Positions 1 to 64,000 of a DNA stretch of 64,000 nt are shown here, piece by piece (position 1 is the stretch's first letter; each line of letters opens with the position of its first letter). The translations under genes and the position numbers were made by a program. Below the pieces are notes generated by a model, which ran no database searches, had not been told where the DNA came from, and saw only the letters and a program-made list of their open reading frames with translations. The DNA comes from a virus (lineage: Duplodnaviria; Caudoviricetes), in IMG/VR virus record IMGVR_UViG_3300032030_000035, positions 1 through 64,000 of that record; one strand, written 5' to 3'.

Positions 1-258
1 AATGCTGGTATCTATATAACAGAAGCACAAAATACTACAATAGATATGATGAAACTTATTGTACAACGTATTGGTGAAGATAGTATTTGTGTAATTGAAG
101 GTGATGATAAAGCTCAAGTTGATATGATTACATACGGCGGTAATAACAATGGTCTTAGAAGATTATCAGAAGTCTTCAGAGGTCAAAATTATTACGGTGA
201 AGTTACTTTACAAAAATGTCATCGATCTGCTATTGCAGAGCACGCTGATTTAATGTAG
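1..258 (+). CDS. phoH: PhoH-family ATPase, C-terminal part (5' end outside window)
   Basis: Frame is open from base 1: NAGIYITEAQNTTIDMMKLIVQRIGEDSICVIEGDDKAQVD...HRSAIAE. This matches PhoH motifs (xEAQN, RIGE, GDxxQxD, RS). Confidence 0.8.
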   Translation, partial: NAGIYITEAQNTTIDMMKLIVQRIGEDSICVIEGDDKAQVDMITYGGNNNGLRRLSEVFRGQNYYGEVTLQKCHRSAIAEHADLM

Positions 259-272
259 ATAGGAGATATAAA

Positions 273-596
273 ATGGCAACTTATAATAGAAAGAGAAAAA
301 ACTATGTTACTAATGATAAAGTGATAATTAACCCTAGAAAATTTATTTATAAAGGTATAAATTTCGCCCCTGTTTTTGATCCGCAGTTCTATGCTTATAA
401 ATATCCGGAAATTGCGAAGTTATACGAAAATGATGATCTTTTGTTTAATCACTTTATTAATGTAGGTATTGCGGAAGGATACGTAGGCACCTCCGCATTC
501 GATATAAACGCTTATAAGGAAGTATATAAGTATAAAAATAAAAAAGAGTTAGATAACGATATTGATTACTATATTGCTTATCTCACTTCTAAGTAA
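273..596 (+). CDS. Hypothetical protein with a Lachnospiraceae-type cell-surface repeat
   Basis: AGGAG RBS. FDPQFYAYKYPEIA...HFINVGIAEG...FDINAY resembles a repeat I recall from Lachnospiraceae secreted hydrolases. Confidence 0.5.
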   Translation: MATYNRKRKNYVTNDKVIINPRKFIYKGINFAPVFDPQFYAYKYPEIAKLYENDDLLFNHFINVGIAEGYVGTSAFDINAYKEVYKYKNKKELDNDIDYYIAYLTSK

Positions 597-601
597 ACTC
601 T

Positions 602-636
602 ATGGGAGAATCATTATGATTCTCCCATTTTTTTTT
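602..636 (+). terminator. Rho-independent terminator
   Basis: ATGGGAGAATCA-tta-TGATTCTCCCAT, a 12-bp stem followed by a T run. Confidence 0.85.
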
Positions 637-644
637 GTTTTTAA

Positions 645-673
645 TTGATTTTTTATAAAAAATATTATATAAT
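645..673 (+). promoter_or_regulatory. Sigma-A type promoter
   Basis: TTGATT-N17-TATAAT. Confidence 0.75.
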
Positions 674-712
674 ATAAATATAGGAATAAAATATGAAAGG
701 TGTTTTTAATAA

Positions 713-1207
713 ATGGTTAAATATATATATACAGATGGTGCTTGTAGTACCAATGGAGATTGGAGTGGCGGCTATGGTGTAGTTGTTACTAATGAAGATT
801 CATCAATAATCTATCACACTGCCGCAGAATATACTGACAAAACAACCAACAATAGAGAGGAACTTAAGGCTATGATATACGCTCTTGATATCATTAACGA
901 TGATGACGAGTATATTATAGCGAGTGACTCCGCCTATGTAGTAAATACTTGCTGCAACTGGATTTGGCGGTGGTCTAAAAATGGGTGGATGAATAGTAAA
1001 AAGGTCACGGTAGAGAATATTGATTTAATCAAAATTCTATATAATTATCTTACCACAAAATTTTCTAAATGTCAAATCGTGAAAGTTTCTGGACATAATA
1101 ATGTCGTTGGAAATGAAATTGCTGATAGTTTAGCTACTAATAATATGAAGAAATTTAATGATATCGTTGAAAAAAATGGTATTAAAATAATACAAAAGGA
1201 GAATTAA
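713..1207 (+). CDS. rnhA: Ribonuclease HI
   Basis: Motifs YTDGACS, TNNREEL, SDSAYV, KVSGH, GNEIADSLA. Confidence 0.93.
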   Translation: MVKYIYTDGACSTNGDWSGGYGVVVTNEDSSIIYHTAAEYTDKTTNNREELKAMIYALDIINDDDEYIIASDSAYVVNTCCNWIWRWSKNGWMNSKKVTVENIDLIKILYNYLTTKFSKCQIVKVSGHNNVVGNEIADSLATNNMKKFNDIVEKNGIKIIQKEN

Positions 1208-1208
1208 A

Positions 1209-2042
1209 ATGGAGAAAGTAAAGGAACTTATTTTAAAAGAGATACCCACAGTAGAAGAAATAACATTTTCAAAAATTGCTAAAAATAACGGGGTAATATA
1301 TCCCGCGTGTACAATTAAAGATAGTGTTAATAACACTTTTATCTCTAAAATTGTCTATTATGATGAAAATAAATCAGATGAAGAAATTGCGGCAAGCATT
1401 ATAAAGATATATCTTAACGATAAGGAACCAAATATTGACATGGATTATATTAACAAGATTTTTAGTGATAAAGATTTATTCCTGTCAAAAGTAAAACCAA
1501 TGTTAGTTGACTCAAGAAGAAATTCTGAACTATTTAAAATTATTCATCATATACATGAATATAATTTAGATTTGGATGTTATTTATTATATTGACCTTGG
1601 TTATGGTACAATTAAAGTTACCAAATCTCATCTTGATAAATTCTATAATTTATCATATAGAGATCTTCATAAAAATGCTATTAAAAATATTGAATATACA
1701 ATACAGCCATTATCTGATGTATTAAGCGGAATTCCTTTGCCCGGTAGTTCGATACCAATATATGTAGTATCAAATAAGGACCGTCTTTATGGTGCAAGTT
1801 CAATGCTTAGTTTCTCTTGTATGAATAAAGTAAAAAAGATGCTTAATACAGATTCATTATTTATTCTTCCAAGCAGTATTCATGAAGTTTTGTGCATTCC
1901 CGCAGAGGGTCATACCGATGTAGAAGATATTCAGAATTTCAAGCAGATGATTGAAAGTATTAACAGAGAAGTTCTTTCAGAAGATGAGTTTCTTTCTAAT
2001 TATCTTTATTATTACAAAAATTATAGTTTAAGAAAAATTTGA
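1209..2042 (+). CDS. DUF5688-like hypothetical protein
   Basis: C-terminal YVVSN..YGAS..FILPSSIHEV..LS..YYY signature. Confidence 0.6.
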   Translation: MEKVKELILKEIPTVEEITFSKIAKNNGVIYPACTIKDSVNNTFISKIVYYDENKSDEEIAASIIKIYLNDKEPNIDMDYINKIFSDKDLFLSKVKPMLVDSRRNSELFKIIHHIHEYNLDLDVIYYIDLGYGTIKVTKSHLDKFYNLSYRDLHKNAIKNIEYTIQPLSDVLSGIPLPGSSIPIYVVSNKDRLYGASSMLSFSCMNKVKKMLNTDSLFILPSSIHEVLCIPAEGHTDVEDIQNFKQMIESINREVLSEDEFLSNYLYYYKNYSLRKI

Positions 2043-2067
2043 CAAAATAAAAAATTTTTTGTATAAT
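2039..2067 (+). promoter_or_regulatory. Sigma-A type promoter overlapping the upstream stop codon
   Basis: TTGACA-N17-TATATA. Confidence 0.55.
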
Positions 2068-2116
2068 AGAATTATTGTAATAAATGATTTATTTTTAAGT
2101 TAAAGAAGGAGAAGAT

Positions 2117-4009
2117 ATGGGAAAATTATATGACGATAATAGTATTGAATCGCTTTCCCCGAGGGACTTTACCAGACTTAGACCTGGAGTTTATGCCGGT
2201 AGTACCGAATATAGTACCCAATTACTAATTGAAATTGTCTCTAACGCTATTGATGAATATGCTGCTGGTCACGGTAATGTCATTAATGTTGATTATCAGG
2301 ATGATGGAAGTTGTAGAGTTGAAGATTTTGCTCAAGGTTTTCCTGTAAACGTAAAGAGAGATGATGGAGAAACTGTTCTTCAGGCTTCTTTTGATGTCCT
2401 TAATACTTCGGGTAAATTCTCTGATGATGGTGTATATGAAGGTACTGCATTAGGATTAAATGGTATCGGTAGTAAATTAACTAACTTTTTATCAAAGAGG
2501 TTAGTGGTAAATACTTATAGAGATGGACAGACTGAAAGAATTTGTTTTGAAGATGGTATTTTCCACAGAAGAGATTTAGGTAAACAGGGAGATGCTCACA
2601 CTGGTACTATCGTAGAATGGACACCTGACCCTCAGTTTTTTACACATCCTGGAATAGATGTCGATAGAATTAAAAAACTTTTTAATGTCTTAACCTGTTT
2701 ATGTAGAGGATTAACAATTAATCTTACTCATAATAGAAAAGATTTAATTTCATACTCTTCAAAAAATGGTCTAAATGACTTGGTTGATGATATCGTTAAG
2801 GATAACGAGATTATTAACAATAGACTTAATATAGATTATGAAGAGGGCAAAAATAAAATAGATTTTGTATTAACATATACTTCAAACTATTCTATGAATA
2901 TGATAAGTTATGTTAACACAGGAGAGACTGATAGCGGTCCGCACATTACACAGATAAAAACTATAATAACAAGAGAATTTAACAAATTCTTTAAAGATAA
3001 AGGATGGTTAAAAGAAAAGGATAGTAACCTTGAAGGTGGAGATATTCAAGAGGGTATGGTTATAGCATTTAACATAACCGCACCTGGAATTAGCTATGAT
3101 GCTCAGACTAAGAGTAGAATAGTTAAAATTGATATGACTCCTTTTACTTCTGTTATTGCGGAAAGCATACAGACTTGGCTTGCTGCAAACGAGAAAGATA
3201 TAAAGGCAATATTTGATAAATCTATTAACGCACGTAAGGCAAGAGAGGCAGCTAAGAAAGCAAGGGACGCCGCAAGAAATATTAAGCCAAAAGAAAAAGG
3301 CTTAAAGGCTAAGATGGCGTTAAGCAATAAATTTATCGACTGCGTAAATAAAGACCCTAAGAATAGAAATTTGCTATTGGTAGAGGGATTATCTGCAGGT
3401 AGTTCGGCTATTGAGGCTAGAAATGAGAAAACTGACTGTATTTATATGTTAAGAGGTAAAATTGTTTCTCCTCTTAAGACTACTGTTGATAAGATTCTCG
3501 CAAACCAGGAAATGTCTGATATTGTAAAAGTAATCGGCGGCGGTTTTGGTCAGGATTTTAATGTTAATAAAATGAATTTTGATAAAATCGTAATTACTAC
3601 AGATGCGGATTCCGATGGTGCCGATATCGAATTACTTTTAATAACTTTTTTCTTTACATATATGAGACCTCTTGTCGAAGCTGGTAAACTTTATAGGGCG
3701 GTTACACCGTTGTATATTGTTAGAACAGGTAAAGAAGAATTATACTTCTATACAGAAGAAGAAATGAGTGCATTTAAAGCAAATCATTCAGATGGTAGTT
3801 ATGATATTCTGAGAGCAAAAGGATTAGGAGAACTTAATGCGGTAGATTTGCATAAGGTATGCTTTGAAAACCAGAGATTTAAGAAAATCACTATTTCAGA
3901 TGCAAAAGAAACTCAGAAATTATTAGAGGTACTGCAGGGACAGGCGGTAGGTCCTCGTAAACAGTTTATCTATGACAATGCAGAACAGTTAGGTTTTAAC
4001 TTCGATTAA
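2117..4009 (+). CDS. gyrB: Type IIA topoisomerase B subunit (GyrB-like)
   Basis: RLRPGVYAG, EIVSNAIDE, GLNGIG (GHKL ATPase); TOPRIM motifs EGLSA, LRGK, DADSDG, KGLGE. Confidence 0.93.
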   Translation: MGKLYDDNSIESLSPRDFTRLRPGVYAGSTEYSTQLLIEIVSNAIDEYAAGHGNVINVDYQDDGSCRVEDFAQGFPVNVKRDDGETVLQASFDVLNTSGKFSDDGVYEGTALGLNGIGSKLTNFLSKRLVVNTYRDGQTERICFEDGIFHRRDLGKQGDAHTGTIVEWTPDPQFFTHPGIDVDRIKKLFNVLTCLCRGLTINLTHNRKDLISYSSKNGLNDLVDDIVKDNEIINNRLNIDYEEGKNKIDFVLTYTSNYSMNMISYVNTGETDSGPHITQIKTIITREFNKFFKDKGWLKEKDSNLEGGDIQEGMVIAFNITAPGISYDAQTKSRIVKIDMTPFTSVIAESIQTWLAANEKDIKAIFDKSINARKAREAAKKARDAARNIKPKEKGLKAKMALSNKFIDCVNKDPKNRNLLLVEGLSAGSSAIEARNEKTDCIYMLRGKIVSPLKTTVDKILANQEMSDIVKVIGGGFGQDFNVNKMNFDKIVITTDADSDGADIELLLITFFFTYMRPLVEAGKLYRAVTPLYIVRTGKEELYFYTEEEMSAFKANHSDGSYDILRAKGLGELNAVDLHKVCFENQRFKKITISDAKETQKLLEVLQGQAVGPRKQFIYDNAEQLGFNFD

Positions 4010-4016
4010 ACAATAA

Positions 4017-4050
4017 GTGAAGTCATCTTAACTGATGACTTCACATTTAT
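4017..4050 (+). terminator. Probable terminator between gyrB and gyrA
   Basis: GTGAAGTCATC-ttaact-GATGACTTCAC followed by a T-rich tail. Confidence 0.65.
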
Positions 4051-4079
4051 TTGATTTTATTCAAAATTTTTATTATAAT
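4051..4079 (+). promoter_or_regulatory. Sigma-A type promoter
   Basis: TTGATT-N17-TATAAT. Confidence 0.75.
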
Positions 4080-4111
4080 ATTATTAGATTGAAAAAAGAA
4101 AGGAAAAATTA

Positions 4112-6493
4112 ATGGATAACTTTATAACTGAAGTAGATATAATTGATGAGAGTAGAGAATCCTTTCTAACTTATAGTGCTGAAGTCTTAACTGACAGAGC
4201 GATACCAGCCGCAGAGGATGGACTGTTGTCTGCACAGAGAAAGATAATCTGGACAATGGAAGATTTTCTTAAAATGGACAACAAGAGTAAGACTAAAAAG
4301 TGTAATGCTATTGTTGGTAGCACACTTTCAACAAGTTATTTTCACGGCGATATAAGTTGTTATGGTGTACTTTGCAAAATGTCCCAGGAATATTTAATGA
4401 GATATCCCCTCATTACAGGTCAGGGTTCTCTTGGTACGCAGGAAAATAATGACATGGTTGCAAGTTCGAGATATACAGAAGCAAAGCCTTCAAAGTTTGC
4501 GGACTTGATGATGAATGATTTTAAGAAGAAAGTTGTTCCGTTAAAGGAGACTTATAATGGCGAGTATATGGAGCCGGTAGTTTTACCTTCATTGTTTCCA
4601 AATGCAATATGTAATGGTAGACAGGCTATTGGTATCTCTATGAGCCATAACTCTTTACCTCATAATTTAACTGAGGTATGTAATGGAATTATTGCTTATA
4701 TTAAAAATAATAATCTTACTATTGATGAATTAATGGAATATATCAAAGGTCCAGACTTCCCTCTGGAAAATATAATCATTAATGGTAAGGATATTAAGTC
4801 TGCTTTTATGACAGGTCATTCCGCAGTTTCTCTTAAAGTTAGAGGAAAGTATGAAATTAATAAGCAGACAATTACTTTCACAACCATTCCTTATAGAACT
4901 TATAGAAATAAGATTAAGGAACAAATTGAAAAGAATATAGATGTTTTTGATAATTTACTTGCAGATTTTAATGATGAATCAAGTTTGGGTAAAAATAAAC
5001 TTGTGTTTACTGTTAAACCTGGAGTTGAGCCTGAAAAGGTAGTTACTGAACTTTTTGCATTAACAGATTTGCAGTCATCAGTATCTTACAATATGAACTA
5101 TATTGTCAATGGTACACCGAAAATGTGTTCTATGCTTGACTTGATTAAAGCATATGTTAATCATCAGATTAATGTATTGATAGCCGCAACAGAGTATGAT
5201 AAAGATAAGGCAGAAAAAAGAGCGCATATTTTGGAAGGTCTCCTTATCGTTCTTGAAGATATTGACAAGGCAATTAAGTTAATTAGAGAATCGCTTGATT
5301 CGGCAGAAGCAAAAGTAAAGTTAATTGATGCTTTTAATCTGACAGAGGTACAGGCTAAAGCAGTTCTTGACATGAAGTTAAGTAGATTAACTAAACTCGA
5401 TAGAGATGATATCTTAAAAGAACTTAAAGATAAAAAGGCTATTATTGAAGAATGTAATAAAATTATCAATGATGAACAGTATCGTGATACTAAACTCATT
5501 GAGAAAATTGAAAAATTAAAGGAAGTCTATGGTGATGAGAGAAGGACAACTATTCTTGATATGGAACTTCCGAAAACTTCTTCAAAGAAAAGTGTACCGC
5601 CGGTAAAGAAAGACCCCGTAGATGTAGTAGTAGTTACTACTCATAGTGGTCTAATTAAGAAGATTCCGGTATCATCTTTCAGAACTCAGTCAAGAGGAGG
5701 CGTAGGAGTTAAGACACTTGATAGCGCAATTATGTCTGCAATAAAGACTAACACCGAAGATATAGTAATGTTCTTCACAAATGGCGGCAAGGTGTGCAAA
5801 CTGATTGCAGATAAGATTCCGGATGGCACAAATGCGGCAAAGGGTACTCCAGTTAGCTCTCTTATCAATCTTGATAAAGGAGATAATGTAATAGCAGTCA
5901 CATCTTTACATAATAAGTCAATACCTAAATATATCATTTTCGTAACAAAAGATGGAATGATAAAGAAATCTCTCTTATCAGATTATATGACAGGTAGCAG
6001 AGGTGGTAATCTAATTGCTATTAAGCTTAAAGAAAATGATGCTGTTAAGCAGGTAATCTTCCAGGACGAAGAAGATATTATCATTGCAACAAAGAATGGT
6101 ATGGGTCTTAGAGTTGCAACTAATGATATTACACCTGTTGGTAGAGTTGCTATGGGTATTAAAGGTATTAAGTTAGGAGAAGGTGATGAGGTAATTTCAG
6201 CATTACCTATCCATAAAGAAACTGATGATCTTGGTATCTTCTATGTAAATGGATGTGGTTATAAAAGAAAAATATCCGATATAACAGTTAGGACTAGAAA
6301 TACAAAAGGTATGACGATAGGTTCTTCTGATATAGCTGGAATTGCAATGATATCAGATGAAGATAATTTGATTATCTCTGGTGATACAAATACTATATGT
6401 ATTTCGGCAAAAGACGTACCTATATACACATCGGCGGCAGCAGGTGTTATACTAATAAAGAATAATAAAATTAAGTCTATAACAAAGATATAA
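4112..6493 (+). CDS. gyrA: DNA gyrase subunit A
   Basis: RAIP..DGL, HGD, catalytic SRYTE, GPDFP, GyrA-box QSRGGVG and C-terminal beta-pinwheel repeats. Confidence 0.92.
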   Translation: MDNFITEVDIIDESRESFLTYSAEVLTDRAIPAAEDGLLSAQRKIIWTMEDFLKMDNKSKTKKCNAIVGSTLSTSYFHGDISCYGVLCKMSQEYLMRYPLITGQGSLGTQENNDMVASSRYTEAKPSKFADLMMNDFKKKVVPLKETYNGEYMEPVVLPSLFPNAICNGRQAIGISMSHNSLPHNLTEVCNGIIAYIKNNNLTIDELMEYIKGPDFPLENIIINGKDIKSAFMTGHSAVSLKVRGKYEINKQTITFTTIPYRTYRNKIKEQIEKNIDVFDNLLADFNDESSLGKNKLVFTVKPGVEPEKVVTELFALTDLQSSVSYNMNYIVNGTPKMCSMLDLIKAYVNHQINVLIAATEYDKDKAEKRAHILEGLLIVLEDIDKAIKLIRESLDSAEAKVKLIDAFNLTEVQAKAVLDMKLSRLTKLDRDDILKELKDKKAIIEECNKIINDEQYRDTKLIEKIEKLKEVYGDERRTTILDMELPKTSSKKSVPPVKKDPVDVVVVTTHSGLIKKIPVSSFRTQSRGGVGVKTLDSAIMSAIKTNTEDIVMFFTNGGKVCKLIADKIPDGTNAAKGTPVSSLINLDKGDNVIAVTSLHNKSIPKYIIFVTKDGMIKKSLLSDYMTGSRGGNLIAIKLKENDAVKQVIFQDEEDIIIATKNGMGLRVATNDITPVGRVAMGIKGIKLGEGDEVISALPIHKETDDLGIFYVNGCGYKRKISDITVRTRNTKGMTIGSSDIAGIAMISDEDNLIISGDTNTICISAKDVPIYTSAAAGVILIKNNKIKSITKI

Positions 6494-6498
6494 TGTGT

Positions 6499-6534
6499 AG
6501 ATGGCGGGGATACCTCTTCCCGCCATCTTTTTTT
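6499..6534 (+). terminator. Rho-independent terminator
   Basis: AGATGGCGGG...CCCGCCATCT followed by a T run. Confidence 0.8.
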
Positions 6535-6561
6535 GACTTTTTTTAAAATTTATGATATAAT
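6533..6561 (+). promoter_or_regulatory. Sigma-A type promoter, extended -10
   Basis: TTGACT-N17-TATAAT with TG at -15/-14. Confidence 0.8.
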
Positions 6562-6593
6562 TATATTATACAATTTGTAAAAAAGGAGATATT

Positions 6594-7256
6594 ATGAAAA
6601 ATACAACATCATATTATTACATTTTTATTGCACTATTGTTTGGATTTTGTTTAGGTGTTTTTGCTAATTATGATATGACAAATCAGGCTCAACAGAAATT
6701 GTTAGATGCTCAAAAAGAACAGGTGAAAGAAGTAATTTATCTTGAAATACCTTGCTTTATTCAAGAAGATAGCGAAGAAGAGGCTCTTCAGAAAGAAGAA
6801 GAACTTTTTATGGCTTATTTTGATTTAAAGACAGAAGAAAATAGAGAATATTGGTGGCAGGGATATCAAATAATGGAGGAAACTCTTACAGTTAAGCCTT
6901 TACAGATAGAAGATGTTTTTTCTGAGGAAGATTTGGAATATTTCTATCGGTGTGTTGAAACAGAGACTTATGGTGCAGACTTTAATTCTAAAGTAAATGT
7001 AGCCAATGTAATTTTAAATAGACTATATGATGAAAAATTTGGAAATACTTTAAAAGATGTTATTACAGCACCTAATCAGTTTGCTTATAGTAGAACTACA
7101 ATTAGTCTTTCAACAATCCAAGCTTGTGCTTATGCTTTTGAGATAGAAGATACTACTGATGGAGCTTTATTCTTCCATTCTGGTGCTTACACCGAAACCT
7201 TTAATGGAGCGTCTTATATCTTTACAGATTCAGTAGGACATCATTTTTATAAATAG
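6594..7256 (+). CDS. SleB/Hydrolase_2-family cell wall hydrolase with N-terminal membrane anchor
   Basis: Hydrophobic N-terminus; VETET, VANVILNR, VITAPNQF, TDGALFF, VGHHF. Confidence 0.8.
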   Translation: MKNTTSYYYIFIALLFGFCLGVFANYDMTNQAQQKLLDAQKEQVKEVIYLEIPCFIQEDSEEEALQKEEELFMAYFDLKTEENREYWWQGYQIMEETLTVKPLQIEDVFSEEDLEYFYRCVETETYGADFNSKVNVANVILNRLYDEKFGNTLKDVITAPNQFAYSRTTISLSTIQACAYAFEIEDTTDGALFFHSGAYTETFNGASYIFTDSVGHHFYK

Positions 7257-7263
7257 AAATTAT

Positions 7264-7292
7264 TTGATTTTTATAAAAAATTATTATATAAT
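7264..7292 (+). promoter_or_regulatory. Sigma-A type promoter
   Basis: TTGATT-N17-TATAAT. Confidence 0.75.
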
Positions 7293-7322
7293 ATTTATAT
7301 ATAATAAAAAAGGAAATAAATT

Positions 7323-9290
7323 ATGCAGAAAATAAAAGAACTTATAGCAGAGTTAAATAATGCAAGTATGCTTTATTACAATGGTGAAGAATCACCGCTA
7401 ACTGATAGAGAATACGATTTAAAATTAGACGAATTAAAGAGTCTTGAGAAAGAAGCTGGTTTTGTTTATAGTAATTCGCCTACTGTTAATGTTGGAGCAG
7501 CTCCAATTTTAAAAGGTATTGACACAATAGAAATTGTAGACAAACCAATGCTTAGTCTTGATAAAGTGCATACCGCAGATGAAATAGTTAAATTTTCTGA
7601 TGGTTATGATTTAATCGCCTCTATTAAGTGTGATGGACTTTCAGTTCGTATAATTTATGAGGATGGTAAGCTCGTTTCCGCCAATACAAGAGGAAATGGT
7701 ACAGTTGGTTCTGATATCACTAATCATATTAAGCATTTCTTAAATGTGCCTAATAATATAAATAAAGAAGGTATTTATATTATAGACGGAGAAGCTATAA
7801 TTTATGATGATGATTTTAAAAAGATAAATATTAACAATGAGTTTAAAAACAATAGAAATACAGCAAGTGGTTCATTAGCGTTATTAGATATGTCTATTGT
7901 GGAGTCAAGACGCCTTAGTTTTATCGCTTGGGATGTTATTAAGGGCGGCAAGGCAGACTTTTATCATTATAACCTTGAAGAGGCGGCAGACCTTGGTTTT
8001 ACAGTGGTCCCCGCACTTGCTCTTGATTGTACTAAAATTGAAGAGATAGAGGTTAATGAAATAAATAAAATTCTTCTTCAGGAGGCTGAAGAAAAAGGCA
8101 TACCATGTGATGGAGTAGTATGGAAAATTAATGATATCAAAGCGGGAGAAGAAAAGGGTAGAACGGCACATCATTGGTGTAATGCTATTGCGTGGAAGCC
8201 GGAAAAAGAAGAATATTCTACTACTCTTGTTGATATTGATTATGATATATCTCGTAATGGTATTTTAACACCTGTAGCAATATTTACACCAGTTGAGATA
8301 GATGGTTCTACGGTTAGTCGTGCAAGTCTTCATAACTTATCAGTTATGGAAAATGTATTAGGAAACTCTCCTAAAAAGGGACAGGTAGTATATGTTTACA
8401 AGAGTAACATGATTATACCTCAGATATCTCATTCAGATGATATGAAATCTGGTGAAGATATTGAAAATGCTATTCCTAAGATATGTCCGGTATGCGGCAA
8501 GGAGCTTGAAATATCTATATCAGATAGTGGTGTTAAGGTATTAAAATGTGTTAATGAATTATGTACTTGTAGAGTTATAAATAAAATTGACCATTTTATA
8601 TCTAAAAAAGCACTTGATATAAAAGGACTGTCAAGAGCAACTCTTGAAAAGTTTGAATCTGCTGGTTTTATATCTACATTGGAAGATATTTTCACTCTTA
8701 AAGATAAGGAGAAAGATTTGATTAATCTACGTGGTTTTGGAGTGAAATCTATAGGAAAACTTCTTGACGCTATTGAAATGGGCAAGAGCACAACCTTAGA
8801 TAGAGTGTTATGCGGCATAGGCATTCCGCTAATCGGAGCAACCGCCGCAACCACAATCTCAAAGAAATTTAATGGTGATTATAATAAATTTAGAGAATTT
8901 GTAAAAGATTCCAACTCTACCTTTGAAACTATTGAAGGTTTTGGCTATGAAATGAATTATAGTTTAAAACATTTTAACTATGATGAATTGGATACTATTG
9001 TTAATAAATATCTTAATTTGGATATAGCAGACAATAAAAATAATGAAGATAATGGTGATAGTGTTAAAGGTATTACTTTTGTAATTACCGGTAAATTATC
9101 GCAGTCTCGGGATAAGATAAAATCACTCATTGAAAAAAATGGCGGCAAGGTAACTGGCTCAGTATCGTCTAAAACGAATTATTTAGTATGTAACACGCCT
9201 GAAGATACTACAAAATATAAAACCGCTATGAATCTTAACATTCCAATTATAAATGAAGAAAAATTATTTGAAATGTTAAAAAATTTTTGA
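7323..9290 (+). CDS. ligA: NAD-dependent DNA ligase
   Basis: PMLSLDK, KCDG adenylation motif, TRGNG, DGVV, RASLHN, Cys4 zinc finger, HhH repeats, C-terminal BRCT (FVITGKL). Confidence 0.95.
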   Translation: MQKIKELIAELNNASMLYYNGEESPLTDREYDLKLDELKSLEKEAGFVYSNSPTVNVGAAPILKGIDTIEIVDKPMLSLDKVHTADEIVKFSDGYDLIASIKCDGLSVRIIYEDGKLVSANTRGNGTVGSDITNHIKHFLNVPNNINKEGIYIIDGEAIIYDDDFKKININNEFKNNRNTASGSLALLDMSIVESRRLSFIAWDVIKGGKADFYHYNLEEAADLGFTVVPALALDCTKIEEIEVNEINKILLQEAEEKGIPCDGVVWKINDIKAGEEKGRTAHHWCNAIAWKPEKEEYSTTLVDIDYDISRNGILTPVAIFTPVEIDGSTVSRASLHNLSVMENVLGNSPKKGQVVYVYKSNMIIPQISHSDDMKSGEDIENAIPKICPVCGKELEISISDSGVKVLKCVNELCTCRVINKIDHFISKKALDIKGLSRATLEKFESAGFISTLEDIFTLKDKEKDLINLRGFGVKSIGKLLDAIEMGKSTTLDRVLCGIGIPLIGATAATTISKKFNGDYNKFREFVKDSNSTFETIEGFGYEMNYSLKHFNYDELDTIVNKYLNLDIADNKNNEDNGDSVKGITFVITGKLSQSRDKIKSLIEKNGGKVTGSVSSKTNYLVCNTPEDTTKYKTAMNLNIPIINEEKLFEMLKNF

Positions 9291-9296
9291 TATAAT
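9268..9296 (+). promoter_or_regulatory. Sigma-A type promoter overlapping the ligase 3' end
   Basis: TTGAAA-N17-TATAAT; the ligase TGA stop supplies the extended -10 TG. Confidence 0.7.
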
Positions 9297-9401
9297 AAAT
9301 ATATAAAAGAGAATTATTTAAAATAAAAAAATGACTAATAATTCTTTTAGATATAACTTATATAAAATAAATAATTAAAAAATTCTTAAAGGAGAAAAAA
9401 A

Positions 9402-9731
9402 ATGGCAAAGAAAGCATTAACAGAAAAGTCACTCAAGGTACTTGAGTTCTTAAAGGAGCATGATGGAGAAAACCTTACAGCAGCAGATATCGCTATCGGT
9501 ATGGGTCTTGCAGATAAGGATGACGAGGCTTCAATGAAAGCTGGTACACAGTCTATTAACGGTACAGTTACAGGTGGACTTCAGAAGAAAGGTTACACAC
9601 GTAGAGTTCCCGCAACAGCTACACTTGAAGATGGTACAACTAAGGCAGTTAAGATTATCGAGCTTACTGACGAGGGAAGAGCTTATGATCATCAGGCAGC
9701 AGTTGCTGAAGATGCAGCATCAGCTGAGTAA
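9402..9731 (+). CDS. Winged-helix DNA-binding protein
   Basis: VLEFLK..LTAADIA..GL..LQKKGY..LTDEG pattern; codon usage looks like that of highly expressed genes. Confidence 0.65.
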   Translation: MAKKALTEKSLKVLEFLKEHDGENLTAADIAIGMGLADKDDEASMKAGTQSINGTVTGGLQKKGYTRRVPATATLEDGTTKAVKIIELTDEGRAYDHQAAVAEDAASAE

Positions 9732-9764
9732 TATTAAGTAAGTTTTAGGTTATTCTAAAAGTTT

Positions 9765-9801
9765 AAAGGGCTAGAGTAATAACATCTAGCCCTTTCTTTT
9801 T
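9765..9801 (+). terminator. Rho-independent terminator
   Basis: AAAGGGCTAGA...TCTAGCCCTTT followed by CTTTTT. Confidence 0.75.
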
Positions 9802-9813
9802 AAGAGGACTATA

Positions 9814-10770
9814 ATGGTAGTTTTAGTTTTAACCCTCGTAATTATCGTATTAATAATATTACTGGTTCACAATAACTACCGCAAGGTAAAAATTGAAACA
9901 GTAAATAATGAAATAATACAAAAAAATAAAGAACTTTATAGCCATTTTGAAAAATTGAATCAAGAGAAAAATGGCGTTATACAAGATATAAATAAATTAA
10001 AAAATGAAGAAAATGAAATCCTTACTCATATTGACAGTTTAAGTCAGTCCGCGACAAAAATTTATGAAGATAAAGTAGCTGCGGCGGAGCAAGCTTTTTC
10101 TAATTATAAGGATAATCTTCAGAATAAGTATGATTCTGTTAAAGATGAATATGAAAACCTGGAGTTATTGTTAAAAAATGCTTATGATAATAAGCAAATG
10201 GATTTAATAAAAGAAAAAGAAAATATTGAAAAAGATATACAAAAAATAAAATCGAGTAGGGAAGCATTTATAAAATCTCAGTTAAGAGAGAAAGAAATTA
10301 AAGAAAAACAAGATTTTTATTGTTTACAGGTATCAGATGAAGATAAATCGGATATTGCAAAACTTGAAAATCTGAAAAAATCTTTTAATAAACCTCGTGT
10401 AATAAGTATGTTAATTTGGCAAACTTATTTTCAGAAAAACCTAAAGGCAAAGGCAGCAAATATACTTGGTTCCAAAACGGTAACAGGTATTTATAAAATA
10501 ACAAATATAGTTACTGGAGAATGCTATATCGGGCAAGCTATAGACGTAGCTACCCGTTGGTCTGAGCATGCCAAGTGCGGTTTAGGTATTGATACGCCCG
10601 CCGCAAATAAGTTATATAAAGCTATGCAAGAATATGGCTTAACTTCTTTCTCTTGGGAGTTGTTAGAGGAATGCCCGCAACCGCAATTAAATGAGAAAGA
10701 AAAATATTATATTTCTCTTTATGATTCTTGTAACTTTGGTTACAACACATCAAAAGGAATAGGAAAATAA
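9814..10770 (+). CDS. Membrane-anchored coiled-coil protein with C-terminal GIY-YIG nuclease domain
   Basis: N-terminal hydrophobic helix; K/E/N/Q-rich coiled coil; GIYKITN..CYIGQA..RW..H..E..GYN. Confidence 0.8.
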   Translation: MVVLVLTLVIIVLIILLVHNNYRKVKIETVNNEIIQKNKELYSHFEKLNQEKNGVIQDINKLKNEENEILTHIDSLSQSATKIYEDKVAAAEQAFSNYKDNLQNKYDSVKDEYENLELLLKNAYDNKQMDLIKEKENIEKDIQKIKSSREAFIKSQLREKEIKEKQDFYCLQVSDEDKSDIAKLENLKKSFNKPRVISMLIWQTYFQKNLKAKAANILGSKTVTGIYKITNIVTGECYIGQAIDVATRWSEHAKCGLGIDTPAANKLYKAMQEYGLTSFSWELLEECPQPQLNEKEKYYISLYDSCNFGYNTSKGIGK

Positions 10771-10804
10771 AAATAAGAATAAATAAAAGGAGCTTTTATA
10801 TAAG

Positions 10805-11419
10805 ATGGATTATAGAGAAATAATGAAAAATTTTGAAAATGAATGTTTTAAAACGGAAAACACTTTTACTGCTATTGTAGACTTTAAAAGTAGTGCAAGA
10901 AGAAATATCTATGTAGACGACATCGAAGAGGGTACCGGAGAAGGTGTTGAAGCTATGATAAGGTTTTACAATATAGAGGATGATGAAGCTGGTATTCCTA
11001 TTGAAGATAGAGATCCGATTAAGGTTTATATTAACTCTAACGGAGGTCTTTTATCTGAAACTTTCATAATGATAGATGCTATTAATATGTCAAAAACTCC
11101 TGTTTATACTATTTGTACGGGCACTGCATATTCCGGAGGATTCTTTACTTTTATTTGCGGACATAAACGATTTGCATATCCTCACTCATCATTCCTTTTC
11201 CATGAGGGATCAACTTCAACAGGTGGAACCGCAGGACAGTTTGCTAATTATGCTTCTTTTTATAAACAGGAGTTAGGAAAGTTAAAGGATTTGGTAATTG
11301 AGAAAACTGGAATTGATGAAGCTAAATATAATGAGATTCAGAAAGATGATTTCTGGATGGATGCGAAACTGGCAAAAGAACTTAATGTAGTTGACGTTAT
11401 TACACAGGAGTTTATTTAA
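10805..11419 (+). CDS. clpP: ClpP-family serine protease
   Basis: VYINSNGG, AYSGG (catalytic Ser), FHEG (His), DFWM. Confidence 0.85.
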   Translation: MDYREIMKNFENECFKTENTFTAIVDFKSSARRNIYVDDIEEGTGEGVEAMIRFYNIEDDEAGIPIEDRDPIKVYINSNGGLLSETFIMIDAINMSKTPVYTICTGTAYSGGFFTFICGHKRFAYPHSSFLFHEGSTSTGGTAGQFANYASFYKQELGKLKDLVIEKTGIDEAKYNEIQKDDFWMDAKLAKELNVVDVITQEFI

Positions 11420-11420
11420 A

Positions 11421-12095
11421 ATGAAATTTGAAAATACTGCGGTTTGGGGATTTGAGCATGCCATTAGAGGTATGCGGAATCCCAAAGAAAGCTGGAATAA
11501 AATAGATAGCGATTTTAACAATAATGTTATCGGACCTAATGACTTGAAACTTATGCAGACTCTTATTAAAGCAGGACCTGAACATCGTAAGTTTATGCGT
11601 CAAATTTTCGTTTCTGTTGATATAACGGCACCGTTATATTGGTGGAAGGAATTCGATACTTATAAAGTGGGTACAGTAGCGAACAGTACCAGTACGATGC
11701 ATAAATTAACTTCAAAACCTATCACCTTAGACTGCTTTGAAACGGATGATTATAATGGCGATTTAATTGCGTATAGTAGAGAACCTTATAATATTGACAT
11801 GTCGGTAGATGAGTGTGTTAAAGATGAAATCATTGAGTTTTGTGAGACACTTAGGCAGAGATACCTTAAAACCAATGATAAAAGATATTGGAAAGAACTT
11901 GTAAGGTGGCTGCCGCAAGGTTGGTTACAGACTCGTACTGTAACTATGAATTATGAAAATTTACTTGCAATATGTTCAAAAGGACAGCGAAGATTTCATA
12001 AACTGACAGAATGGTCTATAGCTTTTATAAACTGGGCAAGGACACTCCCTTATGCACAGGAGCTCATTTTTATTGACGAGTTAGAGGAAAAATAA
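11421..12095 (+). CDS. Divergent ThyX/Thy1-like protein
   Basis: ATG directly after the clpP stop. AIRGMRNP, H.KFMRQI, APLYWWKEFDTY, STMHKL, LPQG, NYE, HKL.EW fit the phage Thy1-like family. Confidence 0.65.
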   Translation: MKFENTAVWGFEHAIRGMRNPKESWNKIDSDFNNNVIGPNDLKLMQTLIKAGPEHRKFMRQIFVSVDITAPLYWWKEFDTYKVGTVANSTSTMHKLTSKPITLDCFETDDYNGDLIAYSREPYNIDMSVDECVKDEIIEFCETLRQRYLKTNDKRYWKELVRWLPQGWLQTRTVTMNYENLLAICSKGQRRFHKLTEWSIAFINWARTLPYAQELIFIDELEEK

Positions 12096-12099
12096 CAAA

Positions 12100-12396
12100 A
12101 TGGAAGAAGTACAAAAGATTTATATTTTAACCTATATAGATTATGAAATGGAAGTTAAATATCCGAAAATACCAGATTGTTGTGTATCTTGCTTTAAATC
12201 TTATGAGGCGGCAAAGCAAAAATTAGAGTATTATGTATCAACGGATATTAGAGGTTTTTATTTTGATATAATTAGAGAAGAATCATTTGAAGATGAAATT
12301 TTACATAAATATTGTATTAAATTAATTAACTCTAAAGATAATAAAAATTATCGTATGTATACAATAGAGGAAAAAGCACTGCTTGAAGAAGAATAA
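12100..12396 (+). CDS. Hypothetical protein
   Basis: ORF in operon context with a GAGG RBS. Confidence 0.6.
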   Translation: MEEVQKIYILTYIDYEMEVKYPKIPDCCVSCFKSYEAAKQKLEYYVSTDIRGFYFDIIREESFEDEILHKYCIKLINSKDNKNYRMYTIEEKALLEEE

Positions 12397-12398
12397 AT

Positions 12399-12427
12399 TT
12401 GATTTTTTATAAAAATAATGTTATAAT
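12399..12427 (+). promoter_or_regulatory. Sigma-A type promoter, extended -10
   Basis: TTGATT-N17-TATAAT with TG. Confidence 0.8.
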
Positions 12428-12470
12428 AATTATATATATAATATAAAATTAAATTAAGAAGGAGTAAAGA

Positions 12471-12830
12471 ATGAGTAAAGAAAAGTTTATTAATGAAGTT
12501 GAGAGTTTTATTAAGCAGGGTTATGAGTTCTCCGCAGATGCTATGGAGTATTTCGAGGCGATTAAGAATGATAAGTTTGAAGCTCCAGTTGAAAAGAAAG
12601 GGCTTACACAGAAGAGCCGTGATTTGCTTATTGTTATGAGAGACAATCTGGAGCAGTTTGATAATATTTTCGCCACTAAGAAAATTAGTGAGGTTACAGG
12701 AATTCCGTCAAGATCCATTTCTGGTTCGATGCGTTCTCTTGTAACAAAAGGATATGTTGAAAAGGTTTCCGCAGAGCCTGTACTGTATGCACTTACAGAG
12801 AAGGGCAAGACTGAAACTGTGGAAGAGTAA
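12471..12830 (+). CDS. Winged-helix DNA-binding protein
   Basis: KISEVTGIPSRSISGSMRSLVTKGYVEKV...YALTEKG. Confidence 0.7.
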   Translation: MSKEKFINEVESFIKQGYEFSADAMEYFEAIKNDKFEAPVEKKGLTQKSRDLLIVMRDNLEQFDNIFATKKISEVTGIPSRSISGSMRSLVTKGYVEKVSAEPVLYALTEKGKTETVEE

Positions 12831-12834
12831 AAAT

Positions 12835-12863
12835 TTGACATTCTAAGAAAATTTTGGTATAAT
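12835..12863 (+). promoter_or_regulatory. Perfect sigma-A consensus promoter
   Basis: TTGACA-N17-TATAAT with TG. Confidence 0.88.
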
Positions 12864-12913
12864 TATATTATAGTGAAAAAATAAAATAAAATAAATAAGG
12901 AGAAATATTTATT

Positions 12914-13870
12914 ATGAGAAAAACGATTAATAAAGAAACAGTTAGCGGTAGGGTTTATGAACATAAGCTTGTTGTTAAGCAGGTAAAGAACCAGAATTCA
13001 GAGAATTTTGGTAAAGATTTTATTAGTGGTACTATTGATGTTGCTACTGACGAAGATTGTCTTAACATTGTAACAGTTCATTTCACTTATGTTACACCTA
13101 CGACTAAGACAGGTTCTGCAAATACTACATTCGCAGCACTTAAGAAGATTATTGATTCAGGTAAGACTGTTGTAGCTGACGGCAAGGATGAAGCAACAAT
13201 GGTTACAATTAATACAGCTCTTGATCTTAATGATTTCTATACAGATAGAGATGGTAATGAGACACTTGTATCTGCAAAGAGAAATGAGGGCGGTTTTGTT
13301 ACAATCGTTAATAAGCTTGATGCTGATGAAACAAAGAGAAATACTTTCGAGTTTGACTTCCTCGTAAATGGTACTCGTCTTGTTGAAGCTGATGGTGAGA
13401 ATGTTAAGGAAGATTACCTTGTAGTTAAAGGTGGTATTTTTAACTTTAGAAATGCTATTCTTCCTGTTGAGCTTATCGTTAAGAGTGCTGGTGGTATTAA
13501 GTATTTCGAGTCTCTTGAAGTTAGTCCTAAGAATCTTGTATTTACAAAAGTTTGGGGTAATATTAACTCTGAAACTATCGTAAGAACAGTTGAAGAGGAA
13601 ACAGCTTTTGGTGAGCCTAGTGTAAAAGAGTATTCTCGTTCTATTAAGGAATGGGTTATTACTAAGGCAGCTAAGGAGCCTTATGAGATTGGTGACGAGG
13701 AAAACGGAATCACAACAGAGGAAATCGAGAAGGCTCTTAGTGATAGAGAAGTTGCACTCGCAGAGAATAAAAAGAAACAGGATGAGTGGAAGGCAGCACA
13801 GGCAGTAACTAATCCTACAACAGCTCCCACAGGAGCAACTACAGCTGCGGCAGGTGGCTTTAATTTTTAA
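12914..13870 (+). CDS. Putative single-stranded DNA-binding protein (SPbeta YorF-like position)
   Basis: Beta-rich with a flexible tail ending GGFNF; high-expression codon bias; lies just upstream of the Sak4-like ATPase. Confidence 0.5.
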   Translation: MRKTINKETVSGRVYEHKLVVKQVKNQNSENFGKDFISGTIDVATDEDCLNIVTVHFTYVTPTTKTGSANTTFAALKKIIDSGKTVVADGKDEATMVTINTALDLNDFYTDRDGNETLVSAKRNEGGFVTIVNKLDADETKRNTFEFDFLVNGTRLVEADGENVKEDYLVVKGGIFNFRNAILPVELIVKSAGGIKYFESLEVSPKNLVFTKVWGNINSETIVRTVEEETAFGEPSVKEYSRSIKEWVITKAAKEPYEIGDEENGITTEEIEKALSDREVALAENKKKQDEWKAAQAVTNPTTAPTGATTAAAGGFNF

Positions 13871-13890
13871 TTAAAACATAAAAAATCTTT

Positions 13891-13950
13891 CATACCGATA
13901 AAGATATAGGGGAAACTGATGTTTTCCCTTATATTTTTCTTCGGGGTGTG
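13891..13950 (+). terminator. Extended hairpin, terminator-like
   Basis: Inner stem ATATAGGGGAAAC/GTTTTCCCTTATAT, nested in outer CATACCGA/TCGGGGTGTG pairing. Confidence 0.55.
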
Positions 13951-14010
13951 TTCAATAGAAAAATGAAATTGAAAATTGGTTTTGAAAAATTTTGAAAGGA
14001 TTTTTTGGAT

Positions 14011-15033
14011 ATGGCAAATTTTGATATTGATGATTTATTAAACCTGGAACCTTCTACAATTAGTAGGGATTTATCTGGATATATTACATACATATATGGA
14101 CCGCCTAAGGTTGGTAAGACCACATTAGCAAGAGATATGAAATCACTTATTATCGCTTGTGAGGATGGTACTAGGGCATTAACAGGAGCTTATGTACAAA
14201 AAGCAAAGAGTTGGGCGGATATCCGTAACCTTATGAGATTTTGTAAGGATGAAAGAGTTAAAGAGAAGTTTAAGAGTTTTGCGATTGATACTGTAGACGT
14301 TGCCGCATCTTATTGTGAGAAGTATGTCTGCAACCAGCTTGGCATTTCTACTCTCGGTGAAGGCGGATGGGCTAAGAACGGTTGGGCTACTTTTAAGAAA
14401 GAGTTTGAAGAAGTATTCCGTACTATAACAATGGAAGGCTATGCGGTTTTATTTATTAGTCATGATAAGACAGAAGAAGTAACAAGACCTGATGGTTCTA
14501 AGTATACTAGAATTGTTGCCACTGCTAGTTCGTCAGTAAATAACATCATTAAAAATATGAGTGATATCATTACATATGGATATTTTGATCCTATTACTCA
14601 GGAAAGATATATGATGCTTCGTTCATTAGACGGTATGGCGGATGTTGGTTGTCGTTTCCAGTATATTGAACCTAAGATTCTTTTCGGTTATGATAATCTT
14701 GTAAAAGCACTTAATGATGCTATCGACAAGGAAGCAAGTATAAACTCTGGTAGTGTTGTTGATAAGAAAATTGAAAAGGCTAATAAGGAACTTGATTTTG
14801 ACGAACTAATGACAGAATTTAGCAATATTATAGCTAATATTCCTGGTTCTACAGACCCTAATCAGACAACTGAAGATGGTAAAAAGTTTGTATCTTATTG
14901 GCAGCCAAGAATTGTTGAAATTACAACAAAATATCTGGGTGCAGAAAAGAAAGTATCTCAATGTACTAGAAATCAGGTTGAGCAGTTAAGCTTGATAGTA
15001 GATGAGTTAAAAGAGATAACAAAGATAAAATAA
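14011..15033 (+). CDS. AAA_24 / Sak4-like ATPase (recombinase)
   Basis: Walker A YGPPKVGKTT, Walker B AIDTVD, FISH motif. Confidence 0.8.
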   Translation: MANFDIDDLLNLEPSTISRDLSGYITYIYGPPKVGKTTLARDMKSLIIACEDGTRALTGAYVQKAKSWADIRNLMRFCKDERVKEKFKSFAIDTVDVAASYCEKYVCNQLGISTLGEGGWAKNGWATFKKEFEEVFRTITMEGYAVLFISHDKTEEVTRPDGSKYTRIVATASSSVNNIIKNMSDIITYGYFDPITQERYMMLRSLDGMADVGCRFQYIEPKILFGYDNLVKALNDAIDKEASINSGSVVDKKIEKANKELDFDELMTEFSNIIANIPGSTDPNQTTEDGKKFVSYWQPRIVEITTKYLGAEKKVSQCTRNQVEQLSLIVDELKEITKIK

Positions 15034-15051
15034 TAAAGTATAAAAAAGAAT

Positions 15052-15079
15052 AGGGAGACAATAGTCTCCCTTATTTTTT
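15052..15079 (+). terminator. Rho-independent terminator
   Basis: AGGGAGAC-aata-GTCTCCCT followed by TATTTTTT. Confidence 0.75.
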
Positions 15080-15106
15080 GACTTTTTATAAAAAATATGT
15101 TATAAT
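15078..15106 (+). promoter_or_regulatory. Sigma-A type promoter, extended -10
   Basis: TTGACT-N17-TATAAT with TG. Confidence 0.8.
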
Positions 15107-15135
15107 TATATTATAAGAATAAAGGAGTGTAATTT

Positions 15136-15687
15136 ATGGCTAAACATATAATTAAATGTGCCGTTTGTGGTGAATCGTTTGATACAAATGAAATTCAAGC
15201 GGTACGTTATGGCGTTCGCCGTTATGCTCACTATGACTGTTATCCGCAAGGTGAATTAGTACCAATAATAGAGAGTAAAAGAAGTAAAAAAGAAGAGACT
15301 AAAGAAACAAAAGAAAAAGACCCAGATTTAAAAGCTCTTATGGATTATATTAACCAATTATTTGGTGATAAATGTAATTGGGCAATGACTCAGAAATATA
15401 TTAAAAAGTTTAGGGAGGAAGATAATTATAGTTATTCGGGAATCCTTAAATCTTTAATATATTTTTATGAGGTTAAACATAACCCGATAGATAAGGCAAA
15501 AGGATCAATAGGAATTGTACCTTTTGTTTACCAGGATGCTTATAATTATTATTATTCTGTTTACATGGCTCAACAGAATATGCAAAATGGAACTGTTAAT
15601 AAAGATAATGTAGTTGAAAAAACTATAAAGATACCTAAATCTAAAGGTATTCTTAAAAGATTATTTAAAATAGGAGTAGATGAATAA
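15136..15687 (+). CDS. Zinc-finger replication protein (putative helicase accessory, YorH-like)
   Basis: CxxC...HxxC; GIVPFVY motif; overlaps the helicase start. Confidence 0.5.
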   Translation: MAKHIIKCAVCGESFDTNEIQAVRYGVRRYAHYDCYPQGELVPIIESKRSKKEETKETKEKDPDLKALMDYINQLFGDKCNWAMTQKYIKKFREEDNYSYSGILKSLIYFYEVKHNPIDKAKGSIGIVPFVYQDAYNYYYSVYMAQQNMQNGTVNKDNVVEKTIKIPKSKGILKRLFKIGVDE

Positions 15688-17224
15688 TATGAAATCATCA
15701 AAATATATAGATACTGCGGCGGTAGCTCAAATTATTGGCTGCATTTATAAAAATCCTAAATTACTTGATTTAACAGATAAATATCATTTTTTAGAGCAGG
15801 ACTTTCCTAATAGTTTTCTTAGAAATATATTTGGTACTATTTCGAATATATATCAATTAGGAGCTTCACAGATAACACTAAATGCTATTGAAGATTATTT
15901 AGCACAGAGACCGAAGGCAGAAGCTGAATATAAGGTAAATAAAGGTGCTGAATATATTTTAAATTGTGCAGAAAATGCGAACCCTAACACTTTTAATTAT
16001 TATTATAATAGATTAAAGAAAATGACTTTATTCAGGGGATACGAAAGTTTAGGAATGAATCTGGACTGGTTATATGACCCTGATAATATTTTAGATAGTA
16101 AAAAGAAACAACAGCAAGAAGATTTTATAGATAACACTTCTCTGGCGGAAATAGCTAATCGAATTAATGACAAAATAGAAGCTATAAAGATGCAGTATGT
16201 AGAAGAGTTGGAAGATAATGGTTGCCAAATTGGTGATGGTGTAGAAGATTTGCTTGAAAGATTAAAGCAAACTCCATCATTAGGTTATCCACTTTATGGT
16301 GATTATATCAATACTGTAACTAGAGGAGCCCGCTTCGGTAAGTTTTTCTTAAGGTCTGCCGCAACAGGTATTGGAAAATCTCGTAGTATGATAGGAGATG
16401 CTTGTTTCATTGGCTGTTCTCAGATGTATGATTTGGAACATAATAAGTGGATAACGATAGGCGCAGGTCAACCAACACTTTATATCGCAACAGAGCAAGA
16501 CCTTGAAGAATGTCAAACAATGTGTATTGCATTCCTATCTGGAGTTGATGAAGAGCATATACTTAAAGGTGAATATTATGCAGGAGAGTGGGAGAGAGTT
16601 CAGAAAGCATCTCAGTTATTAAGACAGAGTAAGATATACTTTGAGTGTATCCCAGAGTTTGACTTAAAAACTATTAAAGCTATAATCCTTAAACATATAA
16701 GAGAACATCAAACACAATATGTTTTCTTTGATTACATTCATTCTTCTGCTTCTATCTTAATGGAAGTAGATGGCAAATCTGCAGTTAGTGGATTAAAAGA
16801 ACATAATATATTGTTCTTACTCTCATCTGCTTTAAAAGATATTGCTGTTCAGAATGATATATTTATTCTTTCTTCTACACAGTTAAATGCTCAGTATACA
16901 GAAACTGAAACTCCTGATCAGAACTTACTTAGAGGTTCTAAGGCTATTGCCGATAGAATTGATGTAGGTATGATATTAATGGAAGTAACTAAAGAAGATA
17001 AAGAAAAATTGGCTCCATTTATTAAAAAGAATAATTTTACAATGCCTAATATAAAATTAAGTATCTACAAAAATAGACAGGGTAGATATAAGGGAATGTA
17101 TTTATGGATGAATGCGGATAGGAGTATTTGTAGATTTAATCCAATATTTGCTACAGACTGGAATTATGGTATTATAGAAATGGAGAATTTAAAAATTAAA
17201 GTTGAAGAAGAGGGGGCATTTTAA
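15680..17224 (+). CDS. DnaB-like replicative helicase
   Basis: Walker A ATGIGKS, ATEQ, FDYIH, STQLN, LRGSKAIADRID, KNR. Confidence 0.9.
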   Translation: MNNMKSSKYIDTAAVAQIIGCIYKNPKLLDLTDKYHFLEQDFPNSFLRNIFGTISNIYQLGASQITLNAIEDYLAQRPKAEAEYKVNKGAEYILNCAENANPNTFNYYYNRLKKMTLFRGYESLGMNLDWLYDPDNILDSKKKQQQEDFIDNTSLAEIANRINDKIEAIKMQYVEELEDNGCQIGDGVEDLLERLKQTPSLGYPLYGDYINTVTRGARFGKFFLRSAATGIGKSRSMIGDACFIGCSQMYDLEHNKWITIGAGQPTLYIATEQDLEECQTMCIAFLSGVDEEHILKGEYYAGEWERVQKASQLLRQSKIYFECIPEFDLKTIKAIILKHIREHQTQYVFFDYIHSSASILMEVDGKSAVSGLKEHNILFLLSSALKDIAVQNDIFILSSTQLNAQYTETETPDQNLLRGSKAIADRIDVGMILMEVTKEDKEKLAPFIKKNNFTMPNIKLSIYKNRQGRYKGMYLWMNADRSICRFNPIFATDWNYGIIEMENLKIKVEEEGAF

Positions 17225-17229
17225 TAAAC

Positions 17230-17364
17230 ATGGATAAAGAAACTTGTATCGAATATCTTCGAATTCTTCAAGGTATGATAGAATGGGAATATAGTATGGA
17301 TTTCTGTGTAGCCCTTGATTATGCGATAGATTATTTAGCTGAGGAGAAAACTGATGAAAATTGA
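17230..17364 (+). CDS. Small hypothetical protein (44 aa, not in ORF track)
   Basis: MDKETCIEYLRILQGMIEWEYSMDFCVALDYAIDYLAEEKTDEN; fills an operon gap. Confidence 0.55.
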   Translation: MDKETCIEYLRILQGMIEWEYSMDFCVALDYAIDYLAEEKTDEN

Positions 17365-17524
17365 ATTAACATTACCCGATTCCTTAATTCACTCTTTTAA
17401 CTATGATAAGTTTAATGATTTAATGACAACTTTAGAGCAAGATGCATTTCTTGCGGATGATAGTTATGAAAGCGTAATGATAAAACAATTAAAAGATAGT
17501 TTTCAAAAGGCGATTATATTATAA
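17354..17524 (+). CDS. Small hypothetical protein (56 aa, not in ORF track)
   Basis: GAGGAG RBS; MKIELTLPDSLIHSFNYDKF...AIIL. Confidence 0.6.
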   Translation: MKIELTLPDSLIHSFNYDKFNDLMTTLEQDAFLADDSYESVMIKQLKDSFQKAIIL

Positions 17525-17541
17525 AGAAAGGAAAAATATAA

Positions 17542-17769
17542 ATGGATAGAAATTATGCAGTAGGTGGACTTAAATGTCTTAAAAAAAATAATCAGCTTTT
17601 TTCTGACATATATAATTTTGCAATAAAAAATATTGAATCTTGGGAAAATTTTCAAGAGACAATAAAGGTAATGCTTTCCCAATGTGAAAGAGATTCCGCA
17701 GAATATAAAACCTATAATACAGTTTTAGAAGTTATAGATTATTTTATGGAAGAAATGGATAATATTTAA
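17542..17769 (+). CDS. Hypothetical protein
   Basis: RBS present; stop overlaps the primase start. Confidence 0.6.
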   Translation: MDRNYAVGGLKCLKKNNQLFSDIYNFAIKNIESWENFQETIKVMLSQCERDSAEYKTYNTVLEVIDYFMEEMDNI

Positions 17770-18878
17770 TGGGTTATCAATACGATAAAGATAAAATTAA
17801 ACAAGAGCTAACAATAAATCAAGTAGCGGATTTTGTTGCGGAGTTAGGCGGGGAACCGATAGAGAGAAATGGTATCTTAGTTTGCAAAACTATCTGTCAT
17901 TGCGGGCAGCATCATAAACTCTACTACTACCCTAACACAAACTTGTTTAAATGTTATACTGAGTGTGGCGATACCTTTGATATCTATGACTTGGTAAAAA
18001 GAGTTAAGAGTAAAGATAACGTTAAATATAGTACAGCTAAATCTATTCATTATGTAGCCCAATATTTTGGTTATAGTCCAGATGTAGCCTTTGAAGAAGA
18101 CGAAACTGATGAAGAATTAAATAAATATTGGGCGGTATTTAATTCATACGATAGAATTAAAGATATTAATAAAGAAACTCAACAGGTAGAGTTAAAATTT
18201 TACGATGATAATGTAATAAAAAATCTTCCAAGACCAAGATTATTAAATTGGGAATCGGAGGGAATAACAAAAGAAATCTGTGATTATCACAATATTTGCT
18301 ATGACCCTAAGAATTGTGGTATAGTTATACCACATTATGATGAAAATAATAATCTTATTGGTATAAGGGAAAGAACTCTTATAACTGAAAATGCAGAGCG
18401 ATACGGGAAGTATTTGCCCGCCCGCATCAATAATGTAATGTATAATCATCCTTTGTCTTTTGCTCTATATAATTTAAATTGGAGCAAAAATAATATTAAA
18501 AAGATTAAAAAGGCTATTGTTTTTGAATCCGAGAAAAGTTGTTTGCAATATGCATCAATGTTTGGGAGAGAAAATGATATATCAGTAGCCTGTTGCGGAA
18601 GCTCGTTAATTAGTTATCAAGTAGAGTTATTAAAAAATAAAGGCGTTAACGAAATTATTGTAGGTTTTGACCATGACTTTACTGATTTAACAGAAAAGAC
18701 TGCAAAGAATATTATAAAAAAATATAAAAATATTTATTTAAAATATGGCAATTATATAACAATTAGTTTTATATGGGATAGAAATAATCTTACTCCGTAT
18801 AAAGCTTCACCTACAGATTGCGGGAAGGAGATATTTTTGACATTGTTCAAAGAAAGAGTTAATTTATATGAAAATTAG
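17769..18878 (+). CDS. DNA primase (zinc-binding + TOPRIM)
   Basis: TICH...CYTEC zinc site, IVIPH, GIRER, FESEKS, GFDHD. Confidence 0.85.
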   Translation: MGYQYDKDKIKQELTINQVADFVAELGGEPIERNGILVCKTICHCGQHHKLYYYPNTNLFKCYTECGDTFDIYDLVKRVKSKDNVKYSTAKSIHYVAQYFGYSPDVAFEEDETDEELNKYWAVFNSYDRIKDINKETQQVELKFYDDNVIKNLPRPRLLNWESEGITKEICDYHNICYDPKNCGIVIPHYDENNNLIGIRERTLITENAERYGKYLPARINNVMYNHPLSFALYNLNWSKNNIKKIKKAIVFESEKSCLQYASMFGRENDISVACCGSSLISYQVELLKNKGVNEIIVGFDHDFTDLTEKTAKNIIKKYKNIYLKYGNYITISFIWDRNNLTPYKASPTDCGKEIFLTLFKERVNLYEN

Positions 18879-20649
18879 ATGTTTAACAAAAGAAGCAAAA
18901 AGAAATCCAAAAGAACAAATATTAATTAATAGGGGAATAACTGATATCAGTTATTTAGAAAATACAGATAGTCATATCAATTCATGCACTGCTTTTAATG
19001 AAGATTTACTTAAAGCGGGAGCCAAGATGCTTTTATCACACATCGCCGCAGAAGATAAGGCTTTTATCATAGTTGATAGTGACTGCGATGGATTTACAAG
19101 TTCAGCCATTTTGATAAATTATTTGTATGAAGTTGTACCCGCATGGGTTCACTGCTTTCTTAAGTGGGGTATGCATGAGGGTAAACAACATGGTCTGAAT
19201 GACTTTGTTGATAGATTAGAGAATAGCGATTATAAGTTAATAATCTGTCCGGATTCAGCAACGAATGATATTGAAGCAATAGAAAGGCTTCATAATAAAG
19301 GCATAGATGTCTTAATACTAGACCATCACTTGTCGGATGTTCCTATGAGTCCTTATGCGGTAACTATAAATTCTCAATATGATTATCCTAATGTATTCCT
19401 ATCTGGTGCGGGAGTTGTTTACCAGTTTTGTAAATATTTGGATAAGATAAGCACTCAAAACATAGCAGATATGTTTCTTGACCTTACCGCACTTGGTAAT
19501 ATGGGTGATATGATGAGTATGACTTCTCTTGAAACAAAAGAATTAATTCTAAAAGGTTTTAAGGAGTGTAATATTAGAAATCCGTTTATTGAAGGTATGA
19601 GTAGAAAACAAGAATTTTCACTTAGTAAATCTGACTATAAGCCTTCTAACAATAATGATTTATTATTTACACCATTCGGTGCCGCATTCTTTATTGTTCC
19701 TTTTGTCAATGCTATAAACAGAAGTGGAACAATGGAAGAGAAAGAATTGATTTTTAACTCTATGTTAACTATGAAAGCATTTGAGTTAATTCCTTCTAAC
19801 AAGAGAGGGCATAAGTTAGGCGAAACTGAAAGAGTTTTAGACCAAGCGTTAAGAACTTGTACTAATGTCAAGAATAGACAAACAAGAGTACAAGATGCAG
19901 GAATGGAACTTTTGGAACAGTATATTCAAAAAGATGATATGTTGAAACATAAGGTTCTTGTTTTTAAACTTGCGGAAGGCGAGATAGACCGTAACGTAGC
20001 TGGTTTATGTGCTAATAAGATTATGGCGACATATCAAAGACCTGTATGTGTAGTTACTAAGACTAATGACGAGTATGTTGGGTCTATGCGAGGATATAAT
20101 AAAACTGGACTTGCAAGTTTTAAAGAAATTGCGGAAACTTCTTCCGCATGTAATTGGAGTAGAGGCCATGAGAATGCCGCAGGTATAAGTATTAGTAATC
20201 CAGATGCTTTTGTTAAAGATATGGATGAAAAATTAGCTAATATTGAAACTGATATAGTTTATTATGTTGACTATTGTTGGGAACAAGACGAAGTTAATGG
20301 AGATACAATATTAGCACTATCAGAAATGAATGATTATATTGGTACTGATTTTGATAGACCTCTTGTTTTTATCTCAAATATAAAAGTTGATGATAGTAAT
20401 TTAAAAGTAATGAAAGGAAATACTTTAAAGATTACTTTACCTAATGGTATTGATATTATTAAATTTGGTGGTACTGATGAAGAGATTGAACAATGGAGTA
20501 ACGGTACTATATTAAATATGGTATGTAAATGTAATAGAAATGAATGGAATTGGCAAGTAAATCCTCAACTTGAATGTGTTGATTATGAGGTTTATGAACC
20601 TTCAAATCAAAATAATGTTAATGATGTATTGAAATTATGGAATTTTTAA
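18868..20649 (+). CDS. recJ: RecJ-like ssDNA exonuclease (DHH family)
   Basis: DSDCDG, LDHH, LSGAGV, GSMRG, GHENAAG. Confidence 0.9.
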   Translation: MKIRCLTKEAKRNPKEQILINRGITDISYLENTDSHINSCTAFNEDLLKAGAKMLLSHIAAEDKAFIIVDSDCDGFTSSAILINYLYEVVPAWVHCFLKWGMHEGKQHGLNDFVDRLENSDYKLIICPDSATNDIEAIERLHNKGIDVLILDHHLSDVPMSPYAVTINSQYDYPNVFLSGAGVVYQFCKYLDKISTQNIADMFLDLTALGNMGDMMSMTSLETKELILKGFKECNIRNPFIEGMSRKQEFSLSKSDYKPSNNNDLLFTPFGAAFFIVPFVNAINRSGTMEEKELIFNSMLTMKAFELIPSNKRGHKLGETERVLDQALRTCTNVKNRQTRVQDAGMELLEQYIQKDDMLKHKVLVFKLAEGEIDRNVAGLCANKIMATYQRPVCVVTKTNDEYVGSMRGYNKTGLASFKEIAETSSACNWSRGHENAAGISISNPDAFVKDMDEKLANIETDIVYYVDYCWEQDEVNGDTILALSEMNDYIGTDFDRPLVFISNIKVDDSNLKVMKGNTLKITLPNGIDIIKFGGTDEEIEQWSNGTILNMVCKCNRNEWNWQVNPQLECVDYEVYEPSNQNNVNDVLKLWNF

Positions 20650-20662
20650 AAGGAGAAAGAAA

Positions 20663-21460
20663 ATGGCACTAATAGGAGCTATATTAGGAGATATAAGTGG
20701 TTCGCAATATGAATTTACACGTTTAAGACCTAAAGATTTAGATTGGCAGCATGTTCCACTTTTTACAGATAGATGCAGGTTTACAGATGACAGTCTTTTA
20801 AGTATTGCTACTAAAGATGCAATTTTAAAGAATCCCGATAAGCCTGATTTTCAAACTGCTTATTATGAGTTTGGTAACAAGTATTCTAAGTGCGGTTTTG
20901 GTGGTAAGTTTAGAGAATGGCTTCAGTCATCAAATCCGCAACCTTACGGATCATTTGGTAATGGTTCTGCTATGAGATGCTCTTTTATTGGAGAGTATTA
21001 TGATGATATAAATGAAGTTACCGAAAAAGCAAAAATGTCAGCAGAAGTAACTCACAATAGTCCCGAAGGTATTAAGGGAGCTTGTATTACTGCTGTTTGT
21101 GTATGGGCGGCAAGGCATGGAAAAACTAAAGCTGAGATTTTCGATTACGTTAAACGATTTTATGGAGACTCGCAAAAATATAAATATCCTATTACTTATA
21201 CATTAAAGACAATACGTCCTGTGTATAGATGGGATGTTACCTGTCAAGGTTCAGTACCTCCTGCGGTAAGATGCTTTCTTGAGGCAGATAATTGGGAAGG
21301 ATTTATGCGAAACGTAATGTCTCTTCCTTGCGATTTAGATACTCTTGGAGCTATAGGCGGCGGAATGGCAGAGGAATTTTTTAAAGGCACTGGTCAAGAT
21401 TATTTAGCGATTCTCGAAAGGTACTTGCCGCAAGAGCTGATAGATATTGTTTTAAAATAA
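20663..21460 (+). CDS. ADP-ribosylglycohydrolase (ARH/DraG family)
   Basis: GAILGDI.G..YE, FTDDS, GNGSAMR, TH, D.DT. Confidence 0.9.
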   Translation: MALIGAILGDISGSQYEFTRLRPKDLDWQHVPLFTDRCRFTDDSLLSIATKDAILKNPDKPDFQTAYYEFGNKYSKCGFGGKFREWLQSSNPQPYGSFGNGSAMRCSFIGEYYDDINEVTEKAKMSAEVTHNSPEGIKGACITAVCVWAARHGKTKAEIFDYVKRFYGDSQKYKYPITYTLKTIRPVYRWDVTCQGSVPPAVRCFLEADNWEGFMRNVMSLPCDLDTLGAIGGGMAEEFFKGTGQDYLAILERYLPQELIDIVLK

Positions 21461-21465
21461 AATTT

Positions 21466-21494
21466 TTGATTTTTATAAAAAATTATGCTATAAT
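21466..21494 (+). promoter_or_regulatory. Sigma-A type promoter, extended -10
   Basis: TTGATT-N17-TATAAT with TG. Confidence 0.8.
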
Positions 21495-21524
21495 TTTTAT
21501 ATAAAATAAAAAAGGAGAATATTT

Positions 21525-22055
21525 ATGCCTAATAATATCGGATATTTAACTGCCGCTACAGATAAAGCTTCTGATGAAACTTATACTCCGGCTTATGCAA
21601 TTTATCCATTGATTAAATATATTGATAAAAATAAAATAATATGGTGTCCTTTTGATGAAGAGGATAGTGAATATGTAAGAATATTTAGAGAAAATGGTAA
21701 TACAGTAATTGCCACTCATATTTTTAATAACCAAAATTTCTTCACTTATGAGCCTGAAAAATATGATATAATTATATCTAACCCACCTTTTAGTATTAAA
21801 GATGATATCCTTAAAAGGTTAACTGAATTAAATAAACCTTTTGCAATGTTATTACCATTGCCTACCTTACAGGGACAAAAAAGATTTAATTATTTAAAAA
21901 ATACTCAAGCCTTAATTTTTGATAAAAGAATTAATTATTTTAAGAATAAAGAAACGAAAGAAATTGTAAAAGGAGTAGCATTTGCGAGTATCTATATTTG
22001 TAAAGATTTTTTACCTAAAGATTTAATTTTTGAAGAATTGGAAATGAGAGAATAA
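21525..22055 (+). CDS. Small N6-adenine-type methyltransferase
   Basis: DETYTP, IWCPFD, NPPF motif IV. Confidence 0.75.
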   Translation: MPNNIGYLTAATDKASDETYTPAYAIYPLIKYIDKNKIIWCPFDEEDSEYVRIFRENGNTVIATHIFNNQNFFTYEPEKYDIIISNPPFSIKDDILKRLTELNKPFAMLLPLPTLQGQKRFNYLKNTQALIFDKRINYFKNKETKEIVKGVAFASIYICKDFLPKDLIFEELEMRE

Positions 22056-22056
22056 A

Positions 22057-23247
22057 ATGGAATTAACAAATAAGCAAGAAGCCGGTTTGGCGGAAGTGTT
22101 AAGAAAATATCATAATCATGATAAGTATGCAGTTATCTCAGGGTATGCGGGATCGGGCAAATCGACATTGGTAAAGTTTATAATTGAAGCGTTAGATGTC
22201 GAAAAAGATAAAGTCGCATATGCTACTTTTACAGGTAAAGCCGCCGAAGTACTCCGCAAAAAAGGTAATCCTAATGCTATGACTTTATGTAAGTTGTTAT
22301 ATGAAAGTATTCCTAAAAGGGGTGGCGGTTTTTTCAGAATACCGAAAACAACACTTGAATATACCGTGATAGTGATAGACGAAGTGTCAATGGTACCCAA
22401 GACAATGATAGATATGCTGCTTAAACATAAGGCATTTTGTATTTTTCTAGGGGACCCTTGCCAGTTACCGCAAATAGATAAAAAGGAATCTCATACACTT
22501 TTGGATAAACCGGATATATTTTTGGATGAAATTATGAGACAAGCACAAGAGTCAGAGATTATTCGGTTAACAATGGATATTAGAGAGGGTAAATCCATAT
22601 CCTATCAAAAAGGTAACGAAGTAATGGTAATACCTAAATCTGAATTAGTAACAGGACATTTAACATGGGCTGATCAGATTATTTGTGCTACGAATAGAAC
22701 TCGTATAAATTTAAATAATCAGACGCGGCAACTCTTAGGTTATAAGGGATTGCCTCAAACGGGAGATCGCATGATTTGCCTCAGAAATTATTGGGAGGAT
22801 ATTAGTGATTCTGGATCGGCATCTTTAGTTAATGGAACTACAGGAATTATTCAGAATCCATTTGAGACTTGGATAGAAGCTCCACGATATATAAAAATGA
22901 AAAATCATAAAATGCCGGTTATACAAGGTTCTTTTATCGCAGATGATGGTGAAACTTATTCAGCAGTGGATATGGATAAATATATGATAGAAACGGGAGA
23001 GCCTTTCCTTGATTGGCGAGAGTCTTATGCTCTTGGGCGATTAAAGATGAAAATAGGTGATATTATTCCAAGACAATTTACATATGGCTATGTAATAACT
23101 GGGTGGAAGGCACAAGGATCTGAATGGGATAAGGTTTTAGCAATAGAAGAAAATTTTCCTTTTGATAAAGAAGAACATATAAAATTTTTATATACTATTG
23201 CCACTAGAGCTAGCAAGAAATTAGTCCTATTAAAAAACACCCAATAA
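22057..23247 (+). CDS. RecD/Dda-like SF1 helicase
   Basis: GYAGSGKS, IDEVSM, GDPCQL, RQA, KAQGSEW, YTIATRA. Confidence 0.88.
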   Translation: MELTNKQEAGLAEVLRKYHNHDKYAVISGYAGSGKSTLVKFIIEALDVEKDKVAYATFTGKAAEVLRKKGNPNAMTLCKLLYESIPKRGGGFFRIPKTTLEYTVIVIDEVSMVPKTMIDMLLKHKAFCIFLGDPCQLPQIDKKESHTLLDKPDIFLDEIMRQAQESEIIRLTMDIREGKSISYQKGNEVMVIPKSELVTGHLTWADQIICATNRTRINLNNQTRQLLGYKGLPQTGDRMICLRNYWEDISDSGSASLVNGTTGIIQNPFETWIEAPRYIKMKNHKMPVIQGSFIADDGETYSAVDMDKYMIETGEPFLDWRESYALGRLKMKIGDIIPRQFTYGYVITGWKAQGSEWDKVLAIEENFPFDKEEHIKFLYTIATRASKKLVLLKNTQ

Positions 23248-23276
23248 TTTTTATTTTAATTTCAACGAATTTTTTG

Positions 23277-23318
23277 GGACAAAAGCATATAATCTTTTCT
23301 TTATAAAAATTATATTTA
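23277..23318 (+). promoter_or_regulatory. Putative phage-specific (class II) promoter
   Basis: GGAC-N9-TAAT-N16-TTATATTTA; same spacing as four other sites. Confidence 0.55.
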
Positions 23319-23360
23319 TATAGAAAAGTAAATATAATTTTAAGAAAAGGAGAAATATTT

Positions 23361-24344
23361 ATGAAAGAAATACCTGTTGGCAGGGCAAAAAATCTTATAG
23401 GTCAAAAATTTGATCATTTAACAGTTTTATTTAGGACAGAACCTCCAGAGGACAGTAAAAAGAAAAAGGATACATGGTGGGCTTGTCAATGTGACTGTGG
23501 GAATGAGGAATTAGTTAGAATTAGAGGAGATAGATTTAAAAGTGAATCTAATTTTTCTTGTGGGTGTGCATTTGAAAAAACTGGACGAAAAATTGATGAT
23601 TATATTCAAATAGGAAATAAATATGGTAAATGGAAAGTATTAAAATTCAAAGGTGTTATAAATACTCATGCGACATATTTATGCCAATGCGAATGCGGAA
23701 AAATACAAGATATGAAGGGGGCAGACTTAAAATTTAGAGAAAAGAAAAATTGTGGTTGTATTAATTGTAGTAAAGGAAATACTTTAGATATTACCGGACA
23801 GAGATTTGGAAAATTAATAGCATTAGAGCCTACTGAAAAAAGACGCGGTAGCAACGTTATTTGGAAATGTCAATGTGATTGTGGTAATATTTGTGAAGTT
23901 TCTTTAGGAAACTTAAGAAATGAAGATACTAAATCATGTGGTTGTATAGGTTTATCTTATGGAGAATTCTGTATTCAAGAAATATTAAATGATAATAATA
24001 TTTCTTATACTGTACAAAAAAGTTTTGATAATTGTAGATTTTCTAGTAATTATAAAGCTAAATTTGACTTTTTTGTAAATGATAAATATATTATAGAATT
24101 TGATGGTGAGCAACATTTTAAATATAGGTTTGAAAATAATTATCATGGATGGAATAATAAAGATAATTTCTTAATTACTAGAGAACATGACTTAATTAAA
24201 AATAAGTATTGTTTTGATAACAATATTCCTCTTATTCGTATTCCATATGACGCAGAATATGATTTAAATGACCTTAAACTTGAAACAACAAGATTTTTAT
24301 TAACACCAGAAAATGAGGAAGAATATTATGCAAAAAGAAGTTAG
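23361..24344 (+). CDS. Free-standing putative homing endonuclease (three Cys-rich repeats + PD-(D/E)XK/Vsr-like domain)
   Basis: Three xxCQC(D/E)CG...CGC repeats, then SYGE, FDF, IEFDGEQH, D..KN, LIRIPY. Confidence 0.75.
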   Translation: MKEIPVGRAKNLIGQKFDHLTVLFRTEPPEDSKKKKDTWWACQCDCGNEELVRIRGDRFKSESNFSCGCAFEKTGRKIDDYIQIGNKYGKWKVLKFKGVINTHATYLCQCECGKIQDMKGADLKFREKKNCGCINCSKGNTLDITGQRFGKLIALEPTEKRRGSNVIWKCQCDCGNICEVSLGNLRNEDTKSCGCIGLSYGEFCIQEILNDNNISYTVQKSFDNCRFSSNYKAKFDFFVNDKYIIEFDGEQHFKYRFENNYHGWNNKDNFLITREHDLIKNKYCFDNNIPLIRIPYDAEYDLNDLKLETTRFLLTPENEEEYYAKRS

Positions 24345-24666
24345 TATTTATGATATACAATATTCTGTTAAAAATAATAAAGTATATTTTAAAAGTAAAG
24401 AAAAAATAGGAACTCTTAATTTTAATTATAATTATCATTATGATGATATAGAAGATAAAATTTTGTCTTGTGATGAAAAATATAAAAATATATATGATAA
24501 AATGCAAATAGATAATACTTATTATCTTATAGAAGAAAATCCTTGGAATATTATAGGAGTTATTTCTTTGCATAAAGGATATATTTTTATAGACTGCGCA
24601 GAACATGATGATAGGGTAATTATTAAAACGGCTTTTCCAGATAAAAATTGCAATACTGTAAAATAA
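24328..24666 (+). CDS. Hypothetical protein
   Basis: ORF overlapping the endonuclease end; ATG at 24328 follows GAGG. Confidence 0.5.
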   Translation: MQKEVSIYDIQYSVKNNKVYFKSKEKIGTLNFNYNYHYDDIEDKILSCDEKYKNIYDKMQIDNTYYLIEENPWNIIGVISLHKGYIFIDCAEHDDRVIIKTAFPDKNCNTVK

Positions 24667-24685
24667 CAAAAGGAGAATTAAAATG

Positions 24686-24730
24686 GCGGGCGTAGGGTCT
24701 AGTTCAAAGTAACTTCAGACGCACGTCCGC
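24686..24730 (+). other. GC-rich hairpin overlapping a 9-codon mini-ORF (24683-24712)
   Basis: GCGGGCGT pairs with ACGTCCGC, GTCT with AGAC, AGTT with AACT; followed by ATTTT. Confidence 0.55.
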
Positions 24731-24742
24731 ATTTTATATTAT

Positions 24743-24771
24743 TTGATTTTTATTTAAAAATATGTTATAAT
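24743..24771 (+). promoter_or_regulatory. Sigma-A type promoter, extended -10
   Basis: TTGATT-N17-TATAAT with TG. Confidence 0.8.
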
Positions 24772-24800
24772 ATTTATATAAAATAAAAGGAGAATTAAAA

Positions 24801-25046
24801 ATGGATGAATGTAAAATGCTAAAAAATATGGCAGATTATTATATGAAAAGAGATGAACATGAGAAACACCTTAAAGGATATATATTTGATTCTCTTGTTT
24901 ATCGTTATCAATTAGCTCTTCATAAGGCTATCCTTTATGACCATAAAGATAAACCTATTTATTCTGATGATTTTCAACGTATTTATAATAGAGACCTTAG
25001 AAGATTTATTGAAATTTTAAATGAAGCAATAGGAGAGCATGACTAA
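24801..25046 (+). CDS. Hypothetical protein
   Basis: Promoter plus AAGGAG RBS. Confidence 0.65.
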   Translation: MDECKMLKNMADYYMKRDEHEKHLKGYIFDSLVYRYQLALHKAILYDHKDKPIYSDDFQRIYNRDLRRFIEILNEAIGEHD

Positions 25047-25459
25047 TGACAGAGGTAAAAAGAACAGAAAGAGGATGGGCGGGGCATTACATTTGTAGCG
25101 CGGACTGCTCCTTCCGCAGAAATACTTTACTTGAATATGGCAATAAGAAATGGATAATTTCTACTGTTGGATGTCAAGTTGCAAGGCATGAATGCTTACC
25201 ATATTATAGAAAAGGCGATATTATCGCAATAGGATATCAGAGATGGTACGAAACTATGGCATTTGAAGCTGAGAATATTGATGGTTATTTAGATGCGGAT
25301 GTAACAAAGCCAATTCAATTTACTAGTGACTGGGGTATCTGGGGAGAAAAATGGTCAAATGTATTAGAGAGATATAATAACCTTCCCGATTTAGCAGCTA
25401 ATGATATGCACGAAAAAGTTGTTGAAGAATTAACGGAAAAGATTAAAGGAGAAATTTAA
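25046..25459 (+). CDS. Phage hypothetical protein
   Basis: Translationally coupled (TAATG); GWAGHYIC..C.FRRNT..YETMAF. Confidence 0.7.
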   Translation: MTEVKRTERGWAGHYICSADCSFRRNTLLEYGNKKWIISTVGCQVARHECLPYYRKGDIIAIGYQRWYETMAFEAENIDGYLDADVTKPIQFTSDWGIWGEKWSNVLERYNNLPDLAANDMHEKVVEELTEKIKGEI

Positions 25460-25662
25460 TGTTTAAGAATTATAGTGATTGCAAGCATTGTGTTCATACT
25501 TCTGTATGTCAATATAAATCCATATTAAAAGAATCTTGTGATAAAATTAAAGATCATTGGGATAATCTTGCTATTCCAGAGATATTTAAATTAGAATTAG
25601 AGTGTAAAGAATATGAAGCTAATGAAAAAATTAGAGATAGTAGTCCTAACTCATGGTTTTAA
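25459..25662 (+). CDS. Small Cys-rich hypothetical protein
   Basis: CxxCxHxxVC...C; TAATG coupling. Confidence 0.65.
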   Translation: MFKNYSDCKHCVHTSVCQYKSILKESCDKIKDHWDNLAIPEIFKLELECKEYEANEKIRDSSPNSWF

Positions 25663-25697
25663 TTAAGGGAGAAGATTAAAGAATAAGGTGATTAAAA

Positions 25698-25940
25698 ATG
25701 AAAAATATTGAATATGAAATTGAATTAATTAACAATATTATCAAAGAGAGTGTAATACATGGCGGAGACGCTGGGGGTGCTTATTTTAGTAATACTAAAA
25801 AAGTTTATTCGGTAATTCAAGAATGGTTAAATTATCATGATTTAAGTGATATTTATATAGTAAACGATCAAAAGTGTTATGATTCAGAAGGGTGTTATGA
25901 CACTTACCCCCAGATAGTTTGTAAAAAGGGAGATGTATAA
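25698..25940 (+). CDS. Hypothetical protein
   Basis: AAGGTG RBS; HGGDAGGAY motif. Confidence 0.65.
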   Translation: MKNIEYEIELINNIIKESVIHGGDAGGAYFSNTKKVYSVIQEWLNYHDLSDIYIVNDQKCYDSEGCYDTYPQIVCKKGDV

Positions 25941-26123
25941 ATGTATAGATTAGTAGAAGAAGATAAGTTAAGAAGATTAATTGAAGGAAATATGCTTTAT
26001 GATGAACTTTGCGCTCAAGGAATAGATAATTGGGTTGGATTTGAATACGTTAACTTCCCAGATATAGATGAAATTGAAATAGAGTTAAATAAATATGATA
26101 AATTTGAGGAGGGCGATAATTAA
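25941..26123 (+). CDS. Small hypothetical protein
   Basis: GIDNW.G motif, which I recall from small phage proteins; RBS present. Confidence 0.65.
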   Translation: MYRLVEEDKLRRLIEGNMLYDELCAQGIDNWVGFEYVNFPDIDEIEIELNKYDKFEEGDN

Positions 26124-26296
26124 TGGAAATAGGGATAAATAAAAGTGATTTAAAAGATATTGACTATATTATAAACCATTTTGTAGAAAATAATAAACAT
26201 GGAACAATCTCTATCCCTTCATTAGTTTTTTGTTTACAAAAATTAATAGATGGAAGAGATGAATTAGCAGAAGCATTAAAAGAAGAAGATGATTAA
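26123..26296 (+). CDS. Small hypothetical protein (57 aa, not in ORF track)
   Basis: GGAGG RBS, TAATG coupling; MEIGINKSDLKDIDYIINHF...EEDD. Confidence 0.6.
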   Translation: MEIGINKSDLKDIDYIINHFVENNKHGTISIPSLVFCLQKLIDGRDELAEALKEEDD

Positions 26297-26337
26297 AAAT
26301 GGGGAAATAATTTTAATTCTTTTTGGAGGAGATTAAT

Positions 26338-27066
26338 ATGATACTTAGTTTATATCCACAATTTCAAAGATGGAGTGCCACAGGTTCGGTTTATATAGTA
26401 TCAGATACGCACTTTGATGATGCCGATTGCAAACTTATGAATCCGAATTGGATCACTCCAGAGGAGCATATGGCAATACTTAAAAAAGAAATACATAAAG
26501 GTGACACATTAATTCACCTTGGCGATGTAGGTAACGCCTCATATCTTGATGAATTAAAATGTTATAAAGTATTAATTACAGGTAACCATGATGTGTTAAG
26601 CAAAGTAGCTAGTCATTTTGATGAAATCTACAATGGTCCGCTCTTTATAGCAGATAGAATTATTCTTAGTCATGAACCGATTCATGGATTAGAGAGTTTT
26701 GCTCTTAATATACATGGTCATATACATAATGGATATAATGTAGCTTTTACTGATATAGGAGGCGGTAAACATAGAACATCTCATATAAATCTTGCATCTG
26801 ATGTAGTACAGTGGAAACCAACTAACTTAAAATCTTTAATAGAGACAGGTTTTTTAGCAGACATACCTAATTACCATAGAATAACTATTCAATTAGCAGA
26901 GGAAAAGAAAGTAGATAAAGATTCTACATTACATATTATTGAAAATATTCATTTAGATAATTATGTAAATATACCTAATCCTTGTAAAAATTGTAGTAAT
27001 CATCCATCTAATGGCGGCAATGGCATTTGTAATTGTACTTTAGGTGGACCAACTATAACTTGTTAA
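26338..27066 (+). CDS. Calcineurin-like metallophosphoesterase with Cys-rich C-terminal tail
   Basis: SDTH, LGD, GNHD, SH, HGHIH; tail CKNCSNHPSNGGNGICNC. Confidence 0.85.
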   Translation: MILSLYPQFQRWSATGSVYIVSDTHFDDADCKLMNPNWITPEEHMAILKKEIHKGDTLIHLGDVGNASYLDELKCYKVLITGNHDVLSKVASHFDEIYNGPLFIADRIILSHEPIHGLESFALNIHGHIHNGYNVAFTDIGGGKHRTSHINLASDVVQWKPTNLKSLIETGFLADIPNYHRITIQLAEEKKVDKDSTLHIIENIHLDNYVNIPNPCKNCSNHPSNGGNGICNCTLGGPTITC

Positions 27067-27087
27067 TTTTATAAAAGGAGTAATATA

Positions 27088-27300
27088 ATGAGAGACCCTA
27101 ATAGAATAAATTTATTTTGTAATGATTTAACAATATATTGGAAAAAATATTTCCCGGATATGCGTTTCGGTCAACTAATGTGTAACTTTTTTGGTTGGGT
27201 AGCATCTGAAAATGGTAAGCATAGAGACCCATTCTATCCTGAAGAGGAGAAAATGATGGAATACTTTAAAGAGTATTGTGAAAATCATAGCCCTTTTTAA
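27088..27300 (+). CDS. Small phage hypothetical protein (MRDPNRI...PDMRFGQL)
   Basis: AAGGAG RBS; N-terminal motif recognisable from phage hypotheticals. Confidence 0.7.
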   Translation: MRDPNRINLFCNDLTIYWKKYFPDMRFGQLMCNFFGWVASENGKHRDPFYPEEEKMMEYFKEYCENHSPF

Positions 27301-27321
27301 TAGAAGAAGGAGCTTTTCCAG

Positions 27322-27495
27322 ATGATTTCGAATATGGTTTTGAAGAATAATATAATTCAACAATTTGAACCAGTTGAAGATAAACCAGGTTATTATTGGC
27401 TTAATAAAAGAAATTATTTAATGATTTCAAAAGAAGTATTAGAAAAAGCAATTAAAGAATATGAAAATAGTCACAAGTTATTTTTACAAGATTAG
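27322..27495 (+). CDS. Possible small hypothetical protein (57 aa)
   Basis: AAGGAG 9 nt upstream of ATG; fills a gap but overlaps the next gene by 35 nt. Confidence 0.35.
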   Translation: MISNMVLKNNIIQQFEPVEDKPGYYWLNKRNYLMISKEVLEKAIKEYENSHKLFLQD

Positions 27496-27898
27496 AAACT
27501 TTACTCCAAATATAATACCTGTATCAACAGCTTTATCTGACCCGGCATGGTATAGACCGCCGCAAGGAAAAGAATATTATATTGATAAAAGAGGAGTAAT
27601 ATGCGGACTGCGGTATGAGCCGCTTATAGTCCAGCGATTTGGAACTAAAGAGTGTATTGGATTACATCAACAATGTCCTTTCTATATTGAAGGATATCAA
27701 TGTGAATGTATGCAAGAATATGAACAGTTACTTTATTCTCTTGTCGATAAAGAGAAAACTTTAAAAGCGTTTGAGTATTGCTGCAATAAGTTTAATGCCG
27801 ATACGATAGCTTTAATAGTTTACGAAGCACCCGCAAATCTATGTAGTGAAAGATATGCTCTTCAAAAATTTTTTAACTGTAAAGAGTTAATGTTATAA
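27461..27898 (+). CDS. DUF488-like protein
   Basis: N-terminal TSYF and C-terminal VYE....CSER pattern. Confidence 0.5.
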   Translation: MKIVTSYFYKIRNFTPNIIPVSTALSDPAWYRPPQGKEYYIDKRGVICGLRYEPLIVQRFGTKECIGLHQQCPFYIEGYQCECMQEYEQLLYSLVDKEKTLKAFEYCCNKFNADTIALIVYEAPANLCSERYALQKFFNCKELML

Positions 27899-27930
27899 GC
27901 AAGGAATATAAAAATTTCTTGCTTGATTTT
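27897..27930 (+). terminator. Possible terminator
   Basis: AAGCAAGGAAT...ATTTCTTGCTT followed by GATTTT. Confidence 0.5.
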
Positions 27931-27951
27931 ATTTAAAAATTATGATATAAT
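27923..27951 (+). promoter_or_regulatory. Sigma-A type promoter, extended -10
   Basis: TTGATT-N17-TATAAT with TG. Confidence 0.8.
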
Positions 27952-27993
27952 AATTATAGAATAAAATAAAAAGAGAAAGGTAAAAAATATATT

Positions 27994-30900
27994 ATGAGCA
28001 GAATGGAATGTCATAGCCATACGATGTACAGTAATATTCGATTACTAGATGCTACTAACAAGCCTAAAGAATTAATTGATAAAGCTATTGAGTTAGGGTT
28101 ATCAGGTATCGCAATTACCGACCATGAATGTCTATCATGTCATATTGAAGTAAATATGTATAGCCAGAAGTTAAAAGAGAAATTTCCAGATTTCAAAGTG
28201 GCTCTTGGAAATGAAATTTATTTAACTGATAATAGAGAAAGTAATCAGAAATATTTTCATTTTATACTTGTGGCTAAAGATAAAGAAGGACATAAGCAGC
28301 TTAGAAAATTATCAAGCGTAGCTTGGATGAATTCATATTATGATAGAGGTATGGAAAGAGTTCCAACCTTAAAAAGTGAGTTATCAGAAGTAGTTAAAGC
28401 AAATCCTGGTCATCTTATTGCTACTACTGCTTGTATTGGTGGTGAGTTAGGTAGTAATATTTTGAATCTTGAAATTGCAAGAAAAGTTGGAGATAAGCAA
28501 ACTGAGTCAGTTTGTAAACAAAATATTATTGATTTTGTTCTTTTCTGTAAAGATTTATTTGGTGATGATTTTTATTTTGAGGTAGCTCCTGCCGCAAACA
28601 AAGAACAGATTATCGTTAATAAGAAAATAGCTGAGTTATCAGTTGTTTTTGGAGTTAAAATGATAATTGGTTCAGATGCACATTATCTCACAAAAGAAGA
28701 TAGATATGTCCATGAGGCTTTTCTTAACTCAAAAGGTGGAGAAAGAGAAGTCGCACAGTTTTATGAATATGCTTATCTCCAGACAGAAGAAGAGATAAAA
28801 GAAAATTTAGCTCCTTCTATTGTGGATTTGTATGATCAAATGTGCAAAAATAGTATGGAGATTTATGATAAAATTGAAGATTATGATTTAACTCATCCCC
28901 AGGTTATTCCTTCTGTTGAGATTGAGGATTATCCTAAAGCAGAAAAAAATGTTGAATGGGATGGTTTTGATAAAAAATATCCTATTTTAACATCAATGCA
29001 CTATTCTGATGATAAATATGAAAGATATTGGGTAAATGAATGTTTAAATCAATTAACTTTTAAAGGATTATATAAAGACGAATATCTTTCTCGACTTGAA
29101 GAAGAAGCTGATATAAAAAGAACAATAGGTGAGAAATTAGGAACTAATATGTTCTGTTATCCAATAACACTTCAGCATTATGTAGATTTGTTTTGGAAGT
29201 GTGGTAGTATGGTTGGTGCGGGAAGAGGTTCTTCTTGTTCTGGTCTTAACCATTATCTGTTAGGAGTTACACAGCTTGATCCGATCGAGTGGAACCTTCC
29301 ATTCTGGAGATATCTGAACAAGGAAAGATATGAATTAGGTGATATTGACCTTGATTTATGCCCATCTAAGAGACCTATGATTCTTAATGAGATTAAAAAG
29401 GAAAGAGGTAGAAACTTCTTACCAGAGATAGACGATTTAACAAGACAGAATTGTGGTTGTACATTAATAGCAACTTTCGGTACTGAAACAACTAAATCTG
29501 CAATTCAAACAGCTTGTAGAGGATATAGAAGTGAAGAATTTCCAGAAGGTATTGATGTTGATACAGCACAGTATCTTTCATCATTAATTCCTCAGGAGAG
29601 AGGATTCTTATGGGACCTCCACACTGTTGTTTATGGTGATGCATCTAAAGGTAGAAAGCCGGTAACAGCTTTTATCAATGAAGTTAATTTATATCCGGGA
29701 TTGCTTCAGATTATGTTTGGTATCGAAGGACTTATATCTCGAAGAGGTTCTCACGCTTCTGGAGTTATTATGTTTGATGAAGATCCCTATGAGTTTGGAT
29801 GTTTTATGAAAACTCCTAGCGGAGATATTATAACTCAGTATGACCTCCATATGGCGGAAGCCGCAGGTATGACAAAGTATGACTTCTTGGTAACACAGGT
29901 ACAGGATAAGTTAGTACAGGCAATAAAGTTTTTACAGGAAGATGGACAAATTGAAAGCGACCTGTCATTAAGAGAGGTATATAATAAATATTTTCATCCT
30001 AGTGTTCTTCCAATAGAAGATAAAGCTATTTGGAAAAATATTCAGGATGTAAAGATACTTGACTTGTTCCAGTTTGATAGTACTGTTGGTAGTCAGAGTG
30101 CGAAAAAAATTAAACCTACAAATATTTTGGAACTCGCAGATGCTAATGGTTTGATGCGATTAATGACTAGTGAAGATGGCGGCGAGCAGCCTATAGATAA
30201 ATATGTTCGTTTCAAGAATAATATCGAGTTATGGTATGATGAAATGAGGAGATACGGTTTAACTGATGAAGAAATGGAAACTCTTAAACCGCATTTCTTA
30301 AAGTCACATGGTGTACCGCCCTCACAGGAACAGCTAATGACAATGTTAATGGACCCTAAGATTTGTAACTTTAGTCTTAAAGATGCAAACGCTGCTCGTA
30401 AAATTGTTGGTAAGAAGCAGATGGATAAAATTCCTAGTCTACATAAGCAAGTTTTAGAGCAGGCGGCAAGACCTGAACTCGGTAAATATATATGGGAATG
30501 TGGTATTGGACCTCAGATGGGTTATAGTTTCTCAGTTATCCATGCATTAGCATATAGTTTTATTGGATATCAGACAGCTTATATTGCAACCAAGTGGAGT
30601 CCTATATATTGGGATGCTGCATGTCTTGTAGTTAACAGTGGTTCTCTTGGAGGGGAAGAAGAAAGCGAATCAGATGCAGATGAGGATAAGAAAAAAGAAA
30701 AAGGTACTGATTATGCAAAGATAGCTCGTGCGATAGGAGCAATTAAGACAAAAGGTATAGATGTATCATTAGTAAATATCAATACTTCTGATTATAGCTT
30801 TAAACCTGATGTTAAAAATAATCGTATCCTGTATGGTTTAAAAGCATTAAGTAATATTAGTGATGATACCGTAGTCAAGATTAAAGCGGGAAGACCTTAT

Positions 30901-31941
30901 TCTAATATTAAGGATTTTATGCGGAGATGTCCTTTGACAACTCAGCCTATGATAAGCCTTATTAAAGGTGGAGCTTTCGACGAAGTCGATGAAGATTTAG
31001 ACCATGATAGAAGAAAAATAATGGCATTTTATTTAATGAATAGTTGTGATGCAAAGAAAAGAATTACATTACAGAATTTTAAAATGCTCATTGAAAAGAA
31101 TCTTGTTCCAGATTATTTAACAGAACAGATAAGATTATTTAATCTTAATGCTTATTTAAAAAAGAATAAGAATAAAGAGTATTATAATCTTGATGATTCT
31201 GTATTAACCTGTTTTAATAATCATTATAATAGTTGTAATGAAATGGTTAAAATTATAGATGGAAAATCTTTGATTCTGCAAACAGATTGGGATAAATTTT
31301 ATAAGGTTAATATGGAACCGGCAAGAGAATGGACAAAGGAAAAGCAGGATGAGGTATTATATCTCCTTAATAAAGCATTATTTATGGATGCTTGGGAGAA
31401 ATATGCCATAGGTAATACTTCTCACTGGGAAATGTCAGCACTTTGCTTCTATCATGGTAAACATGAATTAGCAGATGTGCAGAAAACGAAATATGGTATA
31501 AAAGATTTTGTTGATTTACCTGCGGAGCCTGAAGTTGATTATTATCTCAAACGTGCGGGAAGACAAATTCCTATTTATAAGTTAACTCGTATAATTGGTA
31601 CGGTTATTATGAAAAATGATAGTCGTTCATCTGTAACAATATTAACAACAACAGGTGTTGTTGATGTTAAGTTTACTCGGGACTATTATGCCATGTTTAA
31701 AAAGCAGATTAGTGCAATAGGGGAAGATGGTAAAAAGCACGTTATTGAAAAATCTTGGTTTACCAGAGGTAGCAAGATAATGGTAACGGGATTTAGACGA
31801 GATAATCAGTTTGTTGGTAAGACTTATGCGAATACAGAAGGACATCAGTTATATAAGATAACAGATGTTATCGGTGACGGTATTAAGTTGCAGCATGAGA
31901 GATTTAGCGGAATTGAAGAAGATAATGAATATGATGAGTAG
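27994..31941 (+). CDS. dnaE: DNA polymerase III alpha subunit (family C)
   Basis: PHP domain (HSHT..S, TDHE, DAHY), GAGRGS, DIDLD, HASG, KYDFL, YSF...HA, C-terminal OB fold. Confidence 0.95.
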   Translation: MSRMECHSHTMYSNIRLLDATNKPKELIDKAIELGLSGIAITDHECLSCHIEVNMYSQKLKEKFPDFKVALGNEIYLTDNRESNQKYFHFILVAKDKEGHKQLRKLSSVAWMNSYYDRGMERVPTLKSELSEVVKANPGHLIATTACIGGELGSNILNLEIARKVGDKQTESVCKQNIIDFVLFCKDLFGDDFYFEVAPAANKEQIIVNKKIAELSVVFGVKMIIGSDAHYLTKEDRYVHEAFLNSKGGEREVAQFYEYAYLQTEEEIKENLAPSIVDLYDQMCKNSMEIYDKIEDYDLTHPQVIPSVEIEDYPKAEKNVEWDGFDKKYPILTSMHYSDDKYERYWVNECLNQLTFKGLYKDEYLSRLEEEADIKRTIGEKLGTNMFCYPITLQHYVDLFWKCGSMVGAGRGSSCSGLNHYLLGVTQLDPIEWNLPFWRYLNKERYELGDIDLDLCPSKRPMILNEIKKERGRNFLPEIDDLTRQNCGCTLIATFGTETTKSAIQTACRGYRSEEFPEGIDVDTAQYLSSLIPQERGFLWDLHTVVYGDASKGRKPVTAFINEVNLYPGLLQIMFGIEGLISRRGSHASGVIMFDEDPYEFGCFMKTPSGDIITQYDLHMAEAAGMTKYDFLVTQVQDKLVQAIKFLQEDGQIESDLSLREVYNKYFHPSVLPIEDKAIWKNIQDVKILDLFQFDSTVGSQSAKKIKPTNILELADANGLMRLMTSEDGGEQPIDKYVRFKNNIELWYDEMRRYGLTDEEMETLKPHFLKSHGVPPSQEQLMTMLMDPKICNFSLKDANAARKIVGKKQMDKIPSLHKQVLEQAARPELGKYIWECGIGPQMGYSFSVIHALAYSFIGYQTAYIATKWSPIYWDAACLVVNSGSLGGEEESESDADEDKKKEKGTDYAKIARAIGAIKTKGIDVSLVNINTSDYSFKPDVKNNRILYGLKALSNISDDTVVKIKAGRPYSNIKDFMRRCPLTTQPMISLIKGGAFDEVDEDLDHDRRKIMAFYLMNSCDAKKRITLQNFKMLIEKNLVPDYLTEQIRLFNLNAYLKKNKNKEYYNLDDSVLTCFNNHYNSCNEMVKIIDGKSLILQTDWDKFYKVNMEPAREWTKEKQDEVLYLLNKALFMDAWEKYAIGNTSHWEMSALCFYHGKHELADVQKTKYGIKDFVDLPAEPEVDYYLKRAGRQIPIYKLTRIIGTVIMKNDSRSSVTILTTTGVVDVKFTRDYYAMFKKQISAIGEDGKKHVIEKSWFTRGSKIMVTGFRRDNQFVGKTYANTEGHQLYKITDVIGDGIKLQHERFSGIEEDNEYDE

Positions 31942-32007
31942 GGCGGCAGCCATACAAGATATTGTATGAAAATTAAAAAAGTAATACAATATCTTGTGCC
32001 TCCCGCC
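31942..32007 (+). promoter_or_regulatory. Intergenic structured element ahead of an RBS
   Basis: Perfect 14-bp inverted repeat (31954-31967 / 31984-31997), closed by GGCGG/CCGCC. Confidence 0.5.
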
Positions 32008-32023
32008 GCAAGGAGAAATAAAA

Positions 32024-32461
32024 ATGGAAGATAATAAATGTTATGCTTGGGCAGATAAAGATACTTTTATGGAAATTCCATCATTAGATAATTTATGCAA
32101 AGCACTTAAATATAAATTTACAAAACAAGATGAAACTATAGAAAAACTAAAAAAGGAAAATCAAGAGTTAAAAGAAGAGGCTTGGAAGGATAAAAAACTT
32201 CAAGAAATGGAAGAAAAACTTAAAAGAATGAAAGAAGAATATCGTTTAGGTTTTCCCATTTCTAAAGAAGACTATGAAAAAGCAAACAATTGGATAATCC
32301 AACATGAAAAAGAAAAGCATAGTCTATTCAACAAAGCCTATTCCCGCGGAGGAGCTATTGGAGGTTCTTACAGTTGGGAATTTATTCCAACTAGTATAGG
32401 AACTTTTGGTACTGTTAGATGTACTTGCGGAGATAGTTTTGATTTTCAAGAAGAGTATTAA
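32024..32461 (+). CDS. Hypothetical coiled-coil protein with C-terminal CxC
   Basis: AAGGAG at 32010 supports ATG 32024; GAIGGSY..F.PTSIG..C.CG. Confidence 0.7.
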   Translation: MEDNKCYAWADKDTFMEIPSLDNLCKALKYKFTKQDETIEKLKKENQELKEEAWKDKKLQEMEEKLKRMKEEYRLGFPISKEDYEKANNWIIQHEKEKHSLFNKAYSRGGAIGGSYSWEFIPTSIGTFGTVRCTCGDSFDFQEEY

Positions 32462-32475
32462 AAAGGAGAACATTA

Positions 32476-32769
32476 ATGAAAATATTTAGTATGCCTAGAC
32501 AACATGGAAAAACAACTTTACTTATTGTATTAAGTCATTTTACCAATGCAAGAATAATTACTGCAACAGTACAAAGTGCAAGAAGTGTAGAGGAATTAGC
32601 TAAAAGAATGAATTTATCTATTCCTACTCCTTTGGACTATACAACTTTTTTATATGGAGAAGGGCGAGGAACAAAAGAAAATAAAATTTTAATAGATGAA
32701 CTTGATTGGATTTTAAGACGAATTTTCTACAATAGTGAAATTTTAGCAGCAACAAGAACGGAGGAGTAA
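32476..32769 (+). CDS. Minimal P-loop protein (97 aa)
   Basis: PRQHGKTT (Walker A-like) and ILIDE (Walker B-like). Confidence 0.6.
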   Translation: MKIFSMPRQHGKTTLLIVLSHFTNARIITATVQSARSVEELAKRMNLSIPTPLDYTTFLYGEGRGTKENKILIDELDWILRRIFYNSEILAATRTEE

Positions 32770-32772
32770 ATA

Positions 32773-33008
32773 ATGGAAAATAATAATGTTGACCATCCTA
32801 AGCACTATACAAGAGAAGGTGGTATGGAGTGTATCGACGAGATGTTGCTTATATTTGGAACTGAGTGGTTAAAAATTTCTGCGTACTGAATGCATGGAAA
32901 TATTGTTATCGCTCTAGCGCCAAAAATGGAGAAGAGGATATTAAAAAAAGTGATTGGTATATTAATAAGTACCATGAAATACTTGCTCTTGAACACAAGG
33001 TAGAATAG
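32773..33008 (+). pseudogene. DUF3310 (T7 gp1.7-like) gene with a 1-nt frameshift
   Basis: MENNNVDHPKHYTREGGMECIDEM...FGTE, continuing in the shifted frame as VKNFCVLNAWKYCYRSSAKNGEEDIKKSDWY. Confidence 0.75.
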
Positions 33009-33024
33009 CGATACAATACCTAGT

Positions 33025-33066
33025 GGACTAATAAATATAATTTCACAGAAAAGATTTTTATATATA
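33025..33066 (+). promoter_or_regulatory. Putative phage-specific (class II) promoter
   Basis: GGAC-N9-TAAT-N16-TTATATATA. Confidence 0.55.
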
Positions 33067-33111
33067 GTTATAAGCCCTAAAAATAATTTAAATAAATAGG
33101 AGGAAAAACAT

Positions 33112-35421
33112 ATGAAAATCCAAAAACGAGATGGTACTTATCAAGAGTTCGATAGAAATAAAATCATTGATGCTATCTTAGCTGCTTTTGAAGAAGTAGA
33201 CGGAGATGTAGATGATTATGCCATTATTAAAGCTGGAAATATCGCTGATTATATTGGCGATTTAGCAGAAACCAAGACTCTTGGAATCGAAGAAATCCAG
33301 GATTTAGTTGAACATGGATTATCAAGCACTAAACGAAAGGATGTAGCAAAAGCTTATATTCTTTATCGAGATAAAAGAACAAGAGAAAGAAATAGAAACA
33401 ATGAATTAACCAAAGAAATTGGTGATGCATTATTCGCAAAGAATGTTGAAAATTCTAATGCTAATATGGATGAACATAGTTTTGGTGGCAAGTGGGGCGC
33501 CGCATCTTCAGTTATGACTAAAGATTATGCTCTAAACTATATGCTATCTGATAAGGCTAGAAAAAATCATTTACAGAATAGAATTTATATTCACGATTTA
33601 GACCACTATGCTCTTGGTGACCATAACTGTTTAACTATTCCTTTTGACGATTTACTGGCTAAGGGATTCAATACAAGACAAACTGATGTTAGACCTGCAA
33701 ACAGTATAAACACAGCATTTCAGTTATTAGCAGTTATATTCCAGTTGCAGAGCCTTAATCAGTTTGGTGGAGTTTCAGCTTCACACTTAGACTGGACTAT
33801 GGTTCCATACGTAAAGAAAAGTTTCTTTAAGCACTATCTATTAGAGTATTTAAAGGATAGAGATGATTTCTATGAGTTAGACTTAGAAGAAATGACCGAA
33901 GAAGAATTAGATGAATGGGTTGCAAAAAATAAAGCATATTATTTATCAAAATTCAATCTTAAAGAAGAAGATTTTTATATCGGAACCGATGCGCCTCTTG
34001 ATAAAAAATATTATAAAAGAGGTTTATTTGAAACTAGAAAAGAATTAAAACAAGCGGTTGAAGGTATGTTCCATAACTTAAACACACTGCAATCGCGTTC
34101 GGGTTGCCAGCTACCATTTACTTCAATAAACTATGGTACTTGCACACTTCCCGAAGGACGTATGGTAATAAAAGCATTATTAAATGGTACATTAAATGGT
34201 GTAGGTAAATTCCATAAGACAAGTGTTTTTCCTTGTTGTATTTTTCAATATATGAAAGGTGTCAATGATGAACCTGGCACTCCTAACTATGATTTATTTA
34301 AACTTGCCATTAAAGCAACTGCACAGAGACTGTATCCAAATTACGCTAACGTAGACTGGTCAGGTAATGCTGGATACGACCCCAATGATCCTCGTACTTA
34401 CTTTAGTACGATGGGCTGCAGAACCGCTAACGGCTGGGATATAAATGGATTCGGGCAGTTAAAGGATGGCAGAGGTAACATTTGTCCTGTAACCATTATC
34501 CTTCCAACTTTAGCGATGGAAGCAAAAGAGCTTGCTAATGAAAGAGGAATAGATATCATAACCTTCCCTGAGCGATTACAACGTTGTTTTATGGAATTAC
34601 TCGATGAAGCTATTTCAGATGCTAAAGATATGCTCATTGAGCGTTTTAACTATATCTGTAGTCAAGATGCATCTTCCGCAAAATTTATGTATGAAAATGG
34701 TACTATGGCTGGTTACGTACCCGAAGAAGGTATACGTTCAGCACTTAAACATGGCACTTTAGCAGTTGGACAGTTAGGATTAGCCGAATGTCTACAAGCC
34801 TTAATTGGTTGTGACCAAACTGAAGAACGTGGAATGGCATTAGCAAAAGAAATTGAACAGTTATTTAAAGACCGCTGTGCCCAGTTTAAAGAAAAGTATA
34901 AGCTAAACTTTGGCGTTTATTATACCCCTGCCGAAAATTTATGCTATACTGCAATGAAGAAATTCAAAGCTACTTATGGAGAAATTCCTAACGTCAGTGA
35001 TAGAGAATATTTCACTAACAGTATCCATGTACCTGTATGGAGAGAAATTTCACCAATAGAGAAAATAAATATTGAGAGTCAGTTAACTGGATATAGTTCT
35101 GCGGGATGTATTACTTATGTAGAACTTGAAGGAAGTGCTAAACATAATTTAGACGCACTTGAATCAATTATTAAATATGCTATGGATAAAGATGTTCCAT
35201 ATTTTGCTATTAACGTACCTAATGACTTGTGTTTAGAATGCGGTTATTCAGATGAGATGAATGACACCTGTCCGCAGTGTGGTAGTGATAATATTCAACG
35301 ACTTCGTAGAGTGACAGGTTATTTAACAGGTGACTACCGTACGGCATTTAATCCTGGTAAAATAGCCGAAACGGAACAGCGTTTTAAACATAGTAAAAAG
35401 ATTCCAGGTTGGAAATCTTAA
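33112..35421 (+). CDS. nrdD: Anaerobic (class III) ribonucleoside-triphosphate reductase with ATP cone
   Basis: ATP cone KRDG; HDLD, NC, MGCRT, TPAE, YFTNS, two CxxC, glycyl-radical motif RVTGYL. Confidence 0.95.
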   Translation: MKIQKRDGTYQEFDRNKIIDAILAAFEEVDGDVDDYAIIKAGNIADYIGDLAETKTLGIEEIQDLVEHGLSSTKRKDVAKAYILYRDKRTRERNRNNELTKEIGDALFAKNVENSNANMDEHSFGGKWGAASSVMTKDYALNYMLSDKARKNHLQNRIYIHDLDHYALGDHNCLTIPFDDLLAKGFNTRQTDVRPANSINTAFQLLAVIFQLQSLNQFGGVSASHLDWTMVPYVKKSFFKHYLLEYLKDRDDFYELDLEEMTEEELDEWVAKNKAYYLSKFNLKEEDFYIGTDAPLDKKYYKRGLFETRKELKQAVEGMFHNLNTLQSRSGCQLPFTSINYGTCTLPEGRMVIKALLNGTLNGVGKFHKTSVFPCCIFQYMKGVNDEPGTPNYDLFKLAIKATAQRLYPNYANVDWSGNAGYDPNDPRTYFSTMGCRTANGWDINGFGQLKDGRGNICPVTIILPTLAMEAKELANERGIDIITFPERLQRCFMELLDEAISDAKDMLIERFNYICSQDASSAKFMYENGTMAGYVPEEGIRSALKHGTLAVGQLGLAECLQALIGCDQTEERGMALAKEIEQLFKDRCAQFKEKYKLNFGVYYTPAENLCYTAMKKFKATYGEIPNVSDREYFTNSIHVPVWREISPIEKINIESQLTGYSSAGCITYVELEGSAKHNLDALESIIKYAMDKDVPYFAINVPNDLCLECGYSDEMNDTCPQCGSDNIQRLRRVTGYLTGDYRTAFNPGKIAETEQRFKHSKKIPGWKS

Positions 35422-35438
35422 AAAAATTATGTTATAAT
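35410..35438 (+). promoter_or_regulatory. Sigma-A type promoter, extended -10
   Basis: TGGAAA-N17-TATAAT with TG. Confidence 0.6.
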
Positions 35439-35467
35439 TTTTATATAAATAAAAGGAGTTTTTAAAA

Positions 35468-35851
35468 ATGAGTGAAGAAGGAATATCTAAATATGATTAC
35501 ATGAAAGCATGTATGAAACAGATAGAGACTCCACTTGATCCTATCACTGTTATGACTAATCTTGATGAAATTGCAGATAAAGTAATTAACTTCGCTGATT
35601 ATTATATGTTACTTTGTAAAGAGAGAAGTGACTATACTGTAATTCATTTAACTCATAAAGCTCCCGCTGAAGAAGAAAAAAAATCATTTAAGGAACTCCT
35701 CTTAGACTGTTTTCAGTCAAGAGGAGCAATTATAGATATGCGGGATGGGGTAGAAGATAACTCATGGGAGATATGGTTAAGAGATACTATCACTAAAGAG
35801 GATGTAATGTATATATTATTTAATTATAGTTTTGGAGTTGAAGAAATATAG
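35468..35851 (+). CDS. Hypothetical protein
   Basis: RBS; YYMLLCKE..DYT..WEIW motif. Confidence 0.7.
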   Translation: MSEEGISKYDYMKACMKQIETPLDPITVMTNLDEIADKVINFADYYMLLCKERSDYTVIHLTHKAPAEEEKKSFKELLLDCFQSRGAIIDMRDGVEDNSWEIWLRDTITKEDVMYILFNYSFGVEEI

Positions 35852-35862
35852 GAGGTATTAAA

Positions 35863-36147
35863 ATGTCGGCAGATGTTAATATGGTAATATTTTTTGCCCC
35901 TTTCTGTATGAAACAAACTATAACATTTTTCATAGGCGATAAGCAAATTTCAACTTATTCAGTTGGAATAAATGAAATAGAGTCTATTTTTAAACTCGCT
36001 AAAAGTCAGTATAATGTAAAAACAATTACATATTCAAATGAAAAAATGTTTAAAGCTCGTTTTGAACGAATGGCGGCTTCTTATTTCCCAAATGCTATTC
36101 AAGGTAAAACCCATAAATATAATAAAAATAAAAAGAAGGAGAACTAA
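35863..36147 (+). CDS. Hypothetical protein
   Basis: AGGAGG RBS. Confidence 0.65.
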   Translation: MSADVNMVIFFAPFCMKQTITFFIGDKQISTYSVGINEIESIFKLAKSQYNVKTITYSNEKMFKARFERMAASYFPNAIQGKTHKYNKNKKKEN

Positions 36148-36150
36148 TAA

Positions 36151-36447
36151 ATGAAATTTTTAACAAAAGTAACAGAAGTTTACAGAGTAGGTTCAGAAAA
36201 TGAGGCAGCCGCACTTATTGCAGATGCTAAGAAAGATGGTCGTTTTACACTCTCTAAGTCATCAACAGAGTATAAAACAGTAAAGCAGAAGGGCGAAATT
36301 ATCGACGAGTATTGGTTAACTACACTTGTAAAACAGTTTACCGATGCAAAAGATCCAGATTGTACTGTAGATGTACAGTATATTTATGACCAAGGAGTTT
36401 TTCCGGAGGTAAATAGTGATAATGATACAGAAGAGGATGAAGAATAA
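36151..36447 (+). CDS. Hypothetical protein with acidic tail
   Basis: AAGGAG RBS. Confidence 0.7.
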   Translation: MKFLTKVTEVYRVGSENEAAALIADAKKDGRFTLSKSSTEYKTVKQKGEIIDEYWLTTLVKQFTDAKDPDCTVDVQYIYDQGVFPEVNSDNDTEEDEE

Positions 36448-36448
36448 T

Positions 36449-36910
36449 ATGGGAGAGTGTTGTTCAAAAAAGGTTTATCTCGCAGAAGTAAAGAAACTGC
36501 GGGAAGACGCGGTACTGCCAGTTTTAGGTAGTAACTTTTCAGCTGGATATGATTTATCTGCGGCTATAGATGGGGATATAATTATTGCACCAGGTACTTG
36601 TGAGAAAGTTAGTACAGGTTTAGCAATAACCCCTCCAGAGGGTTATTTTGGTGCAATCTTTGCTAGAAGTGGTATGGCTACAAAACGAGGATTAAGACCT
36701 AGTAACTGTGTCGGTATTTGCGATGCCGATTATACTGGACCCTATATCGTAGCCCTTTACAATGATAGCGATGAACCGCAAATAATCCATAATGGTGATA
36801 GAATTGCTCAGTTAGTATTTTTACCTTATATTCATCCCGTATTTATGGAAGTTGATGAATTAAATCCTACCGATAGAGGCGATGGCGGTTTCGGTCATAC
36901 AGGAATTTAA
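36449..36910 (+). CDS. dut: Trimeric dUTPase
   Basis: All five motifs: AGYDL, RSG, DADYTG, RIAQ, RG.GGFG.TG. Confidence 0.95.
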   Translation: MGECCSKKVYLAEVKKLREDAVLPVLGSNFSAGYDLSAAIDGDIIIAPGTCEKVSTGLAITPPEGYFGAIFARSGMATKRGLRPSNCVGICDADYTGPYIVALYNDSDEPQIIHNGDRIAQLVFLPYIHPVFMEVDELNPTDRGDGGFGHTGI

Positions 36911-36915
36911 TAATC

Positions 36916-36957
36916 GGTCAAAAATACTCAATATTTTCTTTTCAAAATTGAAATATA
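36916..36957 (+). promoter_or_regulatory. Putative phage-specific (class II) promoter
   Basis: GGTC-N9-CAAT-N16-TGAAATATA. Confidence 0.55.
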
Positions 36958-36968
36958 TAAAGAAATAT

Positions 36969-37003
36969 AAAAGTCTCCTTTTATAAGGAGACTTTTTTCT
37001 TTT
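36969..37003 (+). terminator. Terminator-like hairpin in the tail fibre leader
   Basis: AAAAGTCTCCTT-ttat-AAGGAGACTTTT followed by TTCTTTT. Confidence 0.6.
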
Positions 37004-37031
37004 ATATAATTTTTGGAGGAAAGGAGATAAA

Positions 37032-39263
37032 ATGGCTAATCAAGTAGTTGAACATTTAGAAATTGAAGGAAGTGGCATATATGATATCCATGACCCTTCC
37101 GCAGCAGGTCATAGCGACATTGATTTTTTAACTACTGAAGTTACTACTATCAATAATAAGATAGGTAATACAGATATAGGAGTTGGTAAAACTATTACGT
37201 CTGCAATTAAAGAATTACAAGATAATGATAGTTCAAAAGTTACTTCTGTTGATGGTCAAACTGGCGACGTTGATTTAAGCAATACGTATGCTCCAACTAG
37301 TCATACCTCCGTTAAAGCAACAGATGCAACATTAGGTCATGTTACTTTAACTGATACTATAGATAATAATGAAACCGCATCTGCGGGAAAGGCTGTAACA
37401 CCAAATGCCGTTAAAAGCAAAATTGATGCATTAACGACATTAATCAATCAAGTAGATGGAAGAATACCATCTTTAGTAGGTTATGTACAAAACGTAAACG
37501 GCCAAGTTCCAGACCCGTCTGCCGCAAATGGTAGAGTGGATATAAGAGCACAGCATATTCCATATAGTAATACAACTAGTGGTATGGCGGCAACCAATGT
37601 TCAAAATGCTATTGATGAATTAAAAGCGACTTCTGATAACTTTTCAGAAATAGAAGCTAATGCCGGTATAGTAAGTAGTGAATTACAGACATTAACAATA
37701 GATGGTATAACATATACAATTACAGGTAATGTAACTGCGAATCCTACAGTTACAGCATCAAGCCCTGATTTAACATCTATTGGAATTGGCGGAACTAATT
37801 ATATAATAGCTGGTGGCGGCGGAGGTTCTTCAAGATTAAGTGGACTTGTTGACGTCTCTATTGATGGTAACTTATCTGATGGACAGGTTCTCATATATAA
37901 TGCCACTATGGATATGTGGACTAATGGAGAAGTTATAGCAACAGTAGCAGATATTGGAGATATTGGTAATGTTTCTTTAACATCACTGCAAAATGGACAA
38001 ATACTTCAATATGATTCTACAAATCAAGTTTGGGTAAACGTTGATGCTCCTACAGGCGGTGGTGGAGATTTATCTGACCTTGGGGATGTTAATTTAGGAA
38101 CTCTTGCTGATAAGCAAGTTTTACAATATGATGCGGCAACTCAGAAATGGATTAACGCAACATCTCCCGCGGGAAGTAGCTCACTTTCTGGTTTAACAGA
38201 TGTTAATTTATCATCTTTAACTAATGGGGAAGTTCTTAGCTATGATAATGATACCCAAAAGTGGATAAATAAAGCGATTCCTACTGGTGCCGAAATAGAC
38301 GATACTGCCACTGCCGCAAATAAGGTATGGTCAAGCAATAAAACATCAACAGAAATAAGTAATGTTCCTAATACAAATACCTATAACACATTAAACACTT
38401 CAGCAAAAACTCTTATCGGTGCTATTAATGAAGTAGCTAAAGATAAAAATATTGCTAATGAATACGATTCTACTACAATTTATGCTGTTAATGATTATTG
38501 TATTTATAATGGAACTTTGTACAAATGTATTGCGGCGGTTACTACCGCTGAAGCTTTTGACAGTACAAAATGGTCTGCAACAAAAGTAGTAAATGAATTA
38601 AATCAAGGTGGCGGCGGTAGTTCTACGTTAAGCGGTCTTACTGATGTAGATTTAACAACTCCCGCAAATGATGAAGCTCTTATATATGACAGTACAGCGC
38701 AAAAATGGGTAAATAAACCCATTCCCACATCAGTAGAAATTGATGATACAACAACTTCTACAACTAAAGTATGGTCAAGTAATAAGACTTCGACCGAAAT
38801 AGGCAACGTACCGAATACAAACACTTATCAAAATCTTAATACAACATCAAAAACTTTAATTGGAGCTATTAATGAAAATGCTAATGATAAAAATGTTTCA
38901 GATGCTTATAATAGTAATGCAACTTATTCTGCTGGTGACTATTGTATTTACAATACTACTCTCTATAAGTGCAATACAGATATTGATACTCCAGAAGCTT
39001 TTGATAGTACACATTGGACTGCTACTACAGTCGCAAAAGAATTAGGGGATAATAAGATAATTTTAACGGAAACTCTTGAAGCGGGTGAAACATCGTTAAC
39101 ATTTACAGATGTTCGTATCCAAGATAATAGTTGGTTAACTCTTGCACCAGAGAATGCTATTCTATATCCTATGGGCATGAGTGCTTCCGCAGGTAGTGTA
39201 ACATACACATTTGCCGCACAAGCGGAAGATGTAGTTTTTCAATTAAAAATATTTAACAGATAA
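37032..39263 (+). CDS. Tail fibre / virion adhesin with internal repeats
   Basis: AT...GHV.L fibre repeat; five L..L.DV...L.YD....W.N repeats; two carbohydrate-binding-like Y..GDYCIYN..LYKC modules; Gly linkers. Confidence 0.7.
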   Translation: MANQVVEHLEIEGSGIYDIHDPSAAGHSDIDFLTTEVTTINNKIGNTDIGVGKTITSAIKELQDNDSSKVTSVDGQTGDVDLSNTYAPTSHTSVKATDATLGHVTLTDTIDNNETASAGKAVTPNAVKSKIDALTTLINQVDGRIPSLVGYVQNVNGQVPDPSAANGRVDIRAQHIPYSNTTSGMAATNVQNAIDELKATSDNFSEIEANAGIVSSELQTLTIDGITYTITGNVTANPTVTASSPDLTSIGIGGTNYIIAGGGGGSSRLSGLVDVSIDGNLSDGQVLIYNATMDMWTNGEVIATVADIGDIGNVSLTSLQNGQILQYDSTNQVWVNVDAPTGGGGDLSDLGDVNLGTLADKQVLQYDAATQKWINATSPAGSSSLSGLTDVNLSSLTNGEVLSYDNDTQKWINKAIPTGAEIDDTATAANKVWSSNKTSTEISNVPNTNTYNTLNTSAKTLIGAINEVAKDKNIANEYDSTTIYAVNDYCIYNGTLYKCIAAVTTAEAFDSTKWSATKVVNELNQGGGGSSTLSGLTDVDLTTPANDEALIYDSTAQKWVNKPIPTSVEIDDTTTSTTKVWSSNKTSTEIGNVPNTNTYQNLNTTSKTLIGAINENANDKNVSDAYNSNATYSAGDYCIYNTTLYKCNTDIDTPEAFDSTHWTATTVAKELGDNKIILTETLEAGETSLTFTDVRIQDNSWLTLAPENAILYPMGMSASAGSVTYTFAAQAEDVVFQLKIFNR
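38172..39045 (+). repeat. Tandem duplication of about 145 codons inside the tail fibre gene
   Basis: SSLSGLTDV...KVWSSNKTSTEI.NVPNTNTY..LNT..KTLIGAINE...EAFDST.W.AT occurs twice. Confidence 0.85.
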
Positions 39264-39293
39264 GAGGTAAAAATTAAAAAAAGGAGAAATTCT

Positions 39294-39815
39294 ATGGTAA
39301 CTTTAGCACTAGATTTATCGTCTAAATCTTCTGGTTGGGCGATAAAAGTGAACGATAAAATTGAATATGGATGTATTTCTTCTACCTCTACTGATACAAA
39401 CAAAAGAATAATCACCATGAGAGATGGTATTCTTGAAGTAGTAAAGAAATATGGCGTTGAAAAAATAATTGCAGAAGAAGTGAGACCGGACTTACAAAAT
39501 AGTCATACTCAAAAAATATTGACTTATGTTCAGGCGGCTATTGTATTAGCGATGTATGAATATAATAAAAAGATTCAGATTGATTTTATTCAACCTAACT
39601 CGTGGAGAAAAAAAATTGGTATAAAAACAGGAGCAGGAGTCAAGAGAGAAGCATTAAAAGCTCAAGACATATTATTCGTAAAAGAAAAATATGGCTTAGA
39701 AGTAGAAAATGACGATGAAGCAGATGCAATTTGCATTTTAACTTCCTATATAAATCCTGCGGGAAGCAGTATAGATTATTCTAAATTTGAAGATGATTCT
39801 TTTAGTTTCCAATAA
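39294..39815 (+). CDS. RuvC-like Holliday junction resolvase
   Basis: LALDLS...GW, IIAEE, WR, DDEADAI. Confidence 0.85.
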   Translation: MVTLALDLSSKSSGWAIKVNDKIEYGCISSTSTDTNKRIITMRDGILEVVKKYGVEKIIAEEVRPDLQNSHTQKILTYVQAAIVLAMYEYNKKIQIDFIQPNSWRKKIGIKTGAGVKREALKAQDILFVKEKYGLEVENDDEADAICILTSYINPAGSSIDYSKFEDDSFSFQ

Positions 39816-39865
39816 AAAAAAATGCCGAGATTAAGTTAATTCTTAATCTCGGCACTATTTTTTTT
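39814..39865. terminator. Bidirectional terminator at the convergence of the two arms
   Basis: A run, TGCCGAGATTAAG / CTTAATCTCGGCA 13-bp stem, T run. Confidence 0.9.
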
Positions 39866-39867
39866 AC

Positions 39868-42015
39868 CTAAATTCTTTCCAATGCTCTAGACGCGGAAAT
39901 TGACATCATACCATTTCCGCCAAGAGGTAAAGTAAATGATTTAATTATAAAATCTCCAGATATCCTTGATTTAATATCATTAACAGTAATTCTACTATTT
40001 GCCTCAAGATGGTAAATAGGAATACATTGTAATGTAATTTGCTCGTTATATGAAGTATACTGATATAATAAATCTCTCATAACTTCTTGTGCGGTATAGC
40101 CAATAGTTCCTATAGCAATATTTTTATAGATACTATTACTTACCCTTGAGAATGTTTGACCTATTAAAGAACATTTTTTAACATTCTTATCAGCATTATC
40201 GTCATCCATATTTATCATAATAACATCCGGAATATCCTCATTATATAATCTTCTAATTTTATCTTGTTGATAGCTCTTTATTCTAGTTCCAATTAAATCA
40301 ACAGAATAGTCATAAATTTTATCTGCGGGTTCAATATAGTCAAAGAAATACTTTAATTCATTTGGGTTTGTTGTCAAATCTGCCTTAAAAGACTTGGTTT
40401 GAAAATTATAAATGTCATCAAATAAATCAAGCAATTCTTGCTCATATACATCAGGTCTTATTTGTTGACTTTGTTTAACTAATCCTTGAAGATATAATTC
40501 TGCTCGCCAATCTGCGGGCACGTAAAGATTTATATTGGTACCAGTAAGAGTTATGGTTTTTGTTAACTCATTATATGTAGCTCTTTTCATAGTGATAGTA
40601 TCACCAGAAGCTATCATAGAGCCATCACTACTAGTAATAGTATTATTGCTATAACGGTAGCCGCCCGCCGCCATTTCTTCTTGCGTTGCAAGTCTCAGTC
40701 TACCAGTGTATTCCCCCATATCATTCTTCTCAAAAACAACAGGATATGCATTCATCACTGTCGGCTTACGTTTTATCGCTACATGATAATGAATAACCGC
40801 ATCATCTTTATTCTTACCCCATACATGATAATCATTCTTAATATTGGCATAATTAGGTGCATTTGTATAAGATGCAACCAAACCATTACCTTCTCTGAAT
40901 GAATATTCTACTTTACTATTGCTTTTAACATCAAGTAAGTAATTATCATTATTCAATATAGACGCTTCATTATTCGATACCATTTCAACAGGATCATAGG
41001 AATTATTTAAATAATTCTTAATCTCCTGGAAATGAAAATTACCATCTATATCAAAAAAGTATTCATAGTTTCCTAACTCTTGTTTAACTTTATCAAGTAC
41101 AGTACAGACATTATCACCAATAGAAGAAACTAAAGAACCTGGGAAAACAAAATCTGTATAGACATATCCGCAATCATCATTATATTCAAATGGTGACCAT
41201 ACTCCAGGATTACTTGAAGATTTTAACACACTCTTATCCATAGTATATCTCTTATCATCATTATTATGATAAAGAGTACCAGTTCCTGTGAAACGAACAA
41301 TCTGTTTAATCTCTAAAGGAACATCGTCTATAAAAATTTTGCTTATAGGGATTCCGCCATAGTTACAAACTAATGTCTGTATAATATCAAAGAACCTCTG
41401 CGGGATGGACTCTATCGAACCTACCGCCGCATAACTTGATTCTTCCCAATTAGCACCAGACCACTTATAATATTTACCATTATAATAATAAACCGTATAA
41501 GTATTAGGATCTTGCGGCAATGCGTCAACTTCCAAATAACCTATTACTTGATCGTAACTATCGAAAGTAATTGATGTAGGTAAATTACCACCTTGAGTAC
41601 CATTTAACAGACACATCTTATCTTGACAAGTTATGCTAATATTTAAACCAGAGGTAGAATGGCTATAATTAGTAGATGCAATTACAAAAACCCCTAATTT
41701 AAACCAAATAATATCAGGTCTATCTGGCAAAAGTCCATCATTAGCAAGTCCCTCATAAATCTTAACTCTTTTGTTTATTGATAATAAATTATCTACATTT
41801 TCTATTGACTCTGTTTCTTCTGCTACAAAAGTTAATGAGCAGGTTCTTCGTAATGAAGAATCTGCATTAACTTGTAAGCTACCGGTAGTAATTCTACCTT
41901 GAATTGAAGAAATAAGTTCTTCTTTTTCATTTAAAACCTCAATCTTCGCATAATGCTCTTGATTGTGTTCAGTATCTAATATTTTTAACTCTTCTTTTGT
42001 TAATTCTCTCTGCAT
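39868..42015 (-). CDS. Tail/baseplate hub-like structural protein
   Basis: Lies in the tail module; SLRRTC.L, QDKM..LNG, EYFFD.DG.F.FQ, IP.Y.LE...I patterns. Confidence 0.6.
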   Translation of the reverse strand: MQRELTKEELKILDTEHNQEHYAKIEVLNEKEELISSIQGRITTGSLQVNADSSLRRTCSLTFVAEETESIENVDNLLSINKRVKIYEGLANDGLLPDRPDIIWFKLGVFVIASTNYSHSTSGLNISITCQDKMCLLNGTQGGNLPTSITFDSYDQVIGYLEVDALPQDPNTYTVYYYNGKYYKWSGANWEESSYAAVGSIESIPQRFFDIIQTLVCNYGGIPISKIFIDDVPLEIKQIVRFTGTGTLYHNNDDKRYTMDKSVLKSSSNPGVWSPFEYNDDCGYVYTDFVFPGSLVSSIGDNVCTVLDKVKQELGNYEYFFDIDGNFHFQEIKNYLNNSYDPVEMVSNNEASILNNDNYLLDVKSNSKVEYSFREGNGLVASYTNAPNYANIKNDYHVWGKNKDDAVIHYHVAIKRKPTVMNAYPVVFEKNDMGEYTGRLRLATQEEMAAGGYRYSNNTITSSDGSMIASGDTITMKRATYNELTKTITLTGTNINLYVPADWRAELYLQGLVKQSQQIRPDVYEQELLDLFDDIYNFQTKSFKADLTTNPNELKYFFDYIEPADKIYDYSVDLIGTRIKSYQQDKIRRLYNEDIPDVIMINMDDDNADKNVKKCSLIGQTFSRVSNSIYKNIAIGTIGYTAQEVMRDLLYQYTSYNEQITLQCIPIYHLEANSRITVNDIKSRISGDFIIKSFTLPLGGNGMMSISASRALERI

Positions 42016-42029
42016 ATAGATACCTCCTA

Positions 42030-43922
42030 TTATAATCTTATAGTATGAGTATCTGCATCTATATGAGTATGCTTACCAATCTCATGAATTGGCGGTGCAT
42101 TGTTACCAACATCCTCTAAAGACGTAATCTTATATTTAAGATAATTTTTAATAGTAGGTTCTCCAATTTCTGTTGCAGTAGCATTGAAATTATATATTAA
42201 TCTACCTAAATTATTTGCAGGAGAACAAGATACATCAGTTAATCGAACTAAAATATTACCTTCCGCAAAAGATTTATAAAGTTTTGGTTTACCATCTGTC
42301 AAAAAAGCGAGAACTTTATTTCGATATTCTCTTTCATGCGTATGATCATATTTACCCATATCTCTATCCGCATATAATTGAGCAATCTCGCTATATTCAT
42401 ATAACTGTTCATCTTGTAAGAATAATTTGTTCTCGTCAGAGTTGAACGATATTATACCCGAAATAGATAATACATTGTATTTATTATTACCGTTTCGATT
42501 AATGAAAGGATATACTCCACCAAGAGTAACAGATGTACTATCTGTAACTGTTACTTTATAAGAACTAATCGAATCATTATAAGCTAATCTTAATTGCTGT
42601 TCCTTCTGTCCCACCAAATAAGCATAGCTAAAATCACGAATAGTCTGAACATTATAATTAACAACATCTCCACCTATCCTCATTTTCATAAGTTTTCCGC
42701 GGTTTTCGTCTGAGTCTACTGCTTGTATACCATATCGGTAAAAGACACCACTTTCAACAGTATAATCATAATACAAATCTTCTAACTCTAAAATACCTCC
42801 AGATATTCTATCTCTGAAATCTAATTTCTTAATATCAACCCATTTAGTAAAATTAGAACGACTATCAGTTCTTCTTACATAATAGATACCTGTCTTAGAT
42901 GTGTCGATTTGCTCGTTGCCGCAAAGAAAATAACCTATCCTACCATCTTCGCACTCGTCAAATTCACTTACAACAGAAATGAAATGTGCGGTAACCCTAG
43001 GGTCGTAAACCTTTCTACCACTATAAACATCATAAGATGTGTCGAGTGTCATAATCTCAATATCAGTAGAATTTTGAGTATTAGCAGTACCTTTTGCATT
43101 TATTGTTAAAGTTTCTGTATAATCATTTATAGTATGATATTCAAAAACTATAGTATAAGTTTTTTCGGCATCGAAATCTTCTATACCACTTATATAATCA
43201 ATTTTTTGATTATCAAAATTTTGGTCTGCATATAAATAACCGCTATCATCTAATAGCGTTATTCCGTCATAAATCTTTATTCTGTAGTTATACAGATTTT
43301 CAGTTTTAGCTTCTTCACACTTATATTCTCCAATAAACTCAGGACCGTAAATAGTATAATCAGAAGATAAATGTCTACTCTGATAACCATTGCCATCTAT
43401 ACCTTTTATCGAAGTAAATATAATTTCTGGTTGTCCAATAGGCTTTACAGTACAAATTGTTGACCATTCAGAAAAATCACTACCATGCTCAGTTAACCAT
43501 GTTGACTGACCAACTGAAGAACTTTCTTCTGAAGTGTAAGTAACTTTTGACAATCTTAACTGTATTTTATAAATCCAATCAGGACACCATCCTGAATAAC
43601 TACCATCAGTAGTATTCAAGTTTTTATTTTCAATATCTATATAATATAAATTTTCCTCCCCACTAACTGCGGTAAAAGGAACATTTAATAATATCCCAGC
43701 CATACGATAGATTCGAGGAATACTACTTTCCGCATCATCAAAAGATGCCACACATTTTTCTCCCGTCGTCTGTTTTGTAATTGATACTTGTACATTTTCA
43801 AAGTCTGCTTCGGAGTTAAACTTTGATAATGAAAAGTAAACTCTACAATACGAATCATTTCCCGCAACAAAAGAAGGCATGTAACCATCTACTATGGGTG
43901 GATAAAGTACATATGAAGCCAT
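42030..43922 (-). CDS. Baseplate / distal-tail-like structural protein
   Basis: Beta-rich; C-terminal TLGG.YP, FL.DGKPKL.KS..EGN, F.ATA.E resemble Dit-type domains. Confidence 0.5.
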   Translation of the reverse strand: MASYVLYPPIVDGYMPSFVAGNDSYCRVYFSLSKFNSEADFENVQVSITKQTTGEKCVASFDDAESSIPRIYRMAGILLNVPFTAVSGEENLYYIDIENKNLNTTDGSYSGWCPDWIYKIQLRLSKVTYTSEESSSVGQSTWLTEHGSDFSEWSTICTVKPIGQPEIIFTSIKGIDGNGYQSRHLSSDYTIYGPEFIGEYKCEEAKTENLYNYRIKIYDGITLLDDSGYLYADQNFDNQKIDYISGIEDFDAEKTYTIVFEYHTINDYTETLTINAKGTANTQNSTDIEIMTLDTSYDVYSGRKVYDPRVTAHFISVVSEFDECEDGRIGYFLCGNEQIDTSKTGIYYVRRTDSRSNFTKWVDIKKLDFRDRISGGILELEDLYYDYTVESGVFYRYGIQAVDSDENRGKLMKMRIGGDVVNYNVQTIRDFSYAYLVGQKEQQLRLAYNDSISSYKVTVTDSTSVTLGGVYPFINRNGNNKYNVLSISGIISFNSDENKLFLQDEQLYEYSEIAQLYADRDMGKYDHTHEREYRNKVLAFLTDGKPKLYKSFAEGNILVRLTDVSCSPANNLGRLIYNFNATATEIGEPTIKNYLKYKITSLEDVGNNAPPIHEIGKHTHIDADTHTIRL

Positions 43923-43946
43923 AAAAATCCTCCTTTTTTCTTTAAC

Positions 43947-43979
43947 AAGAGAGTGATATCATTAAAATATCACTCTCTT
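43947..43979. other. 13-bp inverted repeat upstream of the Dit-like gene
   Basis: AAGAGAGTGATAT / ATATCACTCTCTT; no U tract on the coding strand. Confidence 0.55.
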
Positions 43980-43990
43980 ACATAAAGAAA

Positions 43991-44161
43991 CTACTCCTCT
44001 TTCTCTTTATTTGCTTGTTCTTGTTGTTCTACCTCTCTTAAATAAGATTGGTAGTCTTCGTATAAGTCTCTGTATACATCTTTAACAATATAGTACACAG
44101 CTTCTGCGGGAAGCTGTGTACTGTTTATTAAATCAATAAGCTGTTTTCTAAATTTTTCCAT
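43991..44161 (-). CDS. Small hypothetical protein (56 aa, not in ORF track)
   Basis: AAGGAG RBS; MEKFRKQLIDLINSTQLPAEAVYYIVKDVYRDLYEDYQSYLREVEQQEQANKEKEE. Confidence 0.7.
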   Translation of the reverse strand: MEKFRKQLIDLINSTQLPAEAVYYIVKDVYRDLYEDYQSYLREVEQQEQANKEKEE

Positions 44162-44178
44162 CCTTTTATCTCCTTTGT

Positions 44179-47100
44179 TTAAAACGCATAATTTTCTGCG
44201 GCGGGCAGGTTTCCGCCACCGCCACCCTGCATAGCGATATAATCTGCTAAACTAACGTATGTAGTTCTTGGATATAACACGCCATCAATTTCTACTGTAG
44301 GTGTTGTCTCATCAGGAATACCGATATAGAAATTCTCTGCCTTAATTTGACAAATAAATCTACCATCGGAACTGTTTGAGTTATCAAGATAAAATGTATC
44401 TCCCGCCTCAAATAAGTGGCTCATAATACAATAATGTTTTGTATTAATAGAACCTCTACCTACAACAGTTTCATATTCCATCTTATAAGGGTCGTTTTCA
44501 TAAAGAATACCATTTCTACCCCAGTAAGGTACACTACCTATAGAACCACCTTCTGCAGTTATAACAGTTTCCGCATCTCTTAATTGAACTGCAGAACGCT
44601 CTGATACTGCAAAGTGTCTTGAAGGTAAGTTACCAATCTCTAGACCACCGGGATCAGTGATATCACTACCGACTCTAGCCTTAAAGATATTACCAATACG
44701 AGTACCATCAGTTCCAACATACGTTGTCATTGATGTTTCTTTGCCTTGAGCATTTAATATAGCATATCTATTACTAGATTTATCATTGCTACTATAATAC
44801 ATAAATGCTCTTGATTTATCACTACTTGTATTGAATTTCCAGCAAACACTATTAGTTTCAGAATATGTAACATCACCGATTGCAACATTACCATGAATAT
44901 CTACTCTGAACTGATCGGATACTAATAAACCATCACTACCAATATAAATCTTTTTAGGATGAGCTTGAGTTCCCTCTCTATCTAATAGTAAAGCAGTTTT
45001 AAGGTCAAAATTTGTACGGTCAAGATTTTTTGCTCTTTCTTCACTATAATAGAAGTAAGCAGCTTTATTAGAAGCACCTAAATCCCATCTTCTATTATAC
45101 TTATGTTCACATATGTAAAAACATAAATCTTCTTCTATTGGTTGATATCCAGGAACCACTATGTTATTTCTATAATATGGTGTTATTTCATACCATTCGT
45201 CCGCTACCTTAAAACTAAACAGATAATATCTGTTATATGCTTCGTAAATAGGATCTGAAGCCTTGTCGATACCTAATGAATTTATTTTATAAATTCGATA
45301 TCTATTTGGATCTGAGACATCTAAATTAGGTAATGTTTCAGTTGCAAGAGGTTCTAAGCTACTAACTGATTTAAATACATCTGTATCTCCAATCATATCT
45401 GGTTTTACAGTACCTTTAATAGAACCAAGTTCAATTTTACCATAATTAGTATCATCTACATAAGCCCTAAAGTATTTTTTATTGTTATTACCTAAATAAA
45501 ATTCATTATTATTGGCTCTAACAATTTTTCCTATACTAAGACCTTCATCACCAAGATAAAAACCATTCTTTTCACTTTCAAAAGAACTATGAAGTCTTCT
45601 TTCGGATGCCTCTGTCAAGTCTCCACTATAACCATCACCAGAATAAATTGCTGGAGACTTATTAGGACTATTGTAAGCAGAGTATAATGTCATTTTATGG
45701 TTTTCAGAGAAGATTCTATCTTCGCCGATACGCCATCCACCTAACTCACTGCTCTTAGCTTTAAGATAAGTTTTAATTCCATCGAGATAGTAGAAATACA
45801 TGTTTGTGTCAGGCTCGTAATAAACCTTTGACATTAATTCTTCATCCCAATACCAGAATCTCACTTCGGTACTATCATAGAATAGGTATTCCTCTAAATC
45901 TCTATCATAAAAATAATAATGAATAACATCATTATCATCATAGAAATAATAGCAAACAGTATCTTGTAAACTACTAGATGAATCATAAGTTTGAATTGTA
46001 GTTCTTCTTACGTAAGGACCAATAGAACCAGAATTTACTATATTGCCATTAGAATCTCTTAAGTCATATCCATCTCTACAGAAGTAAACTTGGATATCTT
46101 CTCCATTATCATCATAATGATAATAACCAGAACTGTCAGTCATTAGTAATGGTGTTAATGTAGATTCAAAACCATGCTTAACTATTGTAGCTTCATAATC
46201 TCCATTAGTCTCTTCCCAATAAAACTTATCATAACCATTATAGTAATAAAGACCTGGATCGTCAATATCTATAGAACCATTTTCTTCAGAGTTACCAGAA
46301 TCGATGTTACCGGTAGCCTCTGTTTTATCAGTTCCTCCGACGTGCATCTGACCATTCTTATCTACCCAAAAGCCGCCATTACCAAAACGAATTTCTGGAG
46401 TAGTTAAGTCAATAAGCATACCCTTGCCGGTTTCTTTATTATAGTTAGCAGTTCCATCTGCATTCCATTCATAAAAATTACCGGAATATAGTCTAGCTAC
46501 ATCATCAGTAGGATCAAGTGTAATTTGTCCTGCTTTACTTAAACCAAATTGAGCCTTTCCTGTTTTAGCATCTAAAAAGATTGATTGTCTACCAGCACTG
46601 AAACCGAATAAACCAATTTGACTCTTAGTGCTTTCCGCAGTTTTCTTTACGCCCATCGTAATACCAGTAAAGCGATTTGCTTCATCTTTTGCACCAGCAC
46701 CAATTTGAGGTGCTATAATATATTCGCCATTTTCATCAATATATAATTTATTACCATCCCAATCATTTAACCATCCAAACTCGTTAGTATTAAGTCTAAA
46801 TATAATTGGTTTTAAATAAACTATATAAGATGGATTAGTTAATGTAACTATTTTCTGTCTTGCTCGGAGTATGTTATATTCTTCTAATAAACTATCTATG
46901 TTTTTAATCAATTCTGAATCATGACTATCTAAATTCATAAAAGGATTTATTTTAATGAACTCTCCTGTTTCGGGGTCCATATTAATAGTTATACTATTAT
47001 CAGAATAAATACAATCATAAAATGAAGATAACAAATCAACAAAATTCTTAATAAGAACACTTTGATAATTTACACTTGAAATAACTTTATTTTGTCTTCC

Positions 47101-50100
47101 CATCCAAGCACTTTGTAATTCCTCAAGAGTATAAGAATTACTATCTAATAAGTAAAACTTAGATAACAGATTATTTAAACTTTGTTGCCAACTTACAAAA
47201 TCTCTACCGGCGGTTTGACAAATATCGGAAAGAATTTGTAAACTACTATATTCTTCCTTATCTGTTAACAAATAAGTTACTTGAGCAATAACATCTGTTT
47301 CTAACTTAGAACGCTCCATTAAGTCAATAGAAGAAACATCATATAAATTAGCAATTTTATCATAAATATTACTTATTGTAATATTTGTTGAACTTACCTG
47401 CGGCAAGGCGATAAAATTTGATATTTTAGAATAGATATTCTTAATAGTATCTTCTTCTTGAGGTGATAACGCTTTTATAGATGCTATTAAAGAACTTATC
47501 TCATTAACAGTATTGTCATAACTATTTATTGTATCAACTACGCTATTAGTAATTGTATTTCCATCGGTATCTGTTATAAATGGTTTTAAGAAATCTTTTG
47601 TCCATGCGGCGGTATGACCTGAGATACCTGTCGATAAAGTTGATAAATTAGTAAGATCATTCTTTGTAAACTTATCACTAATTAAACCGTATACTTTATT
47701 CCTTAATTTGTAAATCTCAAGTTTAGCACTTAAAATATAAGTTAAGAAATCATAACCCGCATCAATAATTTCTGCTTGTGTGGTAGTATCAAATGTAACC
47801 TGGAAAAGATGTTGATAATTATTTAAAATCTTTTCTATTGTAGATAATTTATTTAATAAATCTGAACGATATGTTAAATATGGATTATCATTATTTACAT
47901 CCGCTACCCAGTTAACAATTTCACTGATTCTATTTTTATAACAATCTTTTAATGTTACCTGTAACTGAGCTTTTTCATCTTCAAGATACTGGATACAATT
48001 TTCATCTTGTCCATCTTGATTTGCGCCATTATCAATTATAGATAATGTATTCTCATAATTTTCAGTTAAAATTGTTAAATTAGTGTATTTATCTAAGAAA
48101 TATTGTAAGTTAGGTATTGAAGAATTATTTAATAAATATTTATACTCAAATAAATTTATATTATTGTTATAAATATTTTTAACTCTTGTAGATACTTTGT
48201 TATAAGTATTTAATAATTCTTGCGTTGTATAAGTTCCTAAATCACAATTCTTAATATTAGTTAAATTGTTAATGTCAGACTGTAAAACAAGAGAGATACC
48301 ATTAACAACCTCTTCAGATAACTCAACAACATATGAATTATTCCAATAACTAGTATCGGTATTTGTAATATATGCCGTAATTAAATCTGATAACGGTTTT
48401 ACATAATTTGTTAAAATATCTTCTTTTAAGTCTTGACTTGCTTTAGTCCAAGTAGATACTTGTTTTGCGGCAGTCGCATAAGAACTAGTATAGTTATCTA
48501 ATAAGCTATACCAAGCATTATACCTGTCATCATAATCTACATCTTGCTCATTAAGACCTTCAATCTCATCCGTTATAACGGTAACACCAACCGCCGCATC
48601 CGCAGAGTCTGCAGAAGGTAATAAAGATTCAATTTCTGAATAATCAGTTAAAATATCATAATTATCTATTTGAGCTTTTAATGTAGCAACTTCACTCTCA
48701 TCAACCGCAACCATAAATCTCTTTAAAAGTTCTTGAGCTTCTGCAAGATTGTGTAATGCAGATTGGTAAGAACTTTCTTTTGAAGAATAATTTATATTGT
48801 TAATAGTTGGATTCTGAATTTCAAGTATTTCTTGTAAAGCATTTATATAATCAGTATTTTCAATTAAATTTGCAGTATCTTTATATCTTCCATAAAAACT
48901 ATTAGTTTTAAATATCTGAATAAGGATATCGTAAATTTTCTTTTCATAGTCTTTTAACTCTGAAATAATACTATTTATACTTGTAGCATAATTATCATCG
49001 CCTCTATCATAATAAGTTCTTTCAAGAGCGGTTTGATAATTAGATGTTGCTGTTTCTTTATTATTGTTTTGCTCAGTTATTTTAGCATCTACCGCATTTA
49101 TTTCAGCAATAGTATCTAATTCTTTCTGAGTTGGTTCAATATCAAAAGTAGTAGCTAAATTTTTAAGTTCTTCATACTGAATGACGTTACGAGCTATTTC
49201 TGAAGTATCAATATCTAAACTTGTCTGTATCTCTAAAAGTTTCTCATTAACCTCTTCAGGTGTAAGAGACCCTTCTCCAGAAATATTTGGTGACATAACA
49301 ACAGAAACATAGTTATTAGCCATACCATCATCATATTTACTTACAGGTCTTATATCTGCGGAAGTCTGCTGTATTTTCTCTTTCATTAAGAGCTTTTCAC
49401 TTAACCGCCATTCATAGTTAAAGCAATCTGTATCTCCATTAATTTCCATGCCGGAATTAATATTGAATATTGCTCCACTATTACCTCCATCCCATTGAGG
49501 ATTTGACCCATCCGCCGCATAAGTTACAATACTATATCCTTTTGTTAAAGAAGGGAAATAAGTCATTTTGTCAAATAACTCTTTATCAACCCTTATTAAC
49601 TCAACAGGATAAAAAGCATAAATAACAGTATCAGCTTCTTCTTTACTGCCAGAATTAATAGTTATTTTTGCTTGAATAACTAAAATTTTATTATCACCAA
49701 TAGCAGTAGTATTCCAATCACTATTTCTATTTGTCGCAATACAAAGTTTACCATCTGAAGTAATTGTGAAGAATGGCTTTATTGCAGCTTCATCAAAAAT
49801 ACCCCATTCGATATTGTAATCAAAAGGATTAGCAACTAAAACTCCATCTTTATAAACCTCCACTCCTAAAGGATTTAAACCTGCGGGAGGGAAGTAGTTT
49901 ACATCGCAGAAGTTAGCATCTACAAGGTCAGAATTTGTAGGTAAAATATACCAAGGACCATGTGTACTAGTATCATCTGCAATAAACATAAGTTTTAATT
50001 TCTGCTCAATACCTGTAAAGTCCTTTTTACCATATCCGACTCCATTATAAGTTAATACCGCAGAATACTTAGTACCGTTAGTACCATTATCGCCTTCTTT

Positions 50101-52134
50101 GATAAACTGTATATCCGCAGTACCAGATAATAATAAATCATTATTTACAACATTTAAATAAACTACATTATTATTTTTATTGTAATTATAATTTTTACTA
50201 ATTGTATAATCAATGTCAAACTTACCATATTTACTTACAATATAACTATCATCAGTTTCAGAAAATTGAATATTTTTAGCCTTTTTATAACCATCAATAT
50301 CAAAATTCATCATTGAGTTTTTAGGTAATGTCCAAGTAAATAAGCAAGTATTATAAGTTTCTTCGCTATACTCCTCACCCGCCGCATCGTAAATAGTACA
50401 AGATAATGGATCTATTGTACTAATTCTTGAACTAAGCGGACCATCATAAAACTCTGACTGAGGTGAGTTACCATAACTATCATACTTATATAATTTATTG
50501 CTATTGCTCATAGAAAGATAACTTCCATCTACACTATTAATAGCAATAAGTTTTTGTACAGTACCAACAAGTTTATTATTACCGTTAGAATCTGTACGAT
50601 ATACGGTACATACTATAAGGTTCATATCATTTGTAATTAAAGAACCATAAAATTGTATATCTGTTATATATTCTCTTTGACCTGTTGTTTCATCAATAAC
50701 TGAAACATAGTTTGTTCTACAGTTATCTCCTTTATTCCAGAAATTATTATCTATATAATCTCCATCAGAGCCATATCTCATCCAAGCATAAGTTAAATGA
50801 GAATTATCTTCACTATAATCTGATAAGGTATTAACTTTACAGGTTAAAGTAATTAAATCATTTTTTAACGCAAAAGCAGGATTAGACTCAAGAGAAATAG
50901 AAACTTGACTATCTAAATTTTCAATTAGAATAGTTTGTCCTACATTAGTGCCATTATAAATAATTATGCACTTATATTTTGCGGAAGTCTCTATATCACT
51001 TTGCTTAACTGTAAGTGAATATTCATCAGTATTGAGAATACTTTCAGATACAGTACCATCCGAACTTTCTTGTTCTGAATATGTATTAAGGCATCTCCAT
51101 CCATAGCCGCCTAAAGTATTGTAGTTTTGAGAACCATATACTACGCTACTATCTTGTACAAACCAATAACAAGCAAGATTGTTTAACGAAGTTTCAGCTC
51201 CGTTGATTAATAATGTAGGAGTAATCTTTTTAACAGTTCTAAATCTACTTCCTAAGAAGAAATTACCCTCAGTTGCGGTTAATAATAAATGGTATCCCGC
51301 AGTTTCACTTGAATCTATAACTTCAACGGGATAGAATTGAATATTACTAAGAAAGATATCATAGTAATCATCATATTGACTATCATTACTTACTCCAAAG
51401 CCTTTACAGAAACCTTTAATCTGGATTTCATTTGTTCTTGAATTATCATAAATTAAATCATCTTCAATAGTAACATATAATTTTTGAGTAACATAATCTA
51501 CAAAGTCATATGGAGAACCATACATTTTTTCAGTATTAAAGTAATATGTCTTTGTAACTTCTTCTGCGGCATCTCCAGTTATACGCTTAAACGGAAGTGT
51601 TAATTCTATACCATAGTCACCATTAACCTTCTGGTAGGGGTCTTCTATGGCAGTTTTTACGTCTAAACTTAAACAAAAAGTTTTATTTCTCTCTAAATAA
51701 TGTGAAAATATTATATTAAAATTGCTTCCCGCAATTGCATTAGCATCTTTCTCTTCTGGACTATGATAAGTACAAAAAGCTAAATCGGTAATAGAATCAA
51801 AAATTGACTCTCCAATTTTCTTATATTGTACCTCAGAAGTTATATCATAAAGACCAACATAAGGATTACTAGAGCCAATAATTGTCAGCGTACTATCTAA
51901 TGCGCCATCTTTACTTAATACAAAAACAGAATCACCTTTTGAGTAGTGCGTAGTAATAGTATTAGAATATGCTCTTAACGTCTGTTTTAAATATTCAACT
52001 GAATATAAACCAATAGACGCATCTACTATATCTACAATAGTACATTCAATAACTTTCACGTTCTTTTGTTTATCAAGAGAACTACCAATGAGAGTTTCTA
52101 TTGAATCTAATATTTCTTGTGCTATTGTACTCAT
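44179..52134 (-). CDS. Very large tail-tip / central spike protein (2651 aa)
   Basis: Directly downstream of the tape measure gene; beta-rich N-terminus, central helical region, WDGN..APQIGAG and beta-strand repeat C-terminus. Confidence 0.65.
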   Translation of the reverse strand: MSTIAQEILDSIETLIGSSLDKQKNVKVIECTIVDIVDASIGLYSVEYLKQTLRAYSNTITTHYSKGDSVFVLSKDGALDSTLTIIGSSNPYVGLYDITSEVQYKKIGESIFDSITDLAFCTYHSPEEKDANAIAGSNFNIIFSHYLERNKTFCLSLDVKTAIEDPYQKVNGDYGIELTLPFKRITGDAAEEVTKTYYFNTEKMYGSPYDFVDYVTQKLYVTIEDDLIYDNSRTNEIQIKGFCKGFGVSNDSQYDDYYDIFLSNIQFYPVEVIDSSETAGYHLLLTATEGNFFLGSRFRTVKKITPTLLINGAETSLNNLACYWFVQDSSVVYGSQNYNTLGGYGWRCLNTYSEQESSDGTVSESILNTDEYSLTVKQSDIETSAKYKCIIIYNGTNVGQTILIENLDSQVSISLESNPAFALKNDLITLTCKVNTLSDYSEDNSHLTYAWMRYGSDGDYIDNNFWNKGDNCRTNYVSVIDETTGQREYITDIQFYGSLITNDMNLIVCTVYRTDSNGNNKLVGTVQKLIAINSVDGSYLSMSNSNKLYKYDSYGNSPQSEFYDGPLSSRISTIDPLSCTIYDAAGEEYSEETYNTCLFTWTLPKNSMMNFDIDGYKKAKNIQFSETDDSYIVSKYGKFDIDYTISKNYNYNKNNNVVYLNVVNNDLLLSGTADIQFIKEGDNGTNGTKYSAVLTYNGVGYGKKDFTGIEQKLKLMFIADDTSTHGPWYILPTNSDLVDANFCDVNYFPPAGLNPLGVEVYKDGVLVANPFDYNIEWGIFDEAAIKPFFTITSDGKLCIATNRNSDWNTTAIGDNKILVIQAKITINSGSKEEADTVIYAFYPVELIRVDKELFDKMTYFPSLTKGYSIVTYAADGSNPQWDGGNSGAIFNINSGMEINGDTDCFNYEWRLSEKLLMKEKIQQTSADIRPVSKYDDGMANNYVSVVMSPNISGEGSLTPEEVNEKLLEIQTSLDIDTSEIARNVIQYEELKNLATTFDIEPTQKELDTIAEINAVDAKITEQNNNKETATSNYQTALERTYYDRGDDNYATSINSIISELKDYEKKIYDILIQIFKTNSFYGRYKDTANLIENTDYINALQEILEIQNPTINNINYSSKESSYQSALHNLAEAQELLKRFMVAVDESEVATLKAQIDNYDILTDYSEIESLLPSADSADAAVGVTVITDEIEGLNEQDVDYDDRYNAWYSLLDNYTSSYATAAKQVSTWTKASQDLKEDILTNYVKPLSDLITAYITNTDTSYWNNSYVVELSEEVVNGISLVLQSDINNLTNIKNCDLGTYTTQELLNTYNKVSTRVKNIYNNNINLFEYKYLLNNSSIPNLQYFLDKYTNLTILTENYENTLSIIDNGANQDGQDENCIQYLEDEKAQLQVTLKDCYKNRISEIVNWVADVNNDNPYLTYRSDLLNKLSTIEKILNNYQHLFQVTFDTTTQAEIIDAGYDFLTYILSAKLEIYKLRNKVYGLISDKFTKNDLTNLSTLSTGISGHTAAWTKDFLKPFITDTDGNTITNSVVDTINSYDNTVNEISSLIASIKALSPQEEDTIKNIYSKISNFIALPQVSSTNITISNIYDKIANLYDVSSIDLMERSKLETDVIAQVTYLLTDKEEYSSLQILSDICQTAGRDFVSWQQSLNNLLSKFYLLDSNSYTLEELQSAWMGRQNKVISSVNYQSVLIKNFVDLLSSFYDCIYSDNSITINMDPETGEFIKINPFMNLDSHDSELIKNIDSLLEEYNILRARQKIVTLTNPSYIVYLKPIIFRLNTNEFGWLNDWDGNKLYIDENGEYIIAPQIGAGAKDEANRFTGITMGVKKTAESTKSQIGLFGFSAGRQSIFLDAKTGKAQFGLSKAGQITLDPTDDVARLYSGNFYEWNADGTANYNKETGKGMLIDLTTPEIRFGNGGFWVDKNGQMHVGGTDKTEATGNIDSGNSEENGSIDIDDPGLYYYNGYDKFYWEETNGDYEATIVKHGFESTLTPLLMTDSSGYYHYDDNGEDIQVYFCRDGYDLRDSNGNIVNSGSIGPYVRRTTIQTYDSSSSLQDTVCYYFYDDNDVIHYYFYDRDLEEYLFYDSTEVRFWYWDEELMSKVYYEPDTNMYFYYLDGIKTYLKAKSSELGGWRIGEDRIFSENHKMTLYSAYNSPNKSPAIYSGDGYSGDLTEASERRLHSSFESEKNGFYLGDEGLSIGKIVRANNNEFYLGNNNKKYFRAYVDDTNYGKIELGSIKGTVKPDMIGDTDVFKSVSSLEPLATETLPNLDVSDPNRYRIYKINSLGIDKASDPIYEAYNRYYLFSFKVADEWYEITPYYRNNIVVPGYQPIEEDLCFYICEHKYNRRWDLGASNKAAYFYYSEERAKNLDRTNFDLKTALLLDREGTQAHPKKIYIGSDGLLVSDQFRVDIHGNVAIGDVTYSETNSVCWKFNTSSDKSRAFMYYSSNDKSSNRYAILNAQGKETSMTTYVGTDGTRIGNIFKARVGSDITDPGGLEIGNLPSRHFAVSERSAVQLRDAETVITAEGGSIGSVPYWGRNGILYENDPYKMEYETVVGRGSINTKHYCIMSHLFEAGDTFYLDNSNSSDGRFICQIKAENFYIGIPDETTPTVEIDGVLYPRTTYVSLADYIAMQGGGGGNLPAAENYAF

Positions 52135-52166
52135 TTATGATTTCCTCCTTTTTTCTCATTTTATAT

Positions 52167-52208
52167 TATATATAAAACTTGGAAATAAAATATTATTTAA
52201 AAAAGACC
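52167..52208 (-). promoter_or_regulatory. Putative phage-specific (class II) promoter
   Basis: Reverse strand GGTC-N9-TAAT-N16-TTATATATA. Confidence 0.55.
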
Positions 52209-52240
52209 AAAAAAAAAGAAGGGGAGCATTTCGCTCCCCT
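52209..52240 (-). terminator. Terminator after the tape measure gene
   Basis: AGGGGAGC/GCTCCCCT stem with a T run on the - strand. Confidence 0.8.
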
Positions 52241-52245
52241 ATCTT

Positions 52246-55200
52246 TTAAATAGTTTGTAATCCTGTCCTTTGTGCGGCAAGGTTTGGTAAACTTAATAAA
52301 GCTTCTCTGATATCATTTACATCATTTGCGGCAGGGAATTCTGCATTAATGTTGTAAACATTATTCGAACCGCTATTATTAGTTATGTTACCAGTTCCAC
52401 TTACTCCGCTTATCCTTCCTAATGCAGCAGCTATTGATTCCGCAATAGCAGACTGAATTGAAGAATTAATTCCAGACAATTGTCTTATAATTGAAACTGC
52501 TTCAAGCATATTTGCCGTATCATCAGCGTTGAGAACTAATTCCTTCTGATGTAATACTGCAAATTTGCCATCATCATTACTCCAATCTCCAGTATAACCA
52601 CCGGATGCAAAATGAGATGCTGTAGTGGTATTTAAAACTGGAAGAGTCATCATCCATTTAAGAATTTCATCATCTGACATAGTTTGTCTTTTTTTCTCTA
52701 AATTCTCATTTGAAATATAACCATGATCAGCAAGATAATCTAATAAACCGTTATATCCATCAGAACTTGTTCCCGCAATATGCACCCAATTATTTTGTTT
52801 AGTATCCCAAATACCATAGTTTCCACCAAATTGACTTTCAATTTTCCAATCTCTTATGTTGGAACTACTATCGTAAGAAGAACTAGAACCACCGCCACCA
52901 GTTCCGCCTGCTGCAGCTCTTTGGAATTCATACTCCTTCTGGATCGCTTCATCTAAAACTGAAACAAATTCTATCGCAGCCTGTTTAGCAGCACCGAGTT
53001 TACTGATATAATCCATCATTTCAATTCCGTTTTCATAAACAGAATCTTTAACTCTATACCAAGCGTCCTCTAAGAAACTGAGATAACTCTCATATTCTGC
53101 AAGTTCACTAGTAGCTGTAGCAACTAAATCACTAGTAGCATCCTGTAATTCCTCAGTAGCTTCAACATCTTCATAAATTTGGGCTTCTACATCGGCATAA
53201 TCTTCACCTGCGGCAATACATCCTTCTCTTACAGCTTCGCCGTAATCAAGTTGAGCTTGAGTACATATCGTCATAGCTTCAAGCATTGCATTTTTAACAC
53301 TGTCAGGATTGTTAGACCATATATCAGTAATTTCTGATGCAGCAGTAGCAAAGTAATCTATCGTTTCCCGCATAGCCTCATCACCATGCTCAACAATAGC
53401 GTCATAAGCCTCTCCCGCAGAATTATATACATCAGTAGCACTTTCAATAGCAAACTTAGCCATTTCATCAATAGCACGTTTCTGACTATCAATCATAAGA
53501 TTGTAGTTATCTGTATTTACCATGTACTCAGTAGCAAGTAAAGCATTTGTCTCTTCCGCAAGATTTACTTCATGAGCTTTTAATTCATCTGCTTTAGTGT
53601 TCATTTGAGTAGCATAATAATCATTATACCAATCAATCATCATCTGATACTGTGCTTTTTCTTCTTCGGTAGCGCCAATCATTTTAGCTTCAAGGTCTGC
53701 AATAGTAGTAGACCAATCCTCTGCAAGCTTTATCATTTCTTCTTTCAAATCAGAAACATTTTGCTTTACATATTCATAAGCTTCATATTGAGCATCTAAA
53801 AGAGCTTGCTGTTTGTCGTCTAAATCACCCTCATCCGCAACATATTGATAACTCCAGTTTCCTGCAGTATCTCTTGTTACTTTAAGAGCATTTTTATTAT
53901 TGCGGGCATCCTCAAGATCTGCCTCTGCCTGTGCAACAGCTAATCTCTTTTCAGCAAGAGTGATATCGTATTCAGTAAGAGTAGTTCTATCCTCTAAAGA
54001 TTTAACCTGACTCTCGTATAAATCCTGTAACTTTTGCTGAGACTTAGTAGTTGATGCTTTATCAATAGCCTCCTGGTACTTGAGACTTAACTTTTCTAAC
54101 TGATAAATCTTTTCCTGGTCATCGTAAACTCCATCAGCGGCTTCTTTCGCAAGATTCCACTGTTCAGATACGAAGTTATAACTTGAACCTTTCATCAGTT
54201 TCTTCTCAGCATCACTAAATGCCTTAGCCACTGTATTAGAATAACTCTTAGCAAGATTCTCTAAATAAGCCTCTTCTGCGGCATGAAGGTCTTTTATAGC
54301 ATCGTCCCATGCCTTTTTAAACTTCTGAGCAGCATCAGAATCTACGCCGTACTCTGCGGCAGCCTTTTCATACTGACTCTGATAGAAAGCATTCTGGTCT
54401 CTTAAAGAAGCTAACTGTGTAAGATAATTCTTTGACTGAGCGTTATATAAGCTATCAAGGAAATCATAAGCCTGTTGACCATAAAGCAACTCTATAATCT
54501 TTGATTGATGATTTAAGTCTGCGTTGATAGCCTCAATACTATTTTGAACTTCTCCAAATTTATCAATAACTTCATCAATAGCAGAATTGTAATTATCCCA
54601 ACCATTCTGATATAAGTCAAATAATGCTCCTGCATCATCTACAAGCTGATCTTGTAATTCCTTTAACTTATCCTGAGCCTGAGATATTGACTCGAACATA
54701 GAGCTATCTCCGCCGGCTTCCATCTTATCGATTTCCGCCATAACTTCTTTAGCTGCTTTAAGTTCATCATCAATAGTTCCGCCTTCTCCGCCAAGAGAAT
54801 TGGCATCAAATACAGCAGTTCTAAACTGAGTACCGAAATCAGTCCATCTTGACTTAAAGTTATCTTCTATCTTTCCGATAAAGTCATTCCAATCTCTATC
54901 TGCTTGATGAGTATCAAGTTTAAGAGTTAATTCTGTTTCCCAGCCGGTTAAGTTATTCTCTTTAATCTGACGGGTAATATCATCAAGTTTATCTTGAGTA
55001 TCCACCATTTTATTATAGAATAACTCGTCATATTTATCAAGAACCTCTTTGAAAGTATTGTAGTCTTTCTCGTAAGCCTCAAAACTTTCATCAGATATAT
55101 TACCAGCATTATAATCTGCAACTACCTGATTATACTGTTCAAGAGAAGCTTTAGTTTGAGCAAGATAATTCTGTATCTGTCCTTCACTATCAAAAATAAT

Positions 55201-58200
55201 TCCATAACCTTCAAGCTGTTCTCTTAACTCTGCGGCTTCCTTATGCTGTTCTGCGGCAAGGTCATTGTATTTCTGAGCCTGTATTTCAAGTAACTCATTT
55301 TCCGCCTTCAGAGAAGAAATTAATTCTGTACGAGATAATTTTTCCTGTTCCTTATCGAGTTTTGATAATGCATGAGTAACTTTCTCAATGGCATTATTAA
55401 TATCCCAATAACGATCATACTCATCATCGAAATCTTTTTCTTCTTTATCTTTTGTCTTATTACTACCACTTCCGCTACCAGTTCCTTCGAAATAATCAAT
55501 GGAACCCATTAAACGCAGTTTATTGTATGCGGCTTGGATGGCTTCTTCAGCAGCTTCAGTATTAACACCAAAATCTGAAGCACTTAATCCGGCTAATCTA
55601 TAAGCATCTTTACTAAACTGCTCAAGCAATTCTGTACCTGCCGCAACCTTATTAGCAGTCTGTAAAACGGTATCACCAAGTTCAGAATATGTGCTATTAT
55701 ATTTTTCAGTAGCTTCAGTAGCATTCTCTTCTGTAAGCCTATGGAGATCTGTTATAAGGTCAGCCATTACTTGCTGCCTCATATAAGCCATCTGAACATC
55801 CATTAAAGATGAATATGCTTCATTATTAATCTTTAACTGACCATTTTCAAGTTCAAGACTAGCCACAAAAGCATTATCCATTTCAACTAACTGTTGAATA
55901 CTATCTATTGAAAGCTTACCATTATCATTATAATCTTCAACAACACTTTGTAAAGATGAATATTGAGATTGTAACGTGTCAATAACAGCACCAATATTTT
56001 TATATTGCTTTTCAATTTCTTCATCTGCGGCAGCCGCATCTATAATACCAGCTTGTAGAGCCTCCATCTCGGCTTGAAGCTCATTTGTAGTATTGATTAC
56101 TTGACGGTTATATTTTTCAACAGCTCCTTGAGATGCTAAATAAGAATTTATTTGTTCAGTAAGTTCACTATAATTTTGTTTAGCTTTTTCTAAATTCTCA
56201 TTTGCTGCTTTTTGAAGAGTCTCATTACCATTAAGATCCTCATAATCAACTGTAGCTTGAGCTTCTTTTATTTGTTCTTGCGCTTTTGCTAATGCATCTG
56301 CAATTTCATCATTTCCAATAGCGCGTAAAACTTCTTCATATTTTTCTGCACTAATTTCTTCACTGGTTATTAATTCTTCAATGGCATTAAGTTGATCATC
56401 AGTTAACTGAGAAAAATCTATTGTAGAATATTTTTCTTCAAATAAATCTTCGGCTATATTAGCAGCCTGTCTAAACGTTTCGATATTGCTTTCATCAATA
56501 TCGAACATATCACCAAATTTTATTGAAGTAGGTAAAGTTTCTAATTCACCCTTTAACTCAGCAATAGCTTGTTTAGTAGCTTCCGCATTTTTACTAGTAT
56601 CAATTAAACCTTCAAGTAAAGCTTGACTTGCTACTCTTGTTTGAGTTTCGAAATCGCTATTTTCAAAGGTTTCACGATCCATGATTAAACCAGTTTTAAG
56701 TTTAATCTCAGGTCTTCCATCAGGGAATAAAGCATTTATTTCATCTTCTTCAAATTTACCTTTACCATTGGCAGCTGCGAGTGTGGCAGGTATGGTCATA
56801 GCAAATTCAGAATCAGAAACTAAATTAGCAAGATTACCATATTTCTCTAAGAATTCATCAATATCTTTACCAGTTGTCTTAAAATAATTCTGGAATCTAG
56901 CTAAAAATACTAATTCAGCCTGGGTATGTTCTGCAAACTCCTCGAAATAACCTTCGGGATCTCCAAAAATAGCTTCCGCAAGATTATAAGCCTGAATATT
57001 TTTAAGCCCTTCCCCAGAAAACTGTGAAAGTATCTTATTGGCTTCATCCTCTGCTTCATCTTGTTTTAAACCAGAATTTATTAATTCACTTATTATATCT
57101 TTTCGAGTAGCCAGAAAATTTGTAGATGCAACATCTGCACTCGTAAGGGTATTTGAAATAGATTCTTTTATTGCGGTTATTGCTTCAGTAGATAAAGTTG
57201 TTAATGCATCAACTTTATCACCTAACATATCAATATATTCATTCAGCTCTAATGCTACATCATTAGAAGATGAATTTATTAAATCTTTAAATCCTTGGGC
57301 ATCTTTTGCTAATAACTCAGCAAAGACTTCTTGATTAAGATAATCTCCTCCAAGGATTCCTCCAGTAATTAAATCTTCTAATCCATATTGACTAGCATAT
57401 TGATTTAATTGCTTTATATAATCGCTTTCACCAAAATCAATTCCTATACCACTTGTTAATGCAATATTATCACCTTCAGCAGAAAAGAACTGAGTTTTAC
57501 CATGTTCTGCGCCAGCATAAGCTAACATTGCATTTTCAATACTCTTTTTCTGACTTTCAATAGCTTTTTGAGTAGAATTTTTATATTCTTCACTTCTTAA
57601 ACCAAGATTATCTTCAATAATAGAATTTAATTCATCATAACTTGCGGAAAGTGATTTTACTGCGAGTTCTTCTTCACCATATTGTAAACATAACTTGTAA
57701 GTTTCATTTCTTAAATCTGTAATTGATCTAACATCTTCTGATTCGTTAAGTTCATCATATGCTTGCTTAAGATTTTTAATATTCTCATATTCTTCTTTTT
57801 TCTTCTCAGCAAGTTCCGCATCTTTCCTAGCAGCTTCTTCAGCATTCTTAGCATTCTTTTCAAGGGTATTGTTATAAACTGCAAGGGCTGCTTTTACACC
57901 AACAATAGCGACTCCAGCTATCGCAGCAACAGGTCCTAATGCACCAAGACCAGTATACACTTCTTTAATAGCTTTTAAAAGACCTCCACCTTTCTTAACG
58001 ATAGCATCTTTTAAACCTCCGATACCCTTTTTAGTAAGAATTTCAAATCCTTTAAAAAGAGTCTTTTGAGGATCTTTTAAATCTTCAATACTCTTTATAA
58101 TTTCGGTAATACCATTTTCGTCTCTTAATTCGTCTAATTTTTTCTGCTCATTGTCATTTGTTTTTTGAGTTTTATCTTTATCTTTTTGTACTTTTTTCTG

Positions 58201-60858
58201 CTCTCTATTTATCCTATTAACTTCTTTTTTATCGCCAGCCTCTTCTGCTGCTTTTTTAGCCTCTTCTAATTCTTCGTATTTCTTTGTTAAATCATCTATT
58301 GCTTTTTTATTTTCTTCTATAACTTCTAAAGTTATTCGTATATCATTATTTTCTTGTTCTTTTTGTTCTTGAAGTTTTCTAAGACGCTCAGCTTCTTCAT
58401 CAGCTGCATCTTTAAATGCGCCTGCTATTTTCTTCCATCCCGAACTAACGATAGGAAAATAAAAAACCATATTAGTCATAGTTTGAAGTAATTTTTGTCC
58501 TATATCTAAATCATTATTACTCCAAATCTGACCAATTTTACTAATACCAATAAGACCTGTAGCTGCTTTACCTATACCAGCACCGACGTCCAGCCAATAT
58601 TTTGTAGCGGCTCTATCATCTAACGCCTTCGCAAAAGTTTCCTGAGCTGCAGTCACAGATTTTTGAGCTCCCGTAACGCCATTTATAGCCTGTCTAAGTT
58701 GCTCAGCTTTTTCAATTTCCTGTTGAATAATTGCTAAAGCTTTTTGATGATCGACCATTTTAATACCAGTAGTTTCATCTATACTAAAAGCGTCACCTCT
58801 TTTAAATAATTTATTAAGATGATCCTGACTAATACTACCTCCAAACTTATCTGAACCTTTAAAAAGAATATCTGTAAGGTTTGCGTCTGGTAAAAAATCT
58901 TCATCTGCAAATGTCTTTTCAACTAAATCACTCAATTGTTTCCAATCATATTGTAATTCAGCCGCACCTTTTACTAATCTATTTTGTGTTTCTTCTAACT
59001 TATCGAAATTTTTAAAGTCTGCTTTTTTAACACCATTAAGCAGTTCTCCATATTCTTTTTGCATTGATTCTACAATGCTTTTATTCTCTAATAATTTAGT
59101 TCCGGCTTGAGATAACTCATTAAAATGTTCTCTTTCTTCTTTTGTTAAGAGAGATACATTCTCATAAATTCTACGATAAAATTCTTCTTGTTCTGCTAAA
59201 CCTCTACTAACAAGTCCATCATCAGAGGGGTCATAACTACCCACAGAATCTCTAAGACTTTGGAGTTTACTCTCCTCTTCTGCCTTAAGCATTTTCTGGT
59301 TAGCATCATTCATAGCATTTTGGCTAAAAAACGTTGATAAAGGTCCAGTAGTAGCACCGGCACCAAGAGATAATGCTGCAGGGACTATACCAGCGAGTCC
59401 GCCAAAAGATTCAACTAAATGGTCAACACCCTTAATAAGGTTAGTTAATAAATCATAAAAATTCTTAATATCTTTATCATCAAATAAACTAGAATATAAA
59501 TCTTCAGATGCAGCTCTTAACTTATTTAAATGAGCCTGCATTGAGTCCATATAGATTTCATTCTGTTTAGTAAGTGTTCCTTCTGCCGTTGCTGCAGTCT
59601 TTAAGTTAGTCTGGAATTTATCCCAGTTACTCATTAAAGCAACTAATTGAGTATACTGTCTTGTACCGGCAACAGTCTGTGCTAAAGCTACCTGAGTATC
59701 AGCACTTAAACTTTGCCATTTAGAACCCATCTCATCAAGGATATCATCCATATCTTTAAGATTTCCATTGGCATCTTTGATGTTAATTCCAACAGCCTCT
59801 AATGCCTGAGAATATTTACCTAATGTAGTGCCATCTTCAAGAGTATCTCCTAACTCAAGATCCTGGATACGAGCAAACAATGTCTTAAAAGCTGTACCTA
59901 CGATATCTGCGGACTGACGAGTTTCAGATACTACTGTAGCAAGAGCAGTCGTAGCATATTCGTAACTTAAACCAACTGTGTCAGAAACTGCCGCGAACTT
60001 TTCGAGACCTTGAGCAATTTCCTCAGAAGAAGATGCGGTTGCCGCACCAAGAGCGGTAATGGTATCACCAAAAGACTCAAGTGACTTAGTACCATCATCG
60101 AAGTTATTCCAAATAGCAGTCATGTATTCAGAAACTTCATCTGCGGAAGTTCCTAAAGCGTTAGCCATTTTAATAGTAACGTTAGTTCTTTCCGCAACCT
60201 GCTCATCGTCCAAACCTTGCTGGTAGTAAATAAGAGAAGCATCAGTATAATCGGTAGTAGTTGTACCTAATGCCTGTGCTGCATTATTTGCCTGCACCGC
60301 AAACTCTTTCATATCTTCCGCAGACTTCTGCGTAACGATACGAATATCATTTAAAGACCTGTCTAAGTCTTTAATATATCCCATAGCCTGAGAAACTGTC
60401 TTAGTAGCGGTATTTAACATAGCGTTAAAGCCTGTATACATTATAGTATTTTTAAAACTACTAAATAATTTCTCGGTAAATTTATTTGTATATTGAACAG
60501 CCGTATTTAATTGATATACTTGCGAAGTAACTCTTGCAAAAGCAGTAGTACCTTCAGGTCCTAACGTGGCAAGATTAGCTCTAATTTGATTTAAACTCAT
60601 CCCACTTTTTTCAATACTCTTTTGGAAAGTATTGAAATTTATACCATTTAAATTTATATCAAAGGCAGAGTCTAAGGCATTTTCAAGAACTCTAACCGAT
60701 GAAGTTACTTTTTCAACTTGCTCGGCAGAAAAACCTTGAAGAAAGTCCGTATCAACAGAACCTAAATCTTTTAAAGATTTTTTTAAGGCATTTAATCCGG
60801 ACATATCGACTTGAGTTTTAATACCCAGAGTAAAAACCATATTATTATTATTAGCCAT
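52246..60858 (-). CDS. Tail tape measure protein (about 2870 aa)
   Basis: TP901-type TMP core (IRIVT, YYQQG, GTAFKTLFARI, VAGTRQ); long helical body; C-terminal FASGGYTG..AVLH.KELVLN. AGGAGG RBS supports ATG at 60858. Confidence 0.9.
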   Translation of the reverse strand: MANNNNMVFTLGIKTQVDMSGLNALKKSLKDLGSVDTDFLQGFSAEQVEKVTSSVRVLENALDSAFDINLNGINFNTFQKSIEKSGMSLNQIRANLATLGPEGTTAFARVTSQVYQLNTAVQYTNKFTEKLFSSFKNTIMYTGFNAMLNTATKTVSQAMGYIKDLDRSLNDIRIVTQKSAEDMKEFAVQANNAAQALGTTTTDYTDASLIYYQQGLDDEQVAERTNVTIKMANALGTSADEVSEYMTAIWNNFDDGTKSLESFGDTITALGAATASSSEEIAQGLEKFAAVSDTVGLSYEYATTALATVVSETRQSADIVGTAFKTLFARIQDLELGDTLEDGTTLGKYSQALEAVGINIKDANGNLKDMDDILDEMGSKWQSLSADTQVALAQTVAGTRQYTQLVALMSNWDKFQTNLKTAATAEGTLTKQNEIYMDSMQAHLNKLRAASEDLYSSLFDDKDIKNFYDLLTNLIKGVDHLVESFGGLAGIVPAALSLGAGATTGPLSTFFSQNAMNDANQKMLKAEEESKLQSLRDSVGSYDPSDDGLVSRGLAEQEEFYRRIYENVSLLTKEEREHFNELSQAGTKLLENKSIVESMQKEYGELLNGVKKADFKNFDKLEETQNRLVKGAAELQYDWKQLSDLVEKTFADEDFLPDANLTDILFKGSDKFGGSISQDHLNKLFKRGDAFSIDETTGIKMVDHQKALAIIQQEIEKAEQLRQAINGVTGAQKSVTAAQETFAKALDDRAATKYWLDVGAGIGKAATGLIGISKIGQIWSNNDLDIGQKLLQTMTNMVFYFPIVSSGWKKIAGAFKDAADEEAERLRKLQEQKEQENNDIRITLEVIEENKKAIDDLTKKYEELEEAKKAAEEAGDKKEVNRINREQKKVQKDKDKTQKTNDNEQKKLDELRDENGITEIIKSIEDLKDPQKTLFKGFEILTKKGIGGLKDAIVKKGGGLLKAIKEVYTGLGALGPVAAIAGVAIVGVKAALAVYNNTLEKNAKNAEEAARKDAELAEKKKEEYENIKNLKQAYDELNESEDVRSITDLRNETYKLCLQYGEEELAVKSLSASYDELNSIIEDNLGLRSEEYKNSTQKAIESQKKSIENAMLAYAGAEHGKTQFFSAEGDNIALTSGIGIDFGESDYIKQLNQYASQYGLEDLITGGILGGDYLNQEVFAELLAKDAQGFKDLINSSSNDVALELNEYIDMLGDKVDALTTLSTEAITAIKESISNTLTSADVASTNFLATRKDIISELINSGLKQDEAEDEANKILSQFSGEGLKNIQAYNLAEAIFGDPEGYFEEFAEHTQAELVFLARFQNYFKTTGKDIDEFLEKYGNLANLVSDSEFAMTIPATLAAANGKGKFEEDEINALFPDGRPEIKLKTGLIMDRETFENSDFETQTRVASQALLEGLIDTSKNAEATKQAIAELKGELETLPTSIKFGDMFDIDESNIETFRQAANIAEDLFEEKYSTIDFSQLTDDQLNAIEELITSEEISAEKYEEVLRAIGNDEIADALAKAQEQIKEAQATVDYEDLNGNETLQKAANENLEKAKQNYSELTEQINSYLASQGAVEKYNRQVINTTNELQAEMEALQAGIIDAAAADEEIEKQYKNIGAVIDTLQSQYSSLQSVVEDYNDNGKLSIDSIQQLVEMDNAFVASLELENGQLKINNEAYSSLMDVQMAYMRQQVMADLITDLHRLTEENATEATEKYNSTYSELGDTVLQTANKVAAGTELLEQFSKDAYRLAGLSASDFGVNTEAAEEAIQAAYNKLRLMGSIDYFEGTGSGSGSNKTKDKEEKDFDDEYDRYWDINNAIEKVTHALSKLDKEQEKLSRTELISSLKAENELLEIQAQKYNDLAAEQHKEAAELREQLEGYGIIFDSEGQIQNYLAQTKASLEQYNQVVADYNAGNISDESFEAYEKDYNTFKEVLDKYDELFYNKMVDTQDKLDDITRQIKENNLTGWETELTLKLDTHQADRDWNDFIGKIEDNFKSRWTDFGTQFRTAVFDANSLGGEGGTIDDELKAAKEVMAEIDKMEAGGDSSMFESISQAQDKLKELQDQLVDDAGALFDLYQNGWDNYNSAIDEVIDKFGEVQNSIEAINADLNHQSKIIELLYGQQAYDFLDSLYNAQSKNYLTQLASLRDQNAFYQSQYEKAAAEYGVDSDAAQKFKKAWDDAIKDLHAAEEAYLENLAKSYSNTVAKAFSDAEKKLMKGSSYNFVSEQWNLAKEAADGVYDDQEKIYQLEKLSLKYQEAIDKASTTKSQQKLQDLYESQVKSLEDRTTLTEYDITLAEKRLAVAQAEADLEDARNNKNALKVTRDTAGNWSYQYVADEGDLDDKQQALLDAQYEAYEYVKQNVSDLKEEMIKLAEDWSTTIADLEAKMIGATEEEKAQYQMMIDWYNDYYATQMNTKADELKAHEVNLAEETNALLATEYMVNTDNYNLMIDSQKRAIDEMAKFAIESATDVYNSAGEAYDAIVEHGDEAMRETIDYFATAASEITDIWSNNPDSVKNAMLEAMTICTQAQLDYGEAVREGCIAAGEDYADVEAQIYEDVEATEELQDATSDLVATATSELAEYESYLSFLEDAWYRVKDSVYENGIEMMDYISKLGAAKQAAIEFVSVLDEAIQKEYEFQRAAAGGTGGGGSSSSYDSSSNIRDWKIESQFGGNYGIWDTKQNNWVHIAGTSSDGYNGLLDYLADHGYISNENLEKKRQTMSDDEILKWMMTLPVLNTTTASHFASGGYTGDWSNDDGKFAVLHQKELVLNADDTANMLEAVSIIRQLSGINSSIQSAIAESIAAALGRISGVSGTGNITNNSGSNNVYNINAEFPAANDVNDIREALLSLPNLAAQRTGLQTI

Positions 60859-60894
60859 CTTCAACCTCCTTATAATCTCTTTTGGTCTAAAAAC

Positions 60895-60935
60895 AAAAAA
60901 TAGACCTCGTTATTTAATGTAAATAACGAGGTCTA
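60895..60935 (-). terminator. Strong terminator upstream of the tape measure gene
   Basis: Perfect 16-bp stem TAGACCTCGTTATTTA / TAAATAACGAGGTCTA with a T run on the - strand. Confidence 0.8.
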
Positions 60936-60955
60936 TAGATTAAATCATTTTACCC
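60914..60955 (-). promoter_or_regulatory. Possible class II promoter overlapping the terminator
   Basis: Reverse strand GGGT-N9-TAAT-N16-TTACATTAA (degenerate match). Confidence 0.4.
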
Positions 60956-60959
60956 TATT

Positions 60960-61469
60960 TTATTTAAGACCAGAACTCTTGGCTATTGAAACAACATTTT
61001 CCATTTTGTCTAAATCAAGAGATTCTAAGGCTTTATTAAATTTATCTGTAGCATCAGGCGCAAAAGCAAGGAATTTATCAATAAATCCTCTTGCGGAATT
61101 GCGGTAAACGGTATAGTCATCAACCATACTAGAAAGTAATTCAAGTAAGTCCGAATAATCTTTTGCGGGCATGGCATCAATTACTGCTTTAATAATACCA
61201 TCTTTTTCTAACGAGTCGTATAAAGCAAGGATATCTGCCTTATCCTCATCAGAGATCTCTAAATCAGTATACTTTAATATTAAGTATACTTCAAAAACAG
61301 CACTGGTAATAAGGTCAGTCATCACAGTACCGCCATCCGCCTTCTGCATTACCATCTCAAGCAGATTCTTTTTTTCTTCTGTTGATAAAAATTGTTTTAC
61401 CTTAATTTTAAGTTTCCCAACCTCTATTTCTTTATCGTTAGGAATTGCATTATTTATACTATACTTCAT
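60960..61469 (-). CDS. Hypothetical protein at the tail-chaperone position
   Basis: AGGAGG RBS; has its own promoter and terminator. Confidence 0.7.
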   Translation of the reverse strand: MKYSINNAIPNDKEIEVGKLKIKVKQFLSTEEKKNLLEMVMQKADGGTVMTDLITSAVFEVYLILKYTDLEISDEDKADILALYDSLEKDGIIKAVIDAMPAKDYSDLLELLSSMVDDYTVYRNSARGFIDKFLAFAPDATDKFNKALESLDLDKMENVVSIAKSSGLK

Positions 61470-61498
61470 AGAAGTACCTCCTTTTATTTCCTAATATA

Positions 61499-61527
61499 AT
61501 TATAACAAAATTTTTCTATTTTGTCAA
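61499..61527 (-). promoter_or_regulatory. Perfect sigma-A consensus promoter
   Basis: Reverse strand TTGACA-N17-TATAAT with TG. Confidence 0.88.
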
Positions 61528-61530
61528 GAT

Positions 61531-62805
61531 TTAAGTTACAATCTCTTTACCTCTTTGCTTATAGCCTTCTCTAGAATAATGAATACCTAATTTTAATTTA
61601 TGTTCTTCAAAAGGTGCTGTTTTTAGATAGTCTGCTAAAATTTGTCTTATACTATGAACTTGGATATCGGTACTTTGTGGATCATTTATTACAAGAAAAT
61701 CGGCAGTTTCATTAATATCGGTTAATATATTTCCTTTTCTTGTACTCTGTATTTGCATCTGTCCAAATCCACTATATCCATATATCATTTTTATTTTATT
61801 CATATAACCTATTACCGTGGGTACATTATTTGGTTTTGCGTGTATTCCTTGTGAATAAATTTTTAAAGCTTCTATTCTATCTACACCTTCCAACGACGTA
61901 ATTGGACTCATAATAGCTCTAAAAGGCACAGTATTATCTATAGTTACACTATTATTTGGTGAAGCATATTGTTTAAGAGAAAAATTTTTAGTATAAATTA
62001 ATTTTAAAGCCTTATCTACAAGTGTTGTTCCTCTTATCTCTATTTCTCCTTGCTGTCTTTGAATATCTACTTTTTGACTTTTACCGGTTAATTTACTATT
62101 ACTATTATCATTTTCTTTTTCTTTTTCTTGATCTTTAATAATTGATCCAAGAAGAATCTTTTGAAGTTCAGTTTGTCCATCTTTAGTTATAAGACCCATT
62201 AATCCTTTAAACTCATCATTAGTAACTTCGTAAGTACCATTAGCATTACCACCTTTTATACCTGCTAACACAGTACCAGTCATAAAATTATTTTTAGAAA
62301 ATTTATAATTTGTAGAAATTTCCCTCTCACCCATTTTTATAACTTTTTGATTTTGAATTGCTAAATTTAAAGATTTTGCTATAACTTGAGCAAAACCTTC
62401 CTCAAACAAGAATCCTCCCACTCCTTTAGCTTCTCCTGGTTGACGGAGATGATAAAAGAAATCTGGCTTAATAGCTGAATTTTGCCCTATCTCTTCAATT
62501 AAATTTGAATAAAATTTATCTTCTAATAATGTTTTAAAATACTTTCCTCCTTTAGCATCATTAAAATAACTTTGAGGAGACCATAGCTTAAAATTTTTCT
62601 TTCTATCCGCCATTCTTAATTTTATTCCATAAAAAAAATCTTCAAGTAATTTAGCATCTTCAATATCTTGTTCTAATTTAATTTTTCCTTGATATTTTTT
62701 CCAAATAGCATCATGTAAGTTTTTATACACCTGATTTGAATGTATTCGGTCATTTTCATTTGTAGGATGCCATCTGTAATATTGCCCTTCCCAATATGAA
62801 TGCAT
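61531..62805 (-). CDS. Hypothetical protein, possible PD-(D/E)XK nuclease fold
   Basis: GFLFEE ... QKVDI ... FSLKQY spacing. Confidence 0.45.
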   Translation of the reverse strand: MHSYWEGQYYRWHPTNENDRIHSNQVYKNLHDAIWKKYQGKIKLEQDIEDAKLLEDFFYGIKLRMADRKKNFKLWSPQSYFNDAKGGKYFKTLLEDKFYSNLIEEIGQNSAIKPDFFYHLRQPGEAKGVGGFLFEEGFAQVIAKSLNLAIQNQKVIKMGEREISTNYKFSKNNFMTGTVLAGIKGGNANGTYEVTNDEFKGLMGLITKDGQTELQKILLGSIIKDQEKEKENDNSNSKLTGKSQKVDIQRQQGEIEIRGTTLVDKALKLIYTKNFSLKQYASPNNSVTIDNTVPFRAIMSPITSLEGVDRIEALKIYSQGIHAKPNNVPTVIGYMNKIKMIYGYSGFGQMQIQSTRKGNILTDINETADFLVINDPQSTDIQVHSIRQILADYLKTAPFEEHKLKLGIHYSREGYKQRGKEIVT

Positions 62806-62835
62806 TAATTACACCCCTTCCCGCAAGTTTTATGT

Positions 62836-62872
62836 AAAAAAAAATAAGGGGTTCATAAAGAACCCCTTATTT
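62836..62872 (-). terminator. Terminator after the major tail gene
   Basis: AAATAAGGGGTTC / GAACCCCTTATTT stem with a T run on the - strand. Confidence 0.85.
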
Positions 62873-62887
62873 ATAATCTTAATCAGA

Positions 62888-64000
62888 TTAAGCAAGTGTA
62901 ATTGACTTACTATCTGTAGCAGTACCAAGAGTAGCTGTAACTGTAACTTCATCACCTGATGAAAGAGCATTAACATTAACTGAGAATGTGTTACCAGCAA
63001 GCATCTCAACATCGAGATTTGTAGAATCAGAAACTGCAGTAATTGTAGGTGTATCAGTAGAACCTGTTACTGTATAAGAACCTGTTACAACGCCTGTACC
63101 TGCTGTAAGCTCACGAAGAGTAACTGTAGGAGTAACTACAGGCTCACTAGAGTGAGTATCAGCATCAATATGAGTATGGAACTCTGTATCGTTGATATCA
63201 CCACCTGTAACAATCTGGATATCACAAACTGTCTTCTTACTTCTGTCGAACATTGTGTAAGCAGGCATAGCATCCATTACGAAGTCGAAAGTAGAAGGAT
63301 CACCAGATGCAGCCATTGTGAATGTAAATGCTGACTGTACCTTTACTTTAGGGAAGATAATTGATGCAGCAAGATCCTTACCTGTAGCTTCATCTCTGAA
63401 AAGTGTATCTGCTTCAACGTAGAAGAATCCACCAAATGAACTAGGAAGAATGTTAATTGTCTGTACGCCTTCCTTAAATGCGATATAGAAATCTACCTTA
63501 GCAGAAAAGCCTGCTGTTGTATTTGCTATTGTGAACTCTAAAGGATTAGCAGCTGTGATTTCAAGCAGATAATCTTCATCACCAGCAGCACCTGTTACAG
63601 TAATATCGCTATCTTCAATGTAATCTGTAACTGAACCTGAAGAGTTTGTCTTCATACCGAACATCGGTATATCAGAGCAGTAGTAAAGTGTTGTAGCTGT
63701 AAGACCAAGTTCACTATTTAATTCATCAAGAGTAATTTTACCCTTGCCAGAGTTATCAATATTTACATCATAAGATACATGAATATGTGCAATCTTAGAA
63801 GGTGTAGCATCAATAAGACCTGCACCAGAAAGAACTGCCATACCCATAGGACTCATAAGAGCATCAGTAACAGTGAAAGTCATTGTTTTTTCACCTTCCC
63901 AAGAGATGAGACGGTTATAACCACGACCACCCTGTGCATAAACTACTGTTGTAGCCTGCTCCATATTAGAAGTTGTAGCTGTATCTATGACAAAAACGGG
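62888..64000 (-). CDS. Major tail (tube) protein with C-terminal Ig-like domain (5' end outside window)
   Basis: Frame is open to 64000; YAQGGRG, TF.VTDAL, FTFTMA.SGDPSTF.F; high-expression codon bias; Thr/Val-rich C-terminal domain. Confidence 0.75.
   Translation of the reverse strand, partial: PVFVIDTATTSNMEQATTVVYAQGGRGYNRLISWEGEKTMTFTVTDALMSPMGMAVLSGAGLIDATPSKIAHIHVSYDVNIDNSGKGKITLDELNSELGLTATTLYYCSDIPMFGMKTNSSGSVTDYIEDSDITVTGAAGDEDYLLEITAANPLEFTIANTTAGFSAKVDFYIAFKEGVQTINILPSSFGGFFYVEADTLFRDEATGKDLAASIIFPKVKVQSAFTFTMAASGDPSTFDFVMDAMPAYTMFDRSKKTVCDIQIVTGGDINDTEFHTHIDADTHSSEPVVTPTVTLRELTAGTGVVTGSYTVTGSTDTPTITAVSDSTNLDVEMLAGNTFSVNVNALSSGDEVTVTATLGTATDSKSITLA

Follow-up and report, generated by a model that had tools for sequence, protein, structure and literature searches.

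A short GC-rich word enriched across a clade of large gut phages and its possible reading by phage-encoded DNA machinery

Chi, KOPS and the uptake sequences are all dense short words, and each of them led to the DNA machine that reads it. Chi is AGCGG in B. subtilis and GAAGCGG in S. aureus; polar architecture words (KOPS/SRS and uptake sequences) are 8-12 nt long, show strong strand polarity and are common to the host. Short words are also read by primases, the sites of the T7 gp4 primase being 5'-(G/T)GGTC-3' and GTGTC with a cryptic 3' base, and by restriction enzymes, such as those of the AciI type with the site CCGC; restriction targets are avoided by phages. VSP repair is said, after work of Bhagwat and McClelland in 1992, to inflate CCWGG-related words in E. 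coli. Among lambdoid phages, the Chi-rich genomes are those without a recombination module of their own (PMC12315714).

The stretch of phage DNA analysed here (the window, 64,000 nt; Table 1) resembles Chi and the Chi-rich lambdoids (PMC12315714) in that a short word with a GCGG core is dense genome-wide and density seems to count over exact position. It differs from Chi in that the Firmicute AGCGG is not enriched, no polarity is seen and the candidate hosts show no enrichment, and from the Chi-rich lambdoids, which lack recombination genes (PMC12315714), in that this phage has its own. The likeness to T7 gp4 sites lies in a GC-rich template word of 4-5 nt with a partly free flank base, a phage-encoded primase and a density on the order of one site per few hundred bases per strand; unlike in T7, whose own sites are not enriched, both orientations are raised about 3-fold here, and the primase is so far a candidate reader. 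With VSP-driven words the present one has in common that it is over-represented genome-wide, whatever the frame or strand, and that a CpG-type cytosine is protected from transition; it differs in that five clade genomes yielded neither a Vsr nor a C5 methyltransferase, that CTGC and CCAC, its neighbours by transition, show no depletion, and that the trait belongs to a phage rather than to a host such as E. coli. The AciI site has the same 4-bp core, but here the word is enriched rather than avoided. Compared with the polar architecture words, it is short (5 nt), without polarity and not enriched in the hosts. In the literature on phage, Chi or primase, we found no description of a CCGC/TGCGG word.

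Table 1. Features of the window that bear on the enriched word
Feature	Position	Strand	Basis
Word enrichment KGCGG/CCGCM, 319 core sites	1..64000	both orientations	k-mer counts
Phage gyrase, GyrB + GyrA	2117..6493	+	
Terminator-like hairpin after gyrA, GCGG and CCGC in its two arms	6499..6530	+	
Winged-helix DNA-binding protein, replication module, candidate binder	12471..12830	+	Pfam TrmB/HTH_27
Sak4-like annealing protein, phage recombination module	14005..15033	+	Pfam AAA_24, E 2e-33
DnaB-like replicative helicase	15680..17224	+	Pfam DnaB_C, E 4e-15
DNA primase, YorJ-like, candidate word reader (template 5'-CCGC(M)-3')	17769..18878	+	PHROG phrog_47, E 5e-39
RecJ-like exonuclease	18868..20649	+	Pfam DHH/DHHA1/RecJ_OB
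Small amino-methyltransferase-like ORF	21525..22055	+	phrog_799
RecD-like SF1 helicase	22057..23247	+	Pfam AAA_30/UvrD_C_2
DNA polymerase III alpha (YorL-like)	27994..31941	+	Pfam DNA_pol3_alpha/PHP
RuvC-like resolvase	39294..39815	+	Pfam RuvC, E 2e-6
Virion structural gene (probable major tail), zero sites	62888..64000	-	

An enriched word at the level of DNA

The core CCGC/GCGG occurs 319 times in the window (GCGG 163, CCGC 156), compared with 87 copies expected from base composition and 80 under a first-order Markov model, against which it ranks first of the 136 4-mer words of the window (z 26.8); against a maximal-order model, with 156 copies expected, it keeps the first rank (z 13). The density is about 5.0 sites per kb, compared with 1.25-1.36 per kb expected by composition. 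A previous, sequence-only reading of this DNA had noted the window-wide over-representation, which turns out to be stronger than it stated; its local counts (14 in positions 1-3000 and 10 in 59900-60420) are exact, its expectation of roughly 1 per kb is about right, and the k-mer comparison it proposed places the word on top of the 4-mers under both Markov orders. Its impression that the sites are mostly TGCGG/CCGCA can now be sharpened, in that the enriched word is the 5-mer KGCGG/CCGCM (3.3x), with TGCGG and GGCGG each at 2.9x, and with AGCGG/CCGCT (0.94x in this genome, 0.98x in a 165-kb relative, G001) and CGCGG lacking enrichment. The base 3' of CCGC is A or C, in relatives also G, with T excluded; this flank rule is valid for both orientations, and words longer than 5 nt gain nothing (maximal-order Markov z ~0).

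The excess survives a per-gene synonymous shuffle, by which the sequence-only reading had proposed that it might be undone: the genes of the window hold 313 sites, compared with 131.5±7.9 in 100 shuffles (maximum 147), and genome-wide the coding strand carries 280 GCGG vs 137 expected (z 17) and 172 CCGC vs 69 (z 14.7). As that reading held, most of the sites arise from synonymous choices, and these depend on context: the Ala codon GCG accounts for 24% when G follows vs 7% otherwise, the Pro codon CCG for 32% when C follows vs 10-12% otherwise, and the use of NCC codons is higher ahead of GC. The preference extends to all positions of the word: in every frame, the matching base is favoured wherever a synonymous choice is available. 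Enrichment is found in each of the three codon frames and both orientations as well as in non-coding DNA (41 sites vs 16.8 expected). The enrichment acts at the DNA level, independently of codon frame and strand.

The enrichment factor is uniform (about 2.4-2.5x) across replication and structural genes and weaker in the early-gene region (1.4-1.6x in this genome and in the 165-kb relative). No polarity beyond the coding-strand effect was found, the two orientations being enriched equally in the phage. The intervals between sites are close to Poisson, with no sign of even placement or of long gaps being avoided, and the largest gap is as expected. The sequence-only reading was right that the 1.1-kb probable major tail gene is free of sites, but only 0.7 sites are expected there because few GC-rich codons are used. 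A palindromic site GCGG-N3-CCGC was rejected, since the distance-7 peak of the pooled loci is due to runs of Ala-rich codons and to a single relative (G003) and is missing in this genome and in the 165-kb relative. GCTG/CAGC is depleted, which fits a separate avoidance of GCWGC; this depletion was rejected as the source of the enrichment, given that the word differences between the two genomes are transitions (CTGC, CCAC) and not GCTG. GATC, GGCC and CTAG are avoided in this phage.

Because GCGG and CCGC are complementary, the pair might have been enriched so that local stems form in mRNA or single-stranded DNA and serve stability or termination. The word does lie in both arms of terminator-like hairpins, and GCGG..CCGC exceeds CCGC..GCGG 4.5-fold at 4-10 nt and about 2-fold up to 40 nt. 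Of the four hairpins that the sequence-only reading listed as closed or capped by the motif, those at 6499 and 24686 have it in both stem arms and the one at 44092 in the loop, whereas at 31942 it is merely adjacent. However, stems of at least 7 bp hold just 10 of the 88 close pairs, fewer than 20% of sites are in close pairs at all, and AGCGG/CCGCT, which pairs equally well, is not enriched; moreover, CGGC/GCCG and CCCG/CGGG reach z values of 4-6 and GGGC/GCCC of 0.1-1.5, compared with 15-17 for the word. We therefore regard a structural role as highly improbable.

Persistence of the word across the clade

With DNA polymerase III alpha as the marker, we collected 45 related loci (23 IMG/VR relatives and 22 MAG-binned phage loci, with polymerases 49-95% identical) from a clade of large uncultured phages (100-165 kb) of sheep, cattle and rabbit guts. 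The word ranks first or second in 43 of these loci, with CCGC first in all 23 IMG/VR relatives and first or second in 20 of the 22 MAG-binned loci, and its density is kept at about 2-8 per kb across the clade. SPbeta (0.88x) and Enterococcus phage H1 (0.97x) show no enrichment despite the common Sak4-DnaB-primase-RecJ-PolIII module. In terms of polymerase identity, the limit of the trait falls between 40% and 49%. The relatives of the lysin among viral contigs are only 37-39% identical, and their CCGC stands at 1.3-1.7x.

Site positions turn over between relatives while density is kept: in the polymerase gene, at 64-73% amino acid identity, 1-4 of 14 sites are common, yet 11-28 sites per gene persist. 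We infer that what counts is how many sites a given length of DNA carries. At closer range, between this genome and the 165-kb relative (93% identical), conservation of the word reaches 83.7% (rank 6 of 134), compared with 58-75% for other CG-containing and G/C-only words. For four-fold third positions occupied by G or C, conservation is 88.4% within the word and 69.4% elsewhere (p=1e-14). Word sites are thus protected from the fast G/C-to-A/T decay of other synonymous sites.

Could such protection be a by-product of the phage enzymes rather than of any function? A context-dependent mutation bias, or a bias of mismatch repair or gene conversion, might slow the loss of CCGCM or favour conversion to it. 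The uniform multiplicative factor (about 2.4x) in replication and structural genes alike and the near-Poisson spacing without a coverage pattern are compatible with this scenario; the enrichment ratio drops from 5.2x to 1.5x with rising chance density (log-log slope 0.53), as predicted by a constant bias, and the differences at the word between the two genomes are nearly all CpG transitions, CTGC and CCAC. Furthermore, the phage uses its own polymerase for replication and carries many recombination genes. On the other hand, a single-site mutational context would not favour all word positions in all frames; the early region, part of the same molecule, is only weakly enriched; and SPbeta and H1, with homologous enzymes, are not enriched at all. 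In five clade genomes (G000-G004), we found no match to PF00145 (C5), PF01555 (N4/N6) or the Vsr family; moreover, the small methyltransferase-like ORF is missing in the 165-kb relative (an alignment gap), where the enrichment is kept, so this ORF is not needed for the trait. A methyltransferase or repair explanation was rejected on these grounds, and the enrichment of the word together with the missing PF00145 and PF01555 matches does not fit restriction-modification either. In the broader form, a mutational or conversion bias has a modest chance of being the answer.

Candidate hosts and the comparison with Chi

The sequence-only reading had proposed host Chi-like sites of the AGCGG/GAAGCGG type and, alternatively, a binding or modification site of a phage protein. 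The former did not withstand examination: AGCGG is at 0.94x here (0.98x in the 165-kb relative), and the window has a single GAAGCGG on each strand, so that the enriched sequence is not a known Firmicute Chi. Hosts were assigned by MAG binning only, and about 1 Mb of bacterial contigs was surveyed from seven MAGs with clade phages and four more genomes of the GTDB family common to two of these MAGs. Mis-binning often places clade phages in MAGs that bear labels such as Methanobrevibacter or Prevotella. A lysin-based host search of genome contigs returned no relative, and Atlas gave only generic Hydrolase_2 clusters.

In these binning-inferred hosts, KGCGG is at about 1x, neither enriched nor strand-skewed and without a coding-strand excess, contrary to the polarised enrichment expected of a host Chi. 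The host-family contigs have TGCGG at 0.96x, CCGCA at 0.65x, GGCGG at 1.12x and CCGCC at 0.90x, and the only NGCGG variant enriched on their coding strand is AGCGG itself (1.48x; 72 vs 48.7, z 3.5). The core-site density is about 5 per kb in the phage vs 0.2-0.9 per kb (mean about 0.5) in the candidate hosts.

A host AddAB/RexAB that reads KGCGG might nevertheless attenuate the degradation of ends, feed recombination-dependent replication and limit the acquisition of CRISPR spacers or Argonaute guides. The GCGG core is common to the word and to the Chi of B. subtilis and S. aureus, selection on density with positional turnover in both orientations would suit the protection of randomly placed ends, and a diverged AddB-like ORF is present in 44 of the 61 genomes of the candidate host family, although AddB was not found in the incomplete MAGs G007, G169, G006 and G171. 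Chi-rich phages are indeed known, but in lambdoids Chi abundance goes with the lack of a Rec module (PMC12315714), whereas genes for Sak4, RecJ, a RecD-like helicase and RuvC are present here. The host-Chi reading of the word is poorly supported and, we believe, distinctly unlikely, although a host enzyme might read KGCGG given that the host is known from binning only. The alternative of a phage-protein site agrees with the evidence, the word being clade-specific, absent from hosts, acting at the DNA level and under selection.

Possible readers of the word

The interpretation that we favour, tentatively and from sequence comparison, is that KGCGG/CCGCM is a lineage-specific functional word that is kept by weak purifying selection and is read by the DNA machinery of the phage clade rather than of the host. 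That this machinery is phage-encoded is our inference, and any mechanism is a proposal. The fall of the enrichment ratio as chance density rises is in line with this interpretation too. The phage has a primase, a helicase and a polymerase of its own, the primase region being syntenic with yorG-yorL of SPbeta. It also carries gyrase genes as other DNA machinery; no test ties gyrase to the word. A Pfam search of the 67 kb unique to the 165-kb relative revealed RNA-repair, NAD-salvage, reverse-transcriptase and glycosyltransferase genes and no DNA-sequence reader.

The leading concrete model, a possibility to be entertained with caution, would make the word the start site of the phage primase. 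A template 5'-CCGC-3' with its 3' flank base would yield a pppGCGG primer; in DNA of 30% GC, such a GC-rich start site would be too rare by chance, and its density would be raised; and both strands would be enriched because each may serve as lagging template in recombination-dependent replication. On the coding strand, predicted to be the lagging template provided that genes are co-oriented with forks, CCGCM (2.3-4.7x) is higher than KGCGG (1.6-3.0x) in all four modules. The enriched density, about 2 per kb per strand, can be set beside the roughly 4 primase sites per kb per strand that T7 has by chance at 48% GC; the T7 genome itself shows no enrichment of its known primase words, so an enrichment of primase sites would be without precedent. 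Several observations argue against the favoured interpretation, the primase model included: SPbeta and H1 have homologous primases yet no enriched word, the asymmetry is smaller than a strictly strand-specific reader would predict, the early region is also replicated yet reaches only 1.4-1.6x, and a constant mutation or repair bias would equally produce the GC-dependent drop of the ratio and the uniform factor of about 2.5x.

Next after the primase comes a slimmer possibility, that the word is the site of a phage DNA-binding or DNA-modifying enzyme that would mark phage DNA. An unlikely, more elaborate scenario turns the logic of Chi around and treats the word as a phage "self" mark: a phage enzyme would exploit the approximately ten-fold density contrast to spare or process phage DNA, with host DNA degraded or ignored. 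The reader might then be a modifying enzyme with site specificity, or else a helicase-nuclease to which the RecD-like, RecJ or phosphoesterase genes contribute.

In this clade the word bears a clear signature of selection, and the likely hosts have nothing comparable; a core resembling that of Chi is by itself insufficient for calling a Chi mimic. If a phage protein does read the word, it would provide a handle on a new sequence-specific activity, in priming, marking or protection, that belongs to phages of reduced-genome gut Bacilli, and a simple sequence signature by which members of the clade may be recognised in metagenomes.

The enriched word and its flanking base

The window contains CCGC/GCGG 319 times, against 87 occurrences expected from base composition and 80 under a first-order Markov null (z 26.8), and the word is the top-ranking 4-mer under the first-order and maximal-order Markov nulls alike. 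Thus, the over-representation noticed in the sequence-only reading is borne out, and the local site counts given there are exact. The per-gene synonymous-codon shuffle, designated beforehand as the refuting test, left the excess in place: the window genes contain 313 sites, against 131.5±7.9 in the shuffles, and on the coding strand of the whole contig both orientations lie far beyond them (z 17 and 14.7; each null comprised 100-300 shuffles and accordingly yields z-scores, not exact probabilities). The enrichment arises from particular codon contexts, with GCG accounting for 24% of Ala codons before G and 7% elsewhere, and CCG for 32% of Pro codons before C; no G|G effect of the Ala kind was found in Val and Thr codons.

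Under the codon-preserving null, TGCGG/CCGCA and GGCGG/CCGCC each reach 2.9 times the expected number, CGCGG 1.2 times and AGCGG/CCGCT 0.94 times. This flank rule, KGCGG/CCGCM (K, T or G; M, A or C), is valid for each orientation taken separately on the coding strand. The word is enriched in all three codon frames (1.8- to 3.1-fold) and in non-coding DNA (41 sites vs 16.8 expected), and extension past 5 nt adds no enrichment; together with the presence of both orientations, these findings imply a word of the DNA itself rather than a codon or mRNA effect. Given that CGCGG is also enriched in more distant relatives, the form shared by the clade is GCGG preceded by any base except A; the contig phage separately avoids CGCG/GCGC.

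Several palindromes are strongly avoided in the whole contig under the same null (GATC, 81 vs 235; GGCC, 6 vs 57; CTAG, 72 vs 139; GCWGC, 84 vs 131; AGTACT, 4 vs 25; CAATTG, 8 vs 37), a pattern that resembles restriction avoidance. Internal AGGAGG is avoided as well (13 vs 37). The early small-gene region past the window (contig 77700-101609) is a distinct word regime, in which KGCGG reaches just 1.6-fold, CGCG/GCGC is not avoided (0.99-fold vs 0.5-fold elsewhere), CTAG is wholly missing (0 vs 17), and the avoidance of GATC and GGCC is as in the rest of the contig.

A trait of the phage clade

A sheep gut metagenome yielded the 101.6-kb contig (32.8% GC, judged about 66% complete) whose first 64 kb form the window; a complete 165-kb relative, G001, 93% identical, spans the entire contig and an extra 67 kb.

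Features of the window
Feature	Position	Strand	Remark
RNase H, GyrB/GyrA, cell-wall hydrolase, NAD ligase
Sak4, DnaB-like helicase, primase, RecJ, PolIII alpha			SPbeta-like replication block
RecD-like helicase, NrdD, dUTPase, RuvC
Tail genes, including 2872-aa tape measure		minus
GIY-YIG and HNH homing-endonuclease-like genes	9814-10770 and 23361-24344		inserted in replication region
Phage ADP-ribosylglycohydrolase	20663-21460		inside replication block
Amino-methyltransferase-like ORF, 176 aa	21525-22055		absent from G001
GCGG..CCGC arrangement, examples	29854, 56027, 60035

Phages of Fusobacterium, Thermus and Campylobacter provide the closest DNA matches of the methyltransferase-like ORF, and the ADP-ribosylglycohydrolase may oppose ADP-ribosylating defence systems. 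A segment of G001 missing from the contig (80-126 kb; L083-L085) encodes an RlaP-like nucleotidyltransferase, an RNA ligase, NadR-like and PnuC proteins, two GT2 glycosyltransferases, and a reverse transcriptase close to a laminin-G protein, possibly a diversity-generating retroelement.

The enrichment is a trait of the phage clade, not of habitat, replication module or host. CCGC is the top-ranked of 136 words in every one of the 23 IMG/VR relatives (polymerase 63-95% identical; 2.8- to 4.9-fold), and is first or second in 20 of the 22 clade contigs within MAG bins, including members just 49-56% identical. SPbeta (0.88-fold) and Enterococcus phage H1 (0.97-fold), which share the Sak4-helicase-primase-RecJ-polymerase block with about 40% identity, show no enrichment. 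Across 43 loci the ratio drops from 5.2-fold at 26% GC to 1.5-fold at 37-45% GC (log-log slope 0.53); site density is buffered, a pattern that a constant selection or bias coefficient likewise predicts. The binned clade contigs, of 100-140 kb (L026-L047), lie in MAGs labelled Bacilli, Clostridia, Endomicrobiaceae, Methanobrevibacter, Prevotella and Gastranaerophilales, probably binned through composition or coverage, and several bins contain two distinct clade phages.

Individual sites turn over. In the polymerase gene, only 1-4 of the 14 sites recur at the same place in relatives with 64-73% identity, each of which retains 11-28 sites. Comparing the contig with G001 gives a conservation of 83.7% for the word (rank 6 of 134) and of 58-75% for other CG-containing or G/C-only words; four-fold degenerate G/C is 88.4% conserved inside the word vs 69.4% outside (p=1e-14). 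This combination of short-range protection and positional turnover is a signature of selection. The factor is about 2.4-fold in nearly all replication and structural genes of at least 600 nt and only 1.4- to 1.6-fold in the cassette-like early region; spacing is near Poisson, and orientation tracks the coding strand and nothing else. In the pooled clade loci, GCGG..CCGC is 4.5 times commoner than CCGC..GCGG at 4-10 nt, about twice as common out to 40 nt and 1.4 times to 160 nt; stems of at least 7 bp contain only some 10 of the 88 close pairs.

What could read the word

Could the word simply reflect mutation or repair bias? Such a bias would account for the uniform enrichment factor. However, it does not readily account for the preference seen at each position of the word whatever the frame, for the weaker enrichment of the early region, or for SPbeta and H1 not having the trait, and a search of five clade genomes for Vsr or a cytosine methyltransferase found none; we consider this explanation unlikely.

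The proposal that the word is a Chi-like site of the host AddAB fares worse. The candidate host family, inferred from MAG binning, comprises Bacilli of 0.7-1.5 Mb and 25-29% GC: two phage-holding MAGs (rabbit; cattle rumen) belong to this single GTDB family, and a third genome there also holds a clade contig. The word is near 1-fold in bacterial contigs of seven clade-phage-holding MAGs, and KGCGG and CCGCM are at 0.65- to 1.12-fold in 400 kb from four more genomes of the family; the candidate hosts show neither enrichment nor skew of the word. The exact Firmicute Chi, AGCGG, is the one variant not enriched in the phage. On the host-family coding strand, taken as roughly the leading strand, AGCGG is the sole raised NGCGG variant (72 vs 48.7, z 3.5; L111-L130) and its complement is not raised, as expected for a B. 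subtilis-type Chi. Furthermore, the phage encodes its own recombination genes, unlike the Chi-rich lambdoid phages, which are those without such genes (PMC12315714). Because many host-family genomes contain a diverged AddB-like gene and the host link is indirect, we retain a host Chi signal as a decidedly improbable explanation.

The reading that we tentatively favour, short of even confidence, is that DNA machinery encoded by the clade reads the word, whose density is under selection. Within this reading, a primase start site, a role without precedent for such a word, would match its anatomy best, ahead of the next option, a binding or modification mark of "self", given the GC-rich site in AT-rich DNA and the phage-encoded replisome. 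The candidate site would consist of four fixed bases and a partly free 3' template base. The consistently greater enrichment of CCGCM than of KGCGG on the coding strand would agree with this sub-model, under which the resulting density of the word would lie within two-fold of the chance density of primase sites in T7.
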